Below, piece by piece: positions 1 through 48,301 of a stretch of DNA of 48,301 nucleotides. Positions within the stretch are counted from its first letter, which is position 1, and each line of letters begins with the position of its first letter. A model generated the notes under the pieces. That model saw only the letters and a list, made by a program, of their open reading frames with translations, did not search any database and was not told the DNA's origin. A program made the position numbers and the translations under genes. The stretch comes from Escherichia phage vB_ EcoD_Phleasolo. The stretch lies in the sequence record OL539447.1; one strand, 5' to 3'.

Positions 1-3
1 GCT

Positions 4-519
4 ATGTCAGAAGAGAAAAAGATTCACCAGAAGATAGGGAACTTCAAGGAGCTCTATAATAAGAAGTATGGCGACATTGCCAATCTGAAAATTAACCACA
101 AGTTCACGCCAGAGCAGGTGTTCGATTTGGCTGTTAAGTACTTCACGTGGGCAGAAGAACAAGCAATCAAAGCAATTGAGACGGCCAGCTTCCAGGGTAT
201 CGTAACTGAGAACCTTATTCACAAGCCGCGAGTATTTACGATAACTGGGTTCCAGCTGTTCTGCGGCGTAGGTCATAATGCTATCAGCAAGTGGCGCTCA
301 TCGCCTGGGTTCGATGAGGTCATGGAGTTCGTTGACTCGGTCATCTTTGAGCAGAAGTATCAGCTGGGTGTTAACAACATCGTCAACCCCGGACTGATTG
401 GCAAAGACCTTGGCATCGATAAGCCGCAAGAGGTTAACATCAACAATGCTTCTAATGCCGTGGTAAACGATGAGGAAGCAATGAAGGCCGCCCTGACTTC
501 GGTAATGGAAAAACTATGA
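4..519 (+). CDS. terminase small subunit (DNA-packaging protein)
   Basis: 171-aa ORF immediately upstream of the large terminase gene; assignment by size and position only. Confidence 0.5.
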   Translation: MSEEKKIHQKIGNFKELYNKKYGDIANLKINHKFTPEQVFDLAVKYFTWAEEQAIKAIETASFQGIVTENLIHKPRVFTITGFQLFCGVGHNAISKWRSSPGFDEVMEFVDSVIFEQKYQLGVNNIVNPGLIGKDLGIDKPQEVNINNASNAVVNDEEAMKAALTSVMEKL

Positions 520-616
520 AAATACTAAAATCTATACTGGCATACTACGTCCTTTCTTGCATGGCATTCACTAGCGGCTTTCTTATTGGTGTAATTATTG
601 GAGCAATAAAAAATCT

Positions 617-2185
617 ATGAATACATTAGCATGGGAGGAGATGACGCCAGCCGAAAAGCTGGCAGTTAAGGCGCTATCCACTCACAGCTTCGAGGCATTC
701 CTTCGCGTATGGTTCCAGTTATCGCAGGGTGAGAGATACATCCCTAACTGGCATCATAAATACCTTTGCCGAATCATTGACGAGGTTATTAGTGGGGAGC
801 GCAGGGATACCATCATTAACGTAGCTCCTGGGGCCGGTAAAACCGAGATTACATCTATTCACTTTCCGGTCTACTCAATGATCAGGCTACCAAAGGTTAG
901 GAACCTTAGCTTGTCATTCTCAGACAGTCTGGTGAAGCGTAACTCCAAGCGTGTTCGCGACCTAATCAAGTCCCCTGAGTTCCAGGAACTATGGCCTTGC
1001 AAGTTTGGCACGTGCAAGGATGATGAAATTCAGGTTCTTGATGAGAGTGGAAAGGTTAGATTCGAAGCTATATCGAAAGCAATTGGCGGTCAGATTACTG
1101 GTGCAAGGGGTGGATACATTACAGATAGCTACAGCGGCTGCTTGATGCTGGATGACCCCGACAAACCAGACGACATGCTCAGCAAGGTAAGGCGTGAGGC
1201 TGTGCACGTTTTACTCAAGAATACCATCCGCTCACGTAGGGCTAGTAGCGTTAAAGGTAAAGCTACGCCGATTCTGTCAATTCAGCAAAGGCTTCATACG
1301 CAGGATTCAACGTGGTTCATGACTTCTGGCGGTATGGGTATCGACTTTGATGTAGTGAAGATACCAGCGCTGGTTAATGAAGACTATGTGAACGAGCTTC
1401 CTGACTGGATTCGTGAGCAGTTCGAGAAGGACGTGCTTTCATCTGAATCAGTTGAGCGTGATGGGGTCAGGTACTATAGCTATTTCCCTCAAAAGGAATC
1501 CGTGCATGATTTGATGGCAATGTGGGAATCAGACCCGTACACATTCCTAAGCCAGTACCAACAATCACCAGTAGCTCTAGGTGGAAACCTGATCAACGTC
1601 GATTGGTTCGTAAGACTTGATGAGAATAACAGGCCGCCAGTCAAGTATGACTACCGATTCATTACTGCCGATACTGCCATGACTACGAAGAGTTATAGCG
1701 ACTACTCTGTGTTACAGCTGTGGGGTCGTAAGGGTAACAAGCTTTACCTTCTGGACATGGTAAGAGGTAAGTGGGAAGCGCCTGAGCTTGAGCAAACTCT
1801 TCTGGACTTTGAGAGTAAGCACAGAGCCACCAGTAAAGCGGACGGTATCTTACGCAAGGTTATTATCGAGAAAAAGGCATCTGGTATCGGTCTTATCCAG
1901 TCAGCGGGTCGGACGATGCGAACTCCTATCGAGCCTTTCGTTCCTGATACAGATAAGTTGACCAGGGTGATGAGCGCATTGCCACAAATTAAGGCGGGTA
2001 ACGTAATTCTGCCAGACTCTGCTCCATGGCTTACATCTTTGCTAACTGAGTTCTCAGCATTCACTGCTGATGATTCTCATCCCCATGATGACATTGTGGA
2101 TACCACAACGATGGCTATCAACTGTGAACTAAACTTAGCGGACGATCCAAGGGCTAGGTTGATGAGGTTAGCAGGTGTTAGATAG
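617..2185 (+). CDS. terminase large subunit
   Basis: 522 aa; Walker A-like VAPGAGKTE and Walker B-like CLMLDDPDKPDD in the N-terminal ATPase region, nuclease-sized C-terminal half; first large gene of the structural module. Confidence 0.85.
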   Translation: MNTLAWEEMTPAEKLAVKALSTHSFEAFLRVWFQLSQGERYIPNWHHKYLCRIIDEVISGERRDTIINVAPGAGKTEITSIHFPVYSMIRLPKVRNLSLSFSDSLVKRNSKRVRDLIKSPEFQELWPCKFGTCKDDEIQVLDESGKVRFEAISKAIGGQITGARGGYITDSYSGCLMLDDPDKPDDMLSKVRREAVHVLLKNTIRSRRASSVKGKATPILSIQQRLHTQDSTWFMTSGGMGIDFDVVKIPALVNEDYVNELPDWIREQFEKDVLSSESVERDGVRYYSYFPQKESVHDLMAMWESDPYTFLSQYQQSPVALGGNLINVDWFVRLDENNRPPVKYDYRFITADTAMTTKSYSDYSVLQLWGRKGNKLYLLDMVRGKWEAPELEQTLLDFESKHRATSKADGILRKVIIEKKASGIGLIQSAGRTMRTPIEPFVPDTDKLTRVMSALPQIKAGNVILPDSAPWLTSLLTEFSAFTADDSHPHDDIVDTTTMAINCELNLADDPRARLMRLAGVR

Positions 2186-2254
2186 CACGAATTGCTAAAG
2201 ACAATAGCCACGGATGGCATATAATTAACTCACTTAAACGAGAGGAGATAGTAA

Positions 2255-2611
2255 ATGTTTAAAGCTAAATTTGTAAATTACAAAACACCAGCATCTGGTT
2301 ATATTGGTATTTTCACTCCTGGTAGGGAGTACAAACTAGATGTCATTGAGAATGACAGATATTATAGAACATACGATGATTACGGCGTAGAGGTTAAGTT
2401 CAATTCACTTTTTTTAGATAATTATGTTTTTGAGCGAGTTTCAGATTCCGAGCTGTTTGACATGATTGAGGAGCCAGCAAGCCTAAAGTATTATATCAAT
2501 GGCAACTTGGTGCAAAAAAGCTACTTCTACGAGTTAATTGGCGAGCTAAATGAGGCTGATAGACTTGGCGCCAAAGTGTCTTCAGTCAAATTTGAAATCA
2601 AGTTCGAGTAA
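2255..2611 (+). CDS. hypothetical protein
   Basis: 118-aa ORF with SD-like GAGAGGAG upstream; followed by a terminator. Confidence 0.4.
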   Translation: MFKAKFVNYKTPASGYIGIFTPGREYKLDVIENDRYYRTYDDYGVEVKFNSLFLDNYVFERVSDSELFDMIEEPASLKYYINGNLVQKSYFYELIGELNEADRLGAKVSSVKFEIKFE

Positions 2612-2631
2612 TCAAAACTCTGTGATACACT

Positions 2632-2656
2632 AGCCCCTACTCAGGGGCTTTTTTAT
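2632..2656 (+). terminator. rho-independent terminator
   Basis: Hairpin AGCCCCT-ACTC-AGGGGCT followed by TTTTTT. Confidence 0.6.
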
Positions 2657-2668
2657 TGGAGAAATTAC

Positions 2669-3937
2669 ATGGTAAAAGCAGACAGCTACGCAAACATCTT
2701 TCTTAACGGGAGTGATGGTAGCGAGATTTACGGAAGGTTTGGCGGCCTTGGCTTAACAGCTCCAGCGCAGCTTGAGCAGCTTTACGTCAGTAGCGCACTG
2801 GTTCGTCGAATTATTGATATCGTGCCAGAGGTTGCACTTGGCGCTGGCTTTAACATTGAGGGTATCGACGATGAAGGTGCTTTCTGGTCGCGCTGGGATG
2901 ATTTAGACCTTTCAGATAGTGTAATCGACGCACTGGCGTGGGCAAGATTATACGGTGGAGCTGCTGTAGTGGCAATTGTCAAGGATGGCAGGGCGCTAAC
3001 TAGCCAGGTTAGGGAGGGAGCTGAACTTGAAACTATCCGCGTCTACGACCGACAGCAAATTAAGGTTCAGACTCGAGAGGAGAATCCACGTAACGCGCGA
3101 TTTGGAAAGCCAGTTACCTATCGCATTACGCCAAATGGTTCGGCCACATTCTACGACGTGCATTACACTCGCTGCCACATCATCGATGGCGAAAGGGTTC
3201 CGAACAACCTACGCCGCAACAACGATGGTTGGGGCGCAAGCGTGCTAACTGGTGACTTAATCGACGCGATTGACGACTATCAGAACTGTGAGAGACTGGC
3301 TACTCAGTTACTTCGTCGAAAGCAACAGGCTGTGTGGAAAGCGAAAGGTTTGGCTGATTTATGCGATGATTCTGATGGATTTGGTGCAGCTCGCTTACGC
3401 CTGGCGCAGGTTGATAATAACAGCGGCGTTGGTCAGGCTATTGGTATTGATGCAGAGAGTGAAGAATATGACGTTCTTAACTCTGACATTGGTGGTATTG
3501 ATGCATTCTTGAGCCAGAAGTTCGACAGAATCGTTGCCCTGAGCGGCATCCATGAAATCATTCTCAAGGCCAAGAATACTGGAGGTGTATCAGCTAGCCA
3601 AAACACAGCCCTTGAGACTTTCTATGGTTATGTTGACCGCAAGCGCAAGTCAGACCTGCTTCCTTTACTTGGTTTCCTGATTCAATTTATTGTCACTCAG
3701 GACGAATGGTCAGTTGAATTTAATCCACTATCTCAAGTTAGCGATAAAGATAAATCTGAGATTCTAGAGAAGAACGTTAACTCAGTTTCAGCTCTTGTTG
3801 CTGGTGGCGTGATGAATACTGATGAAGCCCGTGATACACTACGAGCTATTGCGCCAGAGGTTAAGCTGCAAGATGGTGATATTGAGCAAACCGCTCAGGG
3901 GAAAACAGTCGAGGAGGTAGTGATTAATGAAGAGTAA
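2669..3937 (+). CDS. portal protein
   Basis: 422-aa ORF directly after the terminase genes and before the scaffold-like gene; assigned by synteny and size. Confidence 0.55.
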   Translation: MVKADSYANIFLNGSDGSEIYGRFGGLGLTAPAQLEQLYVSSALVRRIIDIVPEVALGAGFNIEGIDDEGAFWSRWDDLDLSDSVIDALAWARLYGGAAVVAIVKDGRALTSQVREGAELETIRVYDRQQIKVQTREENPRNARFGKPVTYRITPNGSATFYDVHYTRCHIIDGERVPNNLRRNNDGWGASVLTGDLIDAIDDYQNCERLATQLLRRKQQAVWKAKGLADLCDDSDGFGAARLRLAQVDNNSGVGQAIGIDAESEEYDVLNSDIGGIDAFLSQKFDRIVALSGIHEIILKAKNTGGVSASQNTALETFYGYVDRKRKSDLLPLLGFLIQFIVTQDEWSVEFNPLSQVSDKDKSEILEKNVNSVSALVAGGVMNTDEARDTLRAIAPEVKLQDGDIEQTAQGKTVEEVVINEE

Positions 3938-5036
3938 AATGCGTTATGACAGCGCTAAAGTAAAAGCCCGTTTCGATGAGAACGGGTTTCTAGTGGACAC
4001 TCCAGTGGTTGCTCGTGTTGGTGTTCAAACATACTACATGCCAGATGGCTCAGAGCGCCGAGAGTTCCGACCAGCATCAGAGGTGTTTAAATCCGATTCC
4101 CTGCAAAGCTATCAGGGCAAGCCGCTTACGCTTGGTCATGTAGTTGTTAATTCAGATAACGCCAAGGATGTTGTAGTTGGAGCAGTATCTGGTGCAGCTA
4201 TGCGTCAGGATTCTACAGTTGTCGTTCCTCTAACAGTTTACGATAAGCAGGCAATAGAAAAGGCTAAGTCTGGCGTTGCTGGTGAGCTATCGGTTGGCTA
4301 TAACACTGTTGATATTGAGTCTCCTGGCTGGGGTAGTAACGAAACGGGTGAGTATAAGCTTGATGGAGAGTACGCAAGCCAGGATGATATCCCTGCTGAT
4401 TGGGTACGCTTTGATGCCCTGCAAACAAACATCGTTGTGAACCACATTGCTCTGGTATATAAAGGCCGCGCGCAAGTAGCTAAACTGAATCTGGACGCGG
4501 AACAGGAAAACCCGTATACTGATACCGTTCAATCAAATAAAGAGGATAAATTGATGATTAAGATTAAACTGGATGGCGAGCAGGAGTTCGAAATCGCCCC
4601 GGAAGTTGCTAAGCACATCGAAGCTGTTAAAGCTGATGCAGAACAGGCAAAAGCAAAAGCTGACACCCTTGAAGCTGAGCGTGACGCACTGAAAGCTAAA
4701 GTTGATGGCATTCCTGCTGAAATTGAATCTGCCGTAGCGAAAGCTAAAGCTGATGCTGACGAACTGGCCGCTCTGGTTGCTACCGCTGCAGAAGCTGGCG
4801 TTAAAGCTGATGGTATGGATGCTAAAGCAATCAAAGTTGCTTACGTTAAAGAAGTATCCGGCCTTGACGTTGCAGAGAAATCTGACGCATACATCGATGC
4901 GGCCTTTGATATCGCTAAAGATAGTGATAAAATGGCTGAAGTCCGCAAAGCAGTTGTTGCTGCGGATAAATCTGACGCTGCCGACGCGCCTAAGAAATTA
5001 GACCCGCGCGCTCGCCTCGCTAAATTGAAAAAATAA
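3927..5036 (+). CDS. head scaffolding / prohead maturation-like protein
   Basis: 369 aa; C-terminal half is an Ala/Lys/Glu-rich predicted coiled coil typical of scaffolding proteins; sits between portal and capsid genes. Confidence 0.4.
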   Translation: MKSKMRYDSAKVKARFDENGFLVDTPVVARVGVQTYYMPDGSERREFRPASEVFKSDSLQSYQGKPLTLGHVVVNSDNAKDVVVGAVSGAAMRQDSTVVVPLTVYDKQAIEKAKSGVAGELSVGYNTVDIESPGWGSNETGEYKLDGEYASQDDIPADWVRFDALQTNIVVNHIALVYKGRAQVAKLNLDAEQENPYTDTVQSNKEDKLMIKIKLDGEQEFEIAPEVAKHIEAVKADAEQAKAKADTLEAERDALKAKVDGIPAEIESAVAKAKADADELAALVATAAEAGVKADGMDAKAIKVAYVKEVSGLDVAEKSDAYIDAAFDIAKDSDKMAEVRKAVVAADKSDAADAPKKLDPRARLAKLKK

Positions 5037-5047
5037 GGAGTCTTAAT

Positions 5048-5518
5048 ATGGCAATTCGTCGTCAAGCTACTGCTGGTATGGTTGCAGATACCTCTCTGTA
5101 CAATATCGATGGTGCCTGTGTAATGTCTACCGGCGTAGTCCAGGGTGTCGGTTATGCTGTTGGTGTCGGTTCTGTTGATGCTGATGGTCACAAAGTTCTG
5201 ATTTCCGCTGTTGCTGATAACGTATACGGCGTCCTGGTGAAGTCACACTACGAAAGCCCGCGTGGTTCTTACGGTGGTGTTGTTGGTAACATTGATAACT
5301 TCCAGGTCGCAAACGTAATGACTCACGGTCGCATCTGGATGGTTACCGGCCTTCCTTCTGCTCCTGCATTTGGTAGTGCTGTTACCATTGATACTAATGG
5401 TTCCGCAACAAGCGGCGGCGCAGTCACTACCAACTGGACCTTCGCCGGTGGTTTCCAGGCAGCTGACACTGTGTCTGGCGAACCAGCACTGGTTGAAGTT
5501 CAGGTTATTCAGAAATAA
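5048..5518 (+). CDS. Gly/Val-rich capsid-associated protein (decoration-like)
   Basis: 156-aa ORF with AGGAG RBS in the head module; function inferred from position only. Confidence 0.3.
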   Translation: MAIRRQATAGMVADTSLYNIDGACVMSTGVVQGVGYAVGVGSVDADGHKVLISAVADNVYGVLVKSHYESPRGSYGGVVGNIDNFQVANVMTHGRIWMVTGLPSAPAFGSAVTIDTNGSATSGGAVTTNWTFAGGFQAADTVSGEPALVEVQVIQK

Positions 5519-5535
5519 TTAGCAAAGCTAAACTA

Positions 5536-5559
5536 AACCTCCTCCGGGAGGTTTTTTTA
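5536..5559 (+). terminator. rho-independent terminator
   Basis: ACCTCC-TCCG-GGAGGT hairpin plus T7 run; near-identical copies at 6900 and 12870. Confidence 0.7.
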
Positions 5560-5602
5560 TGCCTGTAAACTGGTACAATTAGTTTCACTTTAAATCGGAG
5601 GA

Positions 5603-6895
5603 ATGAAAATGGCTAGCTTCTTGGAATTGGTAAGAGATAACATTGATAAGGGTTTAGCGACAATGCAGCCCGTTCAGTTATCAACTGAGTTTACTGCAAT
5701 TAAAGAGATTAGGGTAGCAACATCAATCACCACGCCACAAACAATATCAAGGAGTGATGAAACAAAGCTAATGTATACAACTTACGGGCTTGCTAACGTA
5801 GCTGGTGGTTCATACACAGGACAATCGCCAAACGGAGTCCAGATGAAGGTTGAGTTTATGACTGACTCAACTTTGTTCGAAATCAAAACCATCGGCTCAA
5901 TCGGCACTTACTCAATTTTTATTGACGGCAAACTGGTAAATGCTGATGCATTCGCTACGCCAAATGGAGAGGCGGTGAGCTGGATGCAAGTTAAAGCTAA
6001 TGACGGAGTTATCAGCGGGAAACTTCGACACGTTGAAATCTACGGCATCAACTCAGCATTCGGAGCCTTCGTGTTTGGTGCTGGCGACACGGTTAGTCGT
6101 GAAATCTCAATCAAGCGCCCGCTTATTTATCAGATGGGTGATAGTTATACTTATGGAACTGGTGCTGGATTCAGGACTCAAGCTTACGGCTCATCTCCTG
6201 CCGTAAATGACTTCTATGCATTCACCAGGTCTCTTGGTTTTGATGGTATTGCTGAAGGAATTGGTGGATCAGGATGGAACTCAGCTGCCGGTCAGTATCC
6301 AATGTCTCGCGTGCAAACAAGGCTTGCAAAGCTAAATCGCAAGCCGTCAGTTATCTCCTGGGCGCTTGGATATAATGATGCCGCTGCCATCCTGACTGGA
6401 ACAAATAGCCAAAAGCTACTAGTTTCGATGGGTGAGTGTCTCGCTGAGACTAGGAAGGTTTATAGTGACGTTCCAATCATCCAGATTAGCAGCGCAACGC
6501 CGAAGGGAATTACCACTGGAATTCAGAAGGTAATTGATTTGGTTAATGGTTTTTGTTCTGATAACGACATTCCAGTAATTAACATAAGTAGCTATGTTAC
6601 TAATGCTAACTCGGCAATTTATACAGGAACAGACAACGTTCACCCGGGAACTCTTGGCCATGAGTTTAGGGGAATGGCAATGGCTCGCGAGGTTCTGCTT
6701 GCAGCCTCGGGTCAGAAATCACTAACAGTCCCAGTTACGCCGCGTGCATTTAACGTGGTAGCAAGGCTGACTAAAAGTTTTGGAGTTACAATCTTCTCTG
6801 GTGTAGTAAATGCTATTGATGAGAATGATGTTGCCGGACAGCTATACTTGCAGACTGGTGCTCGAGTGGAAATTCTCTCAGTATCTCGCGCCTAA
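5603..6895 (+). CDS. SGNH/GDSL hydrolase-domain protein (esterase/deacetylase-like)
   Basis: 430 aa; C-terminal domain carries a GDS block (YQMGDSYTYGTG) and a DxxH block (DNVHPGTLGH); own TGGTACAAT extended -10 and flanking terminators. Confidence 0.55.
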   Translation: MKMASFLELVRDNIDKGLATMQPVQLSTEFTAIKEIRVATSITTPQTISRSDETKLMYTTYGLANVAGGSYTGQSPNGVQMKVEFMTDSTLFEIKTIGSIGTYSIFIDGKLVNADAFATPNGEAVSWMQVKANDGVISGKLRHVEIYGINSAFGAFVFGAGDTVSREISIKRPLIYQMGDSYTYGTGAGFRTQAYGSSPAVNDFYAFTRSLGFDGIAEGIGGSGWNSAAGQYPMSRVQTRLAKLNRKPSVISWALGYNDAAAILTGTNSQKLLVSMGECLAETRKVYSDVPIIQISSATPKGITTGIQKVIDLVNGFCSDNDIPVINISSYVTNANSAIYTGTDNVHPGTLGHEFRGMAMAREVLLAASGQKSLTVPVTPRAFNVVARLTKSFGVTIFSGVVNAIDENDVAGQLYLQTGARVEILSVSRA

Positions 6896-6899
6896 TATC

Positions 6900-6923
6900 A
6901 AACCTCCTTCGGGAGGTTTTTTA
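6900..6923 (+). terminator. rho-independent terminator
   Basis: ACCTCC-TTCG-GGAGGT hairpin plus T run. Confidence 0.7.
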
Positions 6924-6976
6924 TTGCTCTTTTTCTGTTAGACTGTCAATGATTATTAACCAATCAGGAGATAAAG

Positions 6977-8488
6977 ATGGCTTACACAGAAATTGCTATG
7001 GCGGTAGGGAATTCACCTGAAATCTTAGCCAGGAACGTAAAAATGATGATGTCATCTGGATTTCAGCCATATGGTGACGTCCAGATGCTAAGCGGCACTC
7101 TCTTTGGCATGAAAATGGCCAAGGGAACAGCAAACAACGTTGAAGACTTTATGGTGACATCCGACACCACAGTTCAGGGATTGATTAACAGGGTTAACCG
7201 ATATCTTTTGCAGGGCTGGAAAAGGTTTGGCAATGCTCACTTTGAGGATGGAGCATATCTTTCAGCACTTGCGAAAGGTGATTTTGTAAGTGATGAAGAC
7301 GGAGGCTCAGGTGAAGCAGGCCCACAAGGTCCGATTGGTCCACAGGGTCCAGCAGGTCCCGCAGGCGCAGCTGGTCCGCAAGGTCCTCAAGGTCCAACTG
7401 GTGCAACTGGCCCAGCGGGTGCGGCAGGTGCTAAAGGTGACACTGGCCCACAAGGTCCGGCAGGTCCGCAAGGTCCTCAAGGTGAAACTGGCGAGGCTGG
7501 TCCATAGGGTCCTATCGGCCCAACGGGCGCCACAGGTCCGGCTGGCCCAAAAGGTGATAAAGGTGATGCAGGCCCAGTTGGCCCGGCAGGATTAACTTTC
7601 CGCGGGATGTACGACGCAGCTACTGCTTACGTTAAAGATGATGTGGTTACATTCAATAACTCTAGCTGGTTTGCTACCGCCGCTGTGACCGGAGAGAATC
7701 CAGATGTTAGCGATTCCTGGGAGTTGCTGGCCGCGCAGGGCGCTCCAGGTCCGCAAGGCGCAACTGGTCCAGCAGGCCCAACTGGCCCGGCAGGCCCTGC
7801 AGGTATTCAGGGACCTCAGGGAGAGAGAGGGCTTCATGGTGAGCAAGGTCCGTCAGGCCCGCAAGGCTTGCAAGGTGCAGCTGGTCCAGTTGGACCTCAA
7901 GGCCCAGCAGGTCCTCAGGGTGAGCGAGGAATACAGGGTCCGGTTGGCCCTCAAGGATTGCAGGGTGTAAAAGGTGATCCAGGCGTTAATTCTACATATA
8001 CACTACCTTTAAAAAACTACCTTGTAATAGCCCTTAATGAAGAGGAGGGGGCGAGGCAGACATTCAGGGTGCCAGAAGACAGTTCGGGAGCTGAAATAGC
8101 TTTTGTGGTCAGAAATAAAGATTCTTCAAACACTTCACCATCTGGAGTTTATGAGCTGGGATGTGGAGTGACTGGTACGGCTTCAATGCACTTTTCAGGT
8201 TGGATTATTAGTAACCTTAACCAACCAGATAAAATAAGATCAGCCTCTATGCTAATTGCTTCCATGACTAATAGTCAGCGATACTTTACGCAGTTAGCAA
8301 TAGGAACAAGGGGTGATCTTTTTAAAGGTTGCTTAACCAATCAGGAAACTGGTGAGCTATGGTACATTGAGGCTTTTGGTACCAAGCCAAGAGGGGCAGG
8401 GCAAACCGACTTAGGTAGACTCTCAGTTAAGATTGAGAAAAGAGTTGATACAGTAGTTGGAAGCTTAACAAAATTCCCAAGAGTTTAA
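6977..8488 (+). CDS. collagen-like (Gly-X-Y repeat) protein with a globular C-terminal domain, interrupted by an in-frame TAG at 7505-7507
   Basis: Two same-frame ORFs (6977-7507 and 7607-8488) separated only by one TAG; Gly-X-Y repeats (GPQGPAGP...) run through the stop in perfect register. Confidence 0.6.
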
Positions 8489-8528
8489 GCTTTGCTCAAG
8501 GATGAGCACCCATGCATTGATATAGCTA

Positions 8529-8556
8529 TTGTCCCAATCGAAATCTCGTGTATAAT
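8529..8556 (+). promoter_or_regulatory. sigma70-like promoter with extended -10 (TTGTCC-N16-TG-TATAAT)
   Basis: Hexamers read directly from sequence upstream of the capsid gene. Confidence 0.45.
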
Positions 8557-8594
8557 TGACACGTAAACTCATAAACAAAAGGATGCATCTTAAT

Positions 8595-9542
8595 ATGACT
8601 ATCAAACTTGACGCTTTCGAGCAAGAAAAGATTACTAACCACCTGCGCGCTATGGGTGTTGATAAGGCTGATGCGGCTGGTATCTGGACTGTTAAGCAGC
8701 TCACCGCAAGCCTGAATAAAGCTTACGAAACCGAGTACGACCAGAACTCCGTAGTAAATCTGTTCCCTGTAAGTAATGAAATCCCTGGCTACGCTAAATA
8801 TTTTGAGTATCCGGTATTTGATGGCGTAGGTATTGCTCAGATCGTAGCTGATTACACTGATGACCTGCCGCTGGTTGATGCCTTGGCAACTGAACGTCAG
8901 GGTAAAGTTTTCCGCTTCGGTAACGCTTTCCTGATTTCCATTGATGAAATTAAAGTTGGTCAAGCTACCGGTCAGTCTCTGTCTACTCGCAAGCAGTCTC
9001 TTGCTTTCGAAGCTCACGACAAGCTTCTTGATAAACTGGTGTGGTCCGGCTCTACTGCTCACGGCATCCCTAGCGTTTTCGACTACCCGAACATCAACAA
9101 CGTTGTTAGCGCTGGCTCATGGTCTCAGCCAACTACTGCGGTAAGTGATATTACAAGTCTCTTGGATATTATCGAGACTTCAACCAATGGTCAGCACCGT
9201 GCGACTCACCTGCTTCTGCCTACTACCGCTCGTCGTATCATGCAGAACCTGGTACCTGGCACTTCTGTTAGCTACGGTGAATTCTTCCGTCAGAACAATA
9301 GCGGCGTAACAGTTGAGTTCGTTCAGTACCTGAATGATTACAATGGTTCTGGCACCTCTGCAGCTATCGCTTATGAGAAAGACCCTAACAACATGGCAAT
9401 CGAGATTCCGGAAGCGACTAACGCACTGCCGGCTCAGCCGCGCGACTTGCACTTCCGTGTTCCGGTAACTTCTAAAGCAACTGGCTTGATCGTGTATCGT
9501 CCTTTGACCATGGCTGTAATGAAAGGCATCACCTTCGCGTAA
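8595..9542 (+). CDS. major capsid protein
   Basis: 315 aa from the ATG at 8595 (ORF track opens at 8556); strong promoter upstream and strong terminator downstream, central in the head module; start choice uncertain. Confidence 0.6.
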   Translation: MTIKLDAFEQEKITNHLRAMGVDKADAAGIWTVKQLTASLNKAYETEYDQNSVVNLFPVSNEIPGYAKYFEYPVFDGVGIAQIVADYTDDLPLVDALATERQGKVFRFGNAFLISIDEIKVGQATGQSLSTRKQSLAFEAHDKLLDKLVWSGSTAHGIPSVFDYPNINNVVSAGSWSQPTTAVSDITSLLDIIETSTNGQHRATHLLLPTTARRIMQNLVPGTSVSYGEFFRQNNSGVTVEFVQYLNDYNGSGTSAAIAYEKDPNNMAIEIPEATNALPAQPRDLHFRVPVTSKATGLIVYRPLTMAVMKGITFA

Positions 9543-9565
9543 TAGCAATTATTGCTTACCACTTG

Positions 9566-9590
9566 CCACCCTTCGGGGTGGTATTTTTGT
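9566..9590 (+). terminator. rho-independent terminator
   Basis: CCACCC-TTCG-GGGTGG hairpin plus T run immediately after the capsid gene. Confidence 0.7.
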
Positions 9591-9634
9591 TTATATGACT
9601 ATATAATCAAACAATCGAAACAAAGGAGGAAAGA

Positions 9635-9880
9635 ATGAAACTGTTACATAAAGGTGCTTGTGTTATCCGTCTTGGCGCAAAAGATTATCTTCCAGGCGAC
9701 ACCATCGAGGTTGAAGAGTTATCAGTTGGATTAAAGATTCTGGTAGCTGAAGGCAAGCTTGAGGTTGAGGATGACCACAAGGCAACTAAAGAAATCGAGC
9801 AGGAAGTTAAAGCCAAGGCTAAGCCGAAGAAGCAACCAAAGAGTATTGATGAAGCTGAGAATGGCGGCGACTACAAATAA
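9635..9880 (+). CDS. hypothetical head-associated protein (Lys-rich C-terminus)
   Basis: 81 aa; strong RBS AAAGGAGGAAAGA. Confidence 0.4.
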   Translation: MKLLHKGACVIRLGAKDYLPGDTIEVEELSVGLKILVAEGKLEVEDDHKATKEIEQEVKAKAKPKKQPKSIDEAENGGDYK

Positions 9881-9924
9881 ACCAAGAGGGCGCTTCGGCG
9901 TCCTTTATTGTATGGAGATATAAA

Positions 9925-10326
9925 ATGAATGAAGAAGTAATTGCGTACATGCGCACGCTTTACCCGCCTCTTAAGGGTCAGCCTGATGATGTTCTTAACG
10001 CATGGATTGAGGTGGCAAGGCTATTTATCTGCTTAGATAAGTTTGGCGACAAGCAGGTTCAGGCATTGGCATTCTACACGCTTCACTTGCTTAGCCAGGA
10101 TATCGCACTGAAGACTGAGAATGATTCAAGCCAGACATCCTCTGACCGGGTTAAGTCCTACTCCCTTTCCGGCGAATACACTATTAGCTATGATACAAGC
10201 ACAGCTTCCGCAAGCTCATCTAACCTTGAGGCTTCATCATGGGGTAAGCTTTACATTGATTTGATGCGTCGTAAAGTTGGCCGCTGGGGTTTGATTACGT
10301 CTGGTGGGTCGAGGTGCTGCCGATGA
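9925..10326 (+). CDS. putative head-tail connector/adaptor
   Basis: 133-aa ORF between capsid and tail genes; positional inference. Confidence 0.3.
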   Translation: MNEEVIAYMRTLYPPLKGQPDDVLNAWIEVARLFICLDKFGDKQVQALAFYTLHLLSQDIALKTENDSSQTSSDRVKSYSLSGEYTISYDTSTASASSSNLEASSWGKLYIDLMRRKVGRWGLITSGGSRCCR

Positions 10327-10691
10327 ATCACGCACTCTTGCAGCAGCAGATCAAGGCTGGTATTAATCTCCTGTCAGATGGTGATGGCGCTTTCGAAGCT
10401 ACTACCCAGCCAACCATCTCGATAGTAAATGGCTACGAAGTGCGCACGCCTGGCACTTCATACGCAGTGAGGGGTGTTATCCGTGAATTCAAAGCGCGAG
10501 ACATTGACGGTGACATCATCAAATTCGGTGACCGTCGCGGAATTTTTACTGCTGATTCAGTTGTATCGGAAGGCGACCGCATCTACATTGACCAGGAGGC
10601 CTACACAGTCATTGACCCGCGACCAGTGAAGCCAACTGGCACGGTAATCGCCTACAGGCCAGTATTACGGAGGGCTGCTACTTATGGCTAA
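10314..10691 (+). CDS. putative head-tail joining protein
   Basis: 125-aa ORF overlapping its neighbours in the neck gene block. Confidence 0.3.
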   Translation: MLPMNHALLQQQIKAGINLLSDGDGAFEATTQPTISIVNGYEVRTPGTSYAVRGVIREFKARDIDGDIIKFGDRRGIFTADSVVSEGDRIYIDQEAYTVIDPRPVKPTGTVIAYRPVLRRAATYG

Positions 10692-11112
10692 TGACGTTGT
10701 AAGTTTCAGGAACTCAATTAACGCATGGATTGATGGCGTCACTGATGGTGTAGAATTGATTGTGGAAGGCACGCTAACTAAGGCTGCCAACGACATAGTT
10801 AAGCTATCTCCAGTTGATACAGGTCGATTCAGGGGTAACTGGCAGGCCACTGGCAATTCACCAGCCGCACAGTCACTAAATAATTACGACCCTGACGGCA
10901 GTGAGACTCGTAACTCTCTTCGTAGGCAAATCTACGCACTAGCAAGAGATACAAATACGAACGTAATTTACGTTACCAACCGGCTTGATTATGCGCAAGG
11001 ACTTGAGTTTGGTTCATCCAATCAGGCGCCTTCTGGTGTTCTTGGTGTTGTCCAGAAGAGGCTTGGTCGTTACTTCGCCGAGGCGGTACAGGAGGCTAAA
11101 CGTGCACTATGA
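10684..11112 (+). CDS. putative neck/tail completion protein
   Basis: 142-aa ORF; positional inference. Confidence 0.3.
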   Translation: MANDVVSFRNSINAWIDGVTDGVELIVEGTLTKAANDIVKLSPVDTGRFRGNWQATGNSPAAQSLNNYDPDGSETRNSLRRQIYALARDTNTNVIYVTNRLDYAQGLEFGSSNQAPSGVLGVVQKRLGRYFAEAVQEAKRAL

Positions 11113-11500
11113 AATGATGGTAGCATCAAGAAAGCTGGTTAGCGATGCTGCGGTTGATATTGCCGGCGGACTACCAGTGGCTTACGAGAACTGCGGATTC
11201 ACGCCGCCCAAAAACGGAAGTTCATGGCTGAAGTTTGACTACACGGAGGTTGATAGTGTTACGTGGGGATTGCAGAGAACATGTCGGTATTACGTTGGCA
11301 TGGTTCAGGTCTCTATATTCTTTTCACCAGGTGAGGGTACTGATAGGCCTCGCCAATTGGCTGGGCGATTGTCAGAAGCTTTCGCCGATGGTACAATGCT
11401 TGACAGCGGATACATTTATGAAGGCGGTTCTGTGTTTCCTCCAGTGAAATCACAATCCGGCTGGTTCATTCCTGTCCGATTCTACGTACGTATGGATTAA
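11102..11500 (+). CDS. putative tail terminator / tail-associated protein
   Basis: GTG at 11102 lies 6 nt after a perfect AGGAGG; the ORF-track start at 10985 overlaps the upstream gene and looks spurious. Confidence 0.3.
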   Translation: MHYEMMVASRKLVSDAAVDIAGGLPVAYENCGFTPPKNGSSWLKFDYTEVDSVTWGLQRTCRYYVGMVQVSIFFSPGEGTDRPRQLAGRLSEAFADGTMLDSGYIYEGGSVFPPVKSQSGWFIPVRFYVRMD

Positions 11501-11514
11501 TTAAGGAGATTTAC

Positions 11515-12165
11515 ATGGCCCATCTTAGCAATGGCACACAAATTTTTTTGCAGGGTTCCAAATCTGAAGCGGTAGCCGTAACAGCTATCACTAACGCAGC
11601 TCAGCCAGTTATGACCGTAGCTGATGCCTCAACTTTCGCAGCTGGTGACTTCATTGTTGTTGAGTCATCGTCATGGTCTAAACTTTCAGAAAAACAGTTG
11701 CGAGTAGTAACATCAACGGATACAACAATTACCGTTGAAGGCATTGACACTACCGACCCGCTTCAGTTCCCAGCTGGCGGAACGGCATCGATCTACAAGG
11801 TTCTTACCTGGTATGAGATGCCTTGTGTTCAGGACGTTTCAACTGATGGCGGCGAGCAGCAGTTCGTTACCTATCAGTGCTTGGCTGATGACCGTGAACA
11901 GCAGATTCCAACCTATAAGTCAGCGGTAAATACGACCTATACGTTTGCTCATGAGTTCACCAACCCTATCTACCCGGTTCTCCGTAACTACGACGAGTCC
12001 GGCGCACTGATTGCGATTCGTGCATATGTACCAAAAGCTGGCGAAGTTCGCCTGTGGACCGGAACTATTGCTTTTAACGAAACTCCAAACGTTTCAGTTA
12101 ACGAAATCGAAACTGTATCCGTAGCAATTACGGTACGTGGACGCTACAGCTTCCTCGCTGCATAA
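11515..12165 (+). CDS. major tail protein
   Basis: 216 aa with RBS AAGGAG; immediately upstream of chaperone and tape measure genes; followed by a strong terminator. Confidence 0.6.
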   Translation: MAHLSNGTQIFLQGSKSEAVAVTAITNAAQPVMTVADASTFAAGDFIVVESSSWSKLSEKQLRVVTSTDTTITVEGIDTTDPLQFPAGGTASIYKVLTWYEMPCVQDVSTDGGEQQFVTYQCLADDREQQIPTYKSAVNTTYTFAHEFTNPIYPVLRNYDESGALIAIRAYVPKAGEVRLWTGTIAFNETPNVSVNEIETVSVAITVRGRYSFLAA

Positions 12166-12171
12166 CAATCA

Positions 12172-12196
12172 AGCCCCTTCACAGGGGCTTTTTTTA
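12172..12196 (+). terminator. rho-independent terminator
   Basis: AGCCCCT-TCAC-AGGGGCT hairpin plus T7 run. Confidence 0.7.
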
Positions 12197-12238
12197 TGTT
12201 ATAATTTCAACTCAAACAAACACGAGAGGATTATTTAA

Positions 12239-12553
12239 ATGGCTAAGTTCAAATTAAAATTAGGCGCACTCCCTGATTTCAAACTTCCTGTTAAGTTCCA
12301 GATGATCAACGGAGAAGAAGCTGAGGTTATTTTCAACGCCAAGCATCGTAAGGCTAAAGAGATTCAGGAAGTATTCCAGACTGAAGGCCTTAAGGACTTT
12401 GACTTTGTTAAAGAGATTTGCAGCGGTTGGAACCTTGAAGAGGAATTTAACGACGAGAACATCGAGGAGCTGGTATCTCTGTTCCCAGCATCCGTTCTGG
12501 CACTGACTAACGCTTACATGCAAGCTCTGGCGGGCCAGCGCGCAAAGGTCTAA
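12239..12553 (+). CDS. tail assembly chaperone (G-like)
   Basis: 104 aa; sits between major tail and tape measure genes. Confidence 0.5.
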   Translation: MAKFKLKLGALPDFKLPVKFQMINGEEAEVIFNAKHRKAKEIQEVFQTEGLKDFDFVKEICSGWNLEEEFNDENIEELVSLFPASVLALTNAYMQALAGQRAKV

Positions 12554-12870
12554 AGCGCGCAGTATATCTACAATACCAAAGAGAGCCAACGGACGCCGAA
12601 CTTGAAGCTATTGGCATGCGGCGTTCCGATTATGAAGATGAAGAGCCAGAGGAGTTATACTTCGATGATGACATGATGCTGGCATGGACTGTTTACCAGG
12701 CAACTTCAACTCAATGGCGTGTAGGTATGAACGGCGCTACCGGAATAGATTATTCAGTACTCCCTTTCCTCTTTGATGTGTATAATGTCAAGGACAAAGA
12801 GATGACTTTAAATGACTTGCGAATACTGGAGTGCAAAGCACTTGAGATGATGCAAGTAAGGCAAAAATAA
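12511..12870 (+). CDS. tail assembly chaperone -1 frame extension (G-T-like; expressed only by frameshift)
   Basis: The -1 frame is open from 12511 and overlaps the last 43 nt of the upstream ORF; no SD before the internal ATG at 12616; AAAG slip-prone site at 12544-12547. Confidence 0.35.
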   Translation, partial: RLHASSGGPARKGLKRAVYLQYQREPTDAELEAIGMRRSDYEDEEPEELYFDDDMMLAWTVYQATSTQWRVGMNGATGIDYSVLPFLFDVYNVKDKEMTLNDLRILECKALEMMQVRQK

Positions 12871-12894
12871 CCTCCCTTTGTGGAGGTTTTTTTA
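12870..12894 (+). terminator. rho-independent terminator (possibly partial)
   Basis: ACCTCC-CTTTGT-GGAGGT hairpin plus T run, directly before the tape measure start. Confidence 0.5.
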
Positions 12895-12904
12895 TGGAGG
12901 TTAC

Positions 12905-15883
12905 ATGGCAGAATTTGCAGGTATCACTCTTGGCGTTGACGTTCGCCAGGTTGACCAGGGCACAAAGTCCCTGCAAGAATTTAAACGTGCCAATGAGCAG
13001 GCTGCGGCTGGTGTTAGCGAATTTGTTAACGCTGAGCTAGTTGCGAAGAATCAGGCTCGCGATACTGCCAGATATCTTTCTGAGCAGCGAACTGCTTTCC
13101 GTCAGCTGCAAACCGCAATCGACCCAACGGCAGGAAAACTTCGCAAACTACAGGAAGCGGCTGACGCACTGGATAAATCCTTCTCCGCAGGAGTTGTTCC
13201 TGAGGCTGAATTCTACCGCTTAAGCGAGGCTCTTGAGACTCAGACTAACAGGCTTCGCAACTCACAGCGCGCATTGACTGAGGAAGGCAGGGCGGCAATT
13301 GAGGCATCAAAAGCCAAGGCTCAGGCAGCTACACAGGCGGAAAGATTCCTTAAGTCTTTGCAGGCTGAAGCTCAGGCGGCAACATTAACGCGAGAGGAGC
13401 TGTTAAAGCTCAGGGCTGCTGAGTTAGGAGTCTCAAGCCAGGCTGCGCCAATTATTGCACAAATCGGAGCAGCAGCTGACCAGTCCGCAGCGGCATTAAC
13501 AAGGCAGAGCCAGGCTTTGCAACGTTCCGGGCTATCTGTTGGCGCATATAAGAACGCAATACGCACACTTCCGGCGCAGATTACAGATATTGGAACCTCA
13601 TTGGCTGGCGGCATTCCAATCTGGTTAATTGCAATTCAGCAGGGTGGCCAGATTAAGGATAGCTTTGGTGGTGTAGCTAACACATTCAGGTTTGCGCTTG
13701 CTGCATTAAACCCGTTCGTTGTTGCAGCTGGAGCTCTCGGTGTTGCTCTTGGTGCTCTTGGGCTATCAGCTTATCAGGCTTATCAGAACACATCACAGCT
13801 AAACCAGACGCTTACCCTGACCGGGCAATCAGCGAACTTATCAGCTGCAGCGGTTCAGAACCTAGCAAGGAATGCTGCTGAAGCTGCCGGAGCTACTCAG
13901 GGTTTAGGCCAGGAAATTGCTAATGGATTGGTCGCAAGTGGAAACCGCACGGTAGCTCAGATTTCAATTATCACTGAGGCAACTGCGCGCTGGGCTACGG
14001 TTACTGGTGATTCAGCTGACGATATCGTCAAGAACTTCGATAAAATCGCAAATGACCCGGTCAAAGGGCTGGCTGAGCTTGATAAGCAGTTTAATTTCTT
14101 AACCGCTGGTCAACTTAAGTACATCGAGCAGATTAGGGTTACAGAGGGTCAAACTCAAGCTGTAACGGCCGCCACGAAAATATTTGCTGATGTGATGGAG
14201 AATCGCTTAACCAAAGTTGCAGAGTCGCTAACGCCGCTTGAGAGGGCTTGGGATAGCTTCAAAAACTTCGTTTCTCGGGTTTGGACAGATATCGGGAACA
14301 GAACGCTTGGCGCGCTAAACCTAATTGTAGACGTTGTTGCTGGCACTATTGAGCAGATTCAGTTTCTGATTGGTCAGGGTGACGTTCTTATCAACAACTT
14401 CCTGATATCGACAATCAAAGCATTCCAGAATATCCCTGGCGCTGATGGAGTTGGTAGTGAGTTGGTTCAGCAATTTGAGAAGCAAAACGAAGGGATAAAG
14501 AAAGCTAACGAGGAGTTAGTTAAGTCAGTAGCTGAGCGTGACGCAAGGATTCGTAAGGGTGAGCTTGGTTATGTCACCTCAACTCAGGAGGAGCAGCAAA
14601 GGAATGGAGAATCTGACGCTGAGTTCGAGAAACGCAGAAAGTCACGTGAGCAGGAACTTAAAGATATTGAGGCAGCGAATAAGGCAAGGAAGACTGGAGT
14701 TAAGGACCAGCAAGACCTTACTATCAACTATGAGTCAGGCGTCTTAGCTCTACAGGCTCAGCTTAAGGTTCTTCAGGAACACCGCCAGATTAGTGATGTC
14801 ATCAGTAACGAGCGAAAGCAGCTGTTCGCAGAAGAAGCAAGGTTTGCAATCCTTAATGAAAGGCTGGCTGATGGCACTATCACCAAACAGCAAAGGGCGT
14901 TACTGCTACAGCAAGATAAAATCTTAGGACTGGCTCGTGAGAAAGCTGAGATTGGTGACCAGATTGTTCTGCAGGAAAGGGCCAATAAACTCCTTGATGA
15001 TAACATCAAGAAGACTCGCCAGATTAACGCTGAAGCAGTATCAATAAGTGTTGGCGCTGGATTATCTCAGCGCGAAGCTGAAAGGAAGCGAGAGTTGGCG
15101 GCGCTAGAAGCCCAGCAGATTTCTAAAGGCGGCTCCGTAGATGACACTGACTTCCAAGCATTGTTGCAGGCTCGTCAGAATTTCTACAATCAGGAAGACG
15201 CATTACGTGGCAACTGGTTGGCTGGTGTTAAGTCTGCGTTTGCTGAGACGGCTGATGAATTAGCAAACTTCAATCAGATTGGTTCTGAATTGGCAATGAG
15301 TGCCTTCAATGGATTGACTGACCAGATTACAAACCTGGTTACTACCGGAGAGGCAAACTTTAAAGAGTTTACCGCTTCAATTCTGAAGCAGATTGCACGC
15401 ATTGCAACGCAATTACTTTTGATTAAAGCTATTGAGTCAACCATATCTAGTTTTGGTGGTGGCGGCGGCTCAACAGGTACAGCTATAGCTAACTTTGGTA
15501 AATCTTTTGGCTTTGCATCTGGTGGCTACACAGGTAGTGGTGGTAAGTACGAGCCAGCTGGCACGGTGCATAAAGGTGAATTCGTATTTACTAAAGAGGC
15601 AACCTCAAGGATTGGCGTTGATAACCTTTACAAGTTGATGCGCGGATACGCAAACGGTGGGGTGGTTGGCTCTGGTCCTGGCTATGCGACTGGTGGACTT
15701 GTTGGTGGAAGCAACGTTAACGTTGGTGGAGTGAATGTTACCGTTCAGACAGGTCTTGGCGGTGGTGGCGGCAATGACGCTAAACAGTTAGAATCTGGTA
15801 TCAGGGTTATCATCGCGGAAGAGATTACTCAATCTTTCCAGCAGGGCGGAACGGCTTACCAGTTCTTGCGTGGTTACAGTTAA
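12905..15883 (+). CDS. tail tape measure protein
   Basis: 992 aa from ATG 12905 (track start 12878 is a TTG inside the terminator); long coiled-coil region, hydrophobic segments and Gly-rich C-terminus. Confidence 0.85.
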   Translation: MAEFAGITLGVDVRQVDQGTKSLQEFKRANEQAAAGVSEFVNAELVAKNQARDTARYLSEQRTAFRQLQTAIDPTAGKLRKLQEAADALDKSFSAGVVPEAEFYRLSEALETQTNRLRNSQRALTEEGRAAIEASKAKAQAATQAERFLKSLQAEAQAATLTREELLKLRAAELGVSSQAAPIIAQIGAAADQSAAALTRQSQALQRSGLSVGAYKNAIRTLPAQITDIGTSLAGGIPIWLIAIQQGGQIKDSFGGVANTFRFALAALNPFVVAAGALGVALGALGLSAYQAYQNTSQLNQTLTLTGQSANLSAAAVQNLARNAAEAAGATQGLGQEIANGLVASGNRTVAQISIITEATARWATVTGDSADDIVKNFDKIANDPVKGLAELDKQFNFLTAGQLKYIEQIRVTEGQTQAVTAATKIFADVMENRLTKVAESLTPLERAWDSFKNFVSRVWTDIGNRTLGALNLIVDVVAGTIEQIQFLIGQGDVLINNFLISTIKAFQNIPGADGVGSELVQQFEKQNEGIKKANEELVKSVAERDARIRKGELGYVTSTQEEQQRNGESDAEFEKRRKSREQELKDIEAANKARKTGVKDQQDLTINYESGVLALQAQLKVLQEHRQISDVISNERKQLFAEEARFAILNERLADGTITKQQRALLLQQDKILGLAREKAEIGDQIVLQERANKLLDDNIKKTRQINAEAVSISVGAGLSQREAERKRELAALEAQQISKGGSVDDTDFQALLQARQNFYNQEDALRGNWLAGVKSAFAETADELANFNQIGSELAMSAFNGLTDQITNLVTTGEANFKEFTASILKQIARIATQLLLIKAIESTISSFGGGGGSTGTAIANFGKSFGFASGGYTGSGGKYEPAGTVHKGEFVFTKEATSRIGVDNLYKLMRGYANGGVVGSGPGYATGGLVGGSNVNVGGVNVTVQTGLGGGGGNDAKQLESGIRVIIAEEITQSFQQGGTAYQFLRGYS

Positions 15884-15914
15884 TAAATGGGGCTTCGGCC
15901 CCTAAGGATTTTAG

Positions 15915-16265
15915 ATGGCATTGGAAACATTTCGTTGGTGTACACAAATTCAAGGTGGATCAGCAAACTTCACCAACGCGAATAACGTTAGGGTGGTTAG
16001 CTTTGGTAATGGCTACGAGCAGCGTGGGACTGGTGGCTATAGGACCAATAGGCGCACATACAATATGACCTACACTAACACTAACTGGAAGGAAGTGTTA
16101 GACTTCTGCTTTTCGCACATCATTACACCTTTTGCGTGGACAACTCCGCAAGGTGAACTTAAGCTGTTTGTTGTGGCTCAAGATAGCATCAGCGTCACAC
16201 CAAATACTAAGGAAGTACAGACTGTATCAATGCAGTTTGTAGAAGTTTTCACCTCGATGCAGTAA
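15915..16265 (+). CDS. minor tail protein (lambda M-like)
   Basis: 116 aa, first gene after the tape measure; M-L-K-I-J order matches lambda-like tail tips. Confidence 0.55.
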   Translation: MALETFRWCTQIQGGSANFTNANNVRVVSFGNGYEQRGTGGYRTNRRTYNMTYTNTNWKEVLDFCFSHIITPFAWTTPQGELKLFVVAQDSISVTPNTKEVQTVSMQFVEVFTSMQ

Positions 16266-16269
16266 ACTA

Positions 16270-16291
16270 AGACCCTACGGGGTCTTTTTTA
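16270..16291 (+). terminator. rho-independent terminator
   Basis: AGACCC-TACG-GGGTCT hairpin plus T run. Confidence 0.6.
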
Positions 16292-16304
16292 TTGGAGAAA
16301 TATC

Positions 16305-17069
16305 ATGGCAACGCCATTAAGCACTAAGTTTGAGAATCAATTACAAAGCTTGTTCCCTGGTGAGGTCGTTACGCTTATCGAGGTTGACGGAGGAAAGTTT
16401 GGCGCACCAGTTTACCGCTTTCATGGGGAGAATATCAGCTATACGCCAGAAGAAATCATGATGGCACAATCAACAGGTCAGCCACTGCCAGCAAAGGCAA
16501 TCACTTTCCGTGGAGAAGAGTATGGCGCAAGGCCTTTTGGCATTCAGGGTATTAACATGACTTCTGACGGCAAGGCAAACAAGGTAACTCTGGTTGTATC
16601 AAACGTTGACCAGAACATCTCGGCGCTCATCCGCACTTATAATGGTCTTGTTCAGGCTAAGGTTACTATCTGGATAACCCTTCGTGAGAATATTAATGAA
16701 GATGGCACCATTGCTGATGGGGATTACCGTAAGCTAGTTTACTTCATTGAGCGACCTAAGCAGGTTGACTACAACACGGCGTCATTTGAACTAACTAGCC
16801 CAATGGATATGGATGGTATCTACATTCCGGCTCGACTTGTTCAGTCTGTTTGTTATTGGGCACAGCGCAATCAGTACCGCTCAGGGAATGGATGTAACTA
16901 CATGGGCAATCGATACTTCGATAAGGACAACGTGCCTGTGACTGACCCATCCCAAGACTTCTGCGCCGGAACGGTGACCGCCTGTAAGTTAAGGTTTGGA
17001 GCTAACAATCAATTAGACTTTGGCGGTTGTGCGGCTGCAAGTCTGCAAGCGAAAGCCAACCAGAACTAA
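16305..17069 (+). CDS. minor tail protein (lambda L-like)
   Basis: 254 aa with a Cys cluster near the C-terminus (CYWAQ...GNGCNYMG...CAG...C...C), consistent with L-type tail tip proteins. Confidence 0.65.
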   Translation: MATPLSTKFENQLQSLFPGEVVTLIEVDGGKFGAPVYRFHGENISYTPEEIMMAQSTGQPLPAKAITFRGEEYGARPFGIQGINMTSDGKANKVTLVVSNVDQNISALIRTYNGLVQAKVTIWITLRENINEDGTIADGDYRKLVYFIERPKQVDYNTASFELTSPMDMDGIYIPARLVQSVCYWAQRNQYRSGNGCNYMGNRYFDKDNVPVTDPSQDFCAGTVTACKLRFGANNQLDFGGCAAASLQAKANQN

Positions 17070-17079
17070 GGAGTTGAAA

Positions 17080-17172
17080 ATGAAATTATTGTGTGCTTAT
17101 TTGATATTTATATTTTTGTCAATGTTTGGATTGTCATTAACATTAATTCTCAATATGGCTGGTGTTTTATGA
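17080..17172 (+). CDS. small hydrophobic peptide (30 aa)
   Basis: ATG 9 nt after TAAGGAG; peptide MKLLCAYLIFIFLSMFGLSLTLILNMAGVL; its stop overlaps the next gene's ATG (ATGA). Confidence 0.3.
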   Translation: MKLLCAYLIFIFLSMFGLSLTLILNMAGVL

Positions 17173-17915
17173 TTACACCTAAAGTTAAACTAGAAATATT
17201 TCGCCACGCCAACGAGGTTTACCCGCAGGAATCTTGCGGGGTTGTAACTCAAAAGGGAATGGCGCAGAAATATCACAGGATTACCAATGTATCCAAAACT
17301 CCTGAGCAATCATTCATTCTTGACCCAGCAGAATTCATGGAGATTTCAGATAGTGAACAAATTGTTTACGTGGTTCATTCTCATACTGGTGACGGTGCCA
17401 CTACTCGCCCTAGCGCTGCAGACATTTGTAGTTGTAATGAGTGCGAAATTCCTTATGTCATTGTTAGCATTCCCGAAGGCGATTTGCGAATTATTGAACC
17501 TAGCACAATGCCTTTAGCTGGCAGGCCGTGGGGTTTGGGCAGCTTCGATTGTTGGAGTTTGGTCATGGAATTTCACAAGCTACACGGCGTTAAGCTGAAC
17601 GACTACCGAGTTGATTACCAGTGGTGGACGAATGAATACCCTGACAATATCTACGATGATAATTGGCAACTTGAAGGGTTTGAGTTAGTTCGAGGTAATG
17701 ATATTCCCATTGGCTCAATGGTTATGATGCAGATTCAAAGCGAGAAGACAAACCACGCTGCAATCTACATTGGTGATAATAAAATCCTGCACCATTTATA
17801 TGGTAAGATGAGTAAGGTTGATTTGTACGGTGATTACTATCGTGAGCGGACTGTGCGAATCGTAAGGCATAAAGATTTACCGGAGGATGCTGGTTATGAC
17901 CCAGAACGTGATTGA
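17169..17915 (+). CDS. tail assembly protein (lambda K-like; JAB/MPN plus NlpC/P60-like)
   Basis: HSHTGDGATTRPSAADICSCNE metal-site-like motif near the N-terminus; start moved to the ATG at 17169. Confidence 0.65.
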   Translation: MITPKVKLEIFRHANEVYPQESCGVVTQKGMAQKYHRITNVSKTPEQSFILDPAEFMEISDSEQIVYVVHSHTGDGATTRPSAADICSCNECEIPYVIVSIPEGDLRIIEPSTMPLAGRPWGLGSFDCWSLVMEFHKLHGVKLNDYRVDYQWWTNEYPDNIYDDNWQLEGFELVRGNDIPIGSMVMMQIQSEKTNHAAIYIGDNKILHHLYGKMSKVDLYGDYYRERTVRIVRHKDLPEDAGYDPERD

Positions 17916-18462
17916 TGTTAAGTTAGGATTAGGTTTAGGCAGGAAGTTTGGAAAGCTACATAAACTGTGCGTTAAGACAGTTCCAGAAGCAATGCGGGCC
18001 CTATCTGTAAACATCCCTGAATTTAAGGAATTCATGCGTAGTCATGTTGGCCAGAACACAAGGTTTGCTGTATTCGTTGACGGTAAAAATGTTAACGAAC
18101 ACAAGATTAACGACCTGCAGACTGTGCGTGAAATCAGGATTATGCCAATCCCACAAGGTCGAAAATCAGGAGGTTTATTCCAGACAATCCTTGGTGGCGT
18201 ACTTCTGGTGGCATCTTACTTCTTCCCCGTTCTTTTGCCAGTGGCTGTAGGCCTTCTTGCTGGTGGCGTAGCTCAGTTATTGGCACCGCAAGCGACAGGA
18301 TTGAATGACCAGGCATCACAAACAAGCAACAGGGCTTCATACGCATTTGGCTCAGCAGTAAACACCATTGCTGCTGGTAACCCGGTTTGTTTGCCTTATG
18401 GTTACAGGACTGTTGGTGGCGCCGTGTTTAGCGCTGGTTCATTTGCTGAAGATATTGTTTAA
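17887..18462 (+). CDS. tail assembly protein (lambda I-like)
   Basis: 191 aa with a hydrophobic C-terminal segment; overlaps the K-like gene and precedes the J-like gene. Confidence 0.55.
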   Translation: MLVMTQNVIDVKLGLGLGRKFGKLHKLCVKTVPEAMRALSVNIPEFKEFMRSHVGQNTRFAVFVDGKNVNEHKINDLQTVREIRIMPIPQGRKSGGLFQTILGGVLLVASYFFPVLLPVAVGLLAGGVAQLLAPQATGLNDQASQTSNRASYAFGSAVNTIAAGNPVCLPYGYRTVGGAVFSAGSFAEDIV

Positions 18463-18469
18463 AATTACA

Positions 18470-18492
18470 ACCCGCCTAGTGCGGGTTTTTTA
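18470..18492 (+). terminator. rho-independent terminator
   Basis: ACCCGC-CTAGT-GCGGGT hairpin plus T run. Confidence 0.6.
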
Positions 18493-18503
18493 TTTAGTGT
18501 AGA

Positions 18504-21500
18504 ATGGCACAAATGGTTAAACAAACAACGAGGTTATATGATATGGCCGATTTGCCAAAGATTTATGGAAGCAAGGGTGGTGGCAAGAAGCCACACACAC
18601 CTGTGGAGCAAGAAGATAACCTGGTTTCACTAAACAAGATTAAGGTGCTGCTGGCCGTTGCTGATGGTGAGGTTGATTCTAGCTTCTCACTTAAGGATGT
18701 TTACCTTGCTGACGTTCCAGTGCAGAACCAGGACAACTCATTCAACTATGAAGGTGTAACCGCTGAGTTTCGCCCAGGCACTCAATCTCAAGATTACATC
18801 GCCGGGCTAGACGGTGAGGCATCAGAGATTCAGGTTAGTCGTGAGATTAACAATGATACACCTTACATCATCGCAGTTAACAACAGTCAGCTTTCAGCAA
18901 TCCGAGTCAAGCTGTTCTGGCCTCGACTCGTTAAGCAAGAAGAGAATGGAGATTTAAATGGCACAACATGTGAATATGCAATCGATTTATCAGTTAATGG
19001 CTCAGCGTACACTGAATATACCAGAGGCGTGGCTAACGGTAAAACTACAACAGGTTACGACCGCAGTATCAGGGTTAACTTACCAGCCGAGTTTAGCAGC
19101 GCTCTTGTTCGTATTAGGAAGTTAACGCCAGACTCAACAAGCAGCACACTGGTTAACGGAATGCAGATTACAACCTATCAGGAAGTAATCGACGCTAAGT
19201 TCCGCTACCCTCTTACAGCGCTTGTTTACGTTGAGTTCAGCTCCGACCTATTCCCCAATGGCATCCCAACGATAGCTATTAAGAAAAAGTGGAAGCTTAT
19301 CCGCGTACCGACAAACTACAATCCAGAGACAAGGACTTATAGCGGCACATGGGATGGTACCTTTAAGATGGCGTGGTCTGACAACCCGGCCTGGGTTTTA
19401 TATGACCTTGTGGTTAGTCAGCGTTACGGATTAGATCAGCGAGAACTTGGTGTAGAGATTGATAAATGGGGTCTGTATGAAGCTGCGCAATTCTGTGACC
19501 AGATGGTTCCTGATGGTAAGGGTGGAATGGAGCCGCGATATACTTGCAACGTTGTAATTCAGCAGAAGGTTGAAGCATACCAGCTTATTCGTGACATCTG
19601 TTCTATATTCCGCGGTTTAACCTTCTATGATGGTGAGCAAATCGGGATTGTTGTAGACAGGCCGCGCCAGCCAAGTTACGTGTTCACCAATGATAACGTT
19701 GTTGATGGATTGTTTAACAGGACATTCTCTAGCGATAAGTCTCTTTACACGACTGCAAACGTTCAGTTTGATGACGTAGAGAATAACTATCAGCAAGATG
19801 TTGAACCAGTGTTCGACCTTGAAGCAACTCGCCGCTTTGGTTATAACCCTGTAGACCTGACCGCAATTGGATGCGTAAGGCGTAGTGAAGCTAACCGTCG
19901 AGGTCGCTGGTTGCTGAAAACAAACCTTCGAAGTGAAACGGTAACGTTCACAACTGGCCTCGAAGGGATGATTCCTATGATTGGTGATGTAATTGCTGTC
20001 AATGACCAGGCTTGGTCAAGCAACTACACATTGAACCTTTCGGGTCGAATCGTTGAGGCTACTGGTCTGCAGGTTTTTGTTCCTTTCGCTATTGATGCGG
20101 ACCCAGGCGACAGGATTTTAATCAACAAGCCCGATGGAAGCCCGGAGTACAGGACTATCGCTTCAGTATCTGCAGATAAGCTTACGCTTGAACTGAACAC
20201 AGCATTCAGTTTCACGCCGCAGCCGGATACGGTATTCGCAATCGATAAGCAGAATCTGGCGTTGCAGCAGTATGTGGTGACCGGGATTCAAAAAGCTAAC
20301 ACGGATGGAGAGGACTCATTCCAGTACAGCATCACAGCTGTTCAGTATGATCCTAACAAGTACGATGAGATTGACTACGGAGTAAACATCGATGACAGGC
20401 CAACAAGCATCGTTGACCCTGACAGGATTTTGCCACCGCAGAACATCACCGTTACTAGCTACAGCAAGGTAGTGCAGGGCTTAAGCGTTGAGACGATGGT
20501 TATTGGTTACGACAAAGTGCAGTATGCGAAAACATACAACGTACAATGGCGTAAGAATAACGGAAACTGGATTAACGTTCCTGAGACGGCTAACACTGAA
20601 GTTGATATTGAAGGTATCTACGCTGGCATTTACGACGTCAGGGTTCGTGCTGTAACTGACCAAAAATCAGTATCGGCATGGTCAGAAATCACAACTGTTA
20701 GCCTCACTGGCAAAATTGGAGAACCATCTGCGCCGCCTGTAATTACGGCTTCTGATGATGAGGTTTTCGGAATTAGGGTTAAGTGGGGCTTCCCTACTGA
20801 CTCAGCGGATACTGCGTACACCGAGCTTCAGCAGGTTCCTGATAATGGTGACGGTACATACAATCCAGAGAATGCATCACTGCTTACCCTGGTTCCTTAT
20901 CCTCAGTACGAATACTGGCACACAACTTTACCAGCAGGTAACGTGAGGTGGTACAGGGCGAGGATTATTGACAGGATAGGTAACGTATCTCCATGGACTG
21001 ATTTTGTCAGGGGTATGGCATCTGATGATGTAAGTGCAATCATTGGCGACATCAAGGTTGATATCGAAAACTCTGATGGTTACAAGTATCTTCTCCAGAA
21101 CGCCATTGATGCAAATACTGACATCCAGAACCAGGCCGAAGCAATAATTGAGAACGCATTAGCAAACGATACTGACGTGCGCGTTATGAAGCGCGAGAAT
21201 GGAGCAAGGAAGGCTGAATATCGCCAGGCTGTTAGTTTGATTGCTGATGAAACTCAGGCGCGTGTAAATGCTCTCACAGAACTTAAAGCGCAGATTGATG
21301 ATGAGATTGTTGGTCAGATTACGACAATTGAAACTGCTTTAGCTACAGAGACCGAGGCAAGGGCTACTGCTGATACCGCTCTAAGCGCAAGGCTTGGTGA
21401 TAACGAGGCGGCTTTGAATCAGAAGCTTGACTCTTACGCCACGGTCGAAGGCGTTGGTGTTCAGTACGGCGTTAAGCTAGGTCTGAAGTACAATGGAGTT

Positions 21501-21899
21501 GAGTATGGCGCTGGCATGAGCATGGAGTTAACTGGTAGTGGTGGAAATGTTCGCAGTCAGTTCATTTTCGACGCCAACAGATTTGCAATCAGTAACGGCA
21601 TTAGTTCTGGTTCCGGTCAGTGGTCACTGCCTTTTGTTGTCGATAATAACCAGGTTTTCATTCAAAGCGCTGTGATACAGGACGGTTCAATCACTAACGC
21701 GAAGATTGGAGACGCAATTCAGTCTAACAACTTTGTAGCAAACTCTGTTGGCTGGAGGCTTGATAAGGCTGGAACTTTCGAAAATAACGGTTCTACGCCT
21801 GGCGAGGGTAAAATGAAGCAAACTAACCAGACAATTTCGGTTGCTGATGCTAACGGAAGGCTTCGTGTTCAGATTGGCCGTTTGACTGGAGTTTACTAA
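18504..21899 (+). CDS. central tail fibre / host specificity protein (lambda J-like)
   Basis: 1131 aa, largest structural gene, last of the M-L-K-I-J block. Confidence 0.8.
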   Translation: MAQMVKQTTRLYDMADLPKIYGSKGGGKKPHTPVEQEDNLVSLNKIKVLLAVADGEVDSSFSLKDVYLADVPVQNQDNSFNYEGVTAEFRPGTQSQDYIAGLDGEASEIQVSREINNDTPYIIAVNNSQLSAIRVKLFWPRLVKQEENGDLNGTTCEYAIDLSVNGSAYTEYTRGVANGKTTTGYDRSIRVNLPAEFSSALVRIRKLTPDSTSSTLVNGMQITTYQEVIDAKFRYPLTALVYVEFSSDLFPNGIPTIAIKKKWKLIRVPTNYNPETRTYSGTWDGTFKMAWSDNPAWVLYDLVVSQRYGLDQRELGVEIDKWGLYEAAQFCDQMVPDGKGGMEPRYTCNVVIQQKVEAYQLIRDICSIFRGLTFYDGEQIGIVVDRPRQPSYVFTNDNVVDGLFNRTFSSDKSLYTTANVQFDDVENNYQQDVEPVFDLEATRRFGYNPVDLTAIGCVRRSEANRRGRWLLKTNLRSETVTFTTGLEGMIPMIGDVIAVNDQAWSSNYTLNLSGRIVEATGLQVFVPFAIDADPGDRILINKPDGSPEYRTIASVSADKLTLELNTAFSFTPQPDTVFAIDKQNLALQQYVVTGIQKANTDGEDSFQYSITAVQYDPNKYDEIDYGVNIDDRPTSIVDPDRILPPQNITVTSYSKVVQGLSVETMVIGYDKVQYAKTYNVQWRKNNGNWINVPETANTEVDIEGIYAGIYDVRVRAVTDQKSVSAWSEITTVSLTGKIGEPSAPPVITASDDEVFGIRVKWGFPTDSADTAYTELQQVPDNGDGTYNPENASLLTLVPYPQYEYWHTTLPAGNVRWYRARIIDRIGNVSPWTDFVRGMASDDVSAIIGDIKVDIENSDGYKYLLQNAIDANTDIQNQAEAIIENALANDTDVRVMKRENGARKAEYRQAVSLIADETQARVNALTELKAQIDDEIVGQITTIETALATETEARATADTALSARLGDNEAALNQKLDSYATVEGVGVQYGVKLGLKYNGVEYGAGMSMELTGSGGNVRSQFIFDANRFAISNGISSGSGQWSLPFVVDNNQVFIQSAVIQDGSITNAKIGDAIQSNNFVANSVGWRLDKAGTFENNGSTPGEGKMKQTNQTISVADANGRLRVQIGRLTGVY

Positions 21900-21946
21900 C
21901 TGATAGAATGGGCAAATGGAATTGCCCTTATCAACAGGAGGAATTT

Positions 21947-22255
21947 ATGGCTGAGTATGGGATTGCTACATATGATGCAAATGGTAATTACAATAACTAT
22001 GGGATTAAGCCAGTTACGGTTGTTGGCTTTGATTTCCTTTCCGCTGGCAATAATTCTTACTCGTTTTCTTACTCAATACCAGAAGGCACAAAGGTTGGAT
22101 TCACTATTAGTCTGGATGATGGGGCGATATCTGGACCAGCAAGGAGAATAGTGGCAAGTGGGAACACAATAACGATAACACCAACATCAACACCAGGACC
22201 TGGTGTTTACCCATCATCAAATTGCTACCTCATAGCTTATCTGGAGAATCAATAA
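21947..22255 (+). CDS. hypothetical protein (paralog A, downstream of the J-like gene)
   Basis: Start at the ATG after AGGAGG; N-terminus MAEYGIATYDANGNYNNYG resembles the next gene's MADYGAFIDVNGNPF. Confidence 0.4.
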   Translation: MAEYGIATYDANGNYNNYGIKPVTVVGFDFLSAGNNSYSFSYSIPEGTKVGFTISLDDGAISGPARRIVASGNTITITPTSTPGPGVYPSSNCYLIAYLENQ

Positions 22256-22947
22256 TGGCTGATTACGGAGCTTTTATAGATGTAAATGGAAATCCATTCA
22301 TAACGCCACTATCAACACCATTCGCACTTTACTCAAAAGGAACAATCGCATCAGGTAATGTTAACAACACCCAGTATGCTGATAGATATGTTGACATTCC
22401 TCTCAATGTTCCAGTGATAGCTTTTTGCAAAACGACAAACACAAACAATGGTACAGCTTTGTCAGCATTCACATTTAGGGAGGGATCCAACATTGGAAAG
22501 ATCTACTTTCAGGGTGTTAATCCAGCAAATCAGGCGTTTGTTATGACGTACTACATATTTGCGATATTCCCACAGACTCTACCTGATTGGGGTATGGCTA
22601 TATGGGATGCGCAGGGTAAATTGATACTTACAAATGAAACAAAGGTTCTTAGCGACCTAGCAACAATTGGCACGCCAGGTTATCAATCTGGTGGTTTAAA
22701 TATAGACGTAACATTGCAAGGAAGTTGGGCCGTGGTTCCAACAACCCTGGGGAATAGTCAGATACAAATAGGAACGCTACCAACTGGTCAGCCAGTTATA
22801 ACAAATGCGACAGCTGGAACATCCTGCAGGTACAACGGAGTGCAGACAAGAATAAACGCGCAGTCAACACGTGGCTCTGGAAATGTGTTAAGCACAACAA
22901 ATAACGGAAATGTAATAACAGCAATTAACACATCAGCATACGACTAA
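22255..22947 (+). CDS. hypothetical protein (paralog B, possible distal tail/receptor-related)
   Basis: 230 aa from ATG 22255 (TAATG overlap with the previous gene); Thr/Asn/Gly-rich. Confidence 0.4.
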   Translation: MADYGAFIDVNGNPFITPLSTPFALYSKGTIASGNVNNTQYADRYVDIPLNVPVIAFCKTTNTNNGTALSAFTFREGSNIGKIYFQGVNPANQAFVMTYYIFAIFPQTLPDWGMAIWDAQGKLILTNETKVLSDLATIGTPGYQSGGLNIDVTLQGSWAVVPTTLGNSQIQIGTLPTGQPVITNATAGTSCRYNGVQTRINAQSTRGSGNVLSTTNNGNVITAINTSAYD

Positions 22948-22967
22948 GCCCCTTTCGGGGCTTTTTC
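22947..22967. terminator. bidirectional terminator between convergent genes
   Basis: AGCCCC-TTTC-GGGGCT hairpin followed by T run. Confidence 0.6.
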
Positions 22968-22971
22968 TTTA

Positions 22972-23193
22972 TCAACCTCCACAATCGTGGTCTTTAAAAT
23001 TCCGCTCAGAGACGTACTGAAACGAGAATGGATATCCGGCCCTAAGTAAAAACTCCTCACCGCGCTTCTGCGTGCCAAAAACATAAACAGAGTAACTCAT
23101 TCCGCTTGACTCATAAATCGCCGTACAAGTGCGCTCCGGCATCGTAGAGCACCCGCCTAACGTCATTGCTGCGATAACGATTAATTTTTTCAT
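22972..23193 (-). CDS. cor: Cor/Llp-like superinfection-exclusion lipoprotein
   Basis: From the ATG at 23193: MKKLIVIAAMTLGGC... signal peptide with lipobox; 73 aa, Cys-rich; on the opposite strand right after the tail fibre genes; SD AAGGTG upstream. Confidence 0.55.
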   Translation of the reverse strand: MKKLIVIAAMTLGGCSTMPERTCTAIYESSGMSYSVYVFGTQKRGEEFLLRAGYPFSFQYVSERNFKDHDCGG

Positions 23194-23203
23194 CTCATTC
23201 ACC

Positions 23204-23308
23204 TTAGAAACCGTTAAAGTTTGAAGCCAGCAGCAGAACCCAAACGAAGAAGCTGGTAGTTGCTACGCCGAAGATTGCAGAGATTAAGTTAGTGGTTAAG
23301 TTAGTCAT
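23204..23308 (-). CDS. small hydrophobic peptide (34 aa), first gene of the cor-like operon
   Basis: MTNLTTNLISAIFGVATTSFFVWVLLLASNFNGF; SD AAGGA 7 nt upstream; below the ORF-track size cutoff. Confidence 0.3.
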   Translation of the reverse strand: MTNLTTNLISAIFGVATTSFFVWVLLLASNFNGF

Positions 23309-23896
23309 TTTGTATTCCTTAGTAAGTATGTTTCGTTTCGATGGAGTAACTATAGCAAAGGCTTCAGCGGTAGTCTTTAGCAAATCGTGCTATTTGATAT
23401 ACGCGTAACCGATGTAACTCGATGTATACAATCTCATCCGCGGAAAATTGTATACGCTTTTTTACGCGCAGATACGCATTAGTTACATTTATAAATCCTT
23501 ATATAATAAGGTTTTAGAGTAGTATTATTATTATATATATTACTATGTATATCTTGTAACTACTCTCTATAGCTATGTTGGTATGTTTTTCTAAAAGACT
23601 ATGTTTGATTTCCTGTTAAGGAGGAAATGCATATAGATATAGATAGGGTGCAAAATTGGTGGATACATTGGTTACAAGAGTTACATTCAGCATCCATGCG
23701 GCCTAGAGACTAGCAAGGCGTATTTAGGTGCGTTTTACACCGATATACAAAATAGCACGATTAATCAAAACGGCTGCTTCTTGATTGGGTATAGTGCACT
23801 CATCGGCAGCAATGGTGCTGCGTCTATCTACCAAAAAATGGTAGATACAAATGAAATAGCTCCTCAACTTGAGGAGCAAGGATAAGAGAGAAGATA

Positions 23897-24523
23897 ATGA
23901 ACTTAATCAATACCAAGAAAGAAATGACCATGACGACAACTGAGATTGCTAAGATTGTTGGTCAGCGACACGATAACTTAATGAATGATGTTAAATCAAT
24001 GTACCTTGAGTTGTATGGTGAAAATCATTCTCCTGAGATTCAGGAGATTAAAATTCACAACAACAGAAGCCAAAAAATTGCAATTCTTGATAAAAAACAC
24101 ACACTATGCCTTGCTGCAAAGTACAGCGCAAAGGTTAGAATGAACATGATCGAGAAGATTGAGAGCCTTGAGCAGGAAAACAAATTACTGAAAGAGCATA
24201 TGGCTAAGATGGTTTCAATTGACGAGATCAAAGTTTATAAGATAGAAGCTGCGTCAGCAAAAGCTGCACAGCACAGAGCTGAAGATAACTATTACGCAAT
24301 TGAGAAGTTCATGTTTAAGAACATGGATAAGTGCGGAAATCCTGCAGAACTTGATGAGCAATACTTCGATGTTAAATTCGAGTCAAATCGTTACCATGAC
24401 TCTCAAGAGGTTGTTTACAAGTACCAGGCCCAGCTTGAGGTTGCTTGCGAGAAGTTAAAGGCCAAAGATGAGCTGATTGCTAATCTGGTAGACAAGAATA
24501 GCGAGATTCTTAAGTTGAAATGA
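23897..24523 (+). CDS. Rha-family phage regulatory protein (antirepressor-like)
   Basis: N-terminal TTTEIAKIVGQRHDNLMNDVKSM resembles the Rha-domain signature (...G K.H.NVLRDI...); first gene of the rightward early unit. Confidence 0.5.
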   Translation: MNLINTKKEMTMTTTEIAKIVGQRHDNLMNDVKSMYLELYGENHSPEIQEIKIHNNRSQKIAILDKKHTLCLAAKYSAKVRMNMIEKIESLEQENKLLKEHMAKMVSIDEIKVYKIEAASAKAAQHRAEDNYYAIEKFMFKNMDKCGNPAELDEQYFDVKFESNRYHDSQEVVYKYQAQLEVACEKLKAKDELIANLVDKNSEILKLK

Positions 24524-24596
24524 TAGGCAAAACCAATTGGATAAACTTATCCACGGATGGCATAGTTAAATCACACAAACAAAGAGAGATATAGAA

Positions 24597-24791
24597 ATGG
24601 CATACTTCATTATTCAAGAGCGAAACAATCCGATTTTCGGCACGGTATACTACTGCGAGGATGGTTCCGGATACTGCGACCACAAAGCTGACGCCAAGAG
24701 ATTCGATACTAAAGCTGAGGCAATGGAATGGGGCAGCATTAACGATGAGGAGCTGGGTGGAATTGTTAAGGTGATTAAGGTTAAGGAGTAA
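24597..24791 (+). CDS. hypothetical protein
   Basis: 64-aa ORF with RBS. Confidence 0.4.
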   Translation: MAYFIIQERNNPIFGTVYYCEDGSGYCDHKADAKRFDTKAEAMEWGSINDEELGGIVKVIKVKE

Positions 24792-24794
24792 TTC

Positions 24795-25754
24795 ATGAGC
24801 TTCAAGGTTTACACTAACGATGAGTTAACCAACGAAGCCTACCATGAGGAGTCTGACCATGTGTCTGGCTCTGGTCTGGCTCACATCTTCTCAACTTGCC
24901 CAGCCGCATACAAATACGCTGAGCATGATGATAGCAGTAAAGCGTTAAAGTTCGGTACATTGGCTCACACGATGGTTTTGGAGAGCTCTGTATTTGATGC
25001 GACATACTATCGTCAGCCAGCGCAGGAAGAGTTTGAAGACCTGATTACCAGTAAGGCTGCATTAGCAGCAAGACTGAAAGCGATGGGAATTGCTGGAACT
25101 TCTGGAAAGGATTACCCTGAATTAATGGAGATACTGGCACTGACTGGTGAATCACTCAACGTATGGTGGGATATCCAGCGCTCTAGCGAGATTAAAGCAG
25201 AAGGCCGCGAGATTGTATCAGCTAAGGACTTTGACACCGTACAGGCGATGCGAGAGGTTTTGTGTGGAATTCCTGCTTACAATGCAATAGTTAACAGTGA
25301 AACCGCTCAGCGTGAACTATCAATTTTCGGTGAGATTAACGATTGTGGAGTGAAGGTAAGACTGGACCATGTTGATGTAGTTGGTGATGTTGTTTATATC
25401 CGAGATTACAAAACAACTAGCGACGCTTCTCCGTCAGGTTTCGGTCGCCTCGCCTTTAAGCATGGTTACTTGTTAAAGATGGCACTTCAACATGACTTAT
25501 TTGTGCGAGCCTTTAATGAAAAGAGGCGAGTTGTTGTTCAGCTATTGGCGCAGGAAAAAAAGAGCCCGTACCTACCAATGTGCTACACGATAACAAAAGA
25601 ACAGTTAAGGGTTGGTAGGTTGCAATACATGAGTGCGCTTTCTACATACAAGCATTGTAAGAAGCTTGATATCTGGCCTGGGTATGGGTTCGGTGAAACA
25701 GAGATGGAATTGCAGATACCTGAATATGAGATGAAGAAATATGAATTGGCATGA
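24795..25754 (+). CDS. PD-(D/E)XK-type recombination exonuclease
   Basis: D...VYIRDYKT motif typical of the nuclease superfamily core; sits with Erf and SSB. Confidence 0.55.
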   Translation: MSFKVYTNDELTNEAYHEESDHVSGSGLAHIFSTCPAAYKYAEHDDSSKALKFGTLAHTMVLESSVFDATYYRQPAQEEFEDLITSKAALAARLKAMGIAGTSGKDYPELMEILALTGESLNVWWDIQRSSEIKAEGREIVSAKDFDTVQAMREVLCGIPAYNAIVNSETAQRELSIFGEINDCGVKVRLDHVDVVGDVVYIRDYKTTSDASPSGFGRLAFKHGYLLKMALQHDLFVRAFNEKRRVVVQLLAQEKKSPYLPMCYTITKEQLRVGRLQYMSALSTYKHCKKLDIWPGYGFGETEMELQIPEYEMKKYELA

Positions 25755-26196
25755 TATTTTTGAGTATATAGATGGATGCATAATATGGCGTGCTAGTGGT
25801 AATGTTGCTGGTTACAAACGAAAGGATGGTTATGTGATTGTGACAATAAATGGTAAGAAAATACTAGCGCATCGGATAATATACGAAATGAATAACGGAG
25901 ATATAGAGCCAGGTATGCAAATTGACCATATTGACCACAATCCATCAAACAACAGGATTGAAAACCTTAGGGTGGTTAACCACCAGGAGAACCAATCCAA
26001 TAAGTCAAAGCAGTCAAATAACACTTCAGGGGTTACTGGCGTTTGGCTACATAAGAAATCTGGAAGGTTTGTAGCTGAAATAATGGTTGAAAAGAAGAAG
26101 ATACATATAGGCTACTTTGATGACAAGCTGAATGCGGCAAAGGCTAGAAAGGATGCTGAAATTAAGTTTGGGTTTCATAAAAATCATGGAAAATAG
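25741..26196 (+). CDS. HNH homing endonuclease with AP2 DNA-binding domain
   Basis: HRIIYEMNNG...IDHIDHNPSNNRIENLRVVNHQEN (HNH) followed by GVTGVWLHKKSGRFVAEI...YFDDKLNAAKARKDAE (AP2-like). Confidence 0.8.
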   Translation: MNWHDIFEYIDGCIIWRASGNVAGYKRKDGYVIVTINGKKILAHRIIYEMNNGDIEPGMQIDHIDHNPSNNRIENLRVVNHQENQSNKSKQSNNTSGVTGVWLHKKSGRFVAEIMVEKKKIHIGYFDDKLNAAKARKDAEIKFGFHKNHGK

Positions 26197-26263
26197 CACG
26201 AATAGCTAAAACAACATTAAATCGGTGAGGTATAGTTACCTCATCGACAACGAGAGGAAAAGT

Positions 26264-26914
26264 ATGAATACCAGCGACAAAAACACAAACGTTTTAAAGG
26301 CTCTATTTGAAGCTAAGAGCAAGTTTGCCAAGGCTGAAAAGTCAAAGCAGAACTCGCACCTCAAGAACAAATATGCAACATTAGATGACGTACTCGCAGC
26401 TGTAGAGCCTGGATTGGAGGATAGCGGTCTTGTGATGTTCCAGAGCATGATTGAGTCAGAAGTTGCAAATCAGATTAAGGTTGAGACTAAGATTTATCAT
26501 GCTGAGTCTGCTGAATGGGTTTCTTTCCTGACTATCGTTCCGTTGGCTAAAAATGACTGCCAGGGAACCGGCTCGTCATTAACGTACGCTCGACGCTACG
26601 CTATTACGGCAGCTCTCGGTCTTAGTCAGGCTGATGATGACGGCAATCTTGCAGTCAAGAGCGTCAAGGACTGGCGTAAAGATGTGGAAAAAGCAGAGTC
26701 TCGCGATGAACTTGTAGAGGTTTACAAGGCTTGTAAATCACAAGCTGATGCAGCAACGTGGGGTATTGTAGAGAAGGCCATCATCGAAAAGCAGGCGGAG
26801 ATTAAGATGGCATCTGCGAGCGGGTTCAATCCAGCTAAACCAAAAGAAGTAACTAAAGTTGTTGCAAATGCACCGAGTGAAGCTGTAGAATCACAATCAA
26901 TCGAACGGTTCTAA
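26264..26914 (+). CDS. erf: Erf-family single-strand annealing protein
   Basis: NSHLKNKYATLDDVLAAVEPGL and ARRYAITAALGL resemble conserved Erf blocks; start moved to ATG 26264 after GAGAGGAAAAGT. Confidence 0.65.
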   Translation: MNTSDKNTNVLKALFEAKSKFAKAEKSKQNSHLKNKYATLDDVLAAVEPGLEDSGLVMFQSMIESEVANQIKVETKIYHAESAEWVSFLTIVPLAKNDCQGTGSSLTYARRYAITAALGLSQADDDGNLAVKSVKDWRKDVEKAESRDELVEVYKACKSQADAATWGIVEKAIIEKQAEIKMASASGFNPAKPKEVTKVVANAPSEAVESQSIERF

Positions 26915-26961
26915 ATTAAACGGGGCTTCGGCCCCAAAATCAAACGAGAAGAGAATATAAA

Positions 26962-27387
26962 ATGCATACTTTAACAGGCGTAATTCGCAAAGCTCCTTAC
27001 ACCAAAGATGGTCAGAATGCTAAAGGCAAATGGAAGATGTACGCTATCGAGATGAGCGAATCCTACAAGACTAAAGACGGAGAGCGTAAATATACTAACT
27101 ATCGAATAACGATGTTTGCTAGTGAGGCGCAGATTGGCTGGTATGATGAGGCATTTCAGGAAGGAAAAGTTATCTCTGTGAGTGGTGATTCATTGGTGGT
27201 TAATGAGCGTGAGCATAATGGTAAGGTCTACATCACTCTGGAGTTTCAGAATCCTCGATTAATGTTTAGCCAGCGAGGTGGGGAATCGGAACCACAGCAA
27301 CAACAACAACGCCAGCAGCCTCAGCCTCAGCAGCAGCGACAGCAGCCACAGCAGCAAAGCCAGTTCGATGACGATATTCCGTTCTGA
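26962..27387 (+). CDS. ssb: single-stranded DNA-binding protein
   Basis: OB-fold-sized N-terminal domain, Gln/Pro-rich linker and the classic acidic tail ...FDDDIPF. Confidence 0.85.
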   Translation: MHTLTGVIRKAPYTKDGQNAKGKWKMYAIEMSESYKTKDGERKYTNYRITMFASEAQIGWYDEAFQEGKVISVSGDSLVVNEREHNGKVYITLEFQNPRLMFSQRGGESEPQQQQQRQQPQPQQQRQQPQQQSQFDDDIPF

Positions 27388-27398
27388 TGTAAAATATA

Positions 27399-27422
27399 AA
27401 GCCCCTTTCGGGGCTTTTTTTA
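27399..27422. terminator. bidirectional terminator
   Basis: AGCCCC-TTTC-GGGGCT hairpin flanked by an A run and a T7 run; between convergent ssb and tail fibre genes. Confidence 0.7.
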
Positions 27423-30032
27423 TATTGCTCTAACCTGCCACCTTTTATCATAAAAGTGAGCAAATCCACTATATGTTAATTTAAGGTGGCAAAGGAATGT
27501 GCTTACCGATGCAGTTGGTGTTAAAATCCTCAGGAATGTCTGACCACCAGTCACGTACTTAGTAATAGAAACCCCATCAAGAGAAGTGCTTTTTGAGCCA
27601 GTCGACTTAGCTATCTTGTTATACCAAGGTATTCCTGATGAGACATTGGCCTTAGTGCTTCCAGATAAGCTAAATTGAATAATACCTCCTGATTCCTGAC
27701 CGCCTAATCCATTCTTATTAATTGGTATAAGGCTCAACTCTCCAGCAATAAATGTTGACCCATACCTGGACTCCTCACCAACTGTAGTAAGAAGGATATC
27801 AAGCGCCCTGTTATAAGGCAGCAATAAAGTAGCATCCTCAGTTCTGACCTGATTGAAGTCCATTCCACTAGTAACATGAACAGCAGATAACGTAGTTCCG
27901 TTATATGAGTTCCTTGCTTCAACTGGTGACTCGCCATATGTCACGTTGCCAACTTTAGTGCTCCTCAACGTGCTCTTTGAGAATGAACCAGTGTATTGAC
28001 TGTTAATAATCCTGAAGTCATCACCAAAATGAACAGAGTTACCTTCTGCAGTTGGGTTTGAAATGGTGTTTTCCATAATCATCAAGGCGTAATCAGACTT
28101 GAAATAACCATCGCTAAAACGTATCGATCCAACTGGCATTCTACTTTCATTAGCTGGCAATTTTATCATCCTAAGGACTCCAGTGTTCATGCTTGATTGA
28201 ATCCAGCAAGAAAACCCCTTTACATCAAATCCAAACTGATCGTCATCACCACCATAGTCGGAGAAATCAAATACAGTATCTCCATTAACACCCTCAACCC
28301 CAGCACCTACGATATTAACAGACCTTAACTGGCCACCAATCTTGTGTGGAGTTAAGCAACCATCAGCAGCTATGTTTGTCGCAGTGACATACATAACAGG
28401 AAAACCACCAGCTACAGGCTCCAGGGTTGTTGTGTTAATGCCGTAACCCCAAAGAAAGCCAACATCACAGTGGTGTGCCCATACAGAATCAAGGGCGGTA
28501 CTTGTATTACCTGAAAGTCCAATGCCGTATGTGCAATCGTACATGTATACATTTGAAATTTTAGAAACAAATGTCAGTGTTGATAATGCATACTTGTAAT
28601 GATAAAACTCAACGTTATCTATTGTGTACTGCTTGCCGCCACCACCTTGACCTGAGTCATTTCCGCTAATTAGAGGTGAGCCGTTATAATCAGCATCTGC
28701 GTTCCTGAAGCCAATGTTTTTAACAAACATATTGTGACCCCAAGGCGAAACAATGAAGCCACCATTGCCAGATGTGTAAATCAAACACCTCCTAGGAGTT
28801 GCTGTACCTTCAATCCTAATTGTCTGTCCTGAGAACCTCTCACCAGATACGTTGACCCTTGTTGTGCCAATGTAGATAGGCCTATCAATGAGAATCTTCT
28901 TGTTTAATTTGATTGATGCTGTGTAGCACTTCTGCATAGCAACGCCATCGTTAGACACGCCAGTCAAATCAGCGGCGCCCATGCTTGGTGCTTTTGGATA
29001 TGGCGTACCTTGGATTGTATTTCCATCAATATATGGCGCGTTCATCAGAGCACCAAACATCATTGGTGACAAGCCTTCAATCAATGAAAGATCTCGCTTC
29101 CATCTGTGGTTTCCGGTAGTGACAATAACAACACCATCATCATCTGTGCTGGTTGAATCATTGGCATCGTAATAGAACCAGCCACCGCCAAGCATGCTAG
29201 TCCCTGAGTGACTAGATACATAAACCCGCTCACCGTCACGAAGTGGCACCAAGCCCCTCAAAATAGATAAGTTATCAACATTACGATCAGCAAATGACAA
29301 AGGCACCCATCCAGAAGATGAAACCCCTCCAGTTGACTCAGGGGTTGAGTTAGCCGGGACGGTTTTAGGAAGCGCGCCCGCCCAAATGTAAGGGACAGCA
29401 ATACCAGATGAAATGTCAATTACCTGTTGAGTTGCTGATTGAATAGTTACGCCAGACTGAAATGAGCCAATGAGAGCACCAGAAACTGACTGAGCTGCTG
29501 ACTCAGCACTTTGAGCAGAGGATGCTGCGTTAGATGCACTTAAACCCGCTGCATCCCTCGCCGCCTCAGCTTGAGATAATGAGGACTGAACATCTGCCTT
29601 ATCTGCCGATACTTGCAAGGCATCACTGGCAACCTGCTGAGACTGGTTGTTTACGTTTGTGACATTTTGCTGGAATGCATCAGCATCAAACTGATTAAAA
29701 GCATCAACAGCTGCTGCGACTTCAGTCTCATTTGACTGATAGTAACGCAAGGTTTCAGCAACATCCTGAGCAAGTCCCTGAACAGTAATCCCGTCGTGAG
29801 CAAGAATTGAGTACTGAGTACCAGTCGGAGCGGTAAATCCCTTGTCGTTAAAAACTCGAATTTCGGTATCACTGATTATTTCAGCAATGGTAACAATACT
29901 TGCTGGCGTGGTATTGAAAATCATTGTTGCGCCAACTCGAATTAGAGTTAACGGCTGCCTCCAGGTAGTACCAACACCAGTTACAGTTCCGTCAGCTGCA
30001 AGCGATGCTGTTCCCGCGTCATAAATTGCCAT
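27420..30032 (-). CDS. tail fibre / tailspike protein (possible beta-helix depolymerase domain)
   Basis: 870 aa; Ala/Ser/Gln-rich shaft segment (SQAEAARDAAGLSASNAASSAQSAESAAQS) followed by a large Gly/Asn/Thr-rich domain. Confidence 0.6.
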   Translation of the reverse strand: MAIYDAGTASLAADGTVTGVGTTWRQPLTLIRVGATMIFNTTPASIVTIAEIISDTEIRVFNDKGFTAPTGTQYSILAHDGITVQGLAQDVAETLRYYQSNETEVAAAVDAFNQFDADAFQQNVTNVNNQSQQVASDALQVSADKADVQSSLSQAEAARDAAGLSASNAASSAQSAESAAQSVSGALIGSFQSGVTIQSATQQVIDISSGIAVPYIWAGALPKTVPANSTPESTGGVSSSGWVPLSFADRNVDNLSILRGLVPLRDGERVYVSSHSGTSMLGGGWFYYDANDSTSTDDDGVVIVTTGNHRWKRDLSLIEGLSPMMFGALMNAPYIDGNTIQGTPYPKAPSMGAADLTGVSNDGVAMQKCYTASIKLNKKILIDRPIYIGTTRVNVSGERFSGQTIRIEGTATPRRCLIYTSGNGGFIVSPWGHNMFVKNIGFRNADADYNGSPLISGNDSGQGGGGKQYTIDNVEFYHYKYALSTLTFVSKISNVYMYDCTYGIGLSGNTSTALDSVWAHHCDVGFLWGYGINTTTLEPVAGGFPVMYVTATNIAADGCLTPHKIGGQLRSVNIVGAGVEGVNGDTVFDFSDYGGDDDQFGFDVKGFSCWIQSSMNTGVLRMIKLPANESRMPVGSIRFSDGYFKSDYALMIMENTISNPTAEGNSVHFGDDFRIINSQYTGSFSKSTLRSTKVGNVTYGESPVEARNSYNGTTLSAVHVTSGMDFNQVRTEDATLLLPYNRALDILLTTVGEESRYGSTFIAGELSLIPINKNGLGGQESGGIIQFSLSGSTKANVSSGIPWYNKIAKSTGSKSTSLDGVSITKYVTGGQTFLRILTPTASVSTFLCHLKLTYSGFAHFYDKRWQVRAI

Positions 30033-30110
30033 TTTATTTCTCCTCTTTGATAGATGAAACCTATTGTATCAGATTAGTTGTAATAAAAAACCCTCCGAAG
30101 AGGGTAATTG

Positions 30111-31058
30111 TTATGAATGCTTATCTATCAGATCTTGCGGGTTATATAACTTTCGCTCAAGTCCCATTTTGAAGTTCCCACCGTTTGGAACTACAACTTT
30201 TAGGCCTCTATCATCAGCAACGTAAAGTGATTCATTGTCATCAGGGAGGCAGGCTACCCGTAATTCGCGTTCACCTCCGAGATAACGATACGCCACTATT
30301 TCAAGATTTTCTGGCGTGAAAGTAACCCAAACCTCCTGATTGGTTGCCACCTTAACACGATAACCATCAATCAGATCGCTTGTCATATATATAGCAGCAT
30401 CAGGCTGGCCGCTTCCTAGCTTAACAACAGAGCCACGCGAATAATCACGCGCCAGAAATGTGTACTCACCATTATCATAAGCAAACATGACGTTACACAT
30501 TTCATCATCAATACCGTCAGCGTGAACCATGTGGCATGGCAATGCATGTATTAGCTCTTCAGAGCCATCATGGCGCAATTTAACACCAACGTCATAAGAA
30601 TCTTCAGTTAGGCACTCATACACGCTTAAATCGGTGTTCTCGCGCTTTTCCGTACGCTCCATTACTGCTACACACGATTCATGATCAGCCATCTTACCTA
30701 ATCCTTTTTCAGGTACGCGTGACGCCCTGCGATAAGCCCTTGCCTTGTAATCCTGCGGAACTTTACCAAGGAATCGACCGAGAATGTTAATAACCTCACT
30801 ATAAGGTTCTCCAGTCAACTTCATCATCCAGCCAACACCAGAGTCGTTACCGCATTGGTTACAGATGGCGCCACCGTCACCAGGGGAGTTAATATTGTCA
30901 GTCCAGCGGAAGCGGTCTTTTCCCGAGCAGTGAGGGCATGGGCCGTGCTTTTTGCTAAAGTATGAATCATTAAGCCCGCATATAGATTGCAGCGCCTCCC
31001 TCCAGAGGCCTTTCATGTACGGAAGAACCTCTTCTTTCTGGTAACTTATCTCGCTCAC
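30111..31058 (-). CDS. DNA primase (zinc-ribbon containing)
   Basis: N-terminal zinc-ribbon motif GPCPHCSGKDRFRW...CNQCGN; adjacent to the helicase region. Confidence 0.55.
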   Translation of the reverse strand: MSEISYQKEEVLPYMKGLWREALQSICGLNDSYFSKKHGPCPHCSGKDRFRWTDNINSPGDGGAICNQCGNDSGVGWMMKLTGEPYSEVINILGRFLGKVPQDYKARAYRRASRVPEKGLGKMADHESCVAVMERTEKRENTDLSVYECLTEDSYDVGVKLRHDGSEELIHALPCHMVHADGIDDEMCNVMFAYDNGEYTFLARDYSRGSVVKLGSGQPDAAIYMTSDLIDGYRVKVATNQEVWVTFTPENLEIVAYRYLGGERELRVACLPDDNESLYVADDRGLKVVVPNGGNFKMGLERKLYNPQDLIDKHS

Positions 31059-31110
31059 TGTATTTACTCCAATAAAAAAGGTTGCACCGATTATGGCACA
31101 ACCTTAATTT

Positions 31111-31593
31111 TTACTCTTTAGCTTTTCGTGCTGCTTCATTAGCTGCTTTAATTTTACGCCAAGAGCGACACTCTGGTTTGGTAGCTAACTCAGCATCAGT
31201 AACCACGCGCAGCATGTGACGCTTCTTGCAGCGCAGAGTAAGTGGCTTGCCGTTACCATCAAATTGAAGGTCTGGACGGCAGAATGTAGCGCGGAACCCT
31301 TCGCCAGTTCGCTTGTATCGATTGTGAGCAAGCTGGGCGCCACGTGCCGACATCATGCCGCGATTAAACCACTCCTCAACAGCCTGTCGAGTAACCTTTA
31401 ATTGCTTCGCCATATTAGCCTTGCTGCCGTAGAAGTCTAAAACAATCTCAAGCCTCGCCCTTAAACCCGCTCTTACTTCATCCTTTAACACATAGTAACC
31501 TGACGGTCGTTTGCGAGGTTTTTTGTCTTCTGTTCGTATTGTTCCGTTATTACCGTTAAGGGTACGCTTATCAATTTCACACACTTTTATCAC
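31111..31593 (-). CDS. putative HTH DNA-binding protein
   Basis: 160 aa, basic, with an HTH-like segment MAKQLKVTRQAVEEWFNRG; GTG start at 31593. Confidence 0.35.
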   Translation of the reverse strand: MIKVCEIDKRTLNGNNGTIRTEDKKPRKRPSGYYVLKDEVRAGLRARLEIVLDFYGSKANMAKQLKVTRQAVEEWFNRGMMSARGAQLAHNRYKRTGEGFRATFCRPDLQFDGNGKPLTLRCKKRHMLRVVTDAELATKPECRSWRKIKAANEAARKAKE

Positions 31594-31677
31594 CTCGATA
31601 GCACTTTTTGTTAAACATTGTCTTTGATGGCTGTTATTATAACGTCAATCGAACGAACATGAAAGGCATTTGAGAAC

Positions 31678-33621
31678 ATGACTATGCGATTGAAATCAAT
31701 ACAAAAACAAATTGAAGAACTAGGCAAAGATAAGATTAAAGAGATTCAGGAAAAATTCACATCATCAAATGGCATGGTTCCTTACAGCTATCAGTGCGTG
31801 ATGTATGACGAGATCGCCAAGCGCATTGGTAAATATAAATACCCATTCATCGCTATGGCTTCAGTATCCGCTGGTAAGACTCTGGTTTTCGCCATGGTCG
31901 CAAAGCGTTGCTCTGAACTTGGTTTGCCGATGCTTTTACTTGCGAGACAGGCTGAGCTTGTTAGCCAGAGCGCCTCTGAAATTTCAGACTACGGCGTTCC
32001 TAACTCTGTCTATTGTTCAGGCCTTGGCATTAAGTCCTCTTATTTCCCTGTAATTGTTGGCTCTGAAGGTACAGTTGTTGGTGGCCTTGATAAGGCGCTT
32101 GGTGACTTCTGCCCCGCAGTAGTCGCAATAGATGAATGTCACATGGTAGATGACCAGGATATCGCTGAAGCAATAGACAACAATGAGACATCTCAGCAAG
32201 CGAGAGATAAAGGACGAAGCCAGTACACAATAATTATCCTTACATTGATGGAGAGATGCCGCGCTAAGTATGGTCGTGAATTGAGAATATTTGGCCTGAC
32301 TGGTTCTCCTTTCCGCGGGACCGCGCCAATTGTTGTAGAGAACCTTAAGGAACTTGGATTCTGGCGTGAAGCAGCGACTAACATTGATACCAACTATCTG
32401 GTTGAGTTTGGCTCTGTTGTTCCTACAAATTTCGGGTCTACTGATGGTGTTGGCTATGACCTATCTGAGTTTGATACCTCAGCTGATGATGGTGTTCAGG
32501 ACTTCACTAAATCCCAGCTAGAAGCAATGGAGAAGAAGATTCAGCAGTCGGGCACAATGACAGCTGAGATTATGAAGAAGGTGTGGTTGGCAGCTAAAGA
32601 ACGAAACGGTGTTCTCGTGACGTGCGCTGGTGAGCGCCATTGCAAGGAGGCTGCAAGCTATCTTCCTGAAGGTGAAACTTACTGCATAATTACTGGAAAA
32701 ACTGGTGAGAAGCAGCGTAAGGAACTACTGGATAAGTGCTTCACTGGAGAGATTAAATATTGCTTCCAGGTTCAGGCGCTTACTACTGGGGTTAACGTTC
32801 CAACATGGGATACTAGCGTAATTCTTCGCAAGATTGGCAGCCTAACTCTTCTAGTCCAACTTCTAGGTCGTGGAATGCGCAAACTGAAGAAGCTACATGA
32901 AGACAAGGGAATGGTTAAGAATGACCATTTAGTTTTAGATTTCGCTGGAACTATGGACTCGATGGCTTCACTGTACTTCAATCCCATTCTTGAGCAAGCT
33001 CAGTATCAGCTACGGAAGAGTAACGGCAAGGAGACTAAGCAGTGTCCAGTTTGCGGAACTGAGAACAGCTTCTTTGCTCGCCGCTGTATGCATGTTGACG
33101 AAAGCAATAATCGATGTGAATACTTCTGGGTTAGTCGCACATGCGAAGACCAGAAAGACCCTCGCACTGGTAAAGTTATAGTTAAAGGATGCGGGGTTCA
33201 GAATGACGTTGCAGCTAAGATTTGCAGGGGCTGTGATTGCACATTACTTGACCCGAACCTAAAGTTAAGCGGGAAACATTACAGAAAAAACGATTGGTTT
33301 GACGTTGTTGATTTTAAGGTTGGACTAACAAAGAACCAATCAGGAATCATCTATAACTATGTGCTTGATGATGGCATGGGCGGAACCTTCAAGGCTTATG
33401 AGGTTTTCTTCGTAGAGTCTGACCATAGAGTATGTAAAACTCTCTGGCTGAATAATGGAATTAAAGGTCACGTAGTTGATATGAATGCCAAGCGATATAT
33501 GGCTGCATATCGAAATGCTCGCAAGATTATGGAGTACGCGCAGTACATTCAGGCCCCGAAGCGAGTAACACACCGCAAGACCGCTAAAGGCGGAGATAAC
33601 ATGGCAAATAAGGAGTTCTGA
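31678..33621 (+). CDS. SF2 DNA helicase with C-terminal zinc-finger region
   Basis: Walker A AMASVSAGKTLV, DECH box (AIDECHMVDD), C-terminal Cys clusters. Confidence 0.8.
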   Translation: MTMRLKSIQKQIEELGKDKIKEIQEKFTSSNGMVPYSYQCVMYDEIAKRIGKYKYPFIAMASVSAGKTLVFAMVAKRCSELGLPMLLLARQAELVSQSASEISDYGVPNSVYCSGLGIKSSYFPVIVGSEGTVVGGLDKALGDFCPAVVAIDECHMVDDQDIAEAIDNNETSQQARDKGRSQYTIIILTLMERCRAKYGRELRIFGLTGSPFRGTAPIVVENLKELGFWREAATNIDTNYLVEFGSVVPTNFGSTDGVGYDLSEFDTSADDGVQDFTKSQLEAMEKKIQQSGTMTAEIMKKVWLAAKERNGVLVTCAGERHCKEAASYLPEGETYCIITGKTGEKQRKELLDKCFTGEIKYCFQVQALTTGVNVPTWDTSVILRKIGSLTLLVQLLGRGMRKLKKLHEDKGMVKNDHLVLDFAGTMDSMASLYFNPILEQAQYQLRKSNGKETKQCPVCGTENSFFARRCMHVDESNNRCEYFWVSRTCEDQKDPRTGKVIVKGCGVQNDVAAKICRGCDCTLLDPNLKLSGKHYRKNDWFDVVDFKVGLTKNQSGIIYNYVLDDGMGGTFKAYEVFFVESDHRVCKTLWLNNGIKGHVVDMNAKRYMAAYRNARKIMEYAQYIQAPKRVTHRKTAKGGDNMANKEF

Positions 33622-34010
33622 TGATTAAGGTATTTTACGATAAGACAAGCACGGACAAGGCCAAAGAGTTTGTACACCAGGTTAACTGTATCGCATGGGT
33701 TCGCCATAACCACCCTGAGATATTTGCATGGCACGTGAAGAATGAAGGCTTAAAGTCAATCGGCACTGCAGTGAAGGATAAGCAGGAGGGCGTAATCAAG
33801 GGAGTGTCGGATATATTACTGATCGGGCCAAAAGGATTTGGAGCAATAGAACTTAAGCGAGCAATAAAATCAGATAGCAAAGTTTCGAAGGAGCAAAAGG
33901 AGTTTCTTGAAAAGGTATCAGAAACAGGCGGTTACGCAGCAATCTGCTACGGATTCGAAATGTTTAAACTGGCAATTGAGGATTATCTATCAAATAGCAC
34001 GAATTGCTAA
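33621..34010 (+). CDS. VRR-NUC domain nuclease
   Basis: GVSDILLIGPKGFGAIELKR...KEQKEFLEKV matches the VRR-NUC core pattern; ends ...NSTNC via the palindromic motif. Confidence 0.55.
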   Translation: MIKVFYDKTSTDKAKEFVHQVNCIAWVRHNHPEIFAWHVKNEGLKSIGTAVKDKQEGVIKGVSDILLIGPKGFGAIELKRAIKSDSKVSKEQKEFLEKVSETGGYAAICYGFEMFKLAIEDYLSNSTNC

Positions 34011-34076
34011 AGACGAAAACCAAGGATGGTGTATTATCACTTCATCGAAACGAAACGCACAAATGAGGCAAACAAA

Positions 34077-34400
34077 ATGAAAAAGTTAATTATCGCAACT
34101 ATCCTGATGGCGGCAGCAAGTGTTAATGCAGACGCGAAAGCTAACAACTGTCATGACATCGTTCAGTACGCTTACAACCTTGCAGTTAACGAATGGGGCG
34201 CTAACAAAACTGATGTGGTTAATGCTAAAACTGTCAGTCTCTACCTGGATACATGTGAAATTGCTATCAAATCACGAGGCACTTACACTAAAGATGAACT
34301 TACAGCTAAGTATGATTCAGTAAAAACAAGCACTAAATCAGAGATGGATGTTCAGGATATTGTAATCCTTGTATCTAGAATCTCTTACGATAAGGCATAA
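34077..34400 (+). CDS. secreted/periplasmic hypothetical protein (signal peptide)
   Basis: MKKLIIATILMAAASVNA|DAK signal peptide; start moved to ATG 34077. Confidence 0.45.
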   Translation: MKKLIIATILMAAASVNADAKANNCHDIVQYAYNLAVNEWGANKTDVVNAKTVSLYLDTCEIAIKSRGTYTKDELTAKYDSVKTSTKSEMDVQDIVILVSRISYDKA

Positions 34401-34404
34401 TTTT

Positions 34405-34632
34405 ATGAAACTTTCTTTAGAAACAAAGTGGGAACTGTTCCAGGGATTAGCAGCAAAGAAGCTGGTTGATAACGGATTTAATCAAGATCCTTTTGAAATG
34501 GCTAGCAGTCTAGATATGAGCTTTGAAGAAGATTACTTGCACGCTGATTTAGAGGATTGGGAAGATATGATGCAAGGTAACATTGAAGAGTTTAAAGAGG
34601 ATGTGCCTGAACTTTTTGCGGAGATTCACTAA
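34405..34632 (+). CDS. hypothetical acidic protein
   Basis: 75 aa from ATG 34405; Asp/Glu-rich. Confidence 0.35.
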   Translation: MKLSLETKWELFQGLAAKKLVDNGFNQDPFEMASSLDMSFEEDYLHADLEDWEDMMQGNIEEFKEDVPELFAEIH

Positions 34633-34934
34633 TGAGTGAGGAACTTAAAGTATTCTATAAAGCCTATGCCGCTTGGCTTGACGCTGGCGCTGTTAACAAG
34701 GGTGCATTCTGGCGTGACTGTGGTTTGTGTACGTGTATCGTGTCTTGGACGAACGACGATGAAGGTTATGAGTTACTGAATGAAATGAAATCGCAGTTTA
34801 CCGCCGCTGGTCTGAGCGATCGATTCCCGTTCAACGTTAGCGACGAGGATTACGCCCGGGAGCATCTCAATAGCGCCATGCACCTTAACGAAGACCGCGT
34901 AGCCTGGGTACGCAAACATGTGGAGATCCACTAA
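34632..34934 (+). CDS. hypothetical protein
   Basis: 100-aa ORF, start coupled to the upstream stop. Confidence 0.4.
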   Translation: MSEELKVFYKAYAAWLDAGAVNKGAFWRDCGLCTCIVSWTNDDEGYELLNEMKSQFTAAGLSDRFPFNVSDEDYAREHLNSAMHLNEDRVAWVRKHVEIH

Positions 34935-34940
34935 TGAAGA

Positions 34941-35285
34941 TTGATAGAAAGCAATTCTCAAAAGCTCAAATTAACGCATGGATTGCAACGCAGTTTAATA
35001 ACTCAGAACATTGGATTAAAGCAATCGAACAGCTTAGGTGTGCTTATGATACTAAAAACCGGAAGGGCTGAGGTCTGGAAGCACTGCGGAGAGGCTGGAC
35101 TACAGGATGATATCAAGATAATAAGTAAGTACTTTGACATTGATGATATCTCTGTAGTTTATGATGGAAAATTCAGCTATATGAACCAGCGCCCTCGAAA
35201 GTATGTAAGAGTTCCGGCAACCCCAAGCCTTGCGATGTATCGCGAGGAAGGTAAGAAGATATTTAAGAAAGGTGCTAAGAAATGA
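34941..35285 (+). CDS. hypothetical protein (start uncertain)
   Basis: Track ORF opens with TTG; likely starts at the ATG at 35046 after AGGTG; an alternative 45-aa ORF (34934-35071) overlaps in another frame. Confidence 0.3.
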   Translation: MIESNSQKLKLTHGLQRSLITQNIGLKQSNSLGVLMILKTGRAEVWKHCGEAGLQDDIKIISKYFDIDDISVVYDGKFSYMNQRPRKYVRVPATPSLAMYREEGKKIFKKGAKK

Positions 35286-35539
35286 ATTTACCTGGACTTG
35301 ATTTTGATGAGAGTAAGTATCCAGTTGTCTTTTTTGGTGAGAAGCCTTACCGGAAGATCCCTTTTGCTGATTGGATTCCACCAGACTATCTTGATGTGCT
35401 GGTTCAGATTGAAGTTGGTAAGGCTGAACTCATGTATTACTCACCAGGCTGCAACATGATGATGCCTAGTGAATACTCTCCGGCAATAGCCGCGCTTGAA
35501 ACTGAGTTTCTTGATTACTGGCTAAAAGAAGTTAAATAG
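35282..35539 (+). CDS. hypothetical protein
   Basis: 85-aa ORF; its TAG stop is the first triplet of a palindromic motif copy. Confidence 0.4.
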   Translation: MNLPGLDFDESKYPVVFFGEKPYRKIPFADWIPPDYLDVLVQIEVGKAELMYYSPGCNMMMPSEYSPAIAALETEFLDYWLKEVK

Positions 35540-35690
35540 CACTTTTTGTTAAAACGCACCGCCAAGGATGGCGTATAGTGTGTTCATCGAAACGAGAGAA
35601 GCTTTAGATGAAAACATTACTACCGTTGATGGCTATGCCATTAACCTTTATAATCATGTACTTCATAATCTGCTAACAGGAAATTAAATA

Positions 35691-36824
35691 ATGGCTATTG
35701 CTAAAATTACGAACGAACAACTTAAAGAAGAACTAGCTAACGGTATGACTAACAAATCAATCGCAGAGAAGTACGGTATGAATATTCGTAACGTAGAACT
35801 GCGTCGCAGCAAGCTGGCTAAGGCTGGGGATGGTCACGGTCGCGATGTTAGTAACCTAATTCCTCAAGGCTACATGGTTAAGGGTGTATCTAGCCTCGTT
35901 GATAATGATGGAAATGTAAAGTTGCAGTGGGTTAAGTCCTCCATTGATGCAGAAAAGCTTGAAGAGATTATGAATCAAGCGCGAGAGGCATTTTCTAGTG
36001 AGTTACCAAAAGAAAAAGCAGTGAAGTCTGAAGGTCTGGATTTTGATGAAGATACTTTAGCCATGTATCCAGTGTTTGACCTTCATATTGGCGCGATGGC
36101 TCATAAGCATGAGTGTGGAGAAAACTACGACACAGCAACAGCTGAGAAAGTAATGAATGACTACTTTGATTACGCTGTTCAGAAAGCTCCAAATTCAAAG
36201 AATGCGGTACTAGTTCTTGGAGGAGATTTACTTCACTATGATTCTCTAGAGGCTAAAACTCCAGCTAGTGGTCACATCCTTGATAGTGACAGTCGCTACG
36301 CTAAAATTGTTTATGTTTGCATACGTTCGGTTCGTCGTGCAATTAGAAACATGCTTAGCAAACATGAAAATGTAGAGGTTAAAGTTATATCCGGGAATCA
36401 TGATGAAAGTGGTATGGTTTGGTTGCGAGCTGCACTTGCGGCATTTTATGAGGAAGAACCACGCGTAAGTATTGATGTTAGCCCCGCGGCAATGATGGTA
36501 ACTAAGTTTGGTTCTACAATGCTCGGGTTCACTCACGGCCATCAAATGCGGAAAGCTGATACTCGCCTTACGGTTATGGCTACTGACTGGCGACGTGACT
36601 TTGGCTTAAGTGATTATGTATACACCCACTCAGGCCACTGGCATTCACAGAAGATTACAGAAACAAATCTTGGTATTGATGAGGTTCATGGTCAGCTTGG
36701 TTCACCAGATGCATATAGTGCGAATGGTGGATGGCGCTCACAAAGGCAGGCTGCGGTAATCATATATCATAAAGAGTTTGGTGAAGTTGGTCGCTTTATC
36801 TGTCGCCCTGAAATGTTTAAATAA
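35691..36824 (+). CDS. HTH domain fused to a calcineurin-like metallophosphoesterase
   Basis: N-terminal HTH-like TNKSIAEKYGMNIRNVELRRSKL; phosphoesterase motifs in canonical order DLHIGAMAH, VLGGDLLHYD, SGNHDE, then GHQ and HSGHWH. Confidence 0.5.
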   Translation: MAIAKITNEQLKEELANGMTNKSIAEKYGMNIRNVELRRSKLAKAGDGHGRDVSNLIPQGYMVKGVSSLVDNDGNVKLQWVKSSIDAEKLEEIMNQAREAFSSELPKEKAVKSEGLDFDEDTLAMYPVFDLHIGAMAHKHECGENYDTATAEKVMNDYFDYAVQKAPNSKNAVLVLGGDLLHYDSLEAKTPASGHILDSDSRYAKIVYVCIRSVRRAIRNMLSKHENVEVKVISGNHDESGMVWLRAALAAFYEEEPRVSIDVSPAAMMVTKFGSTMLGFTHGHQMRKADTRLTVMATDWRRDFGLSDYVYTHSGHWHSQKITETNLGIDEVHGQLGSPDAYSANGGWRSQRQAAVIIYHKEFGEVGRFICRPEMFK

Positions 36825-36890
36825 TAGCACTTTTTGCTAAAGCCCTCCGGGGCTTTTGAAAGGTGTCAATTACAGACTGAGGAATCAAAA

Positions 36891-37088
36891 ATGATTACAG
36901 AGATGATTTTAGTTGCAAGCCTGTCGTCTCCATTGGCATCTCATCAGTATTGTGAGCTTGGCAAAGAGATTTATCACGATGGAGTGGAAGTAAACACAGT
37001 TGTTGAGTGGCTAAATCACAGTACGATGAACATTGATGATAAGAAGGTTGTCCTTGAGTGCTATCTGGTGGAGGCAAATAAAGTTTAA
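36891..37088 (+). CDS. hypothetical protein
   Basis: 65 aa from ATG 36891 after GAGGAATCAAAA. Confidence 0.35.
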   Translation: MITEMILVASLSSPLASHQYCELGKEIYHDGVEVNTVVEWLNHSTMNIDDKKVVLECYLVEANKV

Positions 37089-37164
37089 ATAGCACGAATT
37101 GCTAAAACACAAATTAAAAGATTGGGTATAGTTACTCCATCGAAACAAACGAGAGGATACAAAT

Positions 37165-37350
37165 ATGGCTAAGTTCACACAATCAGATGCACAAATCGAA
37201 GTTAAAGATGTTGGTTTTGGTAAGGCATTCAAGATTGCGCAGGCGTACGGGTCTAGCGAAGAAGATGTGAAAGTTGACACTATTAACCTTACTGCTAAGA
37301 ATGCACGTGAGATCGCTTATGCAATCCTTGCAGCACTTGGAGAAAAATGA
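37165..37350 (+). CDS. hypothetical protein
   Basis: 61-aa ORF with RBS GAGAGGA. Confidence 0.4.
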   Translation: MAKFTQSDAQIEVKDVGFGKAFKIAQAYGSSEEDVKVDTINLTAKNAREIAYAILAALGEK

Positions 37351-37351
37351 A

Positions 37352-37525
37352 ATGACTAAATTATTTTGCGTAATCAACAAATCAAAAACTCTGCCGTTCA
37401 CTGTAAACAATCCGTATAGCGCTGAGTATCAGGGTGAAGGAAACTACAAGATTTATGGCGATGACATGACATGGATTTTTGCGCCAATCGATGGAGCTTT
37501 GTTGGAATTCATTATCGCAGACTAA
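37352..37525 (+). CDS. hypothetical protein
   Basis: 57 aa from ATG 37352, coupled to the upstream stop. Confidence 0.35.
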   Translation: MTKLFCVINKSKTLPFTVNNPYSAEYQGEGNYKIYGDDMTWIFAPIDGALLEFIIAD

Positions 37526-37551
37526 GTTATTAAAAACATTAACTTGCAAAT

Positions 37552-37577
37552 AGGCGGCCTTTAAGGCTGCCTTTTTT
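37552..37577 (+). terminator. rho-independent terminator
   Basis: AGGCGGCC-TTTAA-GGCTGCCT hairpin plus T6 run. Confidence 0.65.
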
Positions 37578-37639
37578 CGTTTATGTCAAAGGCTAATGTC
37601 TGGTATTATTTAACCAAATCAACTAAACAAGGCCGCAAC

Positions 37640-37855
37640 ATGAAACATTTCTATGACGCAGCCGCCTTGTCCGGTAGCGGAGTAGCTATGGGCGGCGGTT
37701 TATCTGACAACACAATCATCGGCATTATCGGATTAGTTATCGCCGTATGCTTTGGTATTTTTGGCGCATGGCTGCGCTGGCGTGACAGTAAAGCGCTCCA
37801 TAAGGCACTTGAAGATGGAGACATCCGAGAGGCAATGAGAATCAGGAGCAAATGA
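37640..37855 (+). CDS. holin (single-TMD type)
   Basis: 71 aa from ATG 37640; one strong hydrophobic helix and a charged C-terminus; overlaps the lysozyme start (ATGATG). Confidence 0.5.
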   Translation: MKHFYDAAALSGSGVAMGGGLSDNTIIGIIGLVIAVCFGIFGAWLRWRDSKALHKALEDGDIREAMRIRSK

Positions 37856-38337
37856 TGAGCATCAAAAATAAGGTAATTGGTTCGGCAGTAGCTGGTGCCA
37901 TGGCGTTAGCGGTTCCGTTCCTTAATGAGCATGAAGGCGTTGAGTACAAGCCTTACAGAGATATTGCTGGGGTATGGACCACATGCGCTGGAATTACTGG
38001 TCCTGACGTTATTCTAGGTAAGGTTTATACTAAGAAAGAGTGTGACGCGCTTCTTGCAAAGCACTTAGCAATTCATCAGCGCGCTGTTGATAAAGCTCTG
38101 AATGTTAATGTTCCAGTTAGCACCAGGGCGGCACTGTACAGTTTTTCATTCAATGTGGGAACCAGTGCAATGCGCAACTCGACTGTTATTAGGCGCATGA
38201 ATCGTGGCGATATCCGCGGAGGATGCGAGGCGCTATCTATGTGGAATAAAATTAGCGTTGGTGGCAAGAAGGTTGTTAGTAAAGGCCTGGTTAACAGGCG
38301 TAACGCGGAGATTAAACTATGCGTCTCGGAATTGTAA
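37852..38337 (+). CDS. endolysin (lysozyme-like muramidase)
   Basis: N-terminal catalytic pattern EHEGVEYKPYRDIAGVWTTCAGITG (Glu...Asp...Thr spacing typical of phage lysozymes). Confidence 0.8.
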   Translation: MMSIKNKVIGSAVAGAMALAVPFLNEHEGVEYKPYRDIAGVWTTCAGITGPDVILGKVYTKKECDALLAKHLAIHQRAVDKALNVNVPVSTRAALYSFSFNVGTSAMRNSTVIRRMNRGDIRGGCEALSMWNKISVGGKKVVSKGLVNRRNAEIKLCVSEL

Positions 38338-38723
38338 TTATTGCAACTGTATTACTGACTGGTTGCTCTGGCCTATCGGCTATTTCTGATTTTTTACCAG
38401 CAAAGGATGGCGTCGAGGCAACAGCGCAGGTGGGTGAATCTAACCAGAAAACAGGGGTTGGGCTATCAAATCAGACAGACAAATCTAGCTCTATAGAAAG
38501 CGATATGCGCAACTCAACTAACAGAGACGTGGACTCATCAAGCCAGAAAAAGACCGCCGCTACTGGCCTATCAGCTAACACAATAACGGCTGAAAAGATT
38601 GAAATTCATAGTACTGAAAACTCAGGGGTAGATTCATTAGTCTGGGGTATTCTTGCCGGGCTAGTTTCTTGTTTGTTAACTTACTTCACTTTAAGATTTG
38701 CAGGAAACAAAAAAGGAGCCTAA
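38319..38723 (+). CDS. unimolecular spanin (u-spanin)
   Basis: N-terminal lipoprotein signal with lipobox (LLTGC) plus a C-terminal transmembrane helix in one polypeptide; last gene of the lysis cassette. Confidence 0.65.
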   Translation: MRLGIVIIATVLLTGCSGLSAISDFLPAKDGVEATAQVGESNQKTGVGLSNQTDKSSSIESDMRNSTNRDVDSSSQKKTAATGLSANTITAEKIEIHSTENSGVDSLVWGILAGLVSCLLTYFTLRFAGNKKGA

Positions 38724-38735
38724 TGGCTCCTTTCT
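38708..38735. terminator. bidirectional terminator
   Basis: AGGAGCC-TAAT-GGCTCCT hairpin flanked by A and T runs between convergent units. Confidence 0.6.
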
Positions 38736-38738
38736 CTA

Positions 38739-38936
38739 TTAATAATCATCCTCCTCGAGGTTGTCACCCTCATACACTAAAAAGAACCCAAGCCTTTGTA
38801 ATTCAGCTCCCGCCATGAAGTAACCCAACGCTTCGGCTCGCTCTGAGTCATTTTTTAAACCATCTAAAGGGTATCTCTCATAAAATTTATTAATCAACAT
38901 AGCTTGGTCAAACTTGCTTGAATTGTATTCTTTCAT
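38739..38936 (-). CDS. hypothetical protein
   Basis: 65-aa ORF, last gene of the leftward unit. Confidence 0.35.
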   Translation of the reverse strand: MKEYNSSKFDQAMLINKFYERYPLDGLKNDSERAEALGYFMAGAELQRLGFFLVYEGDNLEEDDY

Positions 38937-39268
38937 TTAAATAATTCCTCGTCTGTCATTTCTTTTATCGTCATCATCTCATTGGTGTACTTATCACTCT
39001 CACCATTAAGGCATCTGAAGCTAAATCCGAATGGTCGCTTCATGCTTCCTTTACTCCAGTAATTACCATTAACTCCATCGATGTAACCTTCAGTCATACA
39101 TCTTGCCAGAAACTCCTTTGACGCGGATGATGCAAAGTAACGCGTAGTAACTCCAGCCGCTTTAGCCATTCTTTCACAGTCTTTATGGCGGTAAATGAAC
39201 ACCGCCAGATGCTGCCTGTTAAATCTCTCGTAGCTCTCGCAGAACTTGAACACATCTAGTAAAAACAT
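38933..39268 (-). CDS. hypothetical protein
   Basis: 111-aa ORF. Confidence 0.4.
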   Translation of the reverse strand: MFLLDVFKFCESYERFNRQHLAVFIYRHKDCERMAKAAGVTTRYFASSASKEFLARCMTEGYIDGVNGNYWSKGSMKRPFGFSFRCLNGESDKYTNEMMTIKEMTDEELFK

Positions 39269-39367
39269 AAATCACCCATAAATTAATGATAATATGCAAA
39301 ACAAAATACTCATCAAATGAATAGGAATTAGAGAGTACATGACAAAATTTTCAACCTTTCTCATAAA

Positions 39368-40951
39368 TCACCCCAGCAGTCGTGGATTAATGTAAACCTT
39401 ATCACCAATCAGGCAGGTGTAGTTTTTCTCATCAAGCATCGGAAGTAAATGGTCTTTAATCTTAGCCATTACGCCAGCCTGAGCCTCAAACGGTCTAACC
39501 TTACGTGCCGCTTCATAGAGTGATCGCAACCCCACCACTCCTTTACTGTTCTTTCCTTGCTTAATAAGAATATCAATTAGCTTGTTCATCTCTGCATTAT
39601 CACCAGCGTGACCAGCAGCATTAGCGGAAGACAAGTAAGTCTTACTCAGTTCTTCAAACATAAGAAGAGCTTCTTGCATCGTTTCAAGCCCAATCTCCCT
39701 GGACTTCTGCGGACTCCCTCCGTTTGGATTAAACCAGTTACGGATAGTGTGAAGAACTGCCGCTATCCTGATTACCTGCTTATCCATTTTACCTAACGCT
39801 CCGCGCAACATTGTGTGCGAGTACTTACCGCCATCTGCAAGGTGCGGCTCCATTTCCTGACGAGCACGGTTGAGGTGCTTCATTGCTGAATTACTGACAG
39901 TTAGTTTTACATCTTGCTCGCTCATTATTTCATGAACAAGACGAAAGTAATCTGCCTTTAATCCACCATCAATTGGTTTATATGTTGACTCGCCCTCATC
40001 ATCAACAAACACACGCTCACCAAGGAATGACTTCTCGCGCACAAGAAGGAAACGCTCTGATACACCGATACCGCGAGCGCCAGCATTCATGATTGCGACG
40101 ATTGTTTCATCCTGCGCAATTACAGAAATGCAACCCATAGCAATAAAGCTCATGTTGTTCTCTGCGTTCGCACGCGCGATAGATACGTTACCAGCATCCC
40201 AGGCCTTCAGAACAAGTTCGCTGTTAGTTTTCTTCGAGCCATCACCGTAAGTCATACCAAGAAGTGAGTTAACACTTGTCGCTTCATCAGAAATCACGGA
40301 GAAGTTGCCCTGGCGGTTGTTGATTCGCGCAAGACCTTCCGGGGTAGTATCAGATACCGGAAACACAATGTCGCACAGCTTTTCTAACTTCTCTTCCAAC
40401 TCCTCTTTATCTTCGAATAATCCAGCCATCTCAGATGGTGACTTCTCTTGCTTCATTTCTTTTGCCAGGGCTGACAATTTAGCCATAATCTTCTTACGGT
40501 CACGCTTGCGTAATTCGTTCAATCGCTCAGTCTCAGCAATCATTGGCGCTAGTGCGAGTGAGTTAATAGCTGACTTACCAGTTGATGGAGGCTGACTGGT
40601 TACTACGTACAGCGCGGTAGGCTGCTGAGTTCCATGATACTCAACCGTAAAGCGACCAAGCATTGCTGCTGAAATACACCCAAGGAAGTGCATGTAAGCT
40701 GAAGACTCTGGGAACTGAACTGAGCGTGCGATATTGCTTGATAATTTACCAACGACATCACAATCATTTCCTAGCGAGATGACCGGATATTTGTCACCAG
40801 TTGAATCAATTTCTACCGGAGCCTTCCAGAATGATGCACTCTGTCGATAACCATTGGCATTAATAGCAACTCGCAATGGTGGTAAATTTTCAGCTGCCGC
40901 AACAGACATTACTTGTTCGACTGATAATTTATCTTCGTTAAAATCAAACAT
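39368..40951 (-). CDS. P-loop NTPase (replication/defence-associated, family unresolved)
   Basis: 527 aa; Walker A-like SQPPSTGKS and Walker B-like FSVISDEA; its termini have a paralogous copy at 43257-43928. Confidence 0.45.
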   Translation of the reverse strand: MFDFNEDKLSVEQVMSVAAAENLPPLRVAINANGYRQSASFWKAPVEIDSTGDKYPVISLGNDCDVVGKLSSNIARSVQFPESSAYMHFLGCISAAMLGRFTVEYHGTQQPTALYVVTSQPPSTGKSAINSLALAPMIAETERLNELRKRDRKKIMAKLSALAKEMKQEKSPSEMAGLFEDKEELEEKLEKLCDIVFPVSDTTPEGLARINNRQGNFSVISDEATSVNSLLGMTYGDGSKKTNSELVLKAWDAGNVSIARANAENNMSFIAMGCISVIAQDETIVAIMNAGARGIGVSERFLLVREKSFLGERVFVDDEGESTYKPIDGGLKADYFRLVHEIMSEQDVKLTVSNSAMKHLNRARQEMEPHLADGGKYSHTMLRGALGKMDKQVIRIAAVLHTIRNWFNPNGGSPQKSREIGLETMQEALLMFEELSKTYLSSANAAGHAGDNAEMNKLIDILIKQGKNSKGVVGLRSLYEAARKVRPFEAQAGVMAKIKDHLLPMLDEKNYTCLIGDKVYINPRLLG

Positions 40952-41028
40952 CTTATTCTCTCTATTTGTTATCGATGGGTATAAATATACCCGCCGAAGC
41001 GGGTAGTGTCATTAACAAAAAGTGCTAT

Positions 41029-41382
41029 TTACTTATACTGAGCTTCAAACTTATACATCCCATAACCAACATCATAGCCAACTTCATCATCGCGAGTAAG
41101 TTGCCAGCCGTCACCTTCGTTGTCGTAGATGTAGCCAGCATTACGACCTAATCCAGCGTGCATGGAGACCTGGTAACGCTTACCTTCAGTAAATGATTTC
41201 TTGAGCGGATTGCTGTGGTCAACCCTGGTGCACAGTAGTGTCTTTGTCTTAATGTAGTGACCGTTCATGTCTATATTAACCCATTTGCCATCGACCTTAA
41301 TTTGTTCAACTCCATCTTTTGCTCGAGCTTTAAATAATTTGTTATCGCTGCTTACCCAGTTCTTTGTGATGGTAGTGGCCAT
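41029..41382 (-). CDS. hypothetical protein
   Basis: 117-aa ORF with RBS AAGGAAAG; promoter-like motif upstream. Confidence 0.4.
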   Translation of the reverse strand: MATTITKNWVSSDNKLFKARAKDGVEQIKVDGKWVNIDMNGHYIKTKTLLCTRVDHSNPLKKSFTEGKRYQVSMHAGLGRNAGYIYDNEGDGWQLTRDDEVGYDVGYGMYKFEAQYK

Positions 41383-41454
41383 TATTACTTTCCTTTTATG
41401 CGTGTCATTTCAGTGATTTCAATATACATCATAAGCCCCGAAGGGCTTTAACAA

Positions 41455-41613
41455 TTAGTGCTATTTCTTTGCTGCTTTTGCAATTGCTTTCTGAACAATG
41501 TCGAAACTCTCAATCAAATCTTCTTTAAAGTAGTCACCAACAGGCCAGCCCTTGCCGCTGTACTTTGCTATGGTTTCTAGATCGTAATAGTTCAAATCAG
41601 ATGGCTTAAGCAT
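41455..41613 (-). CDS. small hypothetical protein (52 aa)
   Basis: ATG overlaps the upstream stop (TAAATG); below the ORF-track cutoff. Confidence 0.3.
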
Positions 41614-41853
41614 TTATCTCACCTCATCAAAAGTGGCGATTCCAGGGATGAACATACCAACCTTCCAGCCAGCTATAGCAATCCACCCCGAATCGTGCTT
41701 GTGCGGACGCTCAGCGCCATTAATCACCCATTCGTTCGGGATTGTCTTACCGTTAATGATAAGCGGCTCAGCGTCGTATACAGAGTCTTTTACGAACGGT
41801 GTTAAAACCTTCTTATCCGTGCTTTGGATAACGTTAGTGCAGCGAATCTTCAT
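41614..41853 (-). CDS. hypothetical protein
   Basis: 79-aa ORF coupled to its neighbours. Confidence 0.4.
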   Translation of the reverse strand: MKIRCTNVIQSTDKKVLTPFVKDSVYDAEPLIINGKTIPNEWVINGAERPHKHDSGWIAIAGWKVGMFIPGIATFDEVR

Positions 41854-42107
41854 GCTAATACCTCGATTTCTTCTTCCGTAACGCTGAATTCTTCACCTTC
41901 ATAAACAGCCGTGATGCCATCAATTACAACATCGCGCTTCGCATCAATGAAGTACTCACCTTCAAGTTCAAACACCTCAACCTCTTCACCAACTTCATAG
42001 CCCATCTCAGCCAGGCTTAATGCATCTTCGTCAAACTTGATTTCGTTGTTGATAATAATCGCTTTCATCTGATATCTCCTCGTTGTCGATGTGATAACTA
42101 TAACCAA
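41850..42107 (-). CDS. small highly acidic protein (paralog of 46527-46739)
   Basis: 85 aa, about 25 Asp/Glu versus 5 Lys/Arg; first gene of the leftward unit leaving control region B. Confidence 0.4.
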   Translation of the reverse strand: MVIVITSTTRRYQMKAIIINNEIKFDEDALSLAEMGYEVGEEVEVFELEGEYFIDAKRDVVIDGITAVYEGEEFSVTEEEIEVLA

Positions 42108-42160
42108 TCAGGGCTGAATGGTCATTAGCAAAAAGTGCTATTCGTTCGATTTATGGATTG

Positions 42161-42257
42161 TTGCAGATATTGCAATGATTCACTTCACTATTGCATGTAT
42201 AGCAATATTGCATCGATTGCAATGATTTTCTGGACTGTTGCGAAATTTGCAATGATT
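42161..42257. repeat. iteron-like array: three or four copies of TTGCR-N5-TGCAA, each followed by TGATT
   Basis: Copies at 42161-42175, 42191-42205 (degenerate), 42208-42222 and 42238-42252, in the divergent intergenic region. Confidence 0.6.
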
Positions 42258-42682
42258 GATGGATTGATGGAATGAAGGAGGGCGCATCAACTAGTTGGTT
42301 GGTTTTAGCTTACACGAGGAGCTTTCCTTTATATACGCGTTATGGCTTGTTCAACCGTGTGGAGAAATTGCCATATTTACGCCATCCACGCCAGTTTACG
42401 CGCTGGTTACAAAATAAATCCCTTATATAACAACCTTTTAGATTTATTATTATTATTATTATTATATATGTTATCCCGTAACCATGATTATCCAAGATAT
42501 TGGTGATATTTTTTTGATATTGCGCGGCGCATAAAGATTTAGATAAAGAGATAGGGATGCAAGTGGGGTGGAGAAAATGGCTTAACAGACCATAACGGCA
42601 ATAACAGCCTTGATATGACTAGCGTCAGCATGTAACAATTTAGCATAACGTGCGATTACTGAGTTGAACGTGTAAATAATGC

Positions 42683-42710
42683 TTGCGACATTCACCCATC
42701 ATGGTAAGAT
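42683..42710 (+). promoter_or_regulatory. sigma70-like promoter candidate (TTGCGA-N16-TAAGAT)
   Basis: Hexamers read directly, about 30 nt upstream of the 42742 start. Confidence 0.3.
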
Positions 42711-42741
42711 GCTCTCACACTAAACGAGAGGAGTAGTAAAA

Positions 42742-43257
42742 ATGAGTAATACAATTCGTGAAGCAAACCCGACACTTGGCGACCTGGTGCGCCACCTTGT
42801 TAAGATGGCACTCAATTCAGAGGATGGAAGCGTAACAGTTCCCGTTAAGTTGCTTTACAAGAATCTTTACGGAGAAATTGATAACGGCTATGTAGCAGCC
42901 GACTTTAGACCTGGCGGCAAATATTCACTTCCAAAGCTTAAGGCTTCCTATGTTTCAAATACAGCCAGTAGAATGCAGGAAGTTAAAGACGCAGATAAGC
43001 GCGCAAGGTTCTCTTGTGGAGAGATGGATTATAATGGTGATGAGCATTATTGCGTAAAAATCACAATGGTCGACGGAGCTGTTAAGAATGGAACCCGAGC
43101 TAAGACAAGCAGTCAATTAGAGGAGAAAGCGGTAAGCGAGTTTAAAGCCAGGCTACTTAAGCTTTCCCCTAGCGTTGCAGGCATGAGTGGTGATGAACTT
43201 AAGGGCGCGGTAACTATGATTAACGCATATCAGGAAATGATTAAGGAGACTAAATAA
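42742..43257 (+). CDS. hypothetical protein
   Basis: 171-aa ORF with RBS GAGAGGAG; first gene of the rightward terminal unit. Confidence 0.4.
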   Translation: MSNTIREANPTLGDLVRHLVKMALNSEDGSVTVPVKLLYKNLYGEIDNGYVAADFRPGGKYSLPKLKASYVSNTASRMQEVKDADKRARFSCGEMDYNGDEHYCVKITMVDGAVKNGTRAKTSSQLEEKAVSEFKARLLKLSPSVAGMSGDELKGAVTMINAYQEMIKETK

Positions 43258-43928
43258 TGTTTGATTTCAAAGAGGATAAACTTACTTATGAGCAGGTGTT
43301 AGCAGCAGCAGCGGCAGACAATCTGCCTCCCTTGCGAGTATCAATAATTGCAAATGGTTACCGACAATCTGCAAATCTATGGCCTGAACTGGATAAGGTA
43401 TGGCGAATACAGTAATTTTTACATTGATGAGTGCGTTGAACTATATGAAGGATATGGCGAGCCAACTGCGTGCCATGGAGATGAGCTTGGTATCAGCTTT
43501 CCCGAAGAGCGTGAGGATTGATATATGACAAAGATTTCGAACTAGACACTGGAGCTTTAAAGATTATAGAAATCCTCATTAATCAAGGAATGAGCAGTAA
43601 AGGTGTCGTTGGTCTCGGGTCACTATATAATACAGTAAGGAAAGTTAAACCATTCGAAGGTAAAAGTGAAGTAATTATGGATATCAGAGATGTCATCATC
43701 CCAAACCTTGATAAGCTTGGCTATGCATGCCTAATCGGAGATAAGATTTACATCAACCCTAAACTGCTTGATGGCAACCAGGACTGGACTTACAAGGTTA
43801 AGCTGCTGGAAGATGATTTCAACATCGACGATTGCGAGAAGATTGTTGACGAGATTACTATCAAGGCAATTGATGAGCAAATCGAGAGGCTCAAGCGGAA
43901 GAAGAAGTACCTCCTGACCGGTAAATAG
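43257..43928 (+). pseudogene. internally deleted paralog of the 527-aa P-loop gene (N-terminal 52-aa ORF 43257-43415 plus C-terminal ORF 43518-43928)
   Basis: MFDFKEDKLTYEQVLAAAAADNLPPLRVSIIANGYRQSA matches the N-terminus of the 39368-40951 protein; ...KGVVGLGSLYNTVRKVKPFEG...YACLIGDKIYINPKLL matches its C-terminus; ATPase core absent. Confidence 0.45.
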
Positions 43929-43968
43929 CACGAATTGCTAAACCAGTTCCGCAGGGATGCGTTATAGT
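43926..43968 (+). promoter_or_regulatory. representative phage promoter unit: TAGCA-N5-TGCTA palindrome, 22-nt spacer with CGCA-GGGA-TGCG mini-palindrome, TATAGT -10
   Basis: Same architecture recurs about 16 times across the genome, followed by a conserved CATCGAAACGA leader. Confidence 0.5.
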
Positions 43969-44289
43969 TATTTCATCGAAACGAAATGGTTAATAGAGGA
44001 AGGCAAATGAGTTATTACGAAGTTATCGACACTGGCAATAAATCATTACTTGGCTCAAAGCGCTTTAAATGTACCGGCCAAGGGTTCACTGGATACGGCT
44101 TTGACGAGAAAGATGCCATCCTGGAATGGAAAGAAGCTAAATACATTGGGGAGTTCGACGAATGAAACACATTGGATGGCTGGTAAACGGAACGTTCTAC
44201 TCACTAACCGACGCAGTAAGGGTGGAAAGAATTAGAGTTAACTGCGGACGAAATGTCCAGATTCTTGAAATTTACGCAGAGGAGGAAGT

Positions 44290-44766
44290 ATGCGTAAGGT
44301 ACTGATGATATGCGTCTATGTTGCCATATTCTTATTGGCAAACCTCCTGGTAGCCTCATTTGGTCCAGCGGTAACTCCATTTAACGCACTTTTTCTTATA
44401 GCGGCAGACATGGTATTAAGGGACAGGATTCAGTTTGAGAGCGGTGCGGCATGGTCAATACTAGCATGCTTCCTTGCCGGATTTGCGACTGTATTAATAG
44501 CGCCAGGTTCAGAGATGATTGCTTTAGCATCTGGCCTATCATGCTTACTTGCTGGATCAGCTTCAGCGATTGCATTCAAATTAAAGTCTGGTGGATTTTT
44601 TCAGAAGGCGTTGCCAGCAAACGTAATTGCTGCTGCGGTAGATTCAATTGCATTCCCATTAATTGCTTTCGGGTCTATAATGCCAGGCATAACAGCAGCC
44701 CAGTTTGCCGCTAAAACTATTGGCGCATCAATCATACTATTAATCATAAGGAAATTATCTAAGTGA
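44290..44766 (+). CDS. small polytopic inner-membrane protein (possible precursor transporter; family unverified)
   Basis: 158 aa with 4-5 hydrophobic helices; RBS GGAGG; stop overlaps the next gene's GTG start (GTGA). Confidence 0.4.
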   Translation: MRKVLMICVYVAIFLLANLLVASFGPAVTPFNALFLIAADMVLRDRIQFESGAAWSILACFLAGFATVLIAPGSEMIALASGLSCLLAGSASAIAFKLKSGGFFQKALPANVIAAAVDSIAFPLIAFGSIMPGITAAQFAAKTIGASIILLIIRKLSK

Positions 44767-45593
44767 CAATTCACTTCCATGGCTCCCCTATAACGGGGGG
44801 CAAGGGCGATGCACTTGCTCGGACCGCGTATACAAATGGCGGTGCTTTCGTGTCATTCGCCCACCCGCAGCAGATAGAATTGGCGTTTAAGGTAGCGAAT
44901 GCAGTATGCATAGATAATGGTGCGTTCTCTAAGAAGAATAGCGGCAAAGCTACTGACTGGCATAAATTCTATAATGACTTTTTACCCAGATTTATCGACA
45001 GAGAAAAGTTACGATTCTTTGTTATACCTGATGATATCAGCGGGTGCGACAAAGAGAACGACAGATTAATAAGCGAACTTCCATTACACCTAAAGCACAA
45101 AGGAGCTCCAGTCTGGCATATGCATGAGAGCTTAGACAGGCTAGTCCACCTTGCCAACGAGTGGGAATACATGTGTATAGGCTCGTCAGGCGAGTACTAC
45201 TCTATCCGTTCAGAGAAATGGAAGCGGCGCATGAATGATGCCTTTAACGCTCTAATTCAGAGGGGCTACTCAGCAAAAATTCACGGCCTCAGAATGCTGG
45301 ATGGTCGAGTTCTTGGCAACTACCCACTGGATCAGGCTGACTCAACAAACCTGGCTATTAATGCGCCTAAGTGGATATGCAAATATATAGATATGACCAT
45401 TGAGGCGTGCCGAGCTCAGACTCACAGAGACGCATGGATTTCAACCTCAGATCCGAAGTTTGCACTTGAGCAATTAATCGCAGACGGCGGCACAAGGGAG
45501 CAGATGCTGGCACAGAGATGCGCGATACTCAGGAATTGCATAGAAGCAGTAAGGCCACCATCAAGGGATTCATGGAATAGCACGAATTGCTAA
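44763..45593 (+). CDS. hypothetical enzyme (possible TGT/DpdA-like base-exchange enzyme)
   Basis: 276 aa; VCIDNGAFS resembles the TGT substrate-pocket motif (TDSGGFQ); no CxCxxC zinc site seen; coupled to the upstream membrane protein. Confidence 0.3.
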   Translation: MTIHFHGSPITGGKGDALARTAYTNGGAFVSFAHPQQIELAFKVANAVCIDNGAFSKKNSGKATDWHKFYNDFLPRFIDREKLRFFVIPDDISGCDKENDRLISELPLHLKHKGAPVWHMHESLDRLVHLANEWEYMCIGSSGEYYSIRSEKWKRRMNDAFNALIQRGYSAKIHGLRMLDGRVLGNYPLDQADSTNLAINAPKWICKYIDMTIEACRAQTHRDAWISTSDPKFALEQLIADGGTREQMLAQRCAILRNCIEAVRPPSRDSWNSTNC

Positions 45594-45644
45594 ACAATAA
45601 ATCGGGTAGTCAGCTATGATTACCCTATCAACAACGAAGAGGAA

Positions 45645-45863
45645 ATGATTATGGATACTGGAATTTTACGCATTGACGATGTTCACTTTGACCAGGCTGA
45701 GGTCAGTGTCACCAAGTTAACCTTTCGAGGTAATGTTGTTAGCCTTGACTTCGATCCTGACGACTACGGCGACGGTCAAACACTTATGCAATACTCACCT
45801 GTTGCGGCCCGCAAATTAGCGGCGGCATTAATCCTGGCGGCAGAAGAGGCGGAAGAGCAATGA
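45645..45863 (+). CDS. hypothetical protein
   Basis: 72-aa ORF with RBS GAAGAGGAA. Confidence 0.4.
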   Translation: MIMDTGILRIDDVHFDQAEVSVTKLTFRGNVVSLDFDPDDYGDGQTLMQYSPVAARKLAAALILAAEEAEEQ

Positions 45864-46099
45864 TTACCATTAACCTGTCTTATGAACAAGCTGCAGAGCT
45901 AAAAGATATAATGCAGCACTCACTCATTAACAAGAATTATAGCTGCACAGAGGTGCTATCAGAAGCGATTACACAGATTCAGAACCAACAGATAGCTGAC
46001 GATGATGAACTCCCATGGGACACTGATACCGCCTGGAGCCGATACGAGCAGATTTGCACAGCGCTATCAGGTTGTCAGCTGGCTAGCCAATACAAATGA
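45860..46099 (+). CDS. hypothetical protein
   Basis: 79-aa ORF coupled to the upstream gene. Confidence 0.4.
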   Translation: MITINLSYEQAAELKDIMQHSLINKNYSCTEVLSEAITQIQNQQIADDDELPWDTDTAWSRYEQICTALSGCQLASQYK

Positions 46100-46217
46100 C
46101 AATATACGAACACAAATTCAGTAGCAGGGGTATTGATATGCTCCTGCATTATGTAGACGAGAGATACGCCATGTTGATGCAGAAGACGCATGGCGGCACA
46201 ATAACGAGGATTGAGAT

Positions 46218-46469
46218 ATGAAGATTCATAGCAAGTACAACCGAGAGATTATCGGCCTGGATGGAACGTTAACGACAGTCGATGTATATCGTGTTCTGGA
46301 TGCATTCCAGGTAACAGACCCAGCAATTCAGCACGCAATCAAGAAAATGCTCTGTACTGGGTTGCGAGGCCACAAGGATTACCTCACCGACATTGATGAC
46401 TCAATAGAATCACTTAGGAAAGCAAAGGAGCTTTACGGTCAGAAGAAGATAAATAGCACGAATTGCTAA
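46218..46469 (+). CDS. hypothetical protein
   Basis: 83-aa ORF; ends ...NSTNC via the palindromic motif. Confidence 0.4.
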   Translation: MKIHSKYNREIIGLDGTLTTVDVYRVLDAFQVTDPAIQHAIKKMLCTGLRGHKDYLTDIDDSIESLRKAKELYGQKKINSTNC

Positions 46470-46526
46470 ACATCAATCGCAGGGATGCGTTACTATTACT
46501 AAATCGAAACGAACTAGGAAGAAGAA

Positions 46527-46739
46527 ATGAAAATTAAAATTATCGATGTTGATTATGTTACTGATGACGAGTCTATCACGCTTCGCGAATGCGGCTTCGA
46601 GATTGGCGATGTTGTAGAGGTGTCTGGTAAGTACAACAACGGAGAGCTTTCAATCCAGGCAATCCGTGAGACTGATTTTGTTAATGTTGGCAATGAGGTT
46701 AGTATAAGCGAATTTGAATATGAGGTAGTGGAAGAATGA
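46527..46739 (+). CDS. small highly acidic protein (paralog of 41850-42107)
   Basis: 70 aa, 17 Asp/Glu versus 5 Lys/Arg; similar N-terminus MKIKIIDVDY... to the other copy. Confidence 0.4.
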   Translation: MKIKIIDVDYVTDDESITLRECGFEIGDVVEVSGKYNNGELSIQAIRETDFVNVGNEVSISEFEYEVVEE

Positions 46740-46985
46740 AACCCTCTGAGTGGTGCAAAAAGATGATGGATGAGGCAAAAGACGGCGAGGAGGCGATGAC
46801 ATACTTTGAGTTGATGAATATGTGGCGTGAGCGCGAGGAGAAGAAATCGTGATTTGGATTCACACGTACTATACTGGCAAGTTCAATAGCGTAATGCACA
46901 AGAGGATGTATGACAGCTATGAAGCAGCAAAAGCACAACACGCAGTTCTCGGTGGCGACATTCAATCTTACAAGAAGGCTTAATT

Positions 46986-47225
46986 ATGTTCGGACTTACT
47001 CAACCGCAATTCAATGCAGTGCGCGCCCAGGCTAAGAAGCTAAACGAGGCAGTGGATAAGCTAACAGCCAAGCAGAAGCAGGATAACGATATCATGAAGG
47101 CAGTTATCTGTGAGTTCCATAGCCCGGTCAGTACAATCATCGAGAAGATGCGGTTCGTCTGGGTTGCTGGTTATCTGGCTGGCCGCGTTGGTAAGCGTGA
47201 AGATGGGAGTAATATCTATGATTAA
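46986..47225 (+). CDS. hypothetical protein
   Basis: 79-aa ORF. Confidence 0.4.
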   Translation: MFGLTQPQFNAVRAQAKKLNEAVDKLTAKQKQDNDIMKAVICEFHSPVSTIIEKMRFVWVAGYLAGRVGKREDGSNIYD

Positions 47226-47418
47226 TCCATTCAAGAGTTTCGCTGTTTCTATGGGATGGACTTGCAGGAAGCATGTATTCGTACTCTTTAGGCATATCAA
47301 GTGGTATGAGATTGAGTACTACCGCAAAGGATATAGAAGTAAGCTGGTATGTCGCAATTGCAATAAAATGATTTACTCTAAGATTGATTTTAATGATAAA
47401 TTTGGATTGCCACTATGA
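47218..47418 (+). CDS. hypothetical Cys-containing protein
   Basis: 66 aa from ATG 47218 (track ORF 47110 opens with GTG inside the upstream gene); contains CxxC. Confidence 0.35.
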   Translation: MINPFKSFAVSMGWTCRKHVFVLFRHIKWYEIEYYRKGYRSKLVCRNCNKMIYSKIDFNDKFGLPL

Positions 47419-47675
47419 CTGAACTATCAATATGGTTCCTGGCTGGCATGCTGACTTGGATTTATTTCGTGGTCATGGCTTGACTCAAATGTTTAATATG
47501 GTTAGTATTAAACACGTAGACGGCAATGACCGTAACGCGCATCGCGGAGATGAAAGCCGATAGCCGGGCTGGATAAAGATACGAGGCAACTACCGCATCG
47601 CCAAAAGCAAAGTGTAAGTCGGACTTGCGGAGCATTGTGAAAGCTCGCCGGATTCCGTAACCGGCACCTATTCAA

Positions 47676-47751
47676 GTTCTGTTAGTGTAAGTGGACAGCA
47701 CGAAGACCTCCTAAGTCTTAGGTACTGGTTCAAGTCCAGTGCGGAACGCCA
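47676..47751 (+). tRNA. tRNA-Arg (anticodon CCT)
   Basis: Hand-folded cloverleaf: acceptor GTTCTGT/GCGGAAC (two G-U pairs), D stem GTGT/GCAC with GG loop, anticodon stem AAGAC/GTCTT with loop CT-CCT-AA, T arm ACTGG-TTCAAGT-CCAGT, encoded CCA. Confidence 0.7.
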
Positions 47752-47756
47752 AATAT

Positions 47757-47858
47757 GCTCACGTTGCTAATGTTGGCCTAAGGGTGGAGCTTATACCTCC
47801 ATAAAGCAATCACCAGATAAGTGATGTAACGCAGGTTCGATTCCTGCCGTGAGCACCA
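47757..47858 (+). tRNA. tRNA-like element, non-canonical length (identity unresolved)
   Basis: Canonical T arm GCAGG-TTCGATT-CCTGC, 3' CGTGAGC-A-CCA and a perfect complementary GCTCACG 102 nt upstream; two internal 5-bp hairpins; no clean D arm. Confidence 0.3.
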
Positions 47859-47874
47859 ATCATGGAGCATCCTA

Positions 47875-48060
47875 GTGAATAACTACGAAGTCCGTTTAAC
47901 TTCCCGCCTAATGGGCAGGCAATGCAAATCTTGCCAGCAATCCTACGAAGGTAGGTTCCCTGCTAACAGCCCTGAAGAAGCAGTTGCAGCCGCAAAGGCA
48001 GCATTTAAGATTGACCTGACGGTTCACAAAGTCAGCGTTGATAAAGTATCCCTCGTTTGA
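47875..48060 (+). CDS. hypothetical protein
   Basis: 61-aa ORF with GGAG RBS; contains CxxC; followed by a terminator. Confidence 0.4.
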   Translation: MNNYEVRLTSRLMGRQCKSCQQSYEGRFPANSPEEAVAAAKAAFKIDLTVHKVSVDKVSLV

Positions 48061-48088
48061 GATTGGTAATCTCGCAATGTAGTGTTTC

Positions 48089-48112
48089 GCCCTCCTCGTG
48101 AGGGCTTTTTTT
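48089..48112 (+). terminator. rho-independent terminator
   Basis: GCCCTC-CTCGT-GAGGGC hairpin plus T7 run. Confidence 0.65.
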
Positions 48113-48301
48113 CGTCTCTACTCATGGTACAATGACTTTTAAAACAGGAGGAATGACAATGACAGGCTATCAACCAAAACCACACGATGGCGAAATAAAA
48201 CCACCGCCAAGGAGACCTTGATGATTGAGTCTATAGCATCAATATTTGGGGTTATTGTCGGATTTACTATAATTTACAACATCTGGAAGATTAGGAGTTA
48301 A

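Follow-up and report, generated by a model that had tools for sequence, protein, structure and literature searches.

The window analysed here, the whole 48,301-nt stretch of sequence record OL539447.1 (Escherichia phage vB_ EcoD_Phleasolo), is a complete T1-like genome of the Drexlerviridae (Rogunavirinae). An initial annotation had listed 16 copies of a TAGCA-N5-TGCTA palindrome, and all of them are present. Dinucleotide shuffles predict 0.11 exact palindromes and 2.5 with at most one mismatch; the window has 9 and 17. With a weight matrix derived from these copies, exactly the 16 listed positions of the window score above 20 bits, the top score in 50 shuffled genomes being 19.7. The conserved sequence extends past the palindrome as aATAGCAC(GAA/TTT)TTG(C/T)TAAA, and is asymmetric. 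The 21-nt repeat of phage TLS is the same element; it was reported in 2024, was also seen in T1, Rtp and Rogue1, and its function was left open (PMC11447400).

Framed from 1 nt 5′ of TAGCA to 4 nt 3′ of TGCTA, the element is a 20-bp sequence that can be compared with the published E. coli marbox consensus, AYNGCACNNWNNRYYAAAYN (PMC2064960, PMC3709825). The window contains six perfect sites (0.03 expected) and 10 with one mismatch (0.79 expected). With at most one mismatch there are 21 matches in T1, 21 in TLS (1.45 expected) and 13 in KP36 (1.04 expected), and the element is conserved across these four Drexlerviridae lineages.

Distribution of the sites

The first forward marbox (ATAGCACGAATTGCTAAAGA, 2182-2201) is separated by 18 bp from a -10 hexamer, TATAAT (2220-2225), on the plus strand (2182..2225), with a predicted start at ~2232 and a gene starting at 2255. 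At 9542..9605 (+) a degenerate marbox with three mismatches (9542-9561) lies 38 bp from TATAAT (9600-9605), which is not a class II distance; a ATCGAAAC leader is present, and a terminator-like hairpin, CCACCC-ttcg-GGGTGG with a T-run (9566-9589, +), stands between the two. The promoter of the lipoprotein and Cor superinfection-exclusion genes (23349..23393, -) has a forward marbox (23374-23393), a 19-bp gap and TATAGT (23349-23354), and the true start codon downstream is likely to be the ATG at 23308. Ahead of the Rha-family gene at 23897, the marbox ATAGCACGATTAATCAAAAC is followed after 18 bp by TATAGT (23752..23795, +); here the 3′ arm of the palindrome is destroyed and the second recognition element of the marbox (R-Y-Y-AAA) is retained. 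The Erf recombinase gene (26264) is preceded by a forward marbox, 18 bp and TATAGT (26193..26236, +).

The helicase gene (31678) is divergent from a Cro-like regulator gene and is preceded by a perfect forward marbox, ATAGCACTTTTTGTTAAACA, 17 bp from TATTAT (31598..31640, +), the position of which is conserved in T1, TLS and KP36. Two sites were added to the initial list. The first, a degenerate marbox (GCAGCACGAAAAGCTAAAGA, 31115-31134) 19 bp from CATAAT (31090..31134, -), lies within the 3′ end of the regulator gene and is a candidate primase promoter. The second, a perfect marbox in reverse orientation (42637-42656, AATTTAGCATAACGTGCGAT on the plus strand), belongs to the first promoter of the rightward operon (42637..42710, +; gene at 42742). 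It lies 26 bp 5′ of TTGCGA-N16-TAAGAT (42683-42710) in a class I geometry, its centre being at about -71 relative to a start predicted at 42717. A third added match to the consensus, at 18504-18523, is not followed by a -10.

Further forward marboxes with an 18-bp gap are found at 33994..34037 (+, TATTAT), where the spacer holds the mini-hairpin CCA-agga-TGG and the end of the upstream VRR-NUC protein, NSTNC, is encoded inside the marbox; at 35536..35579 (+, TATAGT), with a spacer hairpin GCCA-agga-TGGC; and at 37089..37132 (+, TATAGT), upstream of small genes preceding the lysis cassette. Between the last two, the 3′ end of the marbox ATAGCACTTTTTGCTAAAGC merges into a terminator-like hairpin, AAGCCCtccgGGGCTTTT (36824..36864, +), and no -10 follows at the class II distance. 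Three further promoters point leftward. That of the DUF3987 helicase-like gene (40984..41028, -) has a variant marbox (TAATGA) 19 bp from TATATT, can also be read as ATGACA-N17-TATATT, and carries the hairpin CCCGC-ttcg-GCGGG immediately 5′ of the -10. The next (41421..41464, -) has a forward marbox, an 18-bp gap containing the hairpin AAGCCC-ttcg-GGGCTT, and TATATT. The first promoter of the leftward operon (42097..42141, -) again combines a marbox variant with a 19-bp gap to TATAGT and also reads ATGACC-N17-TATAGT. Repeats of TTGCAATGATT occur nearby, at 42160-42265. The remaining three plus-strand sites are perfect forward marboxes 18 bp from the -10: 43925..43968 (TATAGT; spacer hairpin CGCA-ggga-TGCG, predicted start 43975), 45577..45620 (TATGAT; the inverted repeat GGGTA...TACCC flanks the -10) and 46453..46496 (TACTAT), the last two overlapping the NSTNC end of an upstream protein.

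Promoter geometry

The initial annotation had placed the motif 22 ± 1 nt upstream of TATAGT or TATTAT hexamers. This spacing is borne out by 14 copies, in which the hexamer follows the 15-mer by 21-23 nt; measured from the 20-bp element, the distance to a TATAGT/TATTAT/TATAAT-like -10 is 17-19 bp, and exactly 18 in 10 copies. The copies at 9543 and 36825 are exceptions and are followed by a terminator-like GC hairpin instead. Every copy, including the four on the minus strand, points at the downstream gene. The composite GCACNNWNNRYYAAA-N20-TANNNT is found 10 times in the window, 11 times in T1, 9 in TLS and 10 in KP36, against an expectation of at most 0.01 in each. Independently of the motif, 135 sites were gathered by their -10 and leader alone; the marbox (at most one mismatch) stands in the exact 18-bp register at 102 of these, at 19 bp at six, and in no other register. 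In an alignment of the region upstream of the helicase gene from the four lineages, the marbox and the -10 form the two long invariant blocks among otherwise scattered single invariant columns.

The class II phage promoters have no -35, the hexamer at that position reading AAAACn. Their -10 is near consensus and partly extended, and a G at -14 and a C-rich discriminator are also conserved. Sites resembling canonical σ70 promoters show no enrichment: 39 were counted, and shuffles gave 38.3. The element can be placed where the initial annotation had put it, as the upstream part of a promoter family with its centre at about -41, the position of class II activators. The conserved leader (ATCGAAACGA) and ribosome-binding site that had been described after the -10 recur in most copies, and in the window the distance from element to start codon is 67-93 nt. 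The spacer mini-palindromes, CCA-agga-TGG, CGCA-ggga-TGCG and full GC hairpins, are likewise as described; they are elements separate from the marbox palindrome, lying between it and the -10. As had also been noted, the copies overlap upstream stop codons, so that three proteins (33621-34010, 44763-45593 and 46218-46469) end in NSTNC; other upstream proteins stop at the TAG within ATAGCAC. Both the position at gene 3′ ends and the NSTNC tails are explained by the overlap of promoter and stop codon in a compact genome.

Identity of the element

Although the initial annotation took the palindrome as the functional unit, the conserved positions are asymmetric. Several conserved pairs are not complementary (positions 7/11 are C/T, 1/17 A/A and 0/18 A/A), and variants such as ...TAATCAAA, ...AGCCAAA and ACGGCAC... 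break the palindrome yet obey the Y, N and R-Y-Y positions of the marbox. At positions that the search pattern left free, W is found at position 10 in 100% of sites and Y at position 14 in 98%. The commonest mismatch to the consensus is A at position 19. Asymmetric conservation, and variation that keeps to the marbox code, speak against an RNA hairpin as well as against a symmetric dimer site, and the palindromic appearance becomes a by-product of the marbox sequence. Taken together, sequence, orientation and spacing suggest a marbox identity for the 20-bp element, marboxes being the asymmetric sites of the host activators MarA, SoxS and Rob.

The phage sites vary less than host marboxes: T at 2, A at 3, TT at 11-12 and A at 19 are nearly fixed. 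Such uniformity could reflect a reader of narrower specificity, for instance a phage protein; as a counterpoint, the mar marbox shares TTTTGCTAAA with the phage sites.

A host activator as the probable reader

From these sequence features, the element is probably a marbox of class II promoters that are read by a host activator of the MarA/SoxS/Rob type. MarA, SoxS or Rob (RamA in Klebsiella), AraC-family proteins of enterobacteria, would bind the marbox as monomers. At ~14 copies the bound activator would stand in for -35 recognition and recruit σ70 RNA polymerase, transcription presumably starting at the A of the conserved ATCGAAAC leader, while the one perfect reverse site, ~71 bp upstream of a -35-bearing promoter, would work as class I. 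Marbox promoters would then drive most of the non-structural genes: those for replication and recombination, small early genes and genes upstream of the lysis cassette. Searches of the phage-encoded proteins, Pfam scans among them, found no AraC-type protein (AraC/HTH_18, two HTH motifs), and a host-supplied activator is therefore the most likely reader. The description of these promoters as dependent on a phage-specific activator is accordingly doubtful, given also that the site matches the host marbox and the geometry of micF.

Candidate readers are Rob, which is constitutively present, or induced MarA, SoxS or RamA. Unstressed cells contain little MarA and SoxS, which calls into question whether a fast lytic phage could rely on them. 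The good, partly extended -10 may also give substantial activator-independent promoter activity. We know of no report of rob, marA or soxS mutants resisting T1-like phages; redundancy among the three genes could mask such resistance. If the proposal is correct, it suggests that the T1-like phage family runs much of its early transcription via a host stress regulator. Neither the proposed marbox identity nor the fixed coupling to the -10 was raised in the TLS study (PMC11447400).

Alternative readers and functions

It is possible, but unlikely, that the Cro/cI-like dimeric HTH protein encoded at 31111-31593 (-), proposed earlier as a candidate binder, recognises TAGCA-N5-TGCTA as a symmetric operator at -42 and activates through contact with σ region 4, as λ CI does at PRM, the likeness to the marbox being coincidental. 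The regulator is conserved in all Drexlerviridae examined and is confidently modelled as a Cro/cI-type HTH protein (pLDDT 84.7), the 15-mer is a perfect 5+5 palindrome in nine copies, and class II activation from this position is known for λ CI bound at OR2. As its gene is divergent from a marbox promoter, one site could serve both autoregulation and activation of the helicase gene. The conserved positions, however, lack two-fold symmetry, both flanks being A-rich on the same strand, and the strict orientation relative to transcription is not needed for a symmetric site. Variants that destroy one arm are uncompensated yet leave the 18-bp promoter geometry intact. The protein has a single HTH whose recognition-helix residues 69-74 differ among the window, T1, TLS and KP36 (only W75 is invariant), whereas the DNA motif is identical in all four. 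A chance full match to a 20-bp host consensus, in both class II and class I geometries, would be improbable.

Rather improbable, too, is another phage protein acting as a functional mimic of MarA, either the 377-aa phosphoesterase with an HTH (35691-36824) or an uncharacterised early protein, at a site that derived from marbox promoters or came to resemble them by convergence. The phosphoesterase has an N-terminal HTH that is strongly conserved in the four lineages (I24, A25, E26, G29, M30, R33, V35, E36, R38), its KP36 homologue has an annotated Sigma70_r4_2 match, many early proteins have no detectable family, and the phage sites exceed host marboxes in uniformity. The 20-bp site is nevertheless bipartite, its two recognition elements lying 7 bp apart, which a single HTH does not explain, and no two-HTH AraC-like phage protein was found. 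The HTH match in the window is weak (GerE, E = 0.04); a PHROG match labels 35691-36824 a DNA repair exonuclease (the Pfam Metallophos match, E = 0.00066, is borderline and below cut-off), and its gene is itself downstream of the marbox promoter at 35536. Moreover, the reverse-oriented sites lie at class I distances, a property specific to the contact of MarA/SoxS/Rob with the C-terminal domain of the polymerase α subunit (PMC6900184).

Stoperator, enhancer-binding site and UP element were the functions proposed in the TLS study, which noted that the repeats are intergenic and oriented with transcription (PMC11447400). Flanks that are A-rich on both sides, and reverse copies in T1 and TLS that lie, in a repressing position, within the spacer of a canonical promoter preceding the major head gene, would suit "stoperator"-type repressor or roadblock sites, or UP-element-like contacts of the α subunit. 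Both are nonetheless very unlikely. The fixed 18-bp coupling to a -10 without a -35 favours a promoter element over a roadblock, and searches that included Pfam scans found no repressor or integrase among the proteins of this virulent phage. The UP consensus is A/T-rich, and the region from -46 to -38 of the phage promoters, CAC(GAA/TTT)TTG, does not fit it.

Finally, an RNA 3′-end hairpin that terminates or stabilises the upstream transcript, the alternative offered by the initial annotation, can be dismissed for the palindrome with near certainty: upstream stop codons are overlapped, a 5-bp stem with a 5-nt loop can be drawn and terminator-like hairpins lie nearby, but the predicted fold is worth only -3.7 (GAA type) or -1.3 kcal/mol (TTT/TTGTTA type) with no U-tract after it, the 3′ arm varies without compensatory changes while the 5′ arm is invariant, conservation runs asymmetrically past the stem, and the real hairpins are separate spacer elements.

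Comparison with known promoter systems

In the middle promoters of T4, as in the window, a good -10 is combined with an activator box that takes the place of the -35 (MotA box with σ appropriation by AsiA). The T4 box has its centre near -30, and phage-encoded MotA reads it together with AsiA; the window box is instead centred at -41 and matches the site of a host factor, and Pfam scans of the window found no member of the MotA or AsiA families. A phage-encoded class II system is provided by λ CI, which acts on PRM from OR2, a site centred at ~-42 with a weak -35, and a Cro/cI-like gene adjoins one site in the window. The λ operators are, however, two-fold symmetric and orientation-free, whereas the window element is asymmetric and strictly oriented. 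The closest phage counterpart is the 21-nt direct repeat of TLS, aaATAGCACnnnTTGnTAAAA (PMC11447400), the same element in a sister lineage, which is oriented with transcription ~76 nt before start codons and shows the same GAA, TTT and AAA centre subtypes.

MarA/SoxS/RamA sites of the host cluster at -41 in forward orientation and at -62 and -72 in reverse, and class II promoters retain a canonical -10 with no recognisable -35 (PMC10268841; also PMC12052159, PMC8811837). The E. coli mar and acrA promoters have reverse class I marboxes at ~-62 and -72; that at 42637-42656 of the window is likewise reverse, at ~-71, with a -35 present. T1 carries a reverse marbox (101-120) 15 bp 5′ of TTGATT-N17-TATGAT, the gap being that found at mar in E. 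coli. Reverse-complemented, the mar marbox reads ATGCCACGTTTTGCTAAATC and is identical to 36824-36843 of the window at 16 of 20 positions. Unlike mar and acrA, there is a single class I-type site per phage genome, and its distance is counted from a predicted start.

The class II marbox promoters of E. coli chosen for comparison are micF and also lpxC P2, lpxL P1 and rfaY P1, with MarA, SoxS, Rob and RamA as activators. The host marbox is a 20-bp asymmetric site of the form AYnGCACnnWnnRYYAAAYn, which the phage element fits in forward orientation. In micF the marbox is followed by 18 bp and the -10, its centre lying at -41.5 from the annotated start; the phage promoters similarly combine a forward marbox, an 18-bp gap, a centre at ~-41 and a canonical -10 without a -35. 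The two sites, ACAGCACTGAATGTCAAAAC in micF and ATAGCACGAATTGCTAAAAC in the phage, are identical at 14 of 20 positions, with A at position 19 common to both. Relative to E. coli class II promoters, the phage adds the G at -14, the C-rich discriminator, the ATCGAAAC leader and hairpins that lie in the spacer or around it. Whereas host marboxes are degenerate, ~14 near-identical and near-perfect copies are gathered in one 48-kb virulent phage.

The repeated element and its promoter geometry

The TAGCA-N5-TGCTA element recurs in the window far above expectation, with nine exact copies against 0.11 expected and 17 copies with at most one mismatch against 2.5 expected, all expected counts in this work being derived from shuffled sequences. 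Scored with a weight matrix built from the copies, exactly the 16 positions of the initial annotation (between 2183 and 46468) exceed 20 bits, and no shuffled genome scores higher than 19.7. The conserved unit reaches beyond the palindrome and is asymmetric, aATAGCAC(GAA/TTT)TTG(C/T)TAAA. It is directed towards the downstream gene in every copy, and the start codon lies 67–93 nt away. The element is followed by approximately 18 nt, a TATAGT, TATTAT or TATAAT hexamer, a further 6 nt or so, the leader ATCGAAACGA and a ribosome-binding site. The fixed distance originally proposed for the −10 hexamer stands, as the 14 copies with a good −10 carry it 17–19 bp past the 20-bp unit, and exactly 18 bp past it in 10 of the 14. 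In copies 9543 and 36825 a terminator-like hairpin replaces the −10 at 17–19 bp. The overlap of the element with upstream stop codons, which gives three proteins the tail NSTNC, and, in most copies, the conserved leader and ribosome-binding site downstream of the −10 are likewise seen in the window.

The extended unit fits, position for position, the E. coli marbox (or soxbox) consensus AYNGCACNNWNNRYYAAAYN (quoted in PMC2064960 and PMC3709825), the marbox being the asymmetric binding site of the host AraC-family activators MarA, SoxS and Rob, and of RamA in Klebsiella. Scanning the window with this published consensus (AYnGCACnnWnnRYYAAAYn), rather than with a weight matrix built here, gives six perfect matches (0.03 expected) and 10 with one mismatch (0.79 expected), the mismatch nearly always being A or G at position 19. 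Matches with no more than one mismatch number 21 in phage T1, 21 in TLS (1.45 expected) and 13 in KP36 (1.04 expected), the last two phages being analysed by pattern search of the DNA only. The window has 10 occurrences of a composite of the E. coli marbox core and the spacing of the E. coli micF promoter, and nothing else (GCACNNWNNRYYAAA-N20-TANNNT), and T1 has 11 (0.00 expected in each); TLS has nine and KP36 has 10 (0.01 expected in each).

In all 14 copies with a good −10 the marbox is forward (GCAC...AAA along transcription) and covers the −35 position, with its centre at approximately −41 from the predicted start sites. These starts are predicted at 2232, 23802, 26243, 31647, 34044, 35586, 37139, 43975, 45627 and 46503 on the plus strand and near 23342, 40976, 41414 and 42090 on the minus strand. 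The phage −10 has the consensus TATAaT, approximately 80% of the sites also having G at −14, and the hexamer at the −35 position is AAAACn, so that there is no recognisable −35. Canonical −35/−10 pairs are not enriched in the window (39 versus 38.3 in shuffled sequences). The original suggestion of a promoter family with an activator in the class II position (centre near −41) is therefore borne out by geometry, relative to predicted start sites. From sequence, orientation and geometry these putative promoters can be filed as class II marbox promoters.

The same arrangement recurs in several lineages of the family Drexlerviridae. In the region upstream of the helicase gene, aligned for four lineages, the marbox and the −10 form two long invariant blocks, with only scattered single invariant columns elsewhere. 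In IMG/VR the strict composite pattern was recovered in more than 120 stretches among the matches listed, all of these on contigs of 41–52 kb with several copies each.

Candidate readers of the element

No protein resembling MarA or SoxS was detected in the phage, as tblastn with either protein gave nothing below E = 0.9. No AraC/HTH_18 domain emerged when 56 proteins, non-structural or unknown, were scanned against Pfam, and PHROGs added no further regulators. Given the lack of an AraC-type protein and the poor fit of the phage candidates, a reader supplied by the host is the simplest explanation. This would be Rob, which is constitutively present, or MarA, SoxS or RamA when induced, and it is a reading that we favour with some reservation. 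The label 'phage-specific' given in the initial annotation does not suit an element that matches the host marbox in a phage devoid of AraC-type proteins; like the emphasis on the palindrome, it is misleading.

A reader encoded by the phage itself appears less likely, all candidates being taken together, even if the phage sites are more uniform than host marboxes. The conserved Cro-like regulator at 31111-31593 (minus strand, 160 aa), put forward earlier as a candidate binder, is confidently predicted to consist of a single Cro/cI-type helix–turn–helix (HTH) and a small C-terminal domain (pLDDT 84.7), and not of an AraC fold. Its recognition helix differs among the four phages (TRQAVEEW in the window, SNQTVQGW in T1, NLKTVWGW in TLS and SIQVVQQW in KP36), with only W75 invariant, whereas all four share an identical DNA motif. 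For the Rha protein, T1 has no annotated homologue. The phosphoesterase at 35691-36824 (377 aa) has a well conserved N-terminal HTH, and its gene sits downstream of a marbox promoter. This HTH is annotated as Sigma70_r4_2 in the KP36 homologue and gives a GerE match (E = 0.04) in the window. The domain joined to it is phosphoesterase-like, carries the annotation of a DNA repair exonuclease and matches Metallophos weakly; the pairing of the two is unusual.

For host-supplied regulators the available amounts have to be considered, as unstressed cells have little MarA and SoxS and most Rob is sequestered (PMC5684230). The good −10 of the phage sites, partly extended by the G at −14, may provide basal activity.

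Alternative readings of the element

The symmetry of the element was assessed with 135 promoter sites from 124 loci, gathered by the −10 and the ATCGAAAC leader only, so that their choice is independent of the motif. A marbox with at most one mismatch lies at the exact 18-bp register in 102 of the 135 sites, at 19 bp in six and at no other register. In the logo of these sites, C at position 7 (0.84) faces T at its mirror partner 11 (0.91), positions 1 and 17 are both A, as are 0 and 18, and G at position 4 (0.89) is opposed by C (0.53) or T (0.39) at position 14. A separate IMG/VR collection in which the positions were left free has W at position 10 in 100% and Y at position 14 in 98% of sites, as the marbox code requires. 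Natural variants lose the palindrome and keep the marbox code, among them window 23752 (...TTAATCAAA), the KP36 site ...ATAGCCAAAC and the T1 and KP36 form ACGGCA(C/T)AAATAGCTAAAC.

These features argue against the palindrome as the functional unit, since the logo is asymmetric and variants that break the arms still obey the marbox code. A two-fold symmetric operator of the lambda CI/Cro type is disfavoured by the non-complementary pairs 7/11, 1/17 and 0/18, the much stronger conservation of position 4 than of position 14, and the strict orientation. The RNA 3′-end hairpin offered earlier as the other possible reading fares no better, with a folding energy of −1.3 to −3.7 kcal/mol, no U-tract after it and arm changes that are uncompensated. 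The asymmetric logo, the uncompensated variants and the weak RNA fold thus make both the RNA hairpin and the symmetric dimer operator poor fits. By its sequence the element would suit a monomer with two different reading heads, and MarA binds in this way (PMC5684230).

The stoperators of mycobacteriophage L5 are oriented, asymmetric repressor sites that block elongation and have no fixed promoter coupling. The phage elements are oriented too but are locked 18 bp from the −10, which speaks against this reading; the genome annotation contains no repressor or integrase. An UP element is an A/T-rich sequence at −40 to −60 that is contacted by the C-terminal domain of the polymerase alpha subunit, and both the base composition and the invariant GCAC and TTG in the core speak against it. 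The σ54 −24/−12 pattern (TGGCAC-N5-TTGCW) fails as the element has AG in place of GG, its AG-N8-GC is 2 bp short of doublets spaced 10 bp apart, and the C of its TTGC is not conserved. TTGCTA as a −35 would leave a 22-bp spacer to the −10, and a σ32-like CCCCAT after the −10 has no −35 partner at the right spacing.

Hairpins, leader and start codons

Many sites contain a hairpin between the marbox and the −10. The mini-palindromes noted in this spacer are present at several window sites as CCA-agga-TGG and CGCA-ggga-TGCG, and terminator-like hairpins with the T-rich −10 as their tail occur at window 41013 and 41449 (both minus strand), 36825 and 9543. A further inverted repeat of 5–6 bp brackets the −10, in its 6-bp form in about a quarter of 289 sites, positions 27–32 pairing with positions 50–45 when the marbox is numbered 1–20. 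Such repeats, for example GGGGTA-tcttgc-TATAGT-TACCCC, occur at window 45603-45626, at many T1 sites (such as 1476-1499 of the T1 genome, L003) and at IMG/VR loci. All six pairs are Watson–Crick in 52 of the 289 sites (18%), with 11 different arm pairs, compared with 0.8% when the arms are taken from different sites. The arms therefore covary between sites, and the pairing is specific to this register. The discriminator (−6 to −1) supplies the 3′ arm, so the stem is absent from the transcript of its own promoter and is confined to read-through RNA or DNA. In read-through RNA it could be a processing site or the 3′ end of the upstream module, and it could also have a role in DNA.

Transcripts are predicted to start with the leader ATCGAAACGA(A/G) (for example 43975-43990), with A at +1 in 83% of approximately 250 sites and a C-rich discriminator ahead of it. 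Its conservation could reflect promoter escape, a translation enhancer or an RNase site. Several start codons, as annotated or taken from the longest ORF, are located within the promoter or the leader (34026 versus 34077, 43986 versus 44007, and 23383 versus 23308), including an ATG in the CCAAGGATGG mini-hairpin and a TTG in the marbox. Translation probably begins at the downstream ATGs that have a ribosome-binding site, and a number of deposited proteins would then carry spurious N-terminal residues.

Reverse-oriented and other marbox sites

A perfect reverse marbox is found at window 42637-42656, at the head of a rightward operon. It lies 26 bp upstream of TTGCGA-N16-TAAGAT, with its centre at approximately −71 from the start predicted at 42717, the arrangement of a class I site. 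In T1 a reverse marbox is located 15 bp upstream of TTGATT-N17-TATGAT; the class I case consists of a single site per genome.

In T1 and TLS the major head gene is immediately preceded by a canonical promoter (TTGACG-N16-TATTAT) whose spacer is taken up by a reverse marbox, and another reverse copy precedes a tail gene (T1 L003 15062-15089 and 18807-18850; TLS, L004, 15024-15042). No equivalent was found in the window. As a protein bound within this spacer should repress, the arrangement hints at an early/late switch operated by the same factor.

Three lineages have a match to the marbox consensus where the long tail-fibre (gpJ-like) gene starts or immediately ahead of it, at window 18504-18523, T1 L003 25021-25040 and TLS L004 24908-24926. 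It overlaps the ribosome-binding site or the start codon, has no −10 behind it, and may be due to chance or have a non-promoter role. The divergent early control region of the window (42160-42265 and 42440-42462) contains TTGCA-type repeats, with three copies of TTGCAATGATT plus variants, and an (ATT)n microsatellite. These repeats are candidate targets of the Cro-like regulator. Similar TTGCA repeats at the left end of the T1 record (L003 1-60) might be a pac, origin or operator site.

Genome context

The stretch 30000-42000 of the window is 100% identical to Klebsiella phage vB_KpnD_Opt-79 and to Escherichia phages vB_EcoD_Opt-719 and vB_EcoD_Sadiya, the last being classified in the Drexlerviridae, Rogunavirinae. 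The window is circularly permuted and its first gene encodes the small terminase. From this identity, classification and permutation it is the complete genome of a virulent T1-like siphophage. Structural genes occupy approximately 0.6–23 kb, and genes for replication, recombination and lysis, with many small early genes, occupy 23–48 kb. The three deposits, of 48,301–48,303 bp, which are 100% identical over the 12 kb compared, list Klebsiella, Escherichia and Serratia as hosts, and the MarA/SoxS/Rob/RamA regulator family is common to these genera.

A 129-bp cassette, apparently with a small ORF, occupies a different gene junction in the window than in the otherwise identical Sadiya (OL539467), the junctions compared being window 43401-43530 and 46200-46250. 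In the window it splits a 180-aa gene annotated in Sadiya. Both junctions contain GAGGATTGA(T/G)ATATGA, which comprises a ribosome-binding site and overlapping stop and start codons, so that recombination between gene-junction repeats is suggested, an assembly difference being the alternative.

Possible role of the marbox promoters

The virulent Drexlerviridae may outsource most of their early and middle transcription to MarA, SoxS, Rob or RamA, the host activators of the xenobiotic and oxidative stress response, through optimised class II marboxes and one class I site; we regard this proposal as evenly poised. T1-like phages puzzle annotators, having almost no canonical σ70 promoters and neither a phage polymerase nor a phage sigma factor, and a host-type marbox in the class II position would provide a concrete mechanism for the missing promoters. 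If the proposal is true, antibiotics, bile salts, salicylate or oxidative stress would modulate phage development, and marboxes on replicating phage DNA could titrate the regulators from the host resistance regulon. The regulon of intrinsic antibiotic resistance would then be coupled to infection by coliphages and Klebsiella phages of a common family, which bears on phage–antibiotic combination. The proposal would also help to explain how these phages function across several enterobacterial genera, would make available a small panel of promoters that are strong and respond to stress, and would improve annotation where start codons are currently called inside marbox promoters.

Comparison with known systems

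The element corresponds to a repeat that has been reported previously. The 2024 re-annotation of TLS describes a 21-nt direct repeat, aaATAGCACnnnTTGnTAAAA, at 21 places, oriented along transcription approximately 76 nt before start codons and with the subtypes GAA, TTT and AAA (PMC11447400). The authors also found it in T1, Rtp and Rogue1 (their unpublished observation), identified only three σ70-like promoters in TLS, and considered a stoperator, an enhancer-binding site or an UP element as candidate functions (PMC11447400). The repeat was thus known and its function left open; it can now be grouped with the class II marbox promoters, one site falling into class I. Promoter searches in the Rogue1 and AHP24 genome papers were for canonical TTGACA-N15-17-TATAAT only. 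The literature yielded no T1 transcript map and, judged by titles or abstracts, no paper tying the marbox or MarA/SoxS to bacteriophages or Drexlerviridae.

In the host systems, class II marboxes are forward and lie over the −35, and class I marboxes are inverted and more distal (PMC12052159, PMC6900184). By ChIP-seq and Cappable-seq in Salmonella, forward sites lie at approximately −41 and reverse sites at −62 and −72, and a canonical −10 is retained at the class II promoters, which 'lack a recognizable −35' (PMC10268841). RamA is located at approximately −41 on micF and at −71.5 on acrA, with the forward reading CAC(T/G)-N7-AAA (PMC8811837). The predicted phage promoters share all of these published class II and class I features. 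The micF promoter of E. coli K-12, read directly, has the marbox ACAGCACTGAATGTCAAAAC, also with A at position 19, followed after exactly 18 bp by the −10 TAGAAT and centred at −41.5 relative to the annotated 5′ end of micF; the 18-bp gap between marbox and −10 is common to micF and the phage sites. The mar marbox, as its reverse complement, is identical to window 36824-36843 at 16 of 20 positions, including the whole TTTTGCTAAA half, and the E. coli mar promoter, as read here, has the same 15-bp gap as the reverse marbox of T1.

Follow-up and report, generated by a model that had tools for sequence, protein, structure and literature searches.

Layout of the head-operon interval that contains the esterase gene

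The window, which is the whole 48,301-nucleotide stretch of DNA that was analysed, comes from a T1-like member of the Drexlerviridae, and the genes and junction elements mapped between 5048 and 8488 lie on its plus strand. The esterase gene occupies positions 5609 to 6895 and encodes 428 amino acids followed by a stop codon. The longest open reading frame listed at this position is slightly longer (5603 to 6895, 430 amino acids), and the first-pass annotation had described its product as a 430-aa SGNH/GDSL protein; the SGNH fold is borne out by Pfam, the AlphaFold model and Foldseek, but the length is not. The ATG at 5609 is almost certainly the true start because a GGAGGA ribosome-binding site (5597 to 5602) lies 6 nt upstream of it, and because the ATG at 5603 is replaced by AAG in the related phages Sf12 and Sd1, both of which keep the GGAGGA. 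The GenBank annotation likewise begins at 5609. An extended -10 promoter element, TGGTACAAT, was read at 5571 to 5579, 12 nt past the T-run of the preceding hairpin and 30 nt ahead of the start codon, with no recognisable -35. This agrees with the earlier claim that the gene has an extended -10 of its own. The position of the putative element is conserved across divergent relatives, and we infer that it functions as the promoter of the esterase gene.

Upstream of the esterase gene lies a gene for a 156-aa capsid cement/decoration protein (5048 to 5518), which matches the Pfam families Phage_cement (PF22758; E217 gp24/Pam3 gp6) at E 6.2e-22 and XM1_gp53_minor_capsid at E 1.1e-12, and which is found directly 5′ of a variable slot in 11 of the 11 loci compared. 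The downstream flank is a collagen-like fibre gene (6977 to 8488), whose product has collagen repeats (E 1e-12 and 5e-15, Pfam) and, at its N-terminus, a DUF1737 domain that is present in 7/7 orthologues (best E 6.9e-8). The gene order portal, protease, cement, SGNH, (collagen-like), major capsid protein is maintained in all 11 carriers examined. The esterase gene had been placed between scaffold and capsid genes; it does belong to the head module, between the cement and major capsid genes, but the upstream gene encodes a cement protein and not a scaffold, and the immediate flanks are the cement and collagen-like genes. The collagen-like gene is a single frame interrupted by an in-frame amber codon (TAG, 7505 to 7507) that stands where Sf12 has CAG. 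A phage-encoded amber suppressor was considered and rejected, because one of the two tRNAs is Arg-CCU and the anticodon loop of the other is of GAU type.

Near-identical terminators on either side of the gene had been proposed at first pass, and two UUCG-type hairpins are indeed present. At the left junction, the terminator scan placed AAACCTCC-UCCG-GGAGGUUU plus seven T at 5535 to 5558, the hairpin itself (5535 to 5554; AAACCTCC-TCCG-GGAGGTTT in DNA, then T7) having a folding energy of -15.2 kcal/mol (z = -3.4). The right junction terminator, AAACCTCC-UUCG-GGAGGUUU plus six T, was found at 6900 to 6922 by the scan and by a pattern search, and its hairpin (6900 to 6919; AAACCTCC-TTCG-GGAGGTTT, then T6) folds at -14.3 kcal/mol (z = -4.5). 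With at most one mismatch allowed, the pattern AACCTCCNNNNGGAGGTT occurs at exactly 2 sites in the 48.3 kb, compared with 0 in 100 shuffles. The third copy reported at 12870 did not survive this comparison: a hairpin exists there (12869 to 12888), but its 7-bp stem and 6-nt loop are only loosely similar and fall outside the pattern, its stability is no better than that of shuffles (z = -1.3), and it lies between the tape-measure chaperone and tape-measure genes, which together rule it out as a further cassette boundary.

The combination of hairpin and promoter-like element is not exclusive to the esterase gene. A motif, TGNTANNNT, follows the hairpin T-run by 12-19 nt at 17/17 junctions (11 loci, 7 sequence variants), against a chance expectation of 0.09 per 55 nt. 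In the window, the downstream collagen-like gene is preceded by the extended -10-like element TGTTAGACT (6936 to 6944), which is identical in C119, Sf12, Sd1, AugustePiccard and the two further loci L012 and L013. The junction is repeated along the variable slot that separates the cement gene from the major capsid gene; as judged from sequence, every slot gene, the major capsid gene included, has its own terminator/promoter junction.

Presence, absence and exchange of the esterase gene

Among 144 related phage records with a cement homologue, about 10 (~7%) carry the esterase gene. It is missing in C119, phiKP26, Rogue1, phiJLA23 and JK06, which align across the region, and in these SGNH-less relatives a single hairpin occupies precisely the site at which the window has a hairpin, the gene and a second hairpin, the latter arrangement also being found in Sf12, Sd1 and AugustePiccard. 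In C119, the gap between the cement and collagen-like genes measures 93 nt and contains a single hairpin, the counterpart of the left hairpin of the window. Because the relatives that lack the gene keep exactly one hairpin at the site, the esterase gene is a true indel cassette. The synteny comparison suggested at first pass, which could have revealed a universally conserved core head gene, instead finds a gene of sporadic occurrence.

The contents of the slot vary independently in the loci compared, with the SGNH gene alone, the collagen-like gene alone, both, or additional ORFs, and the same insertion site is used in two subfamilies, Rogunavirinae and Braunvirinae. The hairpin is ~90-100% conserved between phages whose flanking proteins are 50-75% identical, and the boundaries of the indel coincide with it. 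Exchange extends to parts of the gene. When P0020 and P0021 are compared with AugustePiccard, the enzyme part shows 44-46% identity and the C-terminal domain 87-96%, and this discordance requires recombination.

These features invite comparison with the morons of lambdoid phages, which Juhala and colleagues are said to have described in 2000, and with the promoter/stem-loop cassettes (PeSLs) that, according to what Arbiol and colleagues reportedly found in 2010, flank mobile ORFs in T4-type phages. Shared with both are an extra gene between genes that are adjacent in relatives, a promoter and terminator of its own and a flanking repeat usable as recombination homology. In the window, however, the host phage is virulent, the composition is not atypical and the junction is ordered terminator then promoter; its repeat is common to the structural genes of one slot, whereas the PeSL repeat serves hypothetical early ORFs. 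Because that phage is virulent, prophage expression of the esterase gene, and with it a role in lysogenic conversion, is excluded. Measured against what defines a moron, absence from close relatives with adjacent flanking genes is observed (for example in C119), and a dedicated promoter and factor-independent terminator are present at the level of sequence. Deviating nucleotide composition, which is frequent in morons and not obligatory, was not seen in a G+C comparison of the gene (0.42-0.49) with its flanks (0.43-0.51), and, with no G+C anomaly, a foreign origin judged by composition was rejected. The first-pass description of a moron-like autonomous cassette therefore holds for the duplicated terminators, the indel and the promoter-like element, but the gene is not uniquely autonomous, since all slot genes have such junctions.

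Domain architecture and active site

The AlphaFold model of the esterase (mean pLDDT 84.4, pTM 0.82) is a compact three-domain monomer with no predicted tail-adaptor or trimeric fibre region. According to the model, the protein consists of a jelly-roll, an SGNH core with the shape of family-2 carbohydrate esterases (CE2) and a private C-terminal domain of 60 aa. The secondary structure of the model places an N-terminal helix (aa 4-13) and a beta-sandwich jelly-roll (to about aa 165) in 5609 to 6103. The SGNH catalytic domain (aa 170-366; 6116 to 6706) carries G177-D178-S179, G220, N256-D257 and D342-x-x-H345, and it is followed by a beta-beta-alpha-beta domain (aa 379-427; 6743 to 6889) that is private to Drexlerviridae proteins and is a candidate attachment module.

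The HMM search recommended with the first-pass annotation places the catalytic domain firmly in the superfamily, with matches over aa 174-353 to Lipase_GDSL_2 (E 5.5e-11, 43.7 bits against a curated cut-off of 32.9) and Lipase_GDSL (E 3.2e-8, 34.4 bits against 23.6). The catalytic-block residues, including Ser179, Gly220, Asn256, Asp342 and His345, do not vary among 18 homologues of 35-76% identity or in a second homologue set. The fold is a three-layer alpha/beta/alpha flavodoxin-like one, and Foldseek assigns it a probability of 1.00 to many solved SGNH esterases, among them TAP (5tic, target TM 0.73) and the CE3 enzyme 2vpt. The sequence and model are best explained by a catalytically active SGNH-superfamily serine esterase, whose activity would most likely be the removal of O-acetyl groups from polysaccharide.

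In the PDB, the closest structures belong to two-domain CE2-type esterases and to acetyl-xylan esterases, the CE2-type enzymes being the best matches (E 4e-11 to 5e-9, target TM 0.44-0.66). CtCE2 (2wab/2wao), CjCE2 (2waa/2w9x), Est2A and SsfX3 have the same layout of an N-terminal beta-sandwich and a C-terminal SGNH domain. In Foldseek, the jelly-roll and SGNH domains together align to the CE2 enzymes 2wab, 2wao, 2waa and 4xvh and to SsfX3 and Est2A, with 353-395 alignment columns spanning both domains of 2wab, 2wao, 2waa, 2w9x and 4xvh. The jelly-roll alone aligns to the CBM35 modules 2w3j and 2w46 and so resembles a carbohydrate-binding module, although it has no Pfam match; PF17996 (CE2_N) gives none even at E 10, and matches the homologous protein of phage CC31 only at E 0.06. 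Sequence identity to CE2 enzymes is only 11-17%, and the phage protein differs from them in its extra C-terminal domain. It also keeps the Asp of the classical Ser-His-Asp triad (D342, invariant), whereas CE2 enzymes reportedly use a Ser-His dyad, as Montanier and colleagues are said to have described in 2009. The phage esterase thus resembles CE2 in architecture and is not filed as a CE2 member. A role as a peptidoglycan O-acetylesterase was considered unlikely, given that matches to Ape1 are much weaker than those to CE2, that no signal peptide is evident and that O-acetylated peptidoglycan is not known from E. coli or Klebsiella. No N-terminal hydrophobic segment was seen in the sequence when judged by eye, hence there is no obvious signal peptide, which argues against a secreted periplasmic role.

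Proposed capsid display and the alternatives to it

We modestly favour the view that the esterase is an optional accessory module in a "decoration slot" of the T1-like phage head operon, most likely on the outer capsid surface. An optional esterase among capsid genes is an interesting arrangement and one with precedent. In Karamvirus CC31, the protein CC31p007 has an enzyme core about 34% identical to the window protein over query aa 27-355, and its N-terminus (aa 9-75) matches residues 294-361 of T4 Hoc, the capsid-binding domain, at 43% identity (E 1e-16). The 511-aa second "Hoc" of PG7 is the same Hoc-GDSL fusion, as noted by Fokine et al. 2023 (PMC10385173). These Karamvirus proteins share the homologous jelly-roll and SGNH core and are likewise products of an extra, non-essential gene of an Enterobacteriaceae phage. 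They have the Hoc domain at the N-terminus, lack the 60-aa C-terminal domain and are encoded in an early-gene setting beside 39.1 and 60+39, whereas the window esterase has a private C-terminal domain, no Hoc domain and a place in the head operon; capsid location is predicted for both. The window protein and CC31p007 both belong to PHROG 9703, labelled "head decoration" (E 7e-128 for the window protein). This label is an annotation transfer from Hoc-like fusions.

Direct experimental precedent for the proposed display mechanism is provided by the NanS-p sialate O-acetylesterase gp84 of Stx phage phi24B, which cryo-EM places at hexon centres, anchored by DUF1737 (bioRxiv 10.64898/2026.04.10.717836). 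Like the predicted window enzyme, gp84 is a carbohydrate O-acetylesterase with a jelly-roll partner encoded in the late region. It differs in its catalytic family (SASA/NanS type), in having its own N-terminal DUF1737, in being proteolytically processed and in coming from phi24B, a temperate podovirus whose capsid is T=9. The DUF1737 of the window is found on the neighbouring collagen-like protein and is absent from the esterase. Together, the Hoc fusion in CC31/PG7, the DUF1737 of the neighbour and the phi24B precedent make capsid display plausible. The place of the gene, with cement on one side and major capsid protein on the other, also speaks for a capsid location.

Profile and sequence searches recognised neither a Hoc domain nor DUF1737 in the esterase. 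The C-terminal domain (aa 368-428) matched nothing in PHROGs or Pfam, only the same gene in tblastn against phages, and only spurious designed TIM barrels in a PDB profile search. An exhaustive profile search of 1.84 billion representatives returned its own family and four repetitive proteins, which were judged spurious (5-12 short stretches each), and comparison with the DUF1737-like N-terminus of the collagen-like protein led us to reject a similarity between the two. A Mantel rho of 0.42 for co-variation of the domain with the cement or capsid protein stems from a single clade of three near-identical phages. Beyond that clade there are counter-examples, such as AugustePiccard and IME542, which share 95% of the capsid protein and 43% of the C-terminal domain, so a specific cement or capsid partner is unsupported. 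The literature searched contained no virion proteomics or cryo-EM for any carrier, including Sf12, Sd1, AugustePiccard and IME542.

A soluble, non-structural late esterase would fit several of these observations. Such an enzyme, freed at lysis, would strip O-acetyl groups from polysaccharide on debris and neighbouring cells, either destroying decoy receptors that would otherwise trap the progeny or unmasking the receptors of the next host, and its place in the head operon would reflect late timing only. The lack of a recognisable anchor domain and of co-variation with capsid proteins is consistent with this, as are the gene's own putative promoter and terminators, which would uncouple its dosage from that of the structural genes, and the homologue in the T7-like phage Peggy, which adjoins lysis genes (spanin and endolysin) and counts against a capsid location. 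We nevertheless consider a free enzyme rather unlikely, because all other identified slot genes are capsid-related (cement, DUF1737-collagen fibre, major capsid protein), the homologous Karamvirus core is fused to a capsid-binding domain, and it is hard to see what a free protein would do with a conserved, independently exchanged C-terminal domain and a conserved N-terminal helix.

The virion might also carry the esterase on its tail or neck, where it would deacetylate O-antigen or capsule at adsorption in the manner of the SGNH tailspikes and fibres of G7C-like phages, N4-like phages and actinophages. The first-pass annotation had stated that phage SGNH esterases are typically virion-associated, and this applies chiefly to tail proteins: in BFVD, the viral proteins structurally closest to the enzyme core mostly carry tail fibre or minor tail annotations (Clavibacter CN1A, Gordonia, Klebsiella Sin4, Pseudomonas POR1), and an SGNH hydrolase found in the phiPsa374 virion is annotated as a tail fibre (PMC9796965). 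These neighbours count against a capsid location. In every carrier, however, the gene lies 5′ of the major capsid gene and is separated from the downstream tail tube gene by about 4 kb and some nine genes, the model lacks any predicted adaptor or fibre region, and the Karamvirus fusion has a capsid anchor and not a tail anchor, which makes a tail position improbable. Most improbable, in our judgement, is that the hairpins are ordinary terminators alike by chance and that the gene is an ancestral, immobile head-operon gene lost in some lineages. The common site in two subfamilies would fit such an ancestry, and since the G+C content matches that of the flanks, nothing marks the gene as foreign. 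Against it stand the rarity of the gene, a hairpin conserved beyond the flanking proteins with coincident indel boundaries, and the recombination needed to explain discordant domain similarities. Loss and gain through the repeat are one mechanism in two directions, and this account differs from the best explanation mainly in polarity.

Under the preferred reading of an accessory module on the capsid surface, the esterase gene would form its own small transcription unit, made up of the preceding gene's terminator, the extended -10, the ribosome-binding site, the ORF and a second UUCG-loop terminator. The shared junction would set a separate expression level for each slot gene, and it most likely provides the short homology that lets phages acquire, lose and swap modules. 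In the protein, the jelly-roll would pack on the catalytic domain as in family-2 carbohydrate esterases, and we suggest the lineage-specific termini as the means of attachment to the capsid, be it the 60-aa C-terminal domain, the N-terminal helix or both. The capsid-borne enzyme would then modify glycans, from the host or the environment, that the virion encounters before its tail engages the receptor.

A capsid-borne esterase would place T1-like coliphages alongside T4-like phages (predicted) and phi24B (shown) as phages that use the head, and not only the tail, as a platform for glycan enzymes. This would bear on phage passage through capsule, O-antigen, biofilm matrix and gut mucus, and on host-range differences among otherwise near-identical therapeutic phages. 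In that case, the conserved junction and the small exchangeable C-terminal domain would also be of practical use in engineering cargo display on Drexlerviridae capsids. Should the esterase not be on the capsid, what remains is a common kind of accessory esterase gene within the late operon of a phage. A broader reading is possible, and we offer it tentatively: the UUCG-hairpin/extended -10 junction may define a Drexlerviridae plug-in slot for exchanging capsid-surface cargo, in which the C-terminal domain would be an unrecognised capsid-binding module and the esterase a receptor-destroying, glycan-editing capsid enzyme whose core was independently given a Hoc anchor in T4-like phages. The cargo of such a slot would comprise small ORFs, the O-acetylesterase and a collagen fibre that is anchored by DUF1737 and has a hypervariable tip, and the haemagglutinin-esterases of influenza C and coronaviruses would be an analogue of the capsid enzyme.

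An SGNH gene bounded by duplicated hairpins

The SGNH gene (5609-6895, plus strand) lies in the order terminase large subunit, small virion protein, portal, DUF2213 protease, 156-aa cement protein, SGNH gene, collagen-like gene and major capsid protein. The first-pass annotation placed it between scaffold and capsid genes, but the 156-aa upstream neighbour matches Pfam Phage_cement (E217 gp24/Pam3 gp6; E 6e-22) and is therefore a cement/decoration protein rather than a scaffold. The likely start is ATG 5609, with GGAGGA 6 nt upstream; Sf12 and Sd1 both lack the ATG found at 5603. This shortens the annotated 430-aa protein to 428 aa, while the reading frame and its SGNH/GDSL assignment hold, as Lipase_GDSL_2 (E 5.5e-11) and Lipase_GDSL (E 3.2e-8) both exceed curated cut-offs. 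GenBank already labels the gene SGNH/GDSL hydrolase, and the PHROGs label, 'head decoration', is transferred from Hoc-like fusions and rests on no experiment. In phage IME542 (3390-3735), the esterase is annotated as 347 aa from an internal ATG, with intact N-terminal coding sequence upstream that begins with ATT where relatives have ATG; the ATT is either a rare start codon or a mutated one, or else an error in sequencing. Two database homologues (P0016 and P0017) are the IME542 protein but appear under Nitratidesulfovibrio and Fibrobacter, apparently because phage DNA contaminates those assemblies.

The near-identical terminators described around the gene were both recovered by a terminator scan: AAACCTCC-TCCG-GGAGGTTT followed by T7 at 5535 (-15.2 kcal/mol, z -3.4) and AAACCTCC-TTCG-GGAGGTTT followed by T6 at 6900 (-14.3 kcal/mol, z -4.5). 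Their common pattern occurs exactly twice in the window and in 0 of 100 shuffles, and the extended -10, TGGTACAAT, is present upstream of the gene at 5571-5579 as described. A proposed third copy near 12870 is unrelated to the cassette, having only the CCTCC/GGAGG arms in common, a 6-nt loop and a stability not above that of shuffled sequence. This terminator-like hairpin (AACCTCC-CTTTGT-GGAGGTT plus T7; 12869-12905) sits in the gap that separates the tape-measure chaperone frame from the tape-measure start codon (ATG 12905), where a second GGAGG just upstream is the ribosome-binding site; it might attenuate tape-measure expression.

Over positions 5000-9600 the window matches Klebsiella phage vB_KpnD_Opt-79 at 100% identity (OL539453.1; 48,301 bp; Drexlerviridae, Rogunavirinae), and the genome of that phage is the same sequence rotated by 616 bp. 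Two near-identical records, Opt-719 and Sadiya, are also identical there. The records OL539453, OL539451 and OL539467 (48,301-48,303 bp; 100% identical across the 4.6 kb compared) were deposited with different hosts, Klebsiella pneumoniae, E. coli and Serratia marcescens, indicating either an unusually broad host range or one phage recovered repeatedly. By megablast, the alignments with Sf12 and Sd1 cover the region in full, esterase gene included, whereas C119, phiKP26, Rogue1, phiJLA23 and JK06 align on both sides and lack the SGNH gene. C119 has 93 nt between its cement and collagen genes, with a single hairpin copy in that interval, whose left flank matches the window's left junction and whose right flank matches the right junction; the boundaries of the indel are thus the duplicated hairpin itself. 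The esterase gene is a genuine indel cassette. Rather than being a universally conserved core head gene, it is sporadic, found in only ~10 of 144 phage records carrying a cement homologue, and its carriers span Rogunavirinae (Opt-79, Sf12, Sd1) and Braunvirinae (AugustePiccard, IME542); the site is the same in every one.

A conserved junction in a variable decoration slot

We compared the slot between the cement and major capsid genes across 11 loci, comprising the window, five GenBank phages and five metagenomic contigs. The hairpin RCCTCC-TTCG-GGAGG-T(5-7) precedes the esterase in 10/10 gene-carrying loci, counting one degenerate copy (contig L014), and also lies 3' of it whenever another accessory gene is next; loci in which the capsid gene is the immediate 3' neighbour have another hairpin there. 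The TGNTANNNT motif occurs 12-19 nt past the T-run at 17/17 junctions, which are not independent samples, in seven sequence variants, against 0.09 per 55 nt expected from its window-wide frequency. The motif and its placement are nevertheless retained where the 5'-UTR sequences have diverged. A conserved promoter at 8529-8556 (TTGTCC-16-TATAAT with TGTATAAT), near-identical in all relatives, belongs to the major capsid gene alone; a separate hairpin lies upstream of it, and the gene has a strong 3' terminator at 9564-9583. The recurrence of these junctions across loci, together with the capsid gene's own TGTATAAT element, argues that the slot is a series of small putative terminator-promoter-gene units.

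Slot content ranges from the collagen gene only (C119) or the esterase only (IME542 and contig L011) to both (window, Sd1, AugustePiccard), with extra 165-280-aa ORFs and a DUF1353 gene in Sf12 and contigs L012-L015. A second accessory ORF family of 174-187 aa, without a match in a Pfam search, is found in Sf12 (3521-4082) and two metagenomic phages (L012, 4345-4919; L013, 1093-1694), in each case with the cement gene on one side and the esterase gene on the other. The hairpin preceding these ORFs is always another UUCG type, GGCCC-TTCG-GGGCC, as though every kind of module came with a terminator of its own.

The proposal of a moron-like autonomous cassette is borne out in part. Absent from relatives and carrying its own predicted promoter and terminator, the cassette qualifies as a moron operationally, although the esterase unit is no more autonomous than its slot neighbours. 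It is not compositionally atypical, with no foreign G+C signature in the slot, and its host phage is virulent. In T4-type phages, mobile ORFs are flanked by promoter/stem-loop cassettes, which the repeated regulatory junction resembles. We consider a conserved junction organising a variable decoration slot modestly new.

Esterase architecture and an exchangeable C-terminal domain

The residues G177-D178-S179, G220, N256-D257 and D342-x-x-H345 are invariant in 18 homologues (35-76% identity), from which the enzyme should be active. An AlphaFold model (pLDDT 84, pTM 0.82) divides into three parts: a beta-sandwich preceded by a helix at the N-terminus (to ~aa 165), an SGNH domain at aa 170-366 and a domain of beta-beta-alpha-beta topology at aa 379-427. 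Among solved structures, the best neighbours cover the first two parts; these are family-2 carbohydrate esterases (CE2; 2wab, 2wao, 2waa, 2w9x, 4xvh), SsfX3 and the acetyl-xylan esterase Est2A. Taken by itself, the N-domain is similar to CBM35 modules. The CE2_N profile does not match the esterase, so membership in CE2 is unsupported by sequence and the protein is CE2-like in architecture only. The most reasonable predicted activity is that of a polysaccharide O-acetylesterase.

Two stretches are lineage-specific, the first 26 residues and a 60-aa domain at the C-terminus. The latter has no detectable relatives outside the esterase family among 1.84 billion representative proteins, no profile or PDB sequence match, and weak, generic structural matches; by hhalign it is unrelated to the DUF1737-type domain. 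Two homologues (P0020 and P0021) are 87-96% identical to AugustePiccard in this domain but only 44-46% in the enzyme part, whereas the window and AugustePiccard share 64-65% in the enzyme part and only 27-30% in the domain. From these identities, it clearly behaves as an independent evolutionary module. Which type a phage has does not follow its cement or capsid protein, and so points to no particular partner. This private exchangeable domain is likewise modestly new.

Placement of the esterase and its collagen-like neighbour

We put display on the capsid at about an even chance, on the basis of slot position, homology to Karamvirus cargo, and the phi24B precedent with its DUF1737 counterpart next door. 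Every other identifiable slot gene is capsid-related. The jelly-roll and SGNH core is common to Karamvirus T4-like phages (34% identity, PHROG 9703), and residues 9-75 of the CC31 protein align at 43% identity (pairwise E 1e-16) with residues 294-361 of T4 Hoc, described as the conserved capsid-binding domain (Fokine et al. 2023, PMC10385173). The same study noted a 511-residue PG7 protein with this domain N-terminal and a GDSL domain C-terminal. Karamviruses with the fusion also keep canonical Hoc, and the two would compete for one hexon-centre site; the fusion gene (3437-4972 in CC31) has early genes (39.1, 60+39) as neighbours and is well removed from the canonical hoc locus. In Stx phage phi24B, the NanS-p esterase gp84 decorates hexon centres via DUF1737, as established by proteomics and cryo-EM (bioRxiv 10.64898/2026.04.10.717836).

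Unlike the CC31 and PG7 enzymes, however, the window's esterase lacks a Hoc domain, and DUF1737, which gp84 carries itself, is here on the collagen-like protein. With neither anchor on the enzyme, it could instead be a soluble late enzyme, which we consider rather unlikely. A tail or neck location is more doubtful still, even though most viral structural neighbours of the enzyme core carry tail annotations. The literature searched yielded no virion proteomics for any esterase carrier. Capsid-displayed esterases are now precedented, and the window's enzyme is an uncharacterised addition to proteins of a known type.

The collagen-like gene (6977-8488) is one reading frame with a single in-frame amber TAG at 7505-7507, and its GenBank annotation as two 'putative DNA polymerase' CDS is wrong. 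The TAG (GEAGP*GPIG) is present in all three near-identical records; Sf12 has CAG/Gln there, and relatives have one gene of 477-525 aa. In a supE (Gln-inserting) host the wild-type protein would be made, whereas without suppression the product would be only the DUF1737 anchor and ~70 aa of collagen. DUF1737 lies at the N-terminus in 7/7 orthologues (best E 6.9e-8), the window's copy scoring 23.8 bits against a cut-off of 24. The region spans ~100 aa (window 6977-7291; orthologues in loci L002-L004, L012, L013 and L015) and looks like two tandem copies (GWQPYG ... QGWxxFG). The conserved N-terminus, collagen stalk and hypervariable C-terminal knob (18-30% identity between close relatives), with a weak CBM_5_12 match, suggest that the protein is a head fibre anchored to the capsid and not a tail fibre. 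The window has two neighbouring tRNA genes, of which the first (47676-47751) is tRNA-Arg(CCU). In the second (47757-47858), a 33-nt insertion interrupts the D-loop region and ARAGORN assigns no anticodon; its anticodon loop in the Rfam alignment, CAGAUAA, suggests GAU (Ile).

Follow-up and report, generated by a model that had tools for sequence, protein, structure and literature searches.

A recent C-to-T transition probably split a collagen-like, putative head-fiber gene in one clone of a T1-like Escherichia phage

Introduction

How should a stop codon be read when the repeat in which it falls continues, undisturbed, on its far side? The question arises in Escherichia phage PhleaSolo (sequence record OL539447.1), where a TAG lies inside a run of Gly-X-Y triplets and separates two open reading frames (ORFs) that share a frame. 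The window analyzed here is the whole stretch of 48,301 nucleotides from this record, the genome of a 48.3-kb T1-like siphophage of the genus Rogunavirus (Rogunavirinae, Drexlerviridae). A first-pass annotation, made from the letters of the window, had left three alternatives side by side: a recent nonsense mutation, a sequencing error, and amber readthrough. The recent nonsense mutation stood up to the analysis described here; the sequencing error did not, nor did readthrough in its programmed or suppressor-dependent form. A second question is what the interrupted gene encodes. Across databases, it is labeled "DNA polymerase" or "tail fiber protein," and the position and predicted fold of its product point to a different assignment.

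Results

One collagen-like gene is cut by an in-frame TAG

All features described below lie on the + strand. From the ATG at 6977, the frame runs through 176 codons to a TAG at 7505–7507 and from there through 326 sense codons to a TAA at 8486–8488. The ORF at 6977–7507 and the frame continuing to 8488 belong to a single collagen-like gene that the TAG interrupts; with Gln at codon 177, the whole ancestral gene (6977–8488), now split, would comprise 503 codons. Translation and a scripted triplet count confirmed the claim of the first-pass annotation that two same-frame ORFs are divided by this TAG with the Gly-X-Y register kept. They also bore out its placement of the stop at the Y position of a Gly-Pro-Y triplet: the amber codon is residue 177, in triplet 23 of a 33-triplet run. 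This first run covers residues 109–207 (7301–7597), and a second run of 28 triplets covers residues 255–338 (7739–7990). GPQ occurs most often among the triplets (13 of 61), again as claimed. In a Pfam scan, the Collagen family (PF01391) matched at 94.6 bits against a gathering threshold of 27.2, and the Gly-X-Y runs were unbroken. Given that each of the 29 Gln codons in the gene is a single C-to-T change away from a stop, the gene presents a large target for nonsense lesions.

The start codon at 6977 is preceded by a strong ribosome-binding site, AGGAG at 6966–6970, with a spacing of 6 nt. Further upstream, a terminator-like hairpin with a T-run (6900–6927) follows the SGNH hydrolase gene. 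Beyond the stop, the first in-frame restart is the ATG at 7607–7609, which opens a 293-aa ORF that GenBank carries as a separate CDS. This ATG lies 100 nt past the TAG and, in agreement with the earlier reading, has no Shine-Dalgarno sequence at a usable distance. The downstream frame shares 87–90% DNA identity with unbroken orthologous ORFs in five phages and is therefore coding sequence rather than a chance reading frame.

Related phages encode glutamine at the interrupted codon

The five phages phiKP26, C119, Rogue1, Sf12, and Sd1 each carry, at the same position, a single unbroken ORF of 481–491 aa, with 86–90% DNA identity to the window gene across its first ~980 nt. Codon 177 is CAG in phiKP26, Rogue1, and C119 and CAA in Sf12 and Sd1. 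The stop is thus absent from all five alignable relatives, and further homologs are likewise free of interruption. Given the glutamine codons in the relatives, the TAG is, on comparative grounds, a C-to-T nonsense mutation at 7505 that turned CAG into TAG and Gln177 into an amber codon. That TAG is one transition from CAG had been pointed out from the window alone, and the related phages agree with it. The locus shows the features by which a nonsense pseudogene is recognized, namely, intact orthologs in close relatives together with a single disabling substitution.

Selective constraint on either side of the stop was estimated against the same five relatives by the Nei–Gojobori method. The dN/dS ratio was 0.08–0.10 for codons 1–176 and 0.08–0.18 for codons 178–335, and no second stop or frameshift was found in the 326 downstream codons. 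Given that constraint downstream is the same as upstream, with no relaxation and no second lesion, the lesion is by these measures recent, and the distal part of the protein was, judging from the same substitutions, under strong purifying selection until very recently. Undamaged downstream codons would also be expected had the distal part remained in production and under selection.

Shortened versions of the gene in JK06 and phiJLA23 were considered as examples of recurrent decay and rejected; the JK06 version is an intact in-frame short form, and the phiJLA23 sequence is of low quality and contains Ns. A wild near-ancestor was sought in IMG/VR with peptides of the C-terminal knob and with a DNA pattern that covered codon 177, and none was found.

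Gene order and an N-terminal anchor suggest a head fiber

The gene resides in the head module. A prohead protease is followed by a capsid cement protein (PF22758, 5048–5518), an SGNH/GDSL hydrolase (5603–6895, termed "head decoration" in RefSeq relatives), the collagen-like gene, and then the major capsid protein (MCP; PF09950, 8583–9542). Tail genes begin ~3 kb beyond the collagen-like gene, and the annotated tail fiber and tailspike genes are found elsewhere. The label "tail fiber protein" (RefSeq, PHROG 5073) was rejected because the gene lies in the head module and its product has a DUF1737-like N terminus. Likewise, the label "DNA polymerase" (GenBank, PHROG 22681) was rejected because the protein contains no polymerase domain in Pfam and has no polymerase match in the PDB. 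In addition to Collagen, only weak matches to DUF1737 and CBM_5_12 were obtained when the window protein was scanned with Pfam.

Pfam, an AlphaFold2 model, and a preprint on phage phi24B suggest that residues 1–102 (6977–7282) form an N-terminal anchor, a tandem pair of DUF1737-type beta-alpha-beta-beta units that is a putative capsid hexon-binding module. Scanned alone, the N-terminal 111 residues matched DUF1737 (PF08410) at 23.5 bits (E = 5e-5), 0.5 bit short of the gathering cutoff of 24; the e4/1c ortholog reached 37.6 bits, in two stretches. An exhaustive profile search for relatives of the gene among 1.84 billion representatives yielded 30 related clusters. Among 29 scanned relatives, 11 matched DUF1737 at E ≤ 0.001 (best, 43.6 bits). 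Collagen is present in 13 of the 29; in others, the anchor is joined to CBM6, tachylectin, or PF11133, the head-fiber domain of phi29 gp8.5. One relative bearing PF11133 combines the same type of anchor with this domain and occupies the slot of the collagen-like gene on a syntenic T1-like contig (portal, protease, cement, SGNH hydrolase, gene, MCP). A tandem repeat of a …GWQP[FY]… unit is obvious in several relatives. Compared with each other by BLASTP, the two anchor halves of the window protein gave no match; e4/1c and more distant relatives are the only ones in which the repeat shows.

The AlphaFold2 model, built with confidence from a 21-sequence alignment (pLDDT 89, pTM 0.80), contains two consecutive beta-alpha-beta-beta units. 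The first has strands at residues 5–11, 30–39, and 42–49 and a helix at 14–26; the second has strands at 54–63, 82–90, and 93–102 and a helix at 66–78. Each half superimposes on phage proteins of ~55 aa, several of which are labeled DUF1737. According to the 2026 cryo-EM preprint on phi24B, DUF1737 is a capsid-binding domain that sits as a hexamer at the center of the MCP hexon, the rest of the protein being cleaved away, and its fold comprises one helix and three antiparallel strands. The same arrangement, one helix packed on three antiparallel strands, is present in the predicted model. Capsid binding by DUF1737 has been demonstrated solely in that distant protein, in a preprint on a podovirus.

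Other searches with the anchor returned little. Foldseek comparison of the model with the PDB gave no significant match; apparently, either the copy searched lacks the phi24B capsid model or a tandem query fails to match a single domain. By sequence, the anchor and the knob drew only spurious TPR and isochorismatase matches from the PDB, and a word-indexed protein search with the N-terminal domain returned one fragment alone. The notion that the neighboring SGNH hydrolase shares the anchor was dropped, as the hydrolase N terminus showed no similarity to it by BLASTP.

Taken together, the head-module synteny, the DUF1737-type anchor, the hexon binding reported for phi24B, and the presence of PF11133 in the same slot form the basis for our assignment: the gene appears to encode a capsid-anchored collagen head fiber. 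If each of three chains contributed its two DUF1737 units, the total of six would fit one hexon; this stoichiometry is speculative.

Several characterized proteins offer points of comparison. Like phi24B gp84 (the NanS-p esterase), the window protein has an N-terminal beta-alpha-beta-beta DUF1737-like domain ahead of an exchangeable module and is encoded in the head gene region. In gp84, processing leaves the anchor alone on the capsid, a state that the 176-aa stub is predicted to resemble here. The two differ in that phi24B is a T=9 podovirus in which DUF1737 is joined to an esterase, whereas the window represents a T1-like siphovirus with tandem domains, collagen, and a DUF1737 score just below the cutoff. 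The phi29 gp8.5 head fibers and T4 Hoc are trimeric or elongated capsid appendages and are non-essential in the laboratory. Although the PF11133 domain of gp8.5 sits on the same anchor in the same slot of the syntenic relative, the window protein itself lacks PF11133, has a collagen shaft, and bears a knob without homologs. The collagen-like proteins EPclA–D of EHEC prophages, which have a PfN tail-fiber N-terminal domain and a coiled coil, are thought to be side tail fibers (Ghosh et al. 2012, PMC3368898). They resemble the window protein in having Gly-X-Y shafts between globular N- and C-terminal domains, the distal domain being a trimerization and binding module, but differ in that the window protein has a double DUF1737 anchor and a position in the head module.

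The distal region comprises a conserved knot and a unique knob

Between the two collagen runs is a knot (residues 208–254, 7598–7738) that is conserved in the intact orthologs. It is weakly CBM_5_12-like, at 16.9 bits against a cutoff of 26.2 bits. The second collagen run is followed by a C-terminal distal knob (residues 339–503, 7991–8485) for which no homologs were found in 50,000 phage genomes, IMG/VR, 5.8 billion proteins, or the PDB. It also has no similarity to the knobs of Rogue1 and Sf12. A faint likeness to these knobs in a MAFFT alignment was rejected, given that direct comparison revealed no similarity. Unrelated knobs in relatives, suggestive of a module swap, are what would be expected if the tip were an exchangeable ligand-binding module, and we predict that the unique knob most likely recognizes a ligand on some surface or in the environment.

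The TAG allele is real and found in one clone

The gene is 100% identical to its counterparts in the GenBank records Opt-79, Opt-719, and Sadiya, all of which carry the T. Compared with the window over the whole genome, these three records contain 0 real substitutions in 48.3 kb; what sets them apart is the presence of Ns, a start point that has been rotated, and a single 132-bp block that is placed elsewhere. Given this identity among the records carrying TAG, the three, which bear different host labels, are by sequence one clone, and the allele is private to it.

The same allele was recovered from Logan contigs, which are re-assembled separately from the raw reads of public SRA runs. Contigs from SRR17231351, SRR17231353, SRR10580544, and SRR25698405 (common to 2, 3, 4, and 1 samples, respectively) encode precisely the 176-aa and 293-aa products. 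Each of these four matches the window at 100% identity and includes …GGTCCATAGGGTCC…. The CAG version of the protein, with Gln restored at 177, has no record anywhere in the protein collection, Logan included. The allele is real and fixed in the stock.

The Rogunavirus isolates Opt-719, PhleaSolo, and Sadiya came from an undergraduate Phage Hunters course that used E. coli BW25113 as the host; after a minimum of three rounds of plaque purification, they reached >1e8 PFU/mL on BW25113 and were sequenced with Illumina to a mean coverage of 17x (Sadiya), 172x (Opt-719), and 2162x (PhleaSolo) (PMC9119101). All of the independent sequencing runs probably trace to one laboratory. A systematic artifact shared by the DNA of one stock is conceivable, though it would itself amount to a genuine mutation of that stock. 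The appearance of the TAG allele across several sequencing batches of one laboratory fits the reputation of T1-like phages as persistent laboratory residents, and the stability of T1 on drying is mentioned in PMC9119101.

TAG is probably an ordinary stop in this phage and host

The phage encodes a tRNA-Arg(CCU) and an Ile-like tRNA-like element with anticodon GAU and a 33-nt D-loop insertion. Neither of these two elements has a CUA anticodon, in keeping with the first-pass annotation, which had also called them nearby; they lie ~40 kb away. On the host side, the glnX-glnV-glnW-glnU locus of BW25113 holds four tRNA-Gln genes with wild-type anticodons (two CUG and two UUG), and no suppressor anticodon was found at that locus. 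Accordingly, BW25113 is not supE, and it is in general use as a sup0 strain. The phage grows with the lesion on this host, in which glnV and glnX are wild type.

TAG also terminates six other annotated genes, each time as TAG-C. The amber codon here is TAG-G, an atypical context and the rarest TAGN in the genome. This is the only gene in the genome in which a long homologous extension lies beyond the stop, all other genes being intact. Reassignment of TAG to Gln was rejected because the in-frame case is single, no CUA tRNA was found in the phage or at the host gln locus, and TAG is the normal terminator of six genes; programmed stop-codon readthrough was rejected because the stop occurs in no relative. 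Judged by gene content and conservation, programmed readthrough and recoding are not supported, and the one possible form of readthrough is basal leak. The readthrough alternative of the first-pass annotation thus fails on an unconserved stop, the lack of a suppressor tRNA, a host that is not supE, and the normal use of TAG as a stop elsewhere. Basal misreading of UAG as Gln would remake the ancestral protein at a low level. No sign of selection for such a leak was seen, the sequence flanking the TAG being the same as in the relatives with CAG.

Discussion

We propose that a recent, clone-specific C-to-T transition broke a non-essential structural gene, and we consider this ordinary knockout of a putative head fiber quite probable. 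The intact product would be a trimeric collagen-like fiber whose tandem DUF1737-type N terminus most likely plugs into MCP hexons and whose distal part, consisting of the CBM5/12-like knot, the second collagen stretch, and the unique knob, would serve as an adhesin. In suppressor-free BW25113, ribosomes would terminate at the TAG. The main product would be a capsid-bound stub of 176 aa that retains the double anchor and 22 Gly-X-Y triplets and lacks the remaining 10 triplets of the first run, the knot, the second collagen run, and the knob. The 293-aa downstream ORF would be essentially untranslated. Plaques still form, presumably because a head fiber is dispensable in the laboratory, and the mutation would have been either neutral, with fixation by drift, or favored by repeated plaque purification.

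This explanation was weighed against several others. If the true base at 7505 were C, the gene would be intact and the TAG an error of sequencing or assembly. Collagen repeats do assemble poorly, as the phiJLA23 copy full of Ns illustrates, and the student-annotated assemblies have blemishes, such as a protease gene disrupted by Ns in Sadiya and a displaced 132-bp block. However, three de novo assemblies in GenBank and four Logan contigs, each built separately, agree on the T, mean Illumina coverage in the PMC9119101 trio is as high as 2162x, a substitution is atypical of a repeat-collapse artifact, and no contig encodes the repaired protein, which makes an error barely credible. A functional split gene, in which the 176-aa anchor and the 293-aa distal part from ATG 7607 both act, is highly improbable. 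Gene finders do call both ORFs, and both are annotated as CDSs, but the arrangement occurs in no relative, and the second product would begin, 100 nt past the stop and without a Shine-Dalgarno sequence, inside the conserved knot. It would therefore be missing part of the knot, the first collagen run, and the anchor, with no evident means of virion attachment. Given the missing ribosome-binding site, the start inside the knot, and the missing anchor, the 293-aa ORF is, as far as its sequence indicates, most likely not a functional protein. Dependence on a host suppressor would imply an amber mutant maintained on a supE-type strain that inserts Gln. The supE allele (glnV44) is frequent in K-12 laboratory strains and would restore the exact wild-type residue; it is nevertheless hard to credit here, as the stated host for isolation and propagation is BW25113, the tRNA-Gln anticodons at its gln locus are wild type, and the phage encodes no suppressor.

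Leaky termination is an unlikely alternative to the knockout, though several features of the locus speak for it. Under this reading, near-cognate tRNA-Gln(CUG) would remake the ancestral protein, and a mixture of stubs with a few full-length fibers would be tolerated or selected, in a fashion resembling the Q-beta A1 readthrough protein. A proline codon precedes the stop in this gene, and proline before a stop codon impairs termination in E. coli. The TAG-G context is the rarest in this genome, the six genuine TAG stops all being TAG-C, and the 326 downstream codons are undamaged. In suppressor-free E. coli, moreover, the residue inserted at UAG is Gln, the ancestral residue, according to Nilsson & Ryden-Aulin 2003 as cited in PMC5289835. 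Nonetheless, the stop is absent from every relative and from every record besides the single clone, and nothing shows selection. The surroundings are those of the CAG relatives, so no readthrough-promoting element has evolved, and the missing decay is equally explained by recency. Basal misreading of UAG is low, and a trimer needs three full-length chains, so, barring mixed trimers, the yield of fibers would scale with approximately the third power of the readthrough rate. A more elaborate version, in which the amber codon is a stoichiometry switch that gives mostly short capsid plugs and, through Gln misreading at Pro-UAG-G, a few full-length head fibers, is very unlikely. If true, such a switch would balance diffusion through the lawn against adhesion and would be an accidental analogue of Q-beta A1 on a capsid-displayed collagen adhesin. 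Q-beta A1 and phages with TAG recoded to Gln share with this locus an in-frame stop, a long conserved extension, and Gln as the residue expected at UAG. Here, in contrast, the stop is unconserved and occurs once, no suppressor tRNA is present, and TAG is an ordinary terminator.

For a recent knockout, the preferred explanation, the stf gene of phage lambda provides a precedent. Plating readily selects stf loss-of-function mutants, which make larger plaques; 19 of 21 large-plaque isolates had stf mutations, of which 15 were frameshifts (PMC2762979). In lambda PaPa, compared with Ur-lambda, the stf frameshift (orf401/orf314) is likewise one point lesion that splits a non-essential fiber gene into two ORFs, and the laboratory-propagated stock is broken while wild relatives are intact. 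The two cases differ in that the lambda lesion is a frameshift in a side tail fiber, whereas here it is a nonsense substitution in a fiber that is apparently head-anchored.

The stop codon itself represents one more laboratory phage stock losing an accessory fiber and not a new reading of the genetic code; the re-identification of the gene as a probable head fiber is more useful. If confirmed, this reading would correct annotations throughout the Rogunavirinae and would extend the principle of DUF1737 capsid binding from podoviruses to T1-like siphophages. It would also describe an anchor with freely exchangeable distal modules, among them collagen with a knob, the phi29 head-fiber domain, and a lectin or CBM. 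The clone and its intact relatives constitute a natural knockout/wild-type pair for investigating head-fiber function. Caution is warranted in counting isolates, as three GenBank records with different host labels represent one knockout clone, PhleaSolo being listed as a fourth name in PMC9119101. Downstream of the interrupted gene, a promoter-like element (TTGTCC-N16-TATAAT, 8529–8556) lies directly 5' of the major capsid gene and may protect this essential gene from nonsense polarity.

Reannotation of a probable head fiber gene

In GenBank and RefSeq, the collagen-like gene at window 6977–8488 (+) and its orthologs in related records (L004–L008 and L011–L013) are labeled "DNA polymerase," "putative DNA polymerase I," or "tail fiber protein." PHROG 22681, a 157-position profile bearing the name "DNA polymerase," corresponds to the N-terminal anchor of this gene alone. 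We rejected a DNA polymerase identity for the product given that a polymerase domain is absent; the evidence points instead to a head fiber with a tandem DUF1737 anchor. The intragenic amber codon of the fiber gene is followed by G. At the genuine TAG stops genome-wide, the next base is C in all six cases, an outcome with a chance probability of ~0.003 given that TAGC, the commonest TAGN across the genome, accounts for ~38% of occurrences.

The OPT79_8 coding sequence of phage Opt-79 (window 7290–7595, +; "hypothetical protein," 101 amino acids, GTG start) lies within the collagen repeat but out of frame and is almost certainly spurious. JK06 (L011, 2501–3337) has a naturally shortened yet intact fiber comprising the anchor, ~8 triplets, and a Rogue1-type knob; the short form probably arose when a deletion joined collagen repeats in frame. 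In phiJLA23 (L012, 2501–3400), the gene contains ambiguous bases throughout; therefore, its short "DNA polymerase" open reading frame is a sequence-quality artifact.

Inside the head module, an SGNH/GDSL hydrolase gene (window 5603–6895) is flanked by the cement protein gene on one side and the fiber gene on the other, and the same gene order is found in an unrelated syntenic contig (L025). The hydrolase is reminiscent of the capsid-bound esterase of the Stx phage phi24B. However, a check of its N-terminal ~170 residues revealed neither a DUF1737 nor any similarity to the fiber anchor.

One clone under several names

Whole-window comparison with Opt-719 (L009) and Sadiya (L010) returned zero substitutions, such that three GenBank records differing in name, sewage site, and host label (Klebsiella, E. 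coli, and Serratia) represent one clone. A fourth name, PhleaSolo, is given in the genome announcement (PMC9119101). At least nine Logan SRA runs also contain contigs of the clone, and some of these runs belong to a previous batch sequenced by that laboratory. The recurrence of one clone across these records and runs suggests a laboratory-resident phage that has been "re-isolated" repeatedly.

The records differ in the placement of a 132-bp block (window 43400–43531); in Opt-719 and Sadiya, it is shifted ~2.7 kb downstream. Close to both junctions, at 43513 and 46206, is a 16-nt near-repeat, GAGGATTGA[T/G]ATATGA. The displacement reflects either an ambiguity in the assembly or a genuine rearrangement on a small scale. 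The "broken" Sadiya prohead protease (record 4006–5117, window ~4224) is annotated as a misc_feature. We rejected a real frameshift, as the break is due to two inserted N characters in an assembly of 17x coverage.

Additional features

Adjoining tRNA-Arg(CCU), a second tRNA-like gene (window 47757–47855, +; Rfam tRNA, 42.7 bits) lacks annotation in the GenBank records. It carries a 33-nt D-loop insertion and a predicted Ile-like GAU anticodon (loop CAGAUAA). In the early-gene region, a motif with the core AATAGCACGAATTGCTAAAC occurs in three copies (window 43922–43964, 45574–45616, and 46450–46492) and may be a regulatory site.

Follow-up and report, generated by a model that had tools for sequence, protein, structure and literature searches.

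Programmed -1 frameshifting in the G/GT pair of tail assembly chaperone genes goes back to work of 1993 and 2004 and is now textbook knowledge. In phage lambda, the shift takes place at the heptamer G_GGA_AAG (Levin, Hendrix and Casjens 1993; Xu, Hendrix and Duda 2004, 2013, 2014), as reviewed in PMC5009743. Kropinski et al. (2012, PMC3496638) have already proposed a G-T fusion for genes 30 and 31 of Rogue1, the closest published relative of the DNA studied here (~93% nucleotide identity over the G/T region), and the Stevie paper (PMC4319613) is also cited as a prior proposal or annotation of the frameshift. The GenBank record of Citrobacter phage Sazh (MH729819) likewise contains a joined CDS, named 'Tape measure chaperone frameshift product'. 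The locus described below is unusual only in its minimal slip site.

In this study we focus on Escherichia phage vB_ EcoD_Phleasolo (OL539447.1), of which a stretch of 48,301 nucleotides, referred to as the window, was analysed. This stretch is 100% identical to three records of Rogunavirinae (Drexlerviridae, T1-like), including Klebsiella phage vB_KpnD_Opt-79. An earlier note on this DNA had proposed that a programmed -1 frameshift joins its two tail assembly chaperone ORFs, and we report here the anatomy of the locus, its family assignments, the conservation of the two-frame layout, the selection acting on the -1 frame before any start codon, and the homology of the slip site to canonical heptamers. 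The two-frame layout, the purifying selection in the -1 frame and the homology to heptamers all support the proposal, and sequence comparison makes it very probable that the ORFs 12239-12553 and 12511-12870 are the G and T of a lambda-style chaperone pair, joined by a -1 frameshift at A_AAG.

Gene order and protein families at the chaperone locus

The features of the locus are the following:

11515-12165, + strand: major tail (tube) protein gene (PF08813, 1.1e-71; PHROG 584), the upstream neighbour of G, as expected for G/GT
12171-12205, + strand: terminator-like hairpin with a T-run, 3' of the major tail gene, recognised in the sequence
Overlapping the hairpin 12171-12205, + strand: promoter-like site TTCACA-16-TATAAT, just 5' of G, recognised in the sequence
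12239-12553, + strand: G, a tail assembly (tape measure) chaperone ORF in frame 2 (104 aa, 11.8 kDa), ending in ...ALAGQRAKV-stop
12511-12553, + strand: overlap of 43 nt, with the -1 frame open alongside the zero frame
12547-12870, + strand: T segment, the -1 frame as read after the slip (frame 1), GLKRAVYLQYQREPTDAELEAIGMRRSDY...MMQVRQK, then TAA 12868-12870
12869-12896, + strand: terminator-like hairpin AACCTCC-CTTTGT-GGAGGTT with a T-run, in the gap separating the stop of T from the start of the tape measure gene, recognised in the sequence
12905-15883, + strand: tape measure protein gene (PF06791 TMP_2, 1.1e-57; PF09718 Tape_meas_lam_C, 2.3e-17), the downstream neighbour expected for G/GT

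The earlier note had recognised the G/GT arrangement upstream of a tape measure gene, and the family matches bear this out, with the PF08813 tail tube gene followed by both ORFs and then by the PF06791/PF09718 gene. G matches Pfam family PF08748 (Phage_TAC_4) at 6.1e-37 and 127 bits (cut-off 21.1), its residues 1-103 falling on profile positions 1-123 of 124, and it also matches PHROG 569 and 17368. The T part matches PF08809 (DUF1799) at 9.3e-14 and 51.9 bits (cut-off 26) over profile positions 1-80 of 80. Moreover, the PHROG 17368 profile (213 positions) spans both halves, with G on positions 1-107 and T on positions 100-213. The GT fusion, composed of G residues 1-103 and the T segment, has 210 aa and a mass of 24.4 kDa. 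A search of the PDB returned no sequence relative of the G/T chaperone with a solved structure.

The positions of the stops confirm that the -1 frame is open from 12511 and overlaps the last 43 nt of the G-like ORF, as had been claimed: the frame is closed by TAA 12508-12510 and then stays open up to TAA 12868-12870. The start of G is preceded by the Shine-Dalgarno (SD)-like sequence GAGAGGA (-5.8 kcal/mol), and that of the tape measure gene by the SD GGAGG (anti-SD pairing -10.0 kcal/mol). In T1 and Sazh, terminators are annotated at the places equivalent to the two hairpins, so that terminator-like hairpins flank the chaperone pair in Sazh and T1-like relatives as they do in the window; for close relatives such as AKS96, AHS24 and Rogue1, the recorded features of the region around G include a promoter.

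Coding in the -1 frame ahead of its first ATG

The start codon on which the separate annotation of T depends is the following:

12616-12618, + strand: first ATG of the -1 frame, taken in GenBank to begin a gene of its own for an 84-aa 'tape measure chaperone'

Between 12511 and 12615, the -1 frame contains no ATG, GTG or TTG. The 20 nt upstream of ATG 12616 pair with the anti-SD at just -1.5 kcal/mol and contain no Shine-Dalgarno sequence, in agreement with the earlier claim that the downstream ORF lacks a ribosome binding site at its first ATG. Indeed, 73% of the + strand ATGs in the window score as well as or better than this one. Ten of 11 neighbouring gene starts score from -5.4 to -11.6 kcal/mol, the other being the mechanical TTG start of ORF 8556 at +0.1.

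A tblastn search with the fused 210-aa protein found 854 phage records in which a single place accounts for 80% or more of the query, and in every listed row at ~45% identity or more this place consisted of two or three pieces, hence of more than one frame. In all 47 usable loci the chaperone ORF ends in ...R-(A/V)-K-(N/V)-stop and the T frame is open across this end. Over the 22 codons that separate ATG 12616 from the proposed slip site, the family-wide pN/pS is 0.31 in the -1 frame versus 1.60 and 1.49 in the other frames, and these two other frames contain stops in 33/33 and 22/33 sequences within the same segment. The pattern holds within the clade that carries A_AAG (the A_AAG clade): the ratio of synonymous to non-synonymous changes in the 22 codons is 7:2 in the -1 frame versus 1:7 and 0:8 in the others, and the -1 frame is open in 9/9 loci. 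The earlier note had tied its proposal to conservation of the -1 frame in related phages, and both the shared layout and the low pN/pS show this conservation.

These data bear directly on the possibility that there is no frameshift and that T is made alone, as an 84-aa protein, from ATG 12616, either by weak SD-independent initiation or by re-initiation following termination of G, 63 nt before the ATG. Separate 'tape measure chaperone' genes are indeed annotated in GenBank for this phage, C119, UDF157lw and Sf12, the ATG is kept in Rogunavirinae and Braunvirinae, and the DUF1799 match begins at -1-frame residue 34, near the Met. However, in addition to the poor anti-SD pairing of this ATG, the aligned codon is Leu (CTN/TTR) in most relatives, and the first possible T start of relatives falls anywhere between -79 and +140 nt from the stop of G. 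Such a product would moreover leave out the 22 selected codons before the ATG, including the highly conserved LKRAVYL, in a segment where selection holds even within the ATG-bearing clade, and members of PHROG 680 and 17368 reach upstream of the Met. We regard this explanation as very unlikely. ATG 12616 is probably an internal Met of GT, and a separate 84-aa T may be an extra product, given the presence of this ATG in the A_AAG clade. The correct product of the locus, as predicted from these comparisons, is most likely a joined CDS of 210 aa and not the two separate 'tape measure chaperone' genes of GenBank.

The proposed slip site and its surroundings

The frameshift reading places the change of frame at the end of G:

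12544-12547, + strand: proposed slip site A_AAG, placed from the sequence and from positional homology to the heptamers of relatives
12551-12553, + strand: TAA stop of G, one codon past the slip codon

The zero-frame end of G reads CGC GCA AAG GTC TAA, which confirms the A-AAG that the earlier note had located at 12544-12547, one codon before the stop; a single sense codon (GTC) separates the slip codon from the stop. The stop of G does not adjoin the slip codon in the window, a feature that was counted against the frameshift reading. The overlap contains no canonical slippery heptamer X_XXY_YYZ, and C_GCA_AAG permits no P-site re-pairing. Across 11 genes of the window the in-frame frequency of A_AAG is 0.0045 per codon, so that at least one occurrence in the 14 codons of the overlap is expected with p ~0.06. 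By itself the A_AAG motif is weak evidence, and the case for a frameshift is carried by the comparative data.

The comparison with relatives revealed that A_AAG occupies a position homologous to that of a canonical heptamer. A_AAA_AAC stands directly before the stop TAA in 35/47 loci, including that of Sd1, which belongs to the same subfamily. At the same position, Webervirus has A_AAA_G, the Dhillonvirus-like Bas85 has A_AAA_AAC followed by TAA, and a Ralstonia phage has G_GGA_AAC followed by TGA. Read against this alignment, the A_AAG clade has lost the canonical heptamer and kept the tetramer A_AAG (GCA AAG GTC TAA), three adjacent substitutions with respect to Sd1 having removed the heptamer. 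The overlap sequence is identical in all A_AAG-clade loci read (e.g. C119, e4/1c, AHS24, phiKP26).

Conservation also brackets the frame switch. Relatives share the zero-frame residues as far as ALAG(Q/H)R(A/V)K and those of the -1 frame from LKRAVYL on, which pins the switch to two codons; the junction ALAGQRAK-GLKRAVYL ranks with the best conserved 10-mers of the fusion, and the -1-frame translation upstream of the slip site shows no conservation among relatives. Another route to GT would be a slip elsewhere in the overlap, such as at G_GGC (12532-12535), or slippage of the RNA polymerase. G_GGC is the sole other Z_ZZN tetramer of the overlap, and the run of six A in relatives would in principle be open to some transcriptional slippage. 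However, G_GGC is outside the six tetramers that gave at least four-fold-over-background frameshifting in E. coli (PMC4066793). A shift there would also swap the conserved QR(A/V)K for -1-frame residues that are unconserved in relatives. The site in the window has just three consecutive A, and polymerase slippage requires A-runs far longer than three. We give this explanation a marginally lower probability than that of T made alone from its ATG.

A search for stimulatory elements around A_AAG found none. In minimum free energy folds, shuffled sequences are at least as stable as 12544-12640 and 12500-12700 (z 0.95 and 0.00), RNAalifold found no consensus structure in 16 diverse relatives, and there is no hairpin with a loop of at most 12 nt starting ~5-9 nt downstream of A_AAG. 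In a crude H-type pseudoknot scan, no downstream pseudoknot of the kind invoked for Rogue1 rose above controls in the window (score 19 versus a control mean of 17.7; 62% of synonymous controls equal or better). The best SD-like duplex 6-17 nt upstream of A_AAG has -5.3 kcal/mol; it is equalled by 25% of synonymous-codon controls and is not conserved.

Two further candidates were set aside. The stem GGCGG-N20-CCGCC, noticed by eye in Tuna- and Tempevirinae 6-7 nt downstream of the slip site, scored 65.6% of cells with one covarying pair and is absent in the window. The hairpin 12590-12598 / 12619-12628 around ATG 12616 reached p = 0.14 versus synonymous-codon controls and is absent in most relatives; at 42 nt from the slip site, it is too far away for a stimulator. 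Where this hairpin lies, Webervirus forms a stem of 9 bp that differs in sequence.

These results raise the possibility that the frameshift signal has decayed in the A_AAG clade (A_AAA_AAC to A_AAG_GTC), that GT is produced below useful levels, and that the conservation of the -1 frame reflects recent ancestry only. The loss of the heptamer with respect to Sd1 and the outcome of the folds, of RNAalifold and of the pseudoknot and SD-like scans would fit such a decay, as would the weakness of tetramers alone: in E. coli, tetramers without a stimulator gave 0.147% versus a background of 0.112%, which is barely higher (PMC4066793). Against this, the open frame and the excess of synonymous changes in the pre-ATG segment hold within the clade itself, and the substitutions yielded the single most shift-prone tetramer and not a random sequence. 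Indeed, no other tetramer comes close to A_AA.G in promoting shifts in E. coli, where it gave as much as 5.6% when a stimulator was present, and A_AA.A_AA.C was rated 'low efficiency' in that host (PMC4066793), which means that the change to A_AAG need not have reduced output. Furthermore, GT of lambda is required for tail assembly (Levin 1993, Xu 2013, as cited in PMC5009743). Decay of the signal is in our view the least probable of the three alternatives, and scarcely credible.

Proposed mechanism and relation to known systems

In the mechanism that we favour, a programmed -1 frameshift at A_AAG, the majority of ribosomes translating G would come to the end of their frame at TAA 12551, yielding the 104-aa chaperone, while a minority would slip back one base at 12544-12547. 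The tRNA-Lys (mnm5s2UUU, single in enterobacteria) would leave AAG 12545-12547 and re-pair with AAA 12544-12546; there is no phage-encoded tRNA-Lys, and hence no competing tRNA at the slip codon. GGT (12547-12549) CTA AAG CGC... would then be read in the -1 frame until TAA 12868, giving the 210-aa GT with the junction ...AGQRAK-GLKRAVYL.... If lambda is a guide, the tape measure protein would be coated by G and by the G portion of GT, the T part would recruit the tail tube protein, both G and GT would be absent from the virion, and the slip frequency would set a low GT:G ratio. We infer the ribosomal nature of the slip, its exact location on AAG, its frequency and the assembly role from these comparisons.

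The literature searched contained no proteomic or genetic report on GT in the A_AAG clade. Trypsin is predicted to cut the GT junction into AK, GLK and R and so gives no spanning tryptic peptide; the predicted junction-spanning peptides are LVSLFPASVLALTNAYMQALAGQRAKGLKRAVYLQYQRE with Glu-C and AGQRAKGL with chymotrypsin. The -1-frame stretch GLKRAVYLQYQREPTDAELEAIG would in addition yield the tryptic peptide AVYLQYQR, obtainable solely from the -1 frame upstream of ATG 12616.

Our work adds a case in which a conserved G/GT signal would have been reduced from a canonical heptamer to A_AAG while selection on the downstream frame persists. It is relevant to the amount of signal that programmed frameshifting at a low level requires, and opens no new question. 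A bolder reading, which we consider improbable, is that the Rogunavirus lineage swapped A_AAA_AAC TAA for a bare A_AAG GTC TAA, with no detectable RNA structure or SD-like stimulator, and is still GT-dependent. If this were true, the frameshift level would be set by an unrecognised stimulator, for which the conserved nascent peptide ...YMxALAGQRAK in the exit tunnel or the GCGCGC repeats flanking the site would be candidates, and Sd1 versus Rogue1/Opt-79 (~87% identical genomes) would offer a clean natural pair for studying how the G:GT ratio is tuned.

Among Drexlerviridae relatives (e.g. Citrobacter phage Sazh, MH729819; Stevie, PMC4319613), the proteins belong to the same families, with 45-65% identity across the fusion, and the site is the same, at the last Lys of ...QR(A/V)K, with the same junction motif K-x-LKRAVYL. 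Sazh/Stevie-type relatives have A_AAA_AAC followed by TAA, several of them with the GGCGG-N20-CCGCC hairpin, whereas the window has A_AAG GTC TAA and no such hairpin. The Rogue1 paper (PMC3496638) left the slip site unnamed and invoked a downstream pseudoknot, whereas the site is placed here at A_AAG by homology to the heptamers. The A_AAG slip of IS3/IS1-family elements and of the dnaX type in E. coli (PMC4066793) uses the same tetramer, A_AA.G, and the same weak decoding of AAG by tRNA-Lys(UUU). Those cases are as a rule aided by an SD-like stimulator upstream, by a hairpin or pseudoknot downstream, or by the two together, and neither was found in the window.

As in lambda, two ORFs lie between the major tail and tape measure genes, the second ORF lacks its own start and overlaps the first in the -1 frame, and the proposed slip falls close to the 3' end of G, where tRNA-Lys(UUU) decodes an AAG Lys codon. 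Lambda G/GT is likewise not known to have a strong stimulatory structure. The lambda heptamer lies 5 codons before the stop in an overlap of 64 nt, whereas A_AAG in the window lies 1 codon before the stop in an overlap of 43 nt, and the heptamer of lambda is complete and allows re-pairing in the P site (GGA to GGG), where the window has the tetramer only. GT has 279 aa in lambda versus 210 aa in the window. The families also differ: lambda GT matches both PF06894 (Phage_TAC_2) and PF06223 (Phage_tail_T), the window having Phage_TAC_4 and DUF1799 instead. Sequence homology of the window GT to lambda G/T was looked for and rejected, with a best BLASTP E-value of 0.98 and a match to neither lambda Pfam family. 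GT of the window would work like lambda G/GT, without membership in the sequence families of lambda.

Layout of the chaperone genes and their flanking signals

The -1 frame ORF that follows the tail assembly chaperone gene G is open from 12511 and shares 43 nt with G, and the slip-prone A_AAG lies one codon ahead of the zero-frame stop, in both respects as the earlier note had claimed. In the following, T is the -1 frame ORF, GT the proposed fusion, and the site the A_AAG tetramer.

12171-12205: terminator-like hairpin AAGCCCCTTCACAGGGGCTT plus T-run, after the major tail gene
12239-12553, + strand: G-like ORF, ending ...CAG CGC GCA AAG GTC TAA
12511 to TAA at 12868-12870, + strand: -1 frame (T), preceded by a stop at 12508-12510 (ORF reading)
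12544-12547, + strand: proposed slip tetramer A_AAG, separated from the G stop by the single codon GTC
12869-12896: terminator-like hairpin AACCTCC CTTTGT GGAGGTT plus T-run, within the 34 nt that separate the T stop from the start of the tape measure gene

Pfam assigns G (104 aa, 11.8 kDa) to Phage_TAC_4 (PF08748; 6e-37, 127 bits with the threshold at 21.1) and the -1 frame product to DUF1799 (PF08809; 9e-14), the gene upstream of G to the Phage_tail_3 tube proteins and that downstream of T to the TMP_2 / Tape_meas_lam_C tape measure proteins. The order tube, Phage_TAC_4, DUF1799 and tape measure gene is that expected of the G/GT arrangement proposed for this locus. Moreover, both halves match the 213-position profile PHROG 17368 (G covers 1-107, the -1 frame 100-213), so that fused versions are already in the PHROG database. 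The predicted GT has 210 aa and 24.4 kDa.

The earliest ATG, GTG or TTG in the -1 frame is ATG 12616, which was said to have no ribosome-binding site. Indeed, the 20 nt preceding it have a pairing energy of -1.5 kcal/mol with the anti-Shine-Dalgarno sequence, and 73% of the + strand ATGs in the window pair at least as well; 10 of the 11 neighbouring starts reach -5.4 to -11.6, the exception being the mechanical TTG start of ORF 8556 (+0.1). Within the overlap the sole other Z_ZZN tetramer is G_GGC (12532-12535), and no X_XXY_YYZ heptamer was found across its 43 nt. The A_AAG motif alone is only mildly improbable: it occurs in frame at 0.0045 per codon in the window, and at least one in the 14 overlap codons would be met by chance in about 6% of cases.

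A strong promoter-like site, TTCACA-16-TATAAT (11/12 matches, with TG), overlaps the 12171-12205 hairpin just upstream of G, so transcription of the chaperone genes may start at a separate promoter and be partly independent of the tube gene. A promoter is listed here in several Rogunavirus records, and the T1 and Sazh (a Citrobacter phage) records annotate a terminator at the place equivalent to 12171-12205 as well as one between T and the tape measure gene. The latter terminator would not be expected between genes whose proteins work together, and it might set the ratio of these proteins.

The -1 frame in related phages

A megablast search with 11500-13500 found the entire query, at 100% identity, in vB_KpnD_Opt-79 (OL539453.1, a Klebsiella phage), vB_EcoD_Opt-719 (an Escherichia phage) and vB_EcoD_Sadiya, and matches of 87-93% identity in Rogue1, JK06, C119, e4/1c, phiEB49, Sd1, Sf12 and others, T1-like siphoviruses of the Drexlerviridae, subfamily Rogunavirinae. 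The Opt-79 record gives G and T as two 'putative tape measure chaperone' CDSs, the second beginning at the ATG equivalent to window 12616, and no joined CDS; C119, UDF157lw and Sf12 are likewise annotated with separate CDSs, and T is left unannotated in several relatives' records. Window position 11500 is position 10884 of OL539453.1; given this 616-nt offset and equal length, the window is a circular permutation of the deposited Opt-79 sequence.

When the hypothetical 210-aa fusion was compared by tblastn with 50,697 phage records, 1,145 were matched, 854 of them with a single place that accounts for 80% or more of it; among the listed rows, all those of about 45% identity or more have this place split into two or three pieces in more than one frame. 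We read 47 loci from Rogunavirinae, Braunvirinae, Tunavirinae (including T1), Tempevirinae, Webervirus, Kyungwonvirus, Nouzillyvirus and others. A -1 frame not conserved in relatives would have spoken against the proposal; the chaperone ends ...R-(A/V)-K-(N/V)-stop with the -1 frame open across the site in 47/47. The comparison of slippery sites, also suggested beforehand, revealed A_AAA_AAC at the equivalent place in 35/47.

Sequences at the slip site in the 47 loci
(GTA/GCA) AAA AAC TAA, canonical heptamer A_AAA_AAC touching the stop: 35 loci, most lineages, including Sd1 of the Rogunavirinae
GCA AAA GT(T/C) TAA: 3 loci, Webervirus
GCA AAG GTC TAA (A_AAG clade): 9 loci, the window, Opt-79's own record, Rogunavirus, Sf12, phiEB49

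The design is kept in two phages outside Drexlerviridae, the distant Dhillonvirus-like Bas85 (L057, PQ850624.1, 670-679; CGT GAA AAA AAC TAA, 10-nt overlap) and a GC-rich Ralstonia phage (L056, ON170267.1, ~790-800; CGG GGA AAC TGA, that is G_GGA_AAC), with KLIEAA... in the -1 frame after both sites. The Bas85 record annotates the T frame as fragments. One T1-like genome (L047, IMGVR_UViG_2974611450_000001, ~1388-1496) has a broken chaperone ORF with only 32 aa from the nearest ATG to the stop, which probably reflects an error in sequencing or a genuine pseudogene; its GenBank match, Shigella phage vB_SsoS_008, needed three tblastn pieces.

Every locus has K(K/G/S)L(K/R)RAV(Y/E)L... as the -1 frame translation directly downstream of the site, with third codon positions varying freely, whereas upstream of it conservation is confined to the zero frame (ALAGQRxK). 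When 31 distinct fusions were aligned, the junction 10-mers RAKGLKRAVY and LKRAVYLQYQ ranked with the best conserved in the whole protein. The Met of window 12616 is Leu in most lineages, and the relatives' first possible start codons spread over the interval -79 to +140 nt, with the G stop as zero point.

Over the 22 codons from the site to the position of the window's ATG, pS is 0.67 and pN 0.21 among relatives in the -1 frame (ratio 0.31); in the two remaining frames, where 33/33 and 22/33 sequences have stops, the ratios are 1.60 and 1.49. Counted over just the nine A_AAG loci, single-site variants in the -1 frame comprise 7 synonymous and 2 non-synonymous changes, and the corresponding counts for the other frames are 1:7 and 0:8. 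These patterns indicate that 12547-12615 is translated in the -1 frame and that the frame switch falls in the last two sense codons of G; initiation in the window phage cannot reach this stretch. Together these three points are the signature of a programmed -1 frameshift. The observation of the earlier note is confirmed and its interpretation supported: judged from sequence, GT is very probably made by a -1 ribosomal slip, and our confidence that the slip occurs at the exact codon AAG is somewhat lower.

Proposed slip mechanism and search for a stimulator

In the proposed mechanism, tRNA-Lys would shift from AAG (12545-12547) to AAA (12544-12546), the sole re-pairing possible within the last two codons (neither GTC to GGT nor GCA to CGC allows it), and the product would be a 210-aa protein with the junction ...AGQRAK-GLKRAVYL.... 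When all tetramers were assayed in E. coli, A_AA.G was best by far (Sharma et al. 2014, PMC4066793); with the IS3 pseudoknot six shift-prone tetramers, headed by A_AA.G, gave 0.26% to 5.6%, unstimulated tetramers barely exceeded background (0.147% vs 0.112%), and A_AA.A_AA.C was rated 'low efficiency', though IS elements use it. The three adjacent substitutions that separate A_AAG_GTC in the window's clade from A_AAA_AAC in Sd1 need not, we infer, have lowered output. The only phage tRNA genes detected by ARAGORN are that for tRNA-Arg(CCU) and an unusual tRNA-like one, so there is no phage tRNA-Lys(CUU) that would stabilise AAG decoding. The former (CCT, 47676-47751) is directly followed by the latter, a 93-nt 'tRNA-???' (47766-47858) with an abnormal anticodon loop, which may be degenerate or intron-bearing.

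No extra fold stability over shuffles was found (12544-12640, z = 0.95; 12500-12700, z = 0.00), nor a consensus structure among 16 diverse relatives (RNAalifold), and an anti-Shine-Dalgarno scan for an upstream element remained at control level. 'A downstream pseudoknot' is mentioned for Rogue1 (PMC3496638); crude enumeration of downstream pseudoknots, also at control level, did not reproduce support for one of this type in the window. Several Tunavirinae and Tempevirinae carry a GGCGG-N20-CCGCC stem 6-7 nt past A_AAA_AAC, the right distance for a frameshift stimulator (relatives L005, L007, L010-L014, L018 and L036; columns 14-19 and 40-45 of alignment A1). This stem, with one compensatory pair (G-C to A-U or U-A), forms in 65.6% of cells; the window, Rogunavirinae and Braunvirinae lack it. 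That an unrecognised stimulator makes up for the minimal A_AAG site seems to us improbable.

A singly bulged 9-bp stem, CGGACGCCG / CGGCGTTCCG (12590-12598 / 12619-12628; ATG 12616 in the loop), was rejected as a stimulator (p = 0.14 against synonymous-codon controls; absent in most lineages; 42 nt off the site). Webervirus has a 9-bp stem of other sequence at the same codons, CCGATCGCC / GGCGATCGG, with a borderline p = 0.03. Furthermore, GCGCGC 12538-12543 can pair with GCGCGC 12555-12560, as in the MFE fold, so that an 11-nt loop would hold the slip site and the G stop; in Sd1 the equivalent sequence is CAGCG...CGCTG. Such an arrangement corresponds to no known stimulator because the 5' arm would sit within the ribosome.

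Comparison with known G/GT systems

The G/GT frameshift is already recognised within Drexlerviridae. The Sazh record (MH729819) annotates 'Tape measure chaperone frameshift product' as a CDS in two pieces, and Kropinski et al. (2012, PMC3496638) proposed a G-T frameshift for Rogue1, which is ~93% identical to the window here; the overlap sequence equals the window's in every A_AAG-clade locus read. The finding is thus known in kind and already proposed for the window's clade. Our work adds that homology places the site at A_AAG, that selection on the -1 frame persists in a clade that lost the heptamer, and that this clade is the outlier in a family otherwise using X_XXA_AAC plus stop.

In lambda, GT binds the tape measure protein through its G part, as does G itself, and T recruits the tube protein; both G and GT are absent from the virion, and their ratio, ~30:1, matters (PMC5009743). 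By analogy, G and GT of the window may have the same roles. The lambda G/GT pair works alike, yet the window GT is not a sequence relative of it (best BLASTP E-value 0.98), and the Pfam families are Phage_TAC_2 and Phage_tail_T in lambda versus Phage_TAC_4 and DUF1799 in the window; the lambda site, G_GGA_AAG, has AAG as its A-site codon, as in the window.

Follow-up and report, generated by a model that had tools for sequence, protein, structure and literature searches.

We consider it likely that a leftward gene pair of the T1-like phage vB_ EcoD_Phleasolo forms the superinfection-exclusion arm of an FhuA-type receptor module, in which the exclusion lipoprotein Cor is encoded behind a 34-aa peptide that acts as an independent accessory microprotein. 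The whole stretch of 48,301 nucleotides that was analysed (OL539447.1) is called the window here.

Gene layout and putative promoter

The pair lies on the minus strand, with a 34-aa uncharged hydrophobic ORF (23308-23204) followed by a 73-aa lipoprotein ORF (23193-22972). These coordinates and strands agree with the initial annotation, which had described a leftward two-gene unit directly after the tail-tip genes and on the opposite strand. The elements of the locus are as follows.

18504-21899, plus strand: gpJ-like tail-tip gene, preceding two small tail-tip genes
21908-22255, plus strand: small tail-tip gene, 115 aa
22255-22947, plus strand: small tail-tip gene, 230 aa
22946-22963, no strand assigned: GC-rich hairpin AAGCCCC-TTTC-GGGGCTT between the convergent stops, from a terminator scan
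22972-23193, minus strand: cor, 73-aa prolipoprotein, stop included (22974-22972); product MKKLIVIAAMTLGGCSTMPERTC...DHDCGG
23200-23205, minus strand: AAGGTG, Shine-Dalgarno sequence for cor, which overlaps the stop codon of the peptide gene
23204-23308, minus strand: peptide gene, 34 aa, stop included (TAA at 23206-23204); product MTNLTTNLISAIFGVATTSFFVWVLLLASNFNGF
23316-23320, minus strand: AAGGA, Shine-Dalgarno sequence for the peptide, 7 nt upstream of its ATG; kept in phages ZL19 and AHP24
23330-23344, minus strand: leader CCATCGAAACGAAAC, at the putative transcript start; conserved in relatives
23349-23357, minus strand: extended -10-like element TGcTATAGT, with the hexamer TATAGT at 23354-23349; putative promoter
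23376-23395, minus strand: palindromic element AAATAGCACGATTTGCTAAA (TAGCA-N5-TGCTA), a candidate activator site or operator

The peptide ORF runs from an ATG at 23308 to its stop at 23206-23204 and is preceded by the AAGGA (23320-23316) that had been assigned to it as a Shine-Dalgarno sequence. The 10-nt gap reported between the two genes is exact (GGTGAATGAG, from the peptide stop to the ATG at 23193), and across all relatives examined the gap from the peptide to the next gene is 0 to 11 nt. The overlap of AAGGTG with the peptide stop codon suggests that translation of cor is coupled to that of the peptide.

The order of gpJ-like gene, 115-aa gene, 230-aa gene and convergent cor is the arrangement of T1, where cor likewise follows two small tail-tip genes downstream of gpJ and shares a terminator with them; T1 ORF31 is the counterpart of the 230-aa protein, at 73% identity. 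The hairpin at 22946-22963 has a T-run on the plus strand and, towards cor, an A-run, and is thus probably a bidirectional terminator common to the cor unit and the tail-tip genes, at which the cor transcript would end. In T1, a rho-independent terminator is annotated at the corresponding position. An Rfam search for structured or known RNAs in the leader gave only a sub-threshold match, on the terminator hairpin.

The promoter architecture of palindrome, -10 element and leader had been described as one that recurs in this genome, and the recurrence is clear: AAATAGCACGAATTGCTAAA occurs 9 times in the window with at most 3 mismatches and 0 times in 100 shuffles. Together with a diverged copy at 35534 this makes 10 copies, which start at 2180(+), 23395(-), 26191(+), 33992(+), 35534(+), 37087(+), 41466(-), 43923(+), 45575(+) and 46451(+). 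The spacing from element to hexamer is 20 to 21 nt in nine of the ten, and the spacer frequently forms a short GC hairpin whose loop is AGGA or GGGA. In eight copies the series is complete, running from a TATAGT-like hexamer through a leader of the CATCGAAAC type (looser in several) and a Shine-Dalgarno sequence to a gene on the same strand. Two are incomplete: at 41466 the -10 element and leader are missing, and at 35534 there is no clear first gene. The sequence CCATCGAAAC was observed 11 times with at most 1 mismatch, against 2.5 expected, and five of these occurrences fall just after the promoter element.

A scan for the sigma-70 consensus left the promoter of the cor unit uncalled because there is no -35 element at canonical spacing. 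TTGCTA within the palindrome was considered as a -35 element and rejected, since the spacer would be 22 to 23 nt. The centre of the palindrome lies about 42 nt upstream of the putative transcription start; this position, which is typical of activator-dependent promoters, and the missing canonical -35 element suggest a promoter of that kind. The promoter itself is predicted from the recurrence of the motif. No paper was retrieved in a literature search on the motif string. Farther upstream, a perfect 9-bp inverted repeat (GTATACAAT-N14-ATTGTATAC, 23424-23455) lies in the 590 bp that separate the cor unit from the divergent gene for a Rha-family regulator (23897-24523). Its flanks are conserved in JulesPiccard, RobRod40 and AHP24, and it is a possible operator.

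In each genus and context examined, the peptide gene stands behind the same promoter and leader as here. This promoter type is present in T1-like phages of Klebsiella, Enterobacter and Pantoea and is absent upstream of T1 cor. At equivalent positions the promoter-proximal gene varies among relatives, so that the slot looks like an exchange place for small accessory genes. One such occupant is the Rtp45-type lipoprotein of Rtp and Rogue1-like phages; Rtp45 is an experimentally characterised periplasmic exclusion lipoprotein that blocks the phage's own receptor LptD (PMC12685063). The Rtp45-type gene has the same genomic slot, and the promoter, leader and Shine-Dalgarno sequence before it closely resemble those of the cor unit, whereas its product belongs to an unrelated family (PHROG 4281), its own ATG stands at the position of the peptide's ATG with no peptide present, and a receptor-binding gene comes next on the same strand (AHP24 L007 / Rogue1 L008, 2892-4099). 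In megablast comparisons with Rogue1-type phages, identity of 93 to 97% extends through the upstream region and ends 10 nt past the start codon, which places the left junction of the cassette swap at the start codon.

The lipoprotein and its likely receptor

The 73-aa product carries the classic lipobox attributed to it, with lysines at positions 2 and 3 and TLGG immediately before Cys15 (PROSITE-type pattern matched). The predicted signal sequence, MKKLIVIAAMTLGG, is followed by the Cys15 codon at 23151-23149 and a Ser at +2, and predicted lipidation at Cys15 would leave a mature protein of 59 aa. The "several" cysteines mentioned in the initial annotation number three, C15, C23 and C71. Cys23 and Cys71, both in the mature part, are invariant in 22 close homologues and are placed like the Cys11-Cys58 disulphide of T5 Llp (PMC9586334), predicting a bond between them.

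The assignment as Cor/Llp-like stands for Cor by family match and for Llp by predicted fold, but not for Llp by sequence. The protein matches the NCBIfam equivalog NF047972 ("phage exclusion lipoprotein Cor") over residues 1-71 with 46.1 bits against a cut-off of 31, and PHROG 1119 over residues 1-72 with an E value of 3.3e-27. It is 74% identical to T1 Cor, and homologues were found in 230 phage records, from T1-like phages down to lambdoid Cor at about 30% identity. It shares with Cor of T1, phi80, N15 and lambdoid phages the full-length match, size, lipobox and two further cysteines; these features, with the sorting residue and the tail-tip neighbourhood, place it in the Cor family.

An AlphaFold2 model of Cor (mean pLDDT of 80, about 90 over the folded part) forms a small beta-barrel. 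Among the Foldseek matches, T5 Llp (8A60 chain B) had the best length-normalised TM-scores (0.54 and 0.62), with an E value of 0.12, which is not significant alone, and the structure-based alignment has 22 to 24% identity. The barrel is a generic fold that also resembles Tudor and SH3 domains. A phmmer search with Cor against all PDB chains, including Llp (8A60, 7QJF), returned no match at E values up to 10, and a Pfam search matched neither Cor nor the peptide. Because similarity to the PDB sequences is undetectable, the link to Llp runs through the predicted fold: on the model Cor is Llp-like in fold, and it is not a member of the Llp family at the sequence level. T5 Llp also differs in its phage family and receptor-binding protein, so that its mechanism can be carried over to Cor by analogy only.

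Llp binds the FhuA plug from the periplasm, upon which the extracellular loops EL7 and EL8 fold inward and cover the site where the phage binds, and the same authors judge that Cor proteins likely act likewise, with the disulphide in common (PMC9586334). AlphaFold3 models of T1-type Cor with FhuA led to the same conclusion in a 2026 paper (PMC13164509). In Drexlerviridae, receptor specificity is tracked by the locus downstream of gpJ (PMC8594841; bioRxiv 10.64898/2026.04.02.716166; PMC13164509), and among BASEL phages the cor cassette correlates with FhuA use (PMC13164509). A 2023 paper on an FhuA coliphage contains neither Cor nor Llp as whole words. Since a T1-like tail-tip protein and a cor cassette go with FhuA use, FhuA is, judging from the genes present, the likely receptor of the phage and the likely target of its Cor.

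As the record of the closest deposited genome names a Klebsiella host, the physiological target could be a Klebsiella FhuA orthologue or something else. We give a very small chance to the idea that the lipoprotein, despite its Cor family, blocks a receptor other than FhuA, for example a TonB-dependent transporter of Klebsiella or Serratia. The deposition of near-identical genomes under three host labels (Klebsiella, E. coli and Serratia) would fit it, as would the Cor-like proteins carried by BtuB-dependent phages (PMC13164509). Against it stand the correlation between the cassette and FhuA use in the BASEL phages (PMC13164509) and the dependence of T1 on FhuA, T1 being the phage whose Cor and tail-tip protein are 74% and 73% identical to those described here. 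FhuA is moreover conserved in enterobacteria.

The records that share the locus differ in their host labels. The locus is 100% identical to that of Klebsiella phage vB_KpnD_Opt-79, Escherichia phage Opt-719 and Sadiya, the Sadiya record being assigned to Drexlerviridae, Rogunavirinae. OL539453, OL539451 and OL539467 have lengths of 48,301 to 48,303 bp and are identical over the 801-bp stretch searched; their host labels are Klebsiella pneumoniae, Escherichia coli and Serratia marcescens. Three host genera for nearly the same genome point either to a wide host range or to imprecise host labels.

The 34-aa peptide as a gene and a family

In the identical genomes the 73-aa gene is annotated as a superinfection exclusion protein, and Cor is in this respect already known. 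The small ORF is annotated there from a longer TTG start (59 aa) as a "hypothetical protein," or, in Sadiya, as a "putative lipoprotein." The latter label is wrong, as the peptide has no Cys. Three points led to rejection of the 59-aa ORF (23204-23383, minus strand): it contains the -10 element, its upstream in-frame part shows no conservation at the protein level, and the 34-aa ORF has a conserved ATG and Shine-Dalgarno sequence. Among the GenBank records examined, about half lack the peptide gene or give it a wrong start, and roughly half of the phage records in which it is present leave it unannotated.

The peptide is hydrophobic, as the initial annotation had described it, with 0 charged residues, a GRAVY of 1.19 and a hydropathy peak at residues 8-28. 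Conservation of the ORF in relatives, which had been put forward as a check, was borne out. Pairwise codon comparison of seven peptide genes gave a dN/dS of 0.2 to 0.6 in frame, with pS well above pN, whereas in the other two frames pN was similar to or above pS, the ratio was about 1, and 3 to 5 stops interrupted the reading. The 34-aa ORF is a real gene under purifying selection.

A short ORF in this position could in principle be a mere translated leader that governs cor translation, its amino acids being immaterial. The ORF is indeed promoter-proximal and very short, its stop overlaps the cor Shine-Dalgarno sequence, and some of the upstream nucleotide conservation is due to the promoter and leader rather than to the ORF. 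We nevertheless regard this reading as highly improbable: synonymous changes far exceed non-synonymous ones solely in the peptide frame, length and C-terminal motif persist where identity has fallen to 44% and synonymous divergence is saturated, and the ORF precedes unlike genes, including those for a 242-aa methyltransferase and an SH3-like protein.

Homologues of 34 to 38 aa were found in 143 phage records. A search of a 5.8-billion-protein collection, with the 34-aa alignment plus 11 upstream codons as query, gave 27 clusters at 90% identity, and the long contigs among them measure about 44 to 52 kb, as T1-like phage genomes do. An exhaustive profile search of 1.84 billion representatives gave 19 clusters at 50% identity, with no bacterial protein family among the peptide matches. 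All but one are small proteins of the peptide's own size and kind; the exception, the 159-aa protein P0059, was set aside as a false positive, a repeat protein matched on a hydrophobic stretch. The family is apparently confined to T1-like phages. Searches of the peptide against Pfam, PHROGs, NCBIfam and PADLOC placed it in no family and gave at most chance-level matches (E values of at least 0.04), and eight family members likewise had only chance-level matches in PHROGs.

The consensus of the family is M-x-N-...-G-x-A-V-T-G-F-F-V-W-V-L-x-L-A-S-N-F-N-G-F. In the 24 closer members aligned, G14, T18, W23, F31, G33 and F34 are invariant; in distant clusters W23 varies, the C-terminal residue is F or W, and the tail reads LA(S/G)NFxG(F/W). 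The C-terminal tail is LASNFNGF in this phage, and family length and motif are kept down to 44% identity. Basic residues, when present in the family, are mainly N-terminal, which weakly suggests an N-in/C-out topology with the conserved tail LA(S/G)NFxGF in the periplasm. The peptide is like other small single-pass membrane proteins in its size, its one hydrophobic helix and its promoter-proximal position behind a good Shine-Dalgarno sequence (predicting high expression), and unlike them it falls outside every family described in Pfam, PHROGs, NCBIfam and PADLOC.

Genomic contexts and possible roles of the peptide

A joint search for the peptide and Cor found 268 phage records, and the two are adjacent in only 15. 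In this phage and the 14 other records of that kind, cor is second in its unit, behind the peptide and a family-specific promoter. In about 200 phage records, including that of T1, no peptide match adjoins cor; the region upstream of T1 cor is different and has neither such an ORF immediately upstream nor the promoter motif. The sertoctaviruses BrunoManser and SRT8 carry cor and the peptide at separate sites, the peptide preceding an SH3-like/DUF7244 gene and a holin-endolysin-spanin cassette. The lysis-proximal arrangement recurs in Enterobacter phage Ec_L1, Pantoea phage AAS23 and a metagenomic contig. Matches to the peptide come from about 110 Klebsiella phage records, those to Cor from only 2 to 3 Klebsiella records. 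The one Webervirus context examined, that of Sanco, has the peptide gene between a VRR-NUC gene and dam.

In phage ZL19 (L009, 2001-2292), the peptide is 82% identical and is followed after 1 nt by a different lipoprotein of 61 aa. The signal peptide of that lipoprotein is nearly that of Cor, its mature part differs, and it matches PHROG 1119 weakly (E value of 7e-5); the breakpoint of the ZL19-type recombination apparently falls within the signal peptide. The ZL19 cassette adjoins a different pair of tail-tip genes, and its relative phiA2-1 was isolated on a delta-fhuA host.

Two slots that hold the peptide elsewhere have other occupants in the window. The Sertoctavirus slot is occupied by a 61-aa gene (37165-37350; PHROG 7411), which is followed, in a plus-strand segment ending at 37525, by a gene for a small protein resembling SH3-like/DUF7244 proteins (PHROG 4788). 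The slot of Sanco, the first after the promoter behind the VRR-NUC gene, holds a gene for a 107-aa protein (34077-34400, plus strand) with a cleavable-looking signal peptide (MKKLIIATILMAAASVNA) and a weak PHROG match (E value of 0.009).

The distribution of the peptide gives no sign of a partnership specific to Cor, and the peptide is probably not a dedicated Cor partner. A partner of exclusion lipoproteins could aid their export or sorting, or could block FhuA from the inner membrane on the TonB-ExbBD side. Tight coupling would suit such a role, with the 10-nt gap here and gaps of 1 to 10 nt in relatives, as would the peptide-cor pair kept in 15 phage records and the occurrence of two lineages in which a lipoprotein with nearly the same signal peptide comes next (Cor and the 61-aa protein of ZL19). 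We still find it very unlikely in view of the roughly 200 records in which cor stands without an adjacent peptide, T1 included, the separate sites in sertoctaviruses, and the roughly 110 Klebsiella phage records with the peptide and almost no match to Cor. Further, cor of N15, phi80 and lambdoid phages confers resistance to FhuA phages when cloned alone. Because the peptide is tightly coupled before an exclusion-type lipoprotein in two lineages, there is a small chance of a helper role for the lipoproteins in the Cor-adjacent and ZL19 lineages. The contexts upstream of the SH3-like/DUF7244 gene and lysis cassette, found in Sertoctavirus, Eclunavirus, Sauletekiovirus and the metagenomic contig, would instead fit a lysis-timing factor, antiholin-like or a modulator of the holin, with adjacency to cor being incidental. 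This seems quite unlikely to us: no second copy of the peptide was found in the window, and the single copy lies about 14 kb from the lysis-proximal slot, which an unrelated gene holds. In addition, the Sanco peptide precedes dam, and many Drexlerviridae have the same lysis cassette without the peptide. Nor does the peptide look like a holin or antiholin, as it is apart from the lysis genes here, is free of charged residues and lacks the charged C-terminal tail of the holin type.

Our best guess, held with low confidence, is that the peptide acts on a host component of the inner membrane, in entry exclusion or in host takeover. A narrower version, in which it is a receptor-independent membrane effector of T1-like phages that blocks DNA entry at the inner membrane or de-energises TonB-ExbBD, is in our judgement unlikely. 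It is compatible with purifying selection, with presence as an accessory gene in some genera, with the promoter-proximal position and with the two occurrences before exclusion lipoproteins. If the peptide did interfere with TonB-ExbBD, every TonB-dependent receptor would become useless to incoming phages, and a receptor-independent effector would move between operons as a promoter-plus-first-gene module.

We propose that the peptide is an independent accessory microprotein. A single leftward transcript would start near 23342, from a promoter type of which the window has about ten copies, end at the hairpin beyond cor, and yield both the peptide and Cor, the latter probably translated by coupling to the former. 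Cor would be exported, lipidated at Cys15 and, given Ser at +2, sorted to the inner face of the outer membrane, where by analogy with Llp it may act allosterically to lock FhuA in a state of no use to FhuA-dependent phages. An infected cell would thereby be protected from such phages, and progeny would be kept off debris. The peptide would insert in the inner membrane and act independently of Cor, as an occupant of the promoter-proximal slot that is shuffled between operons.

The family, position and mechanism of Cor are published; the new point is a compact, unnamed microprotein family in T1-like phages that is often left unannotated. Its changing neighbours raise the possibility that the conserved promoter and leader serve as a recombination handle, through which the first gene and the receptor/exclusion cassette may be swapped. 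Swapping at such a handle would matter for the genome-based prediction of receptor use and exclusion spectra in these phages.
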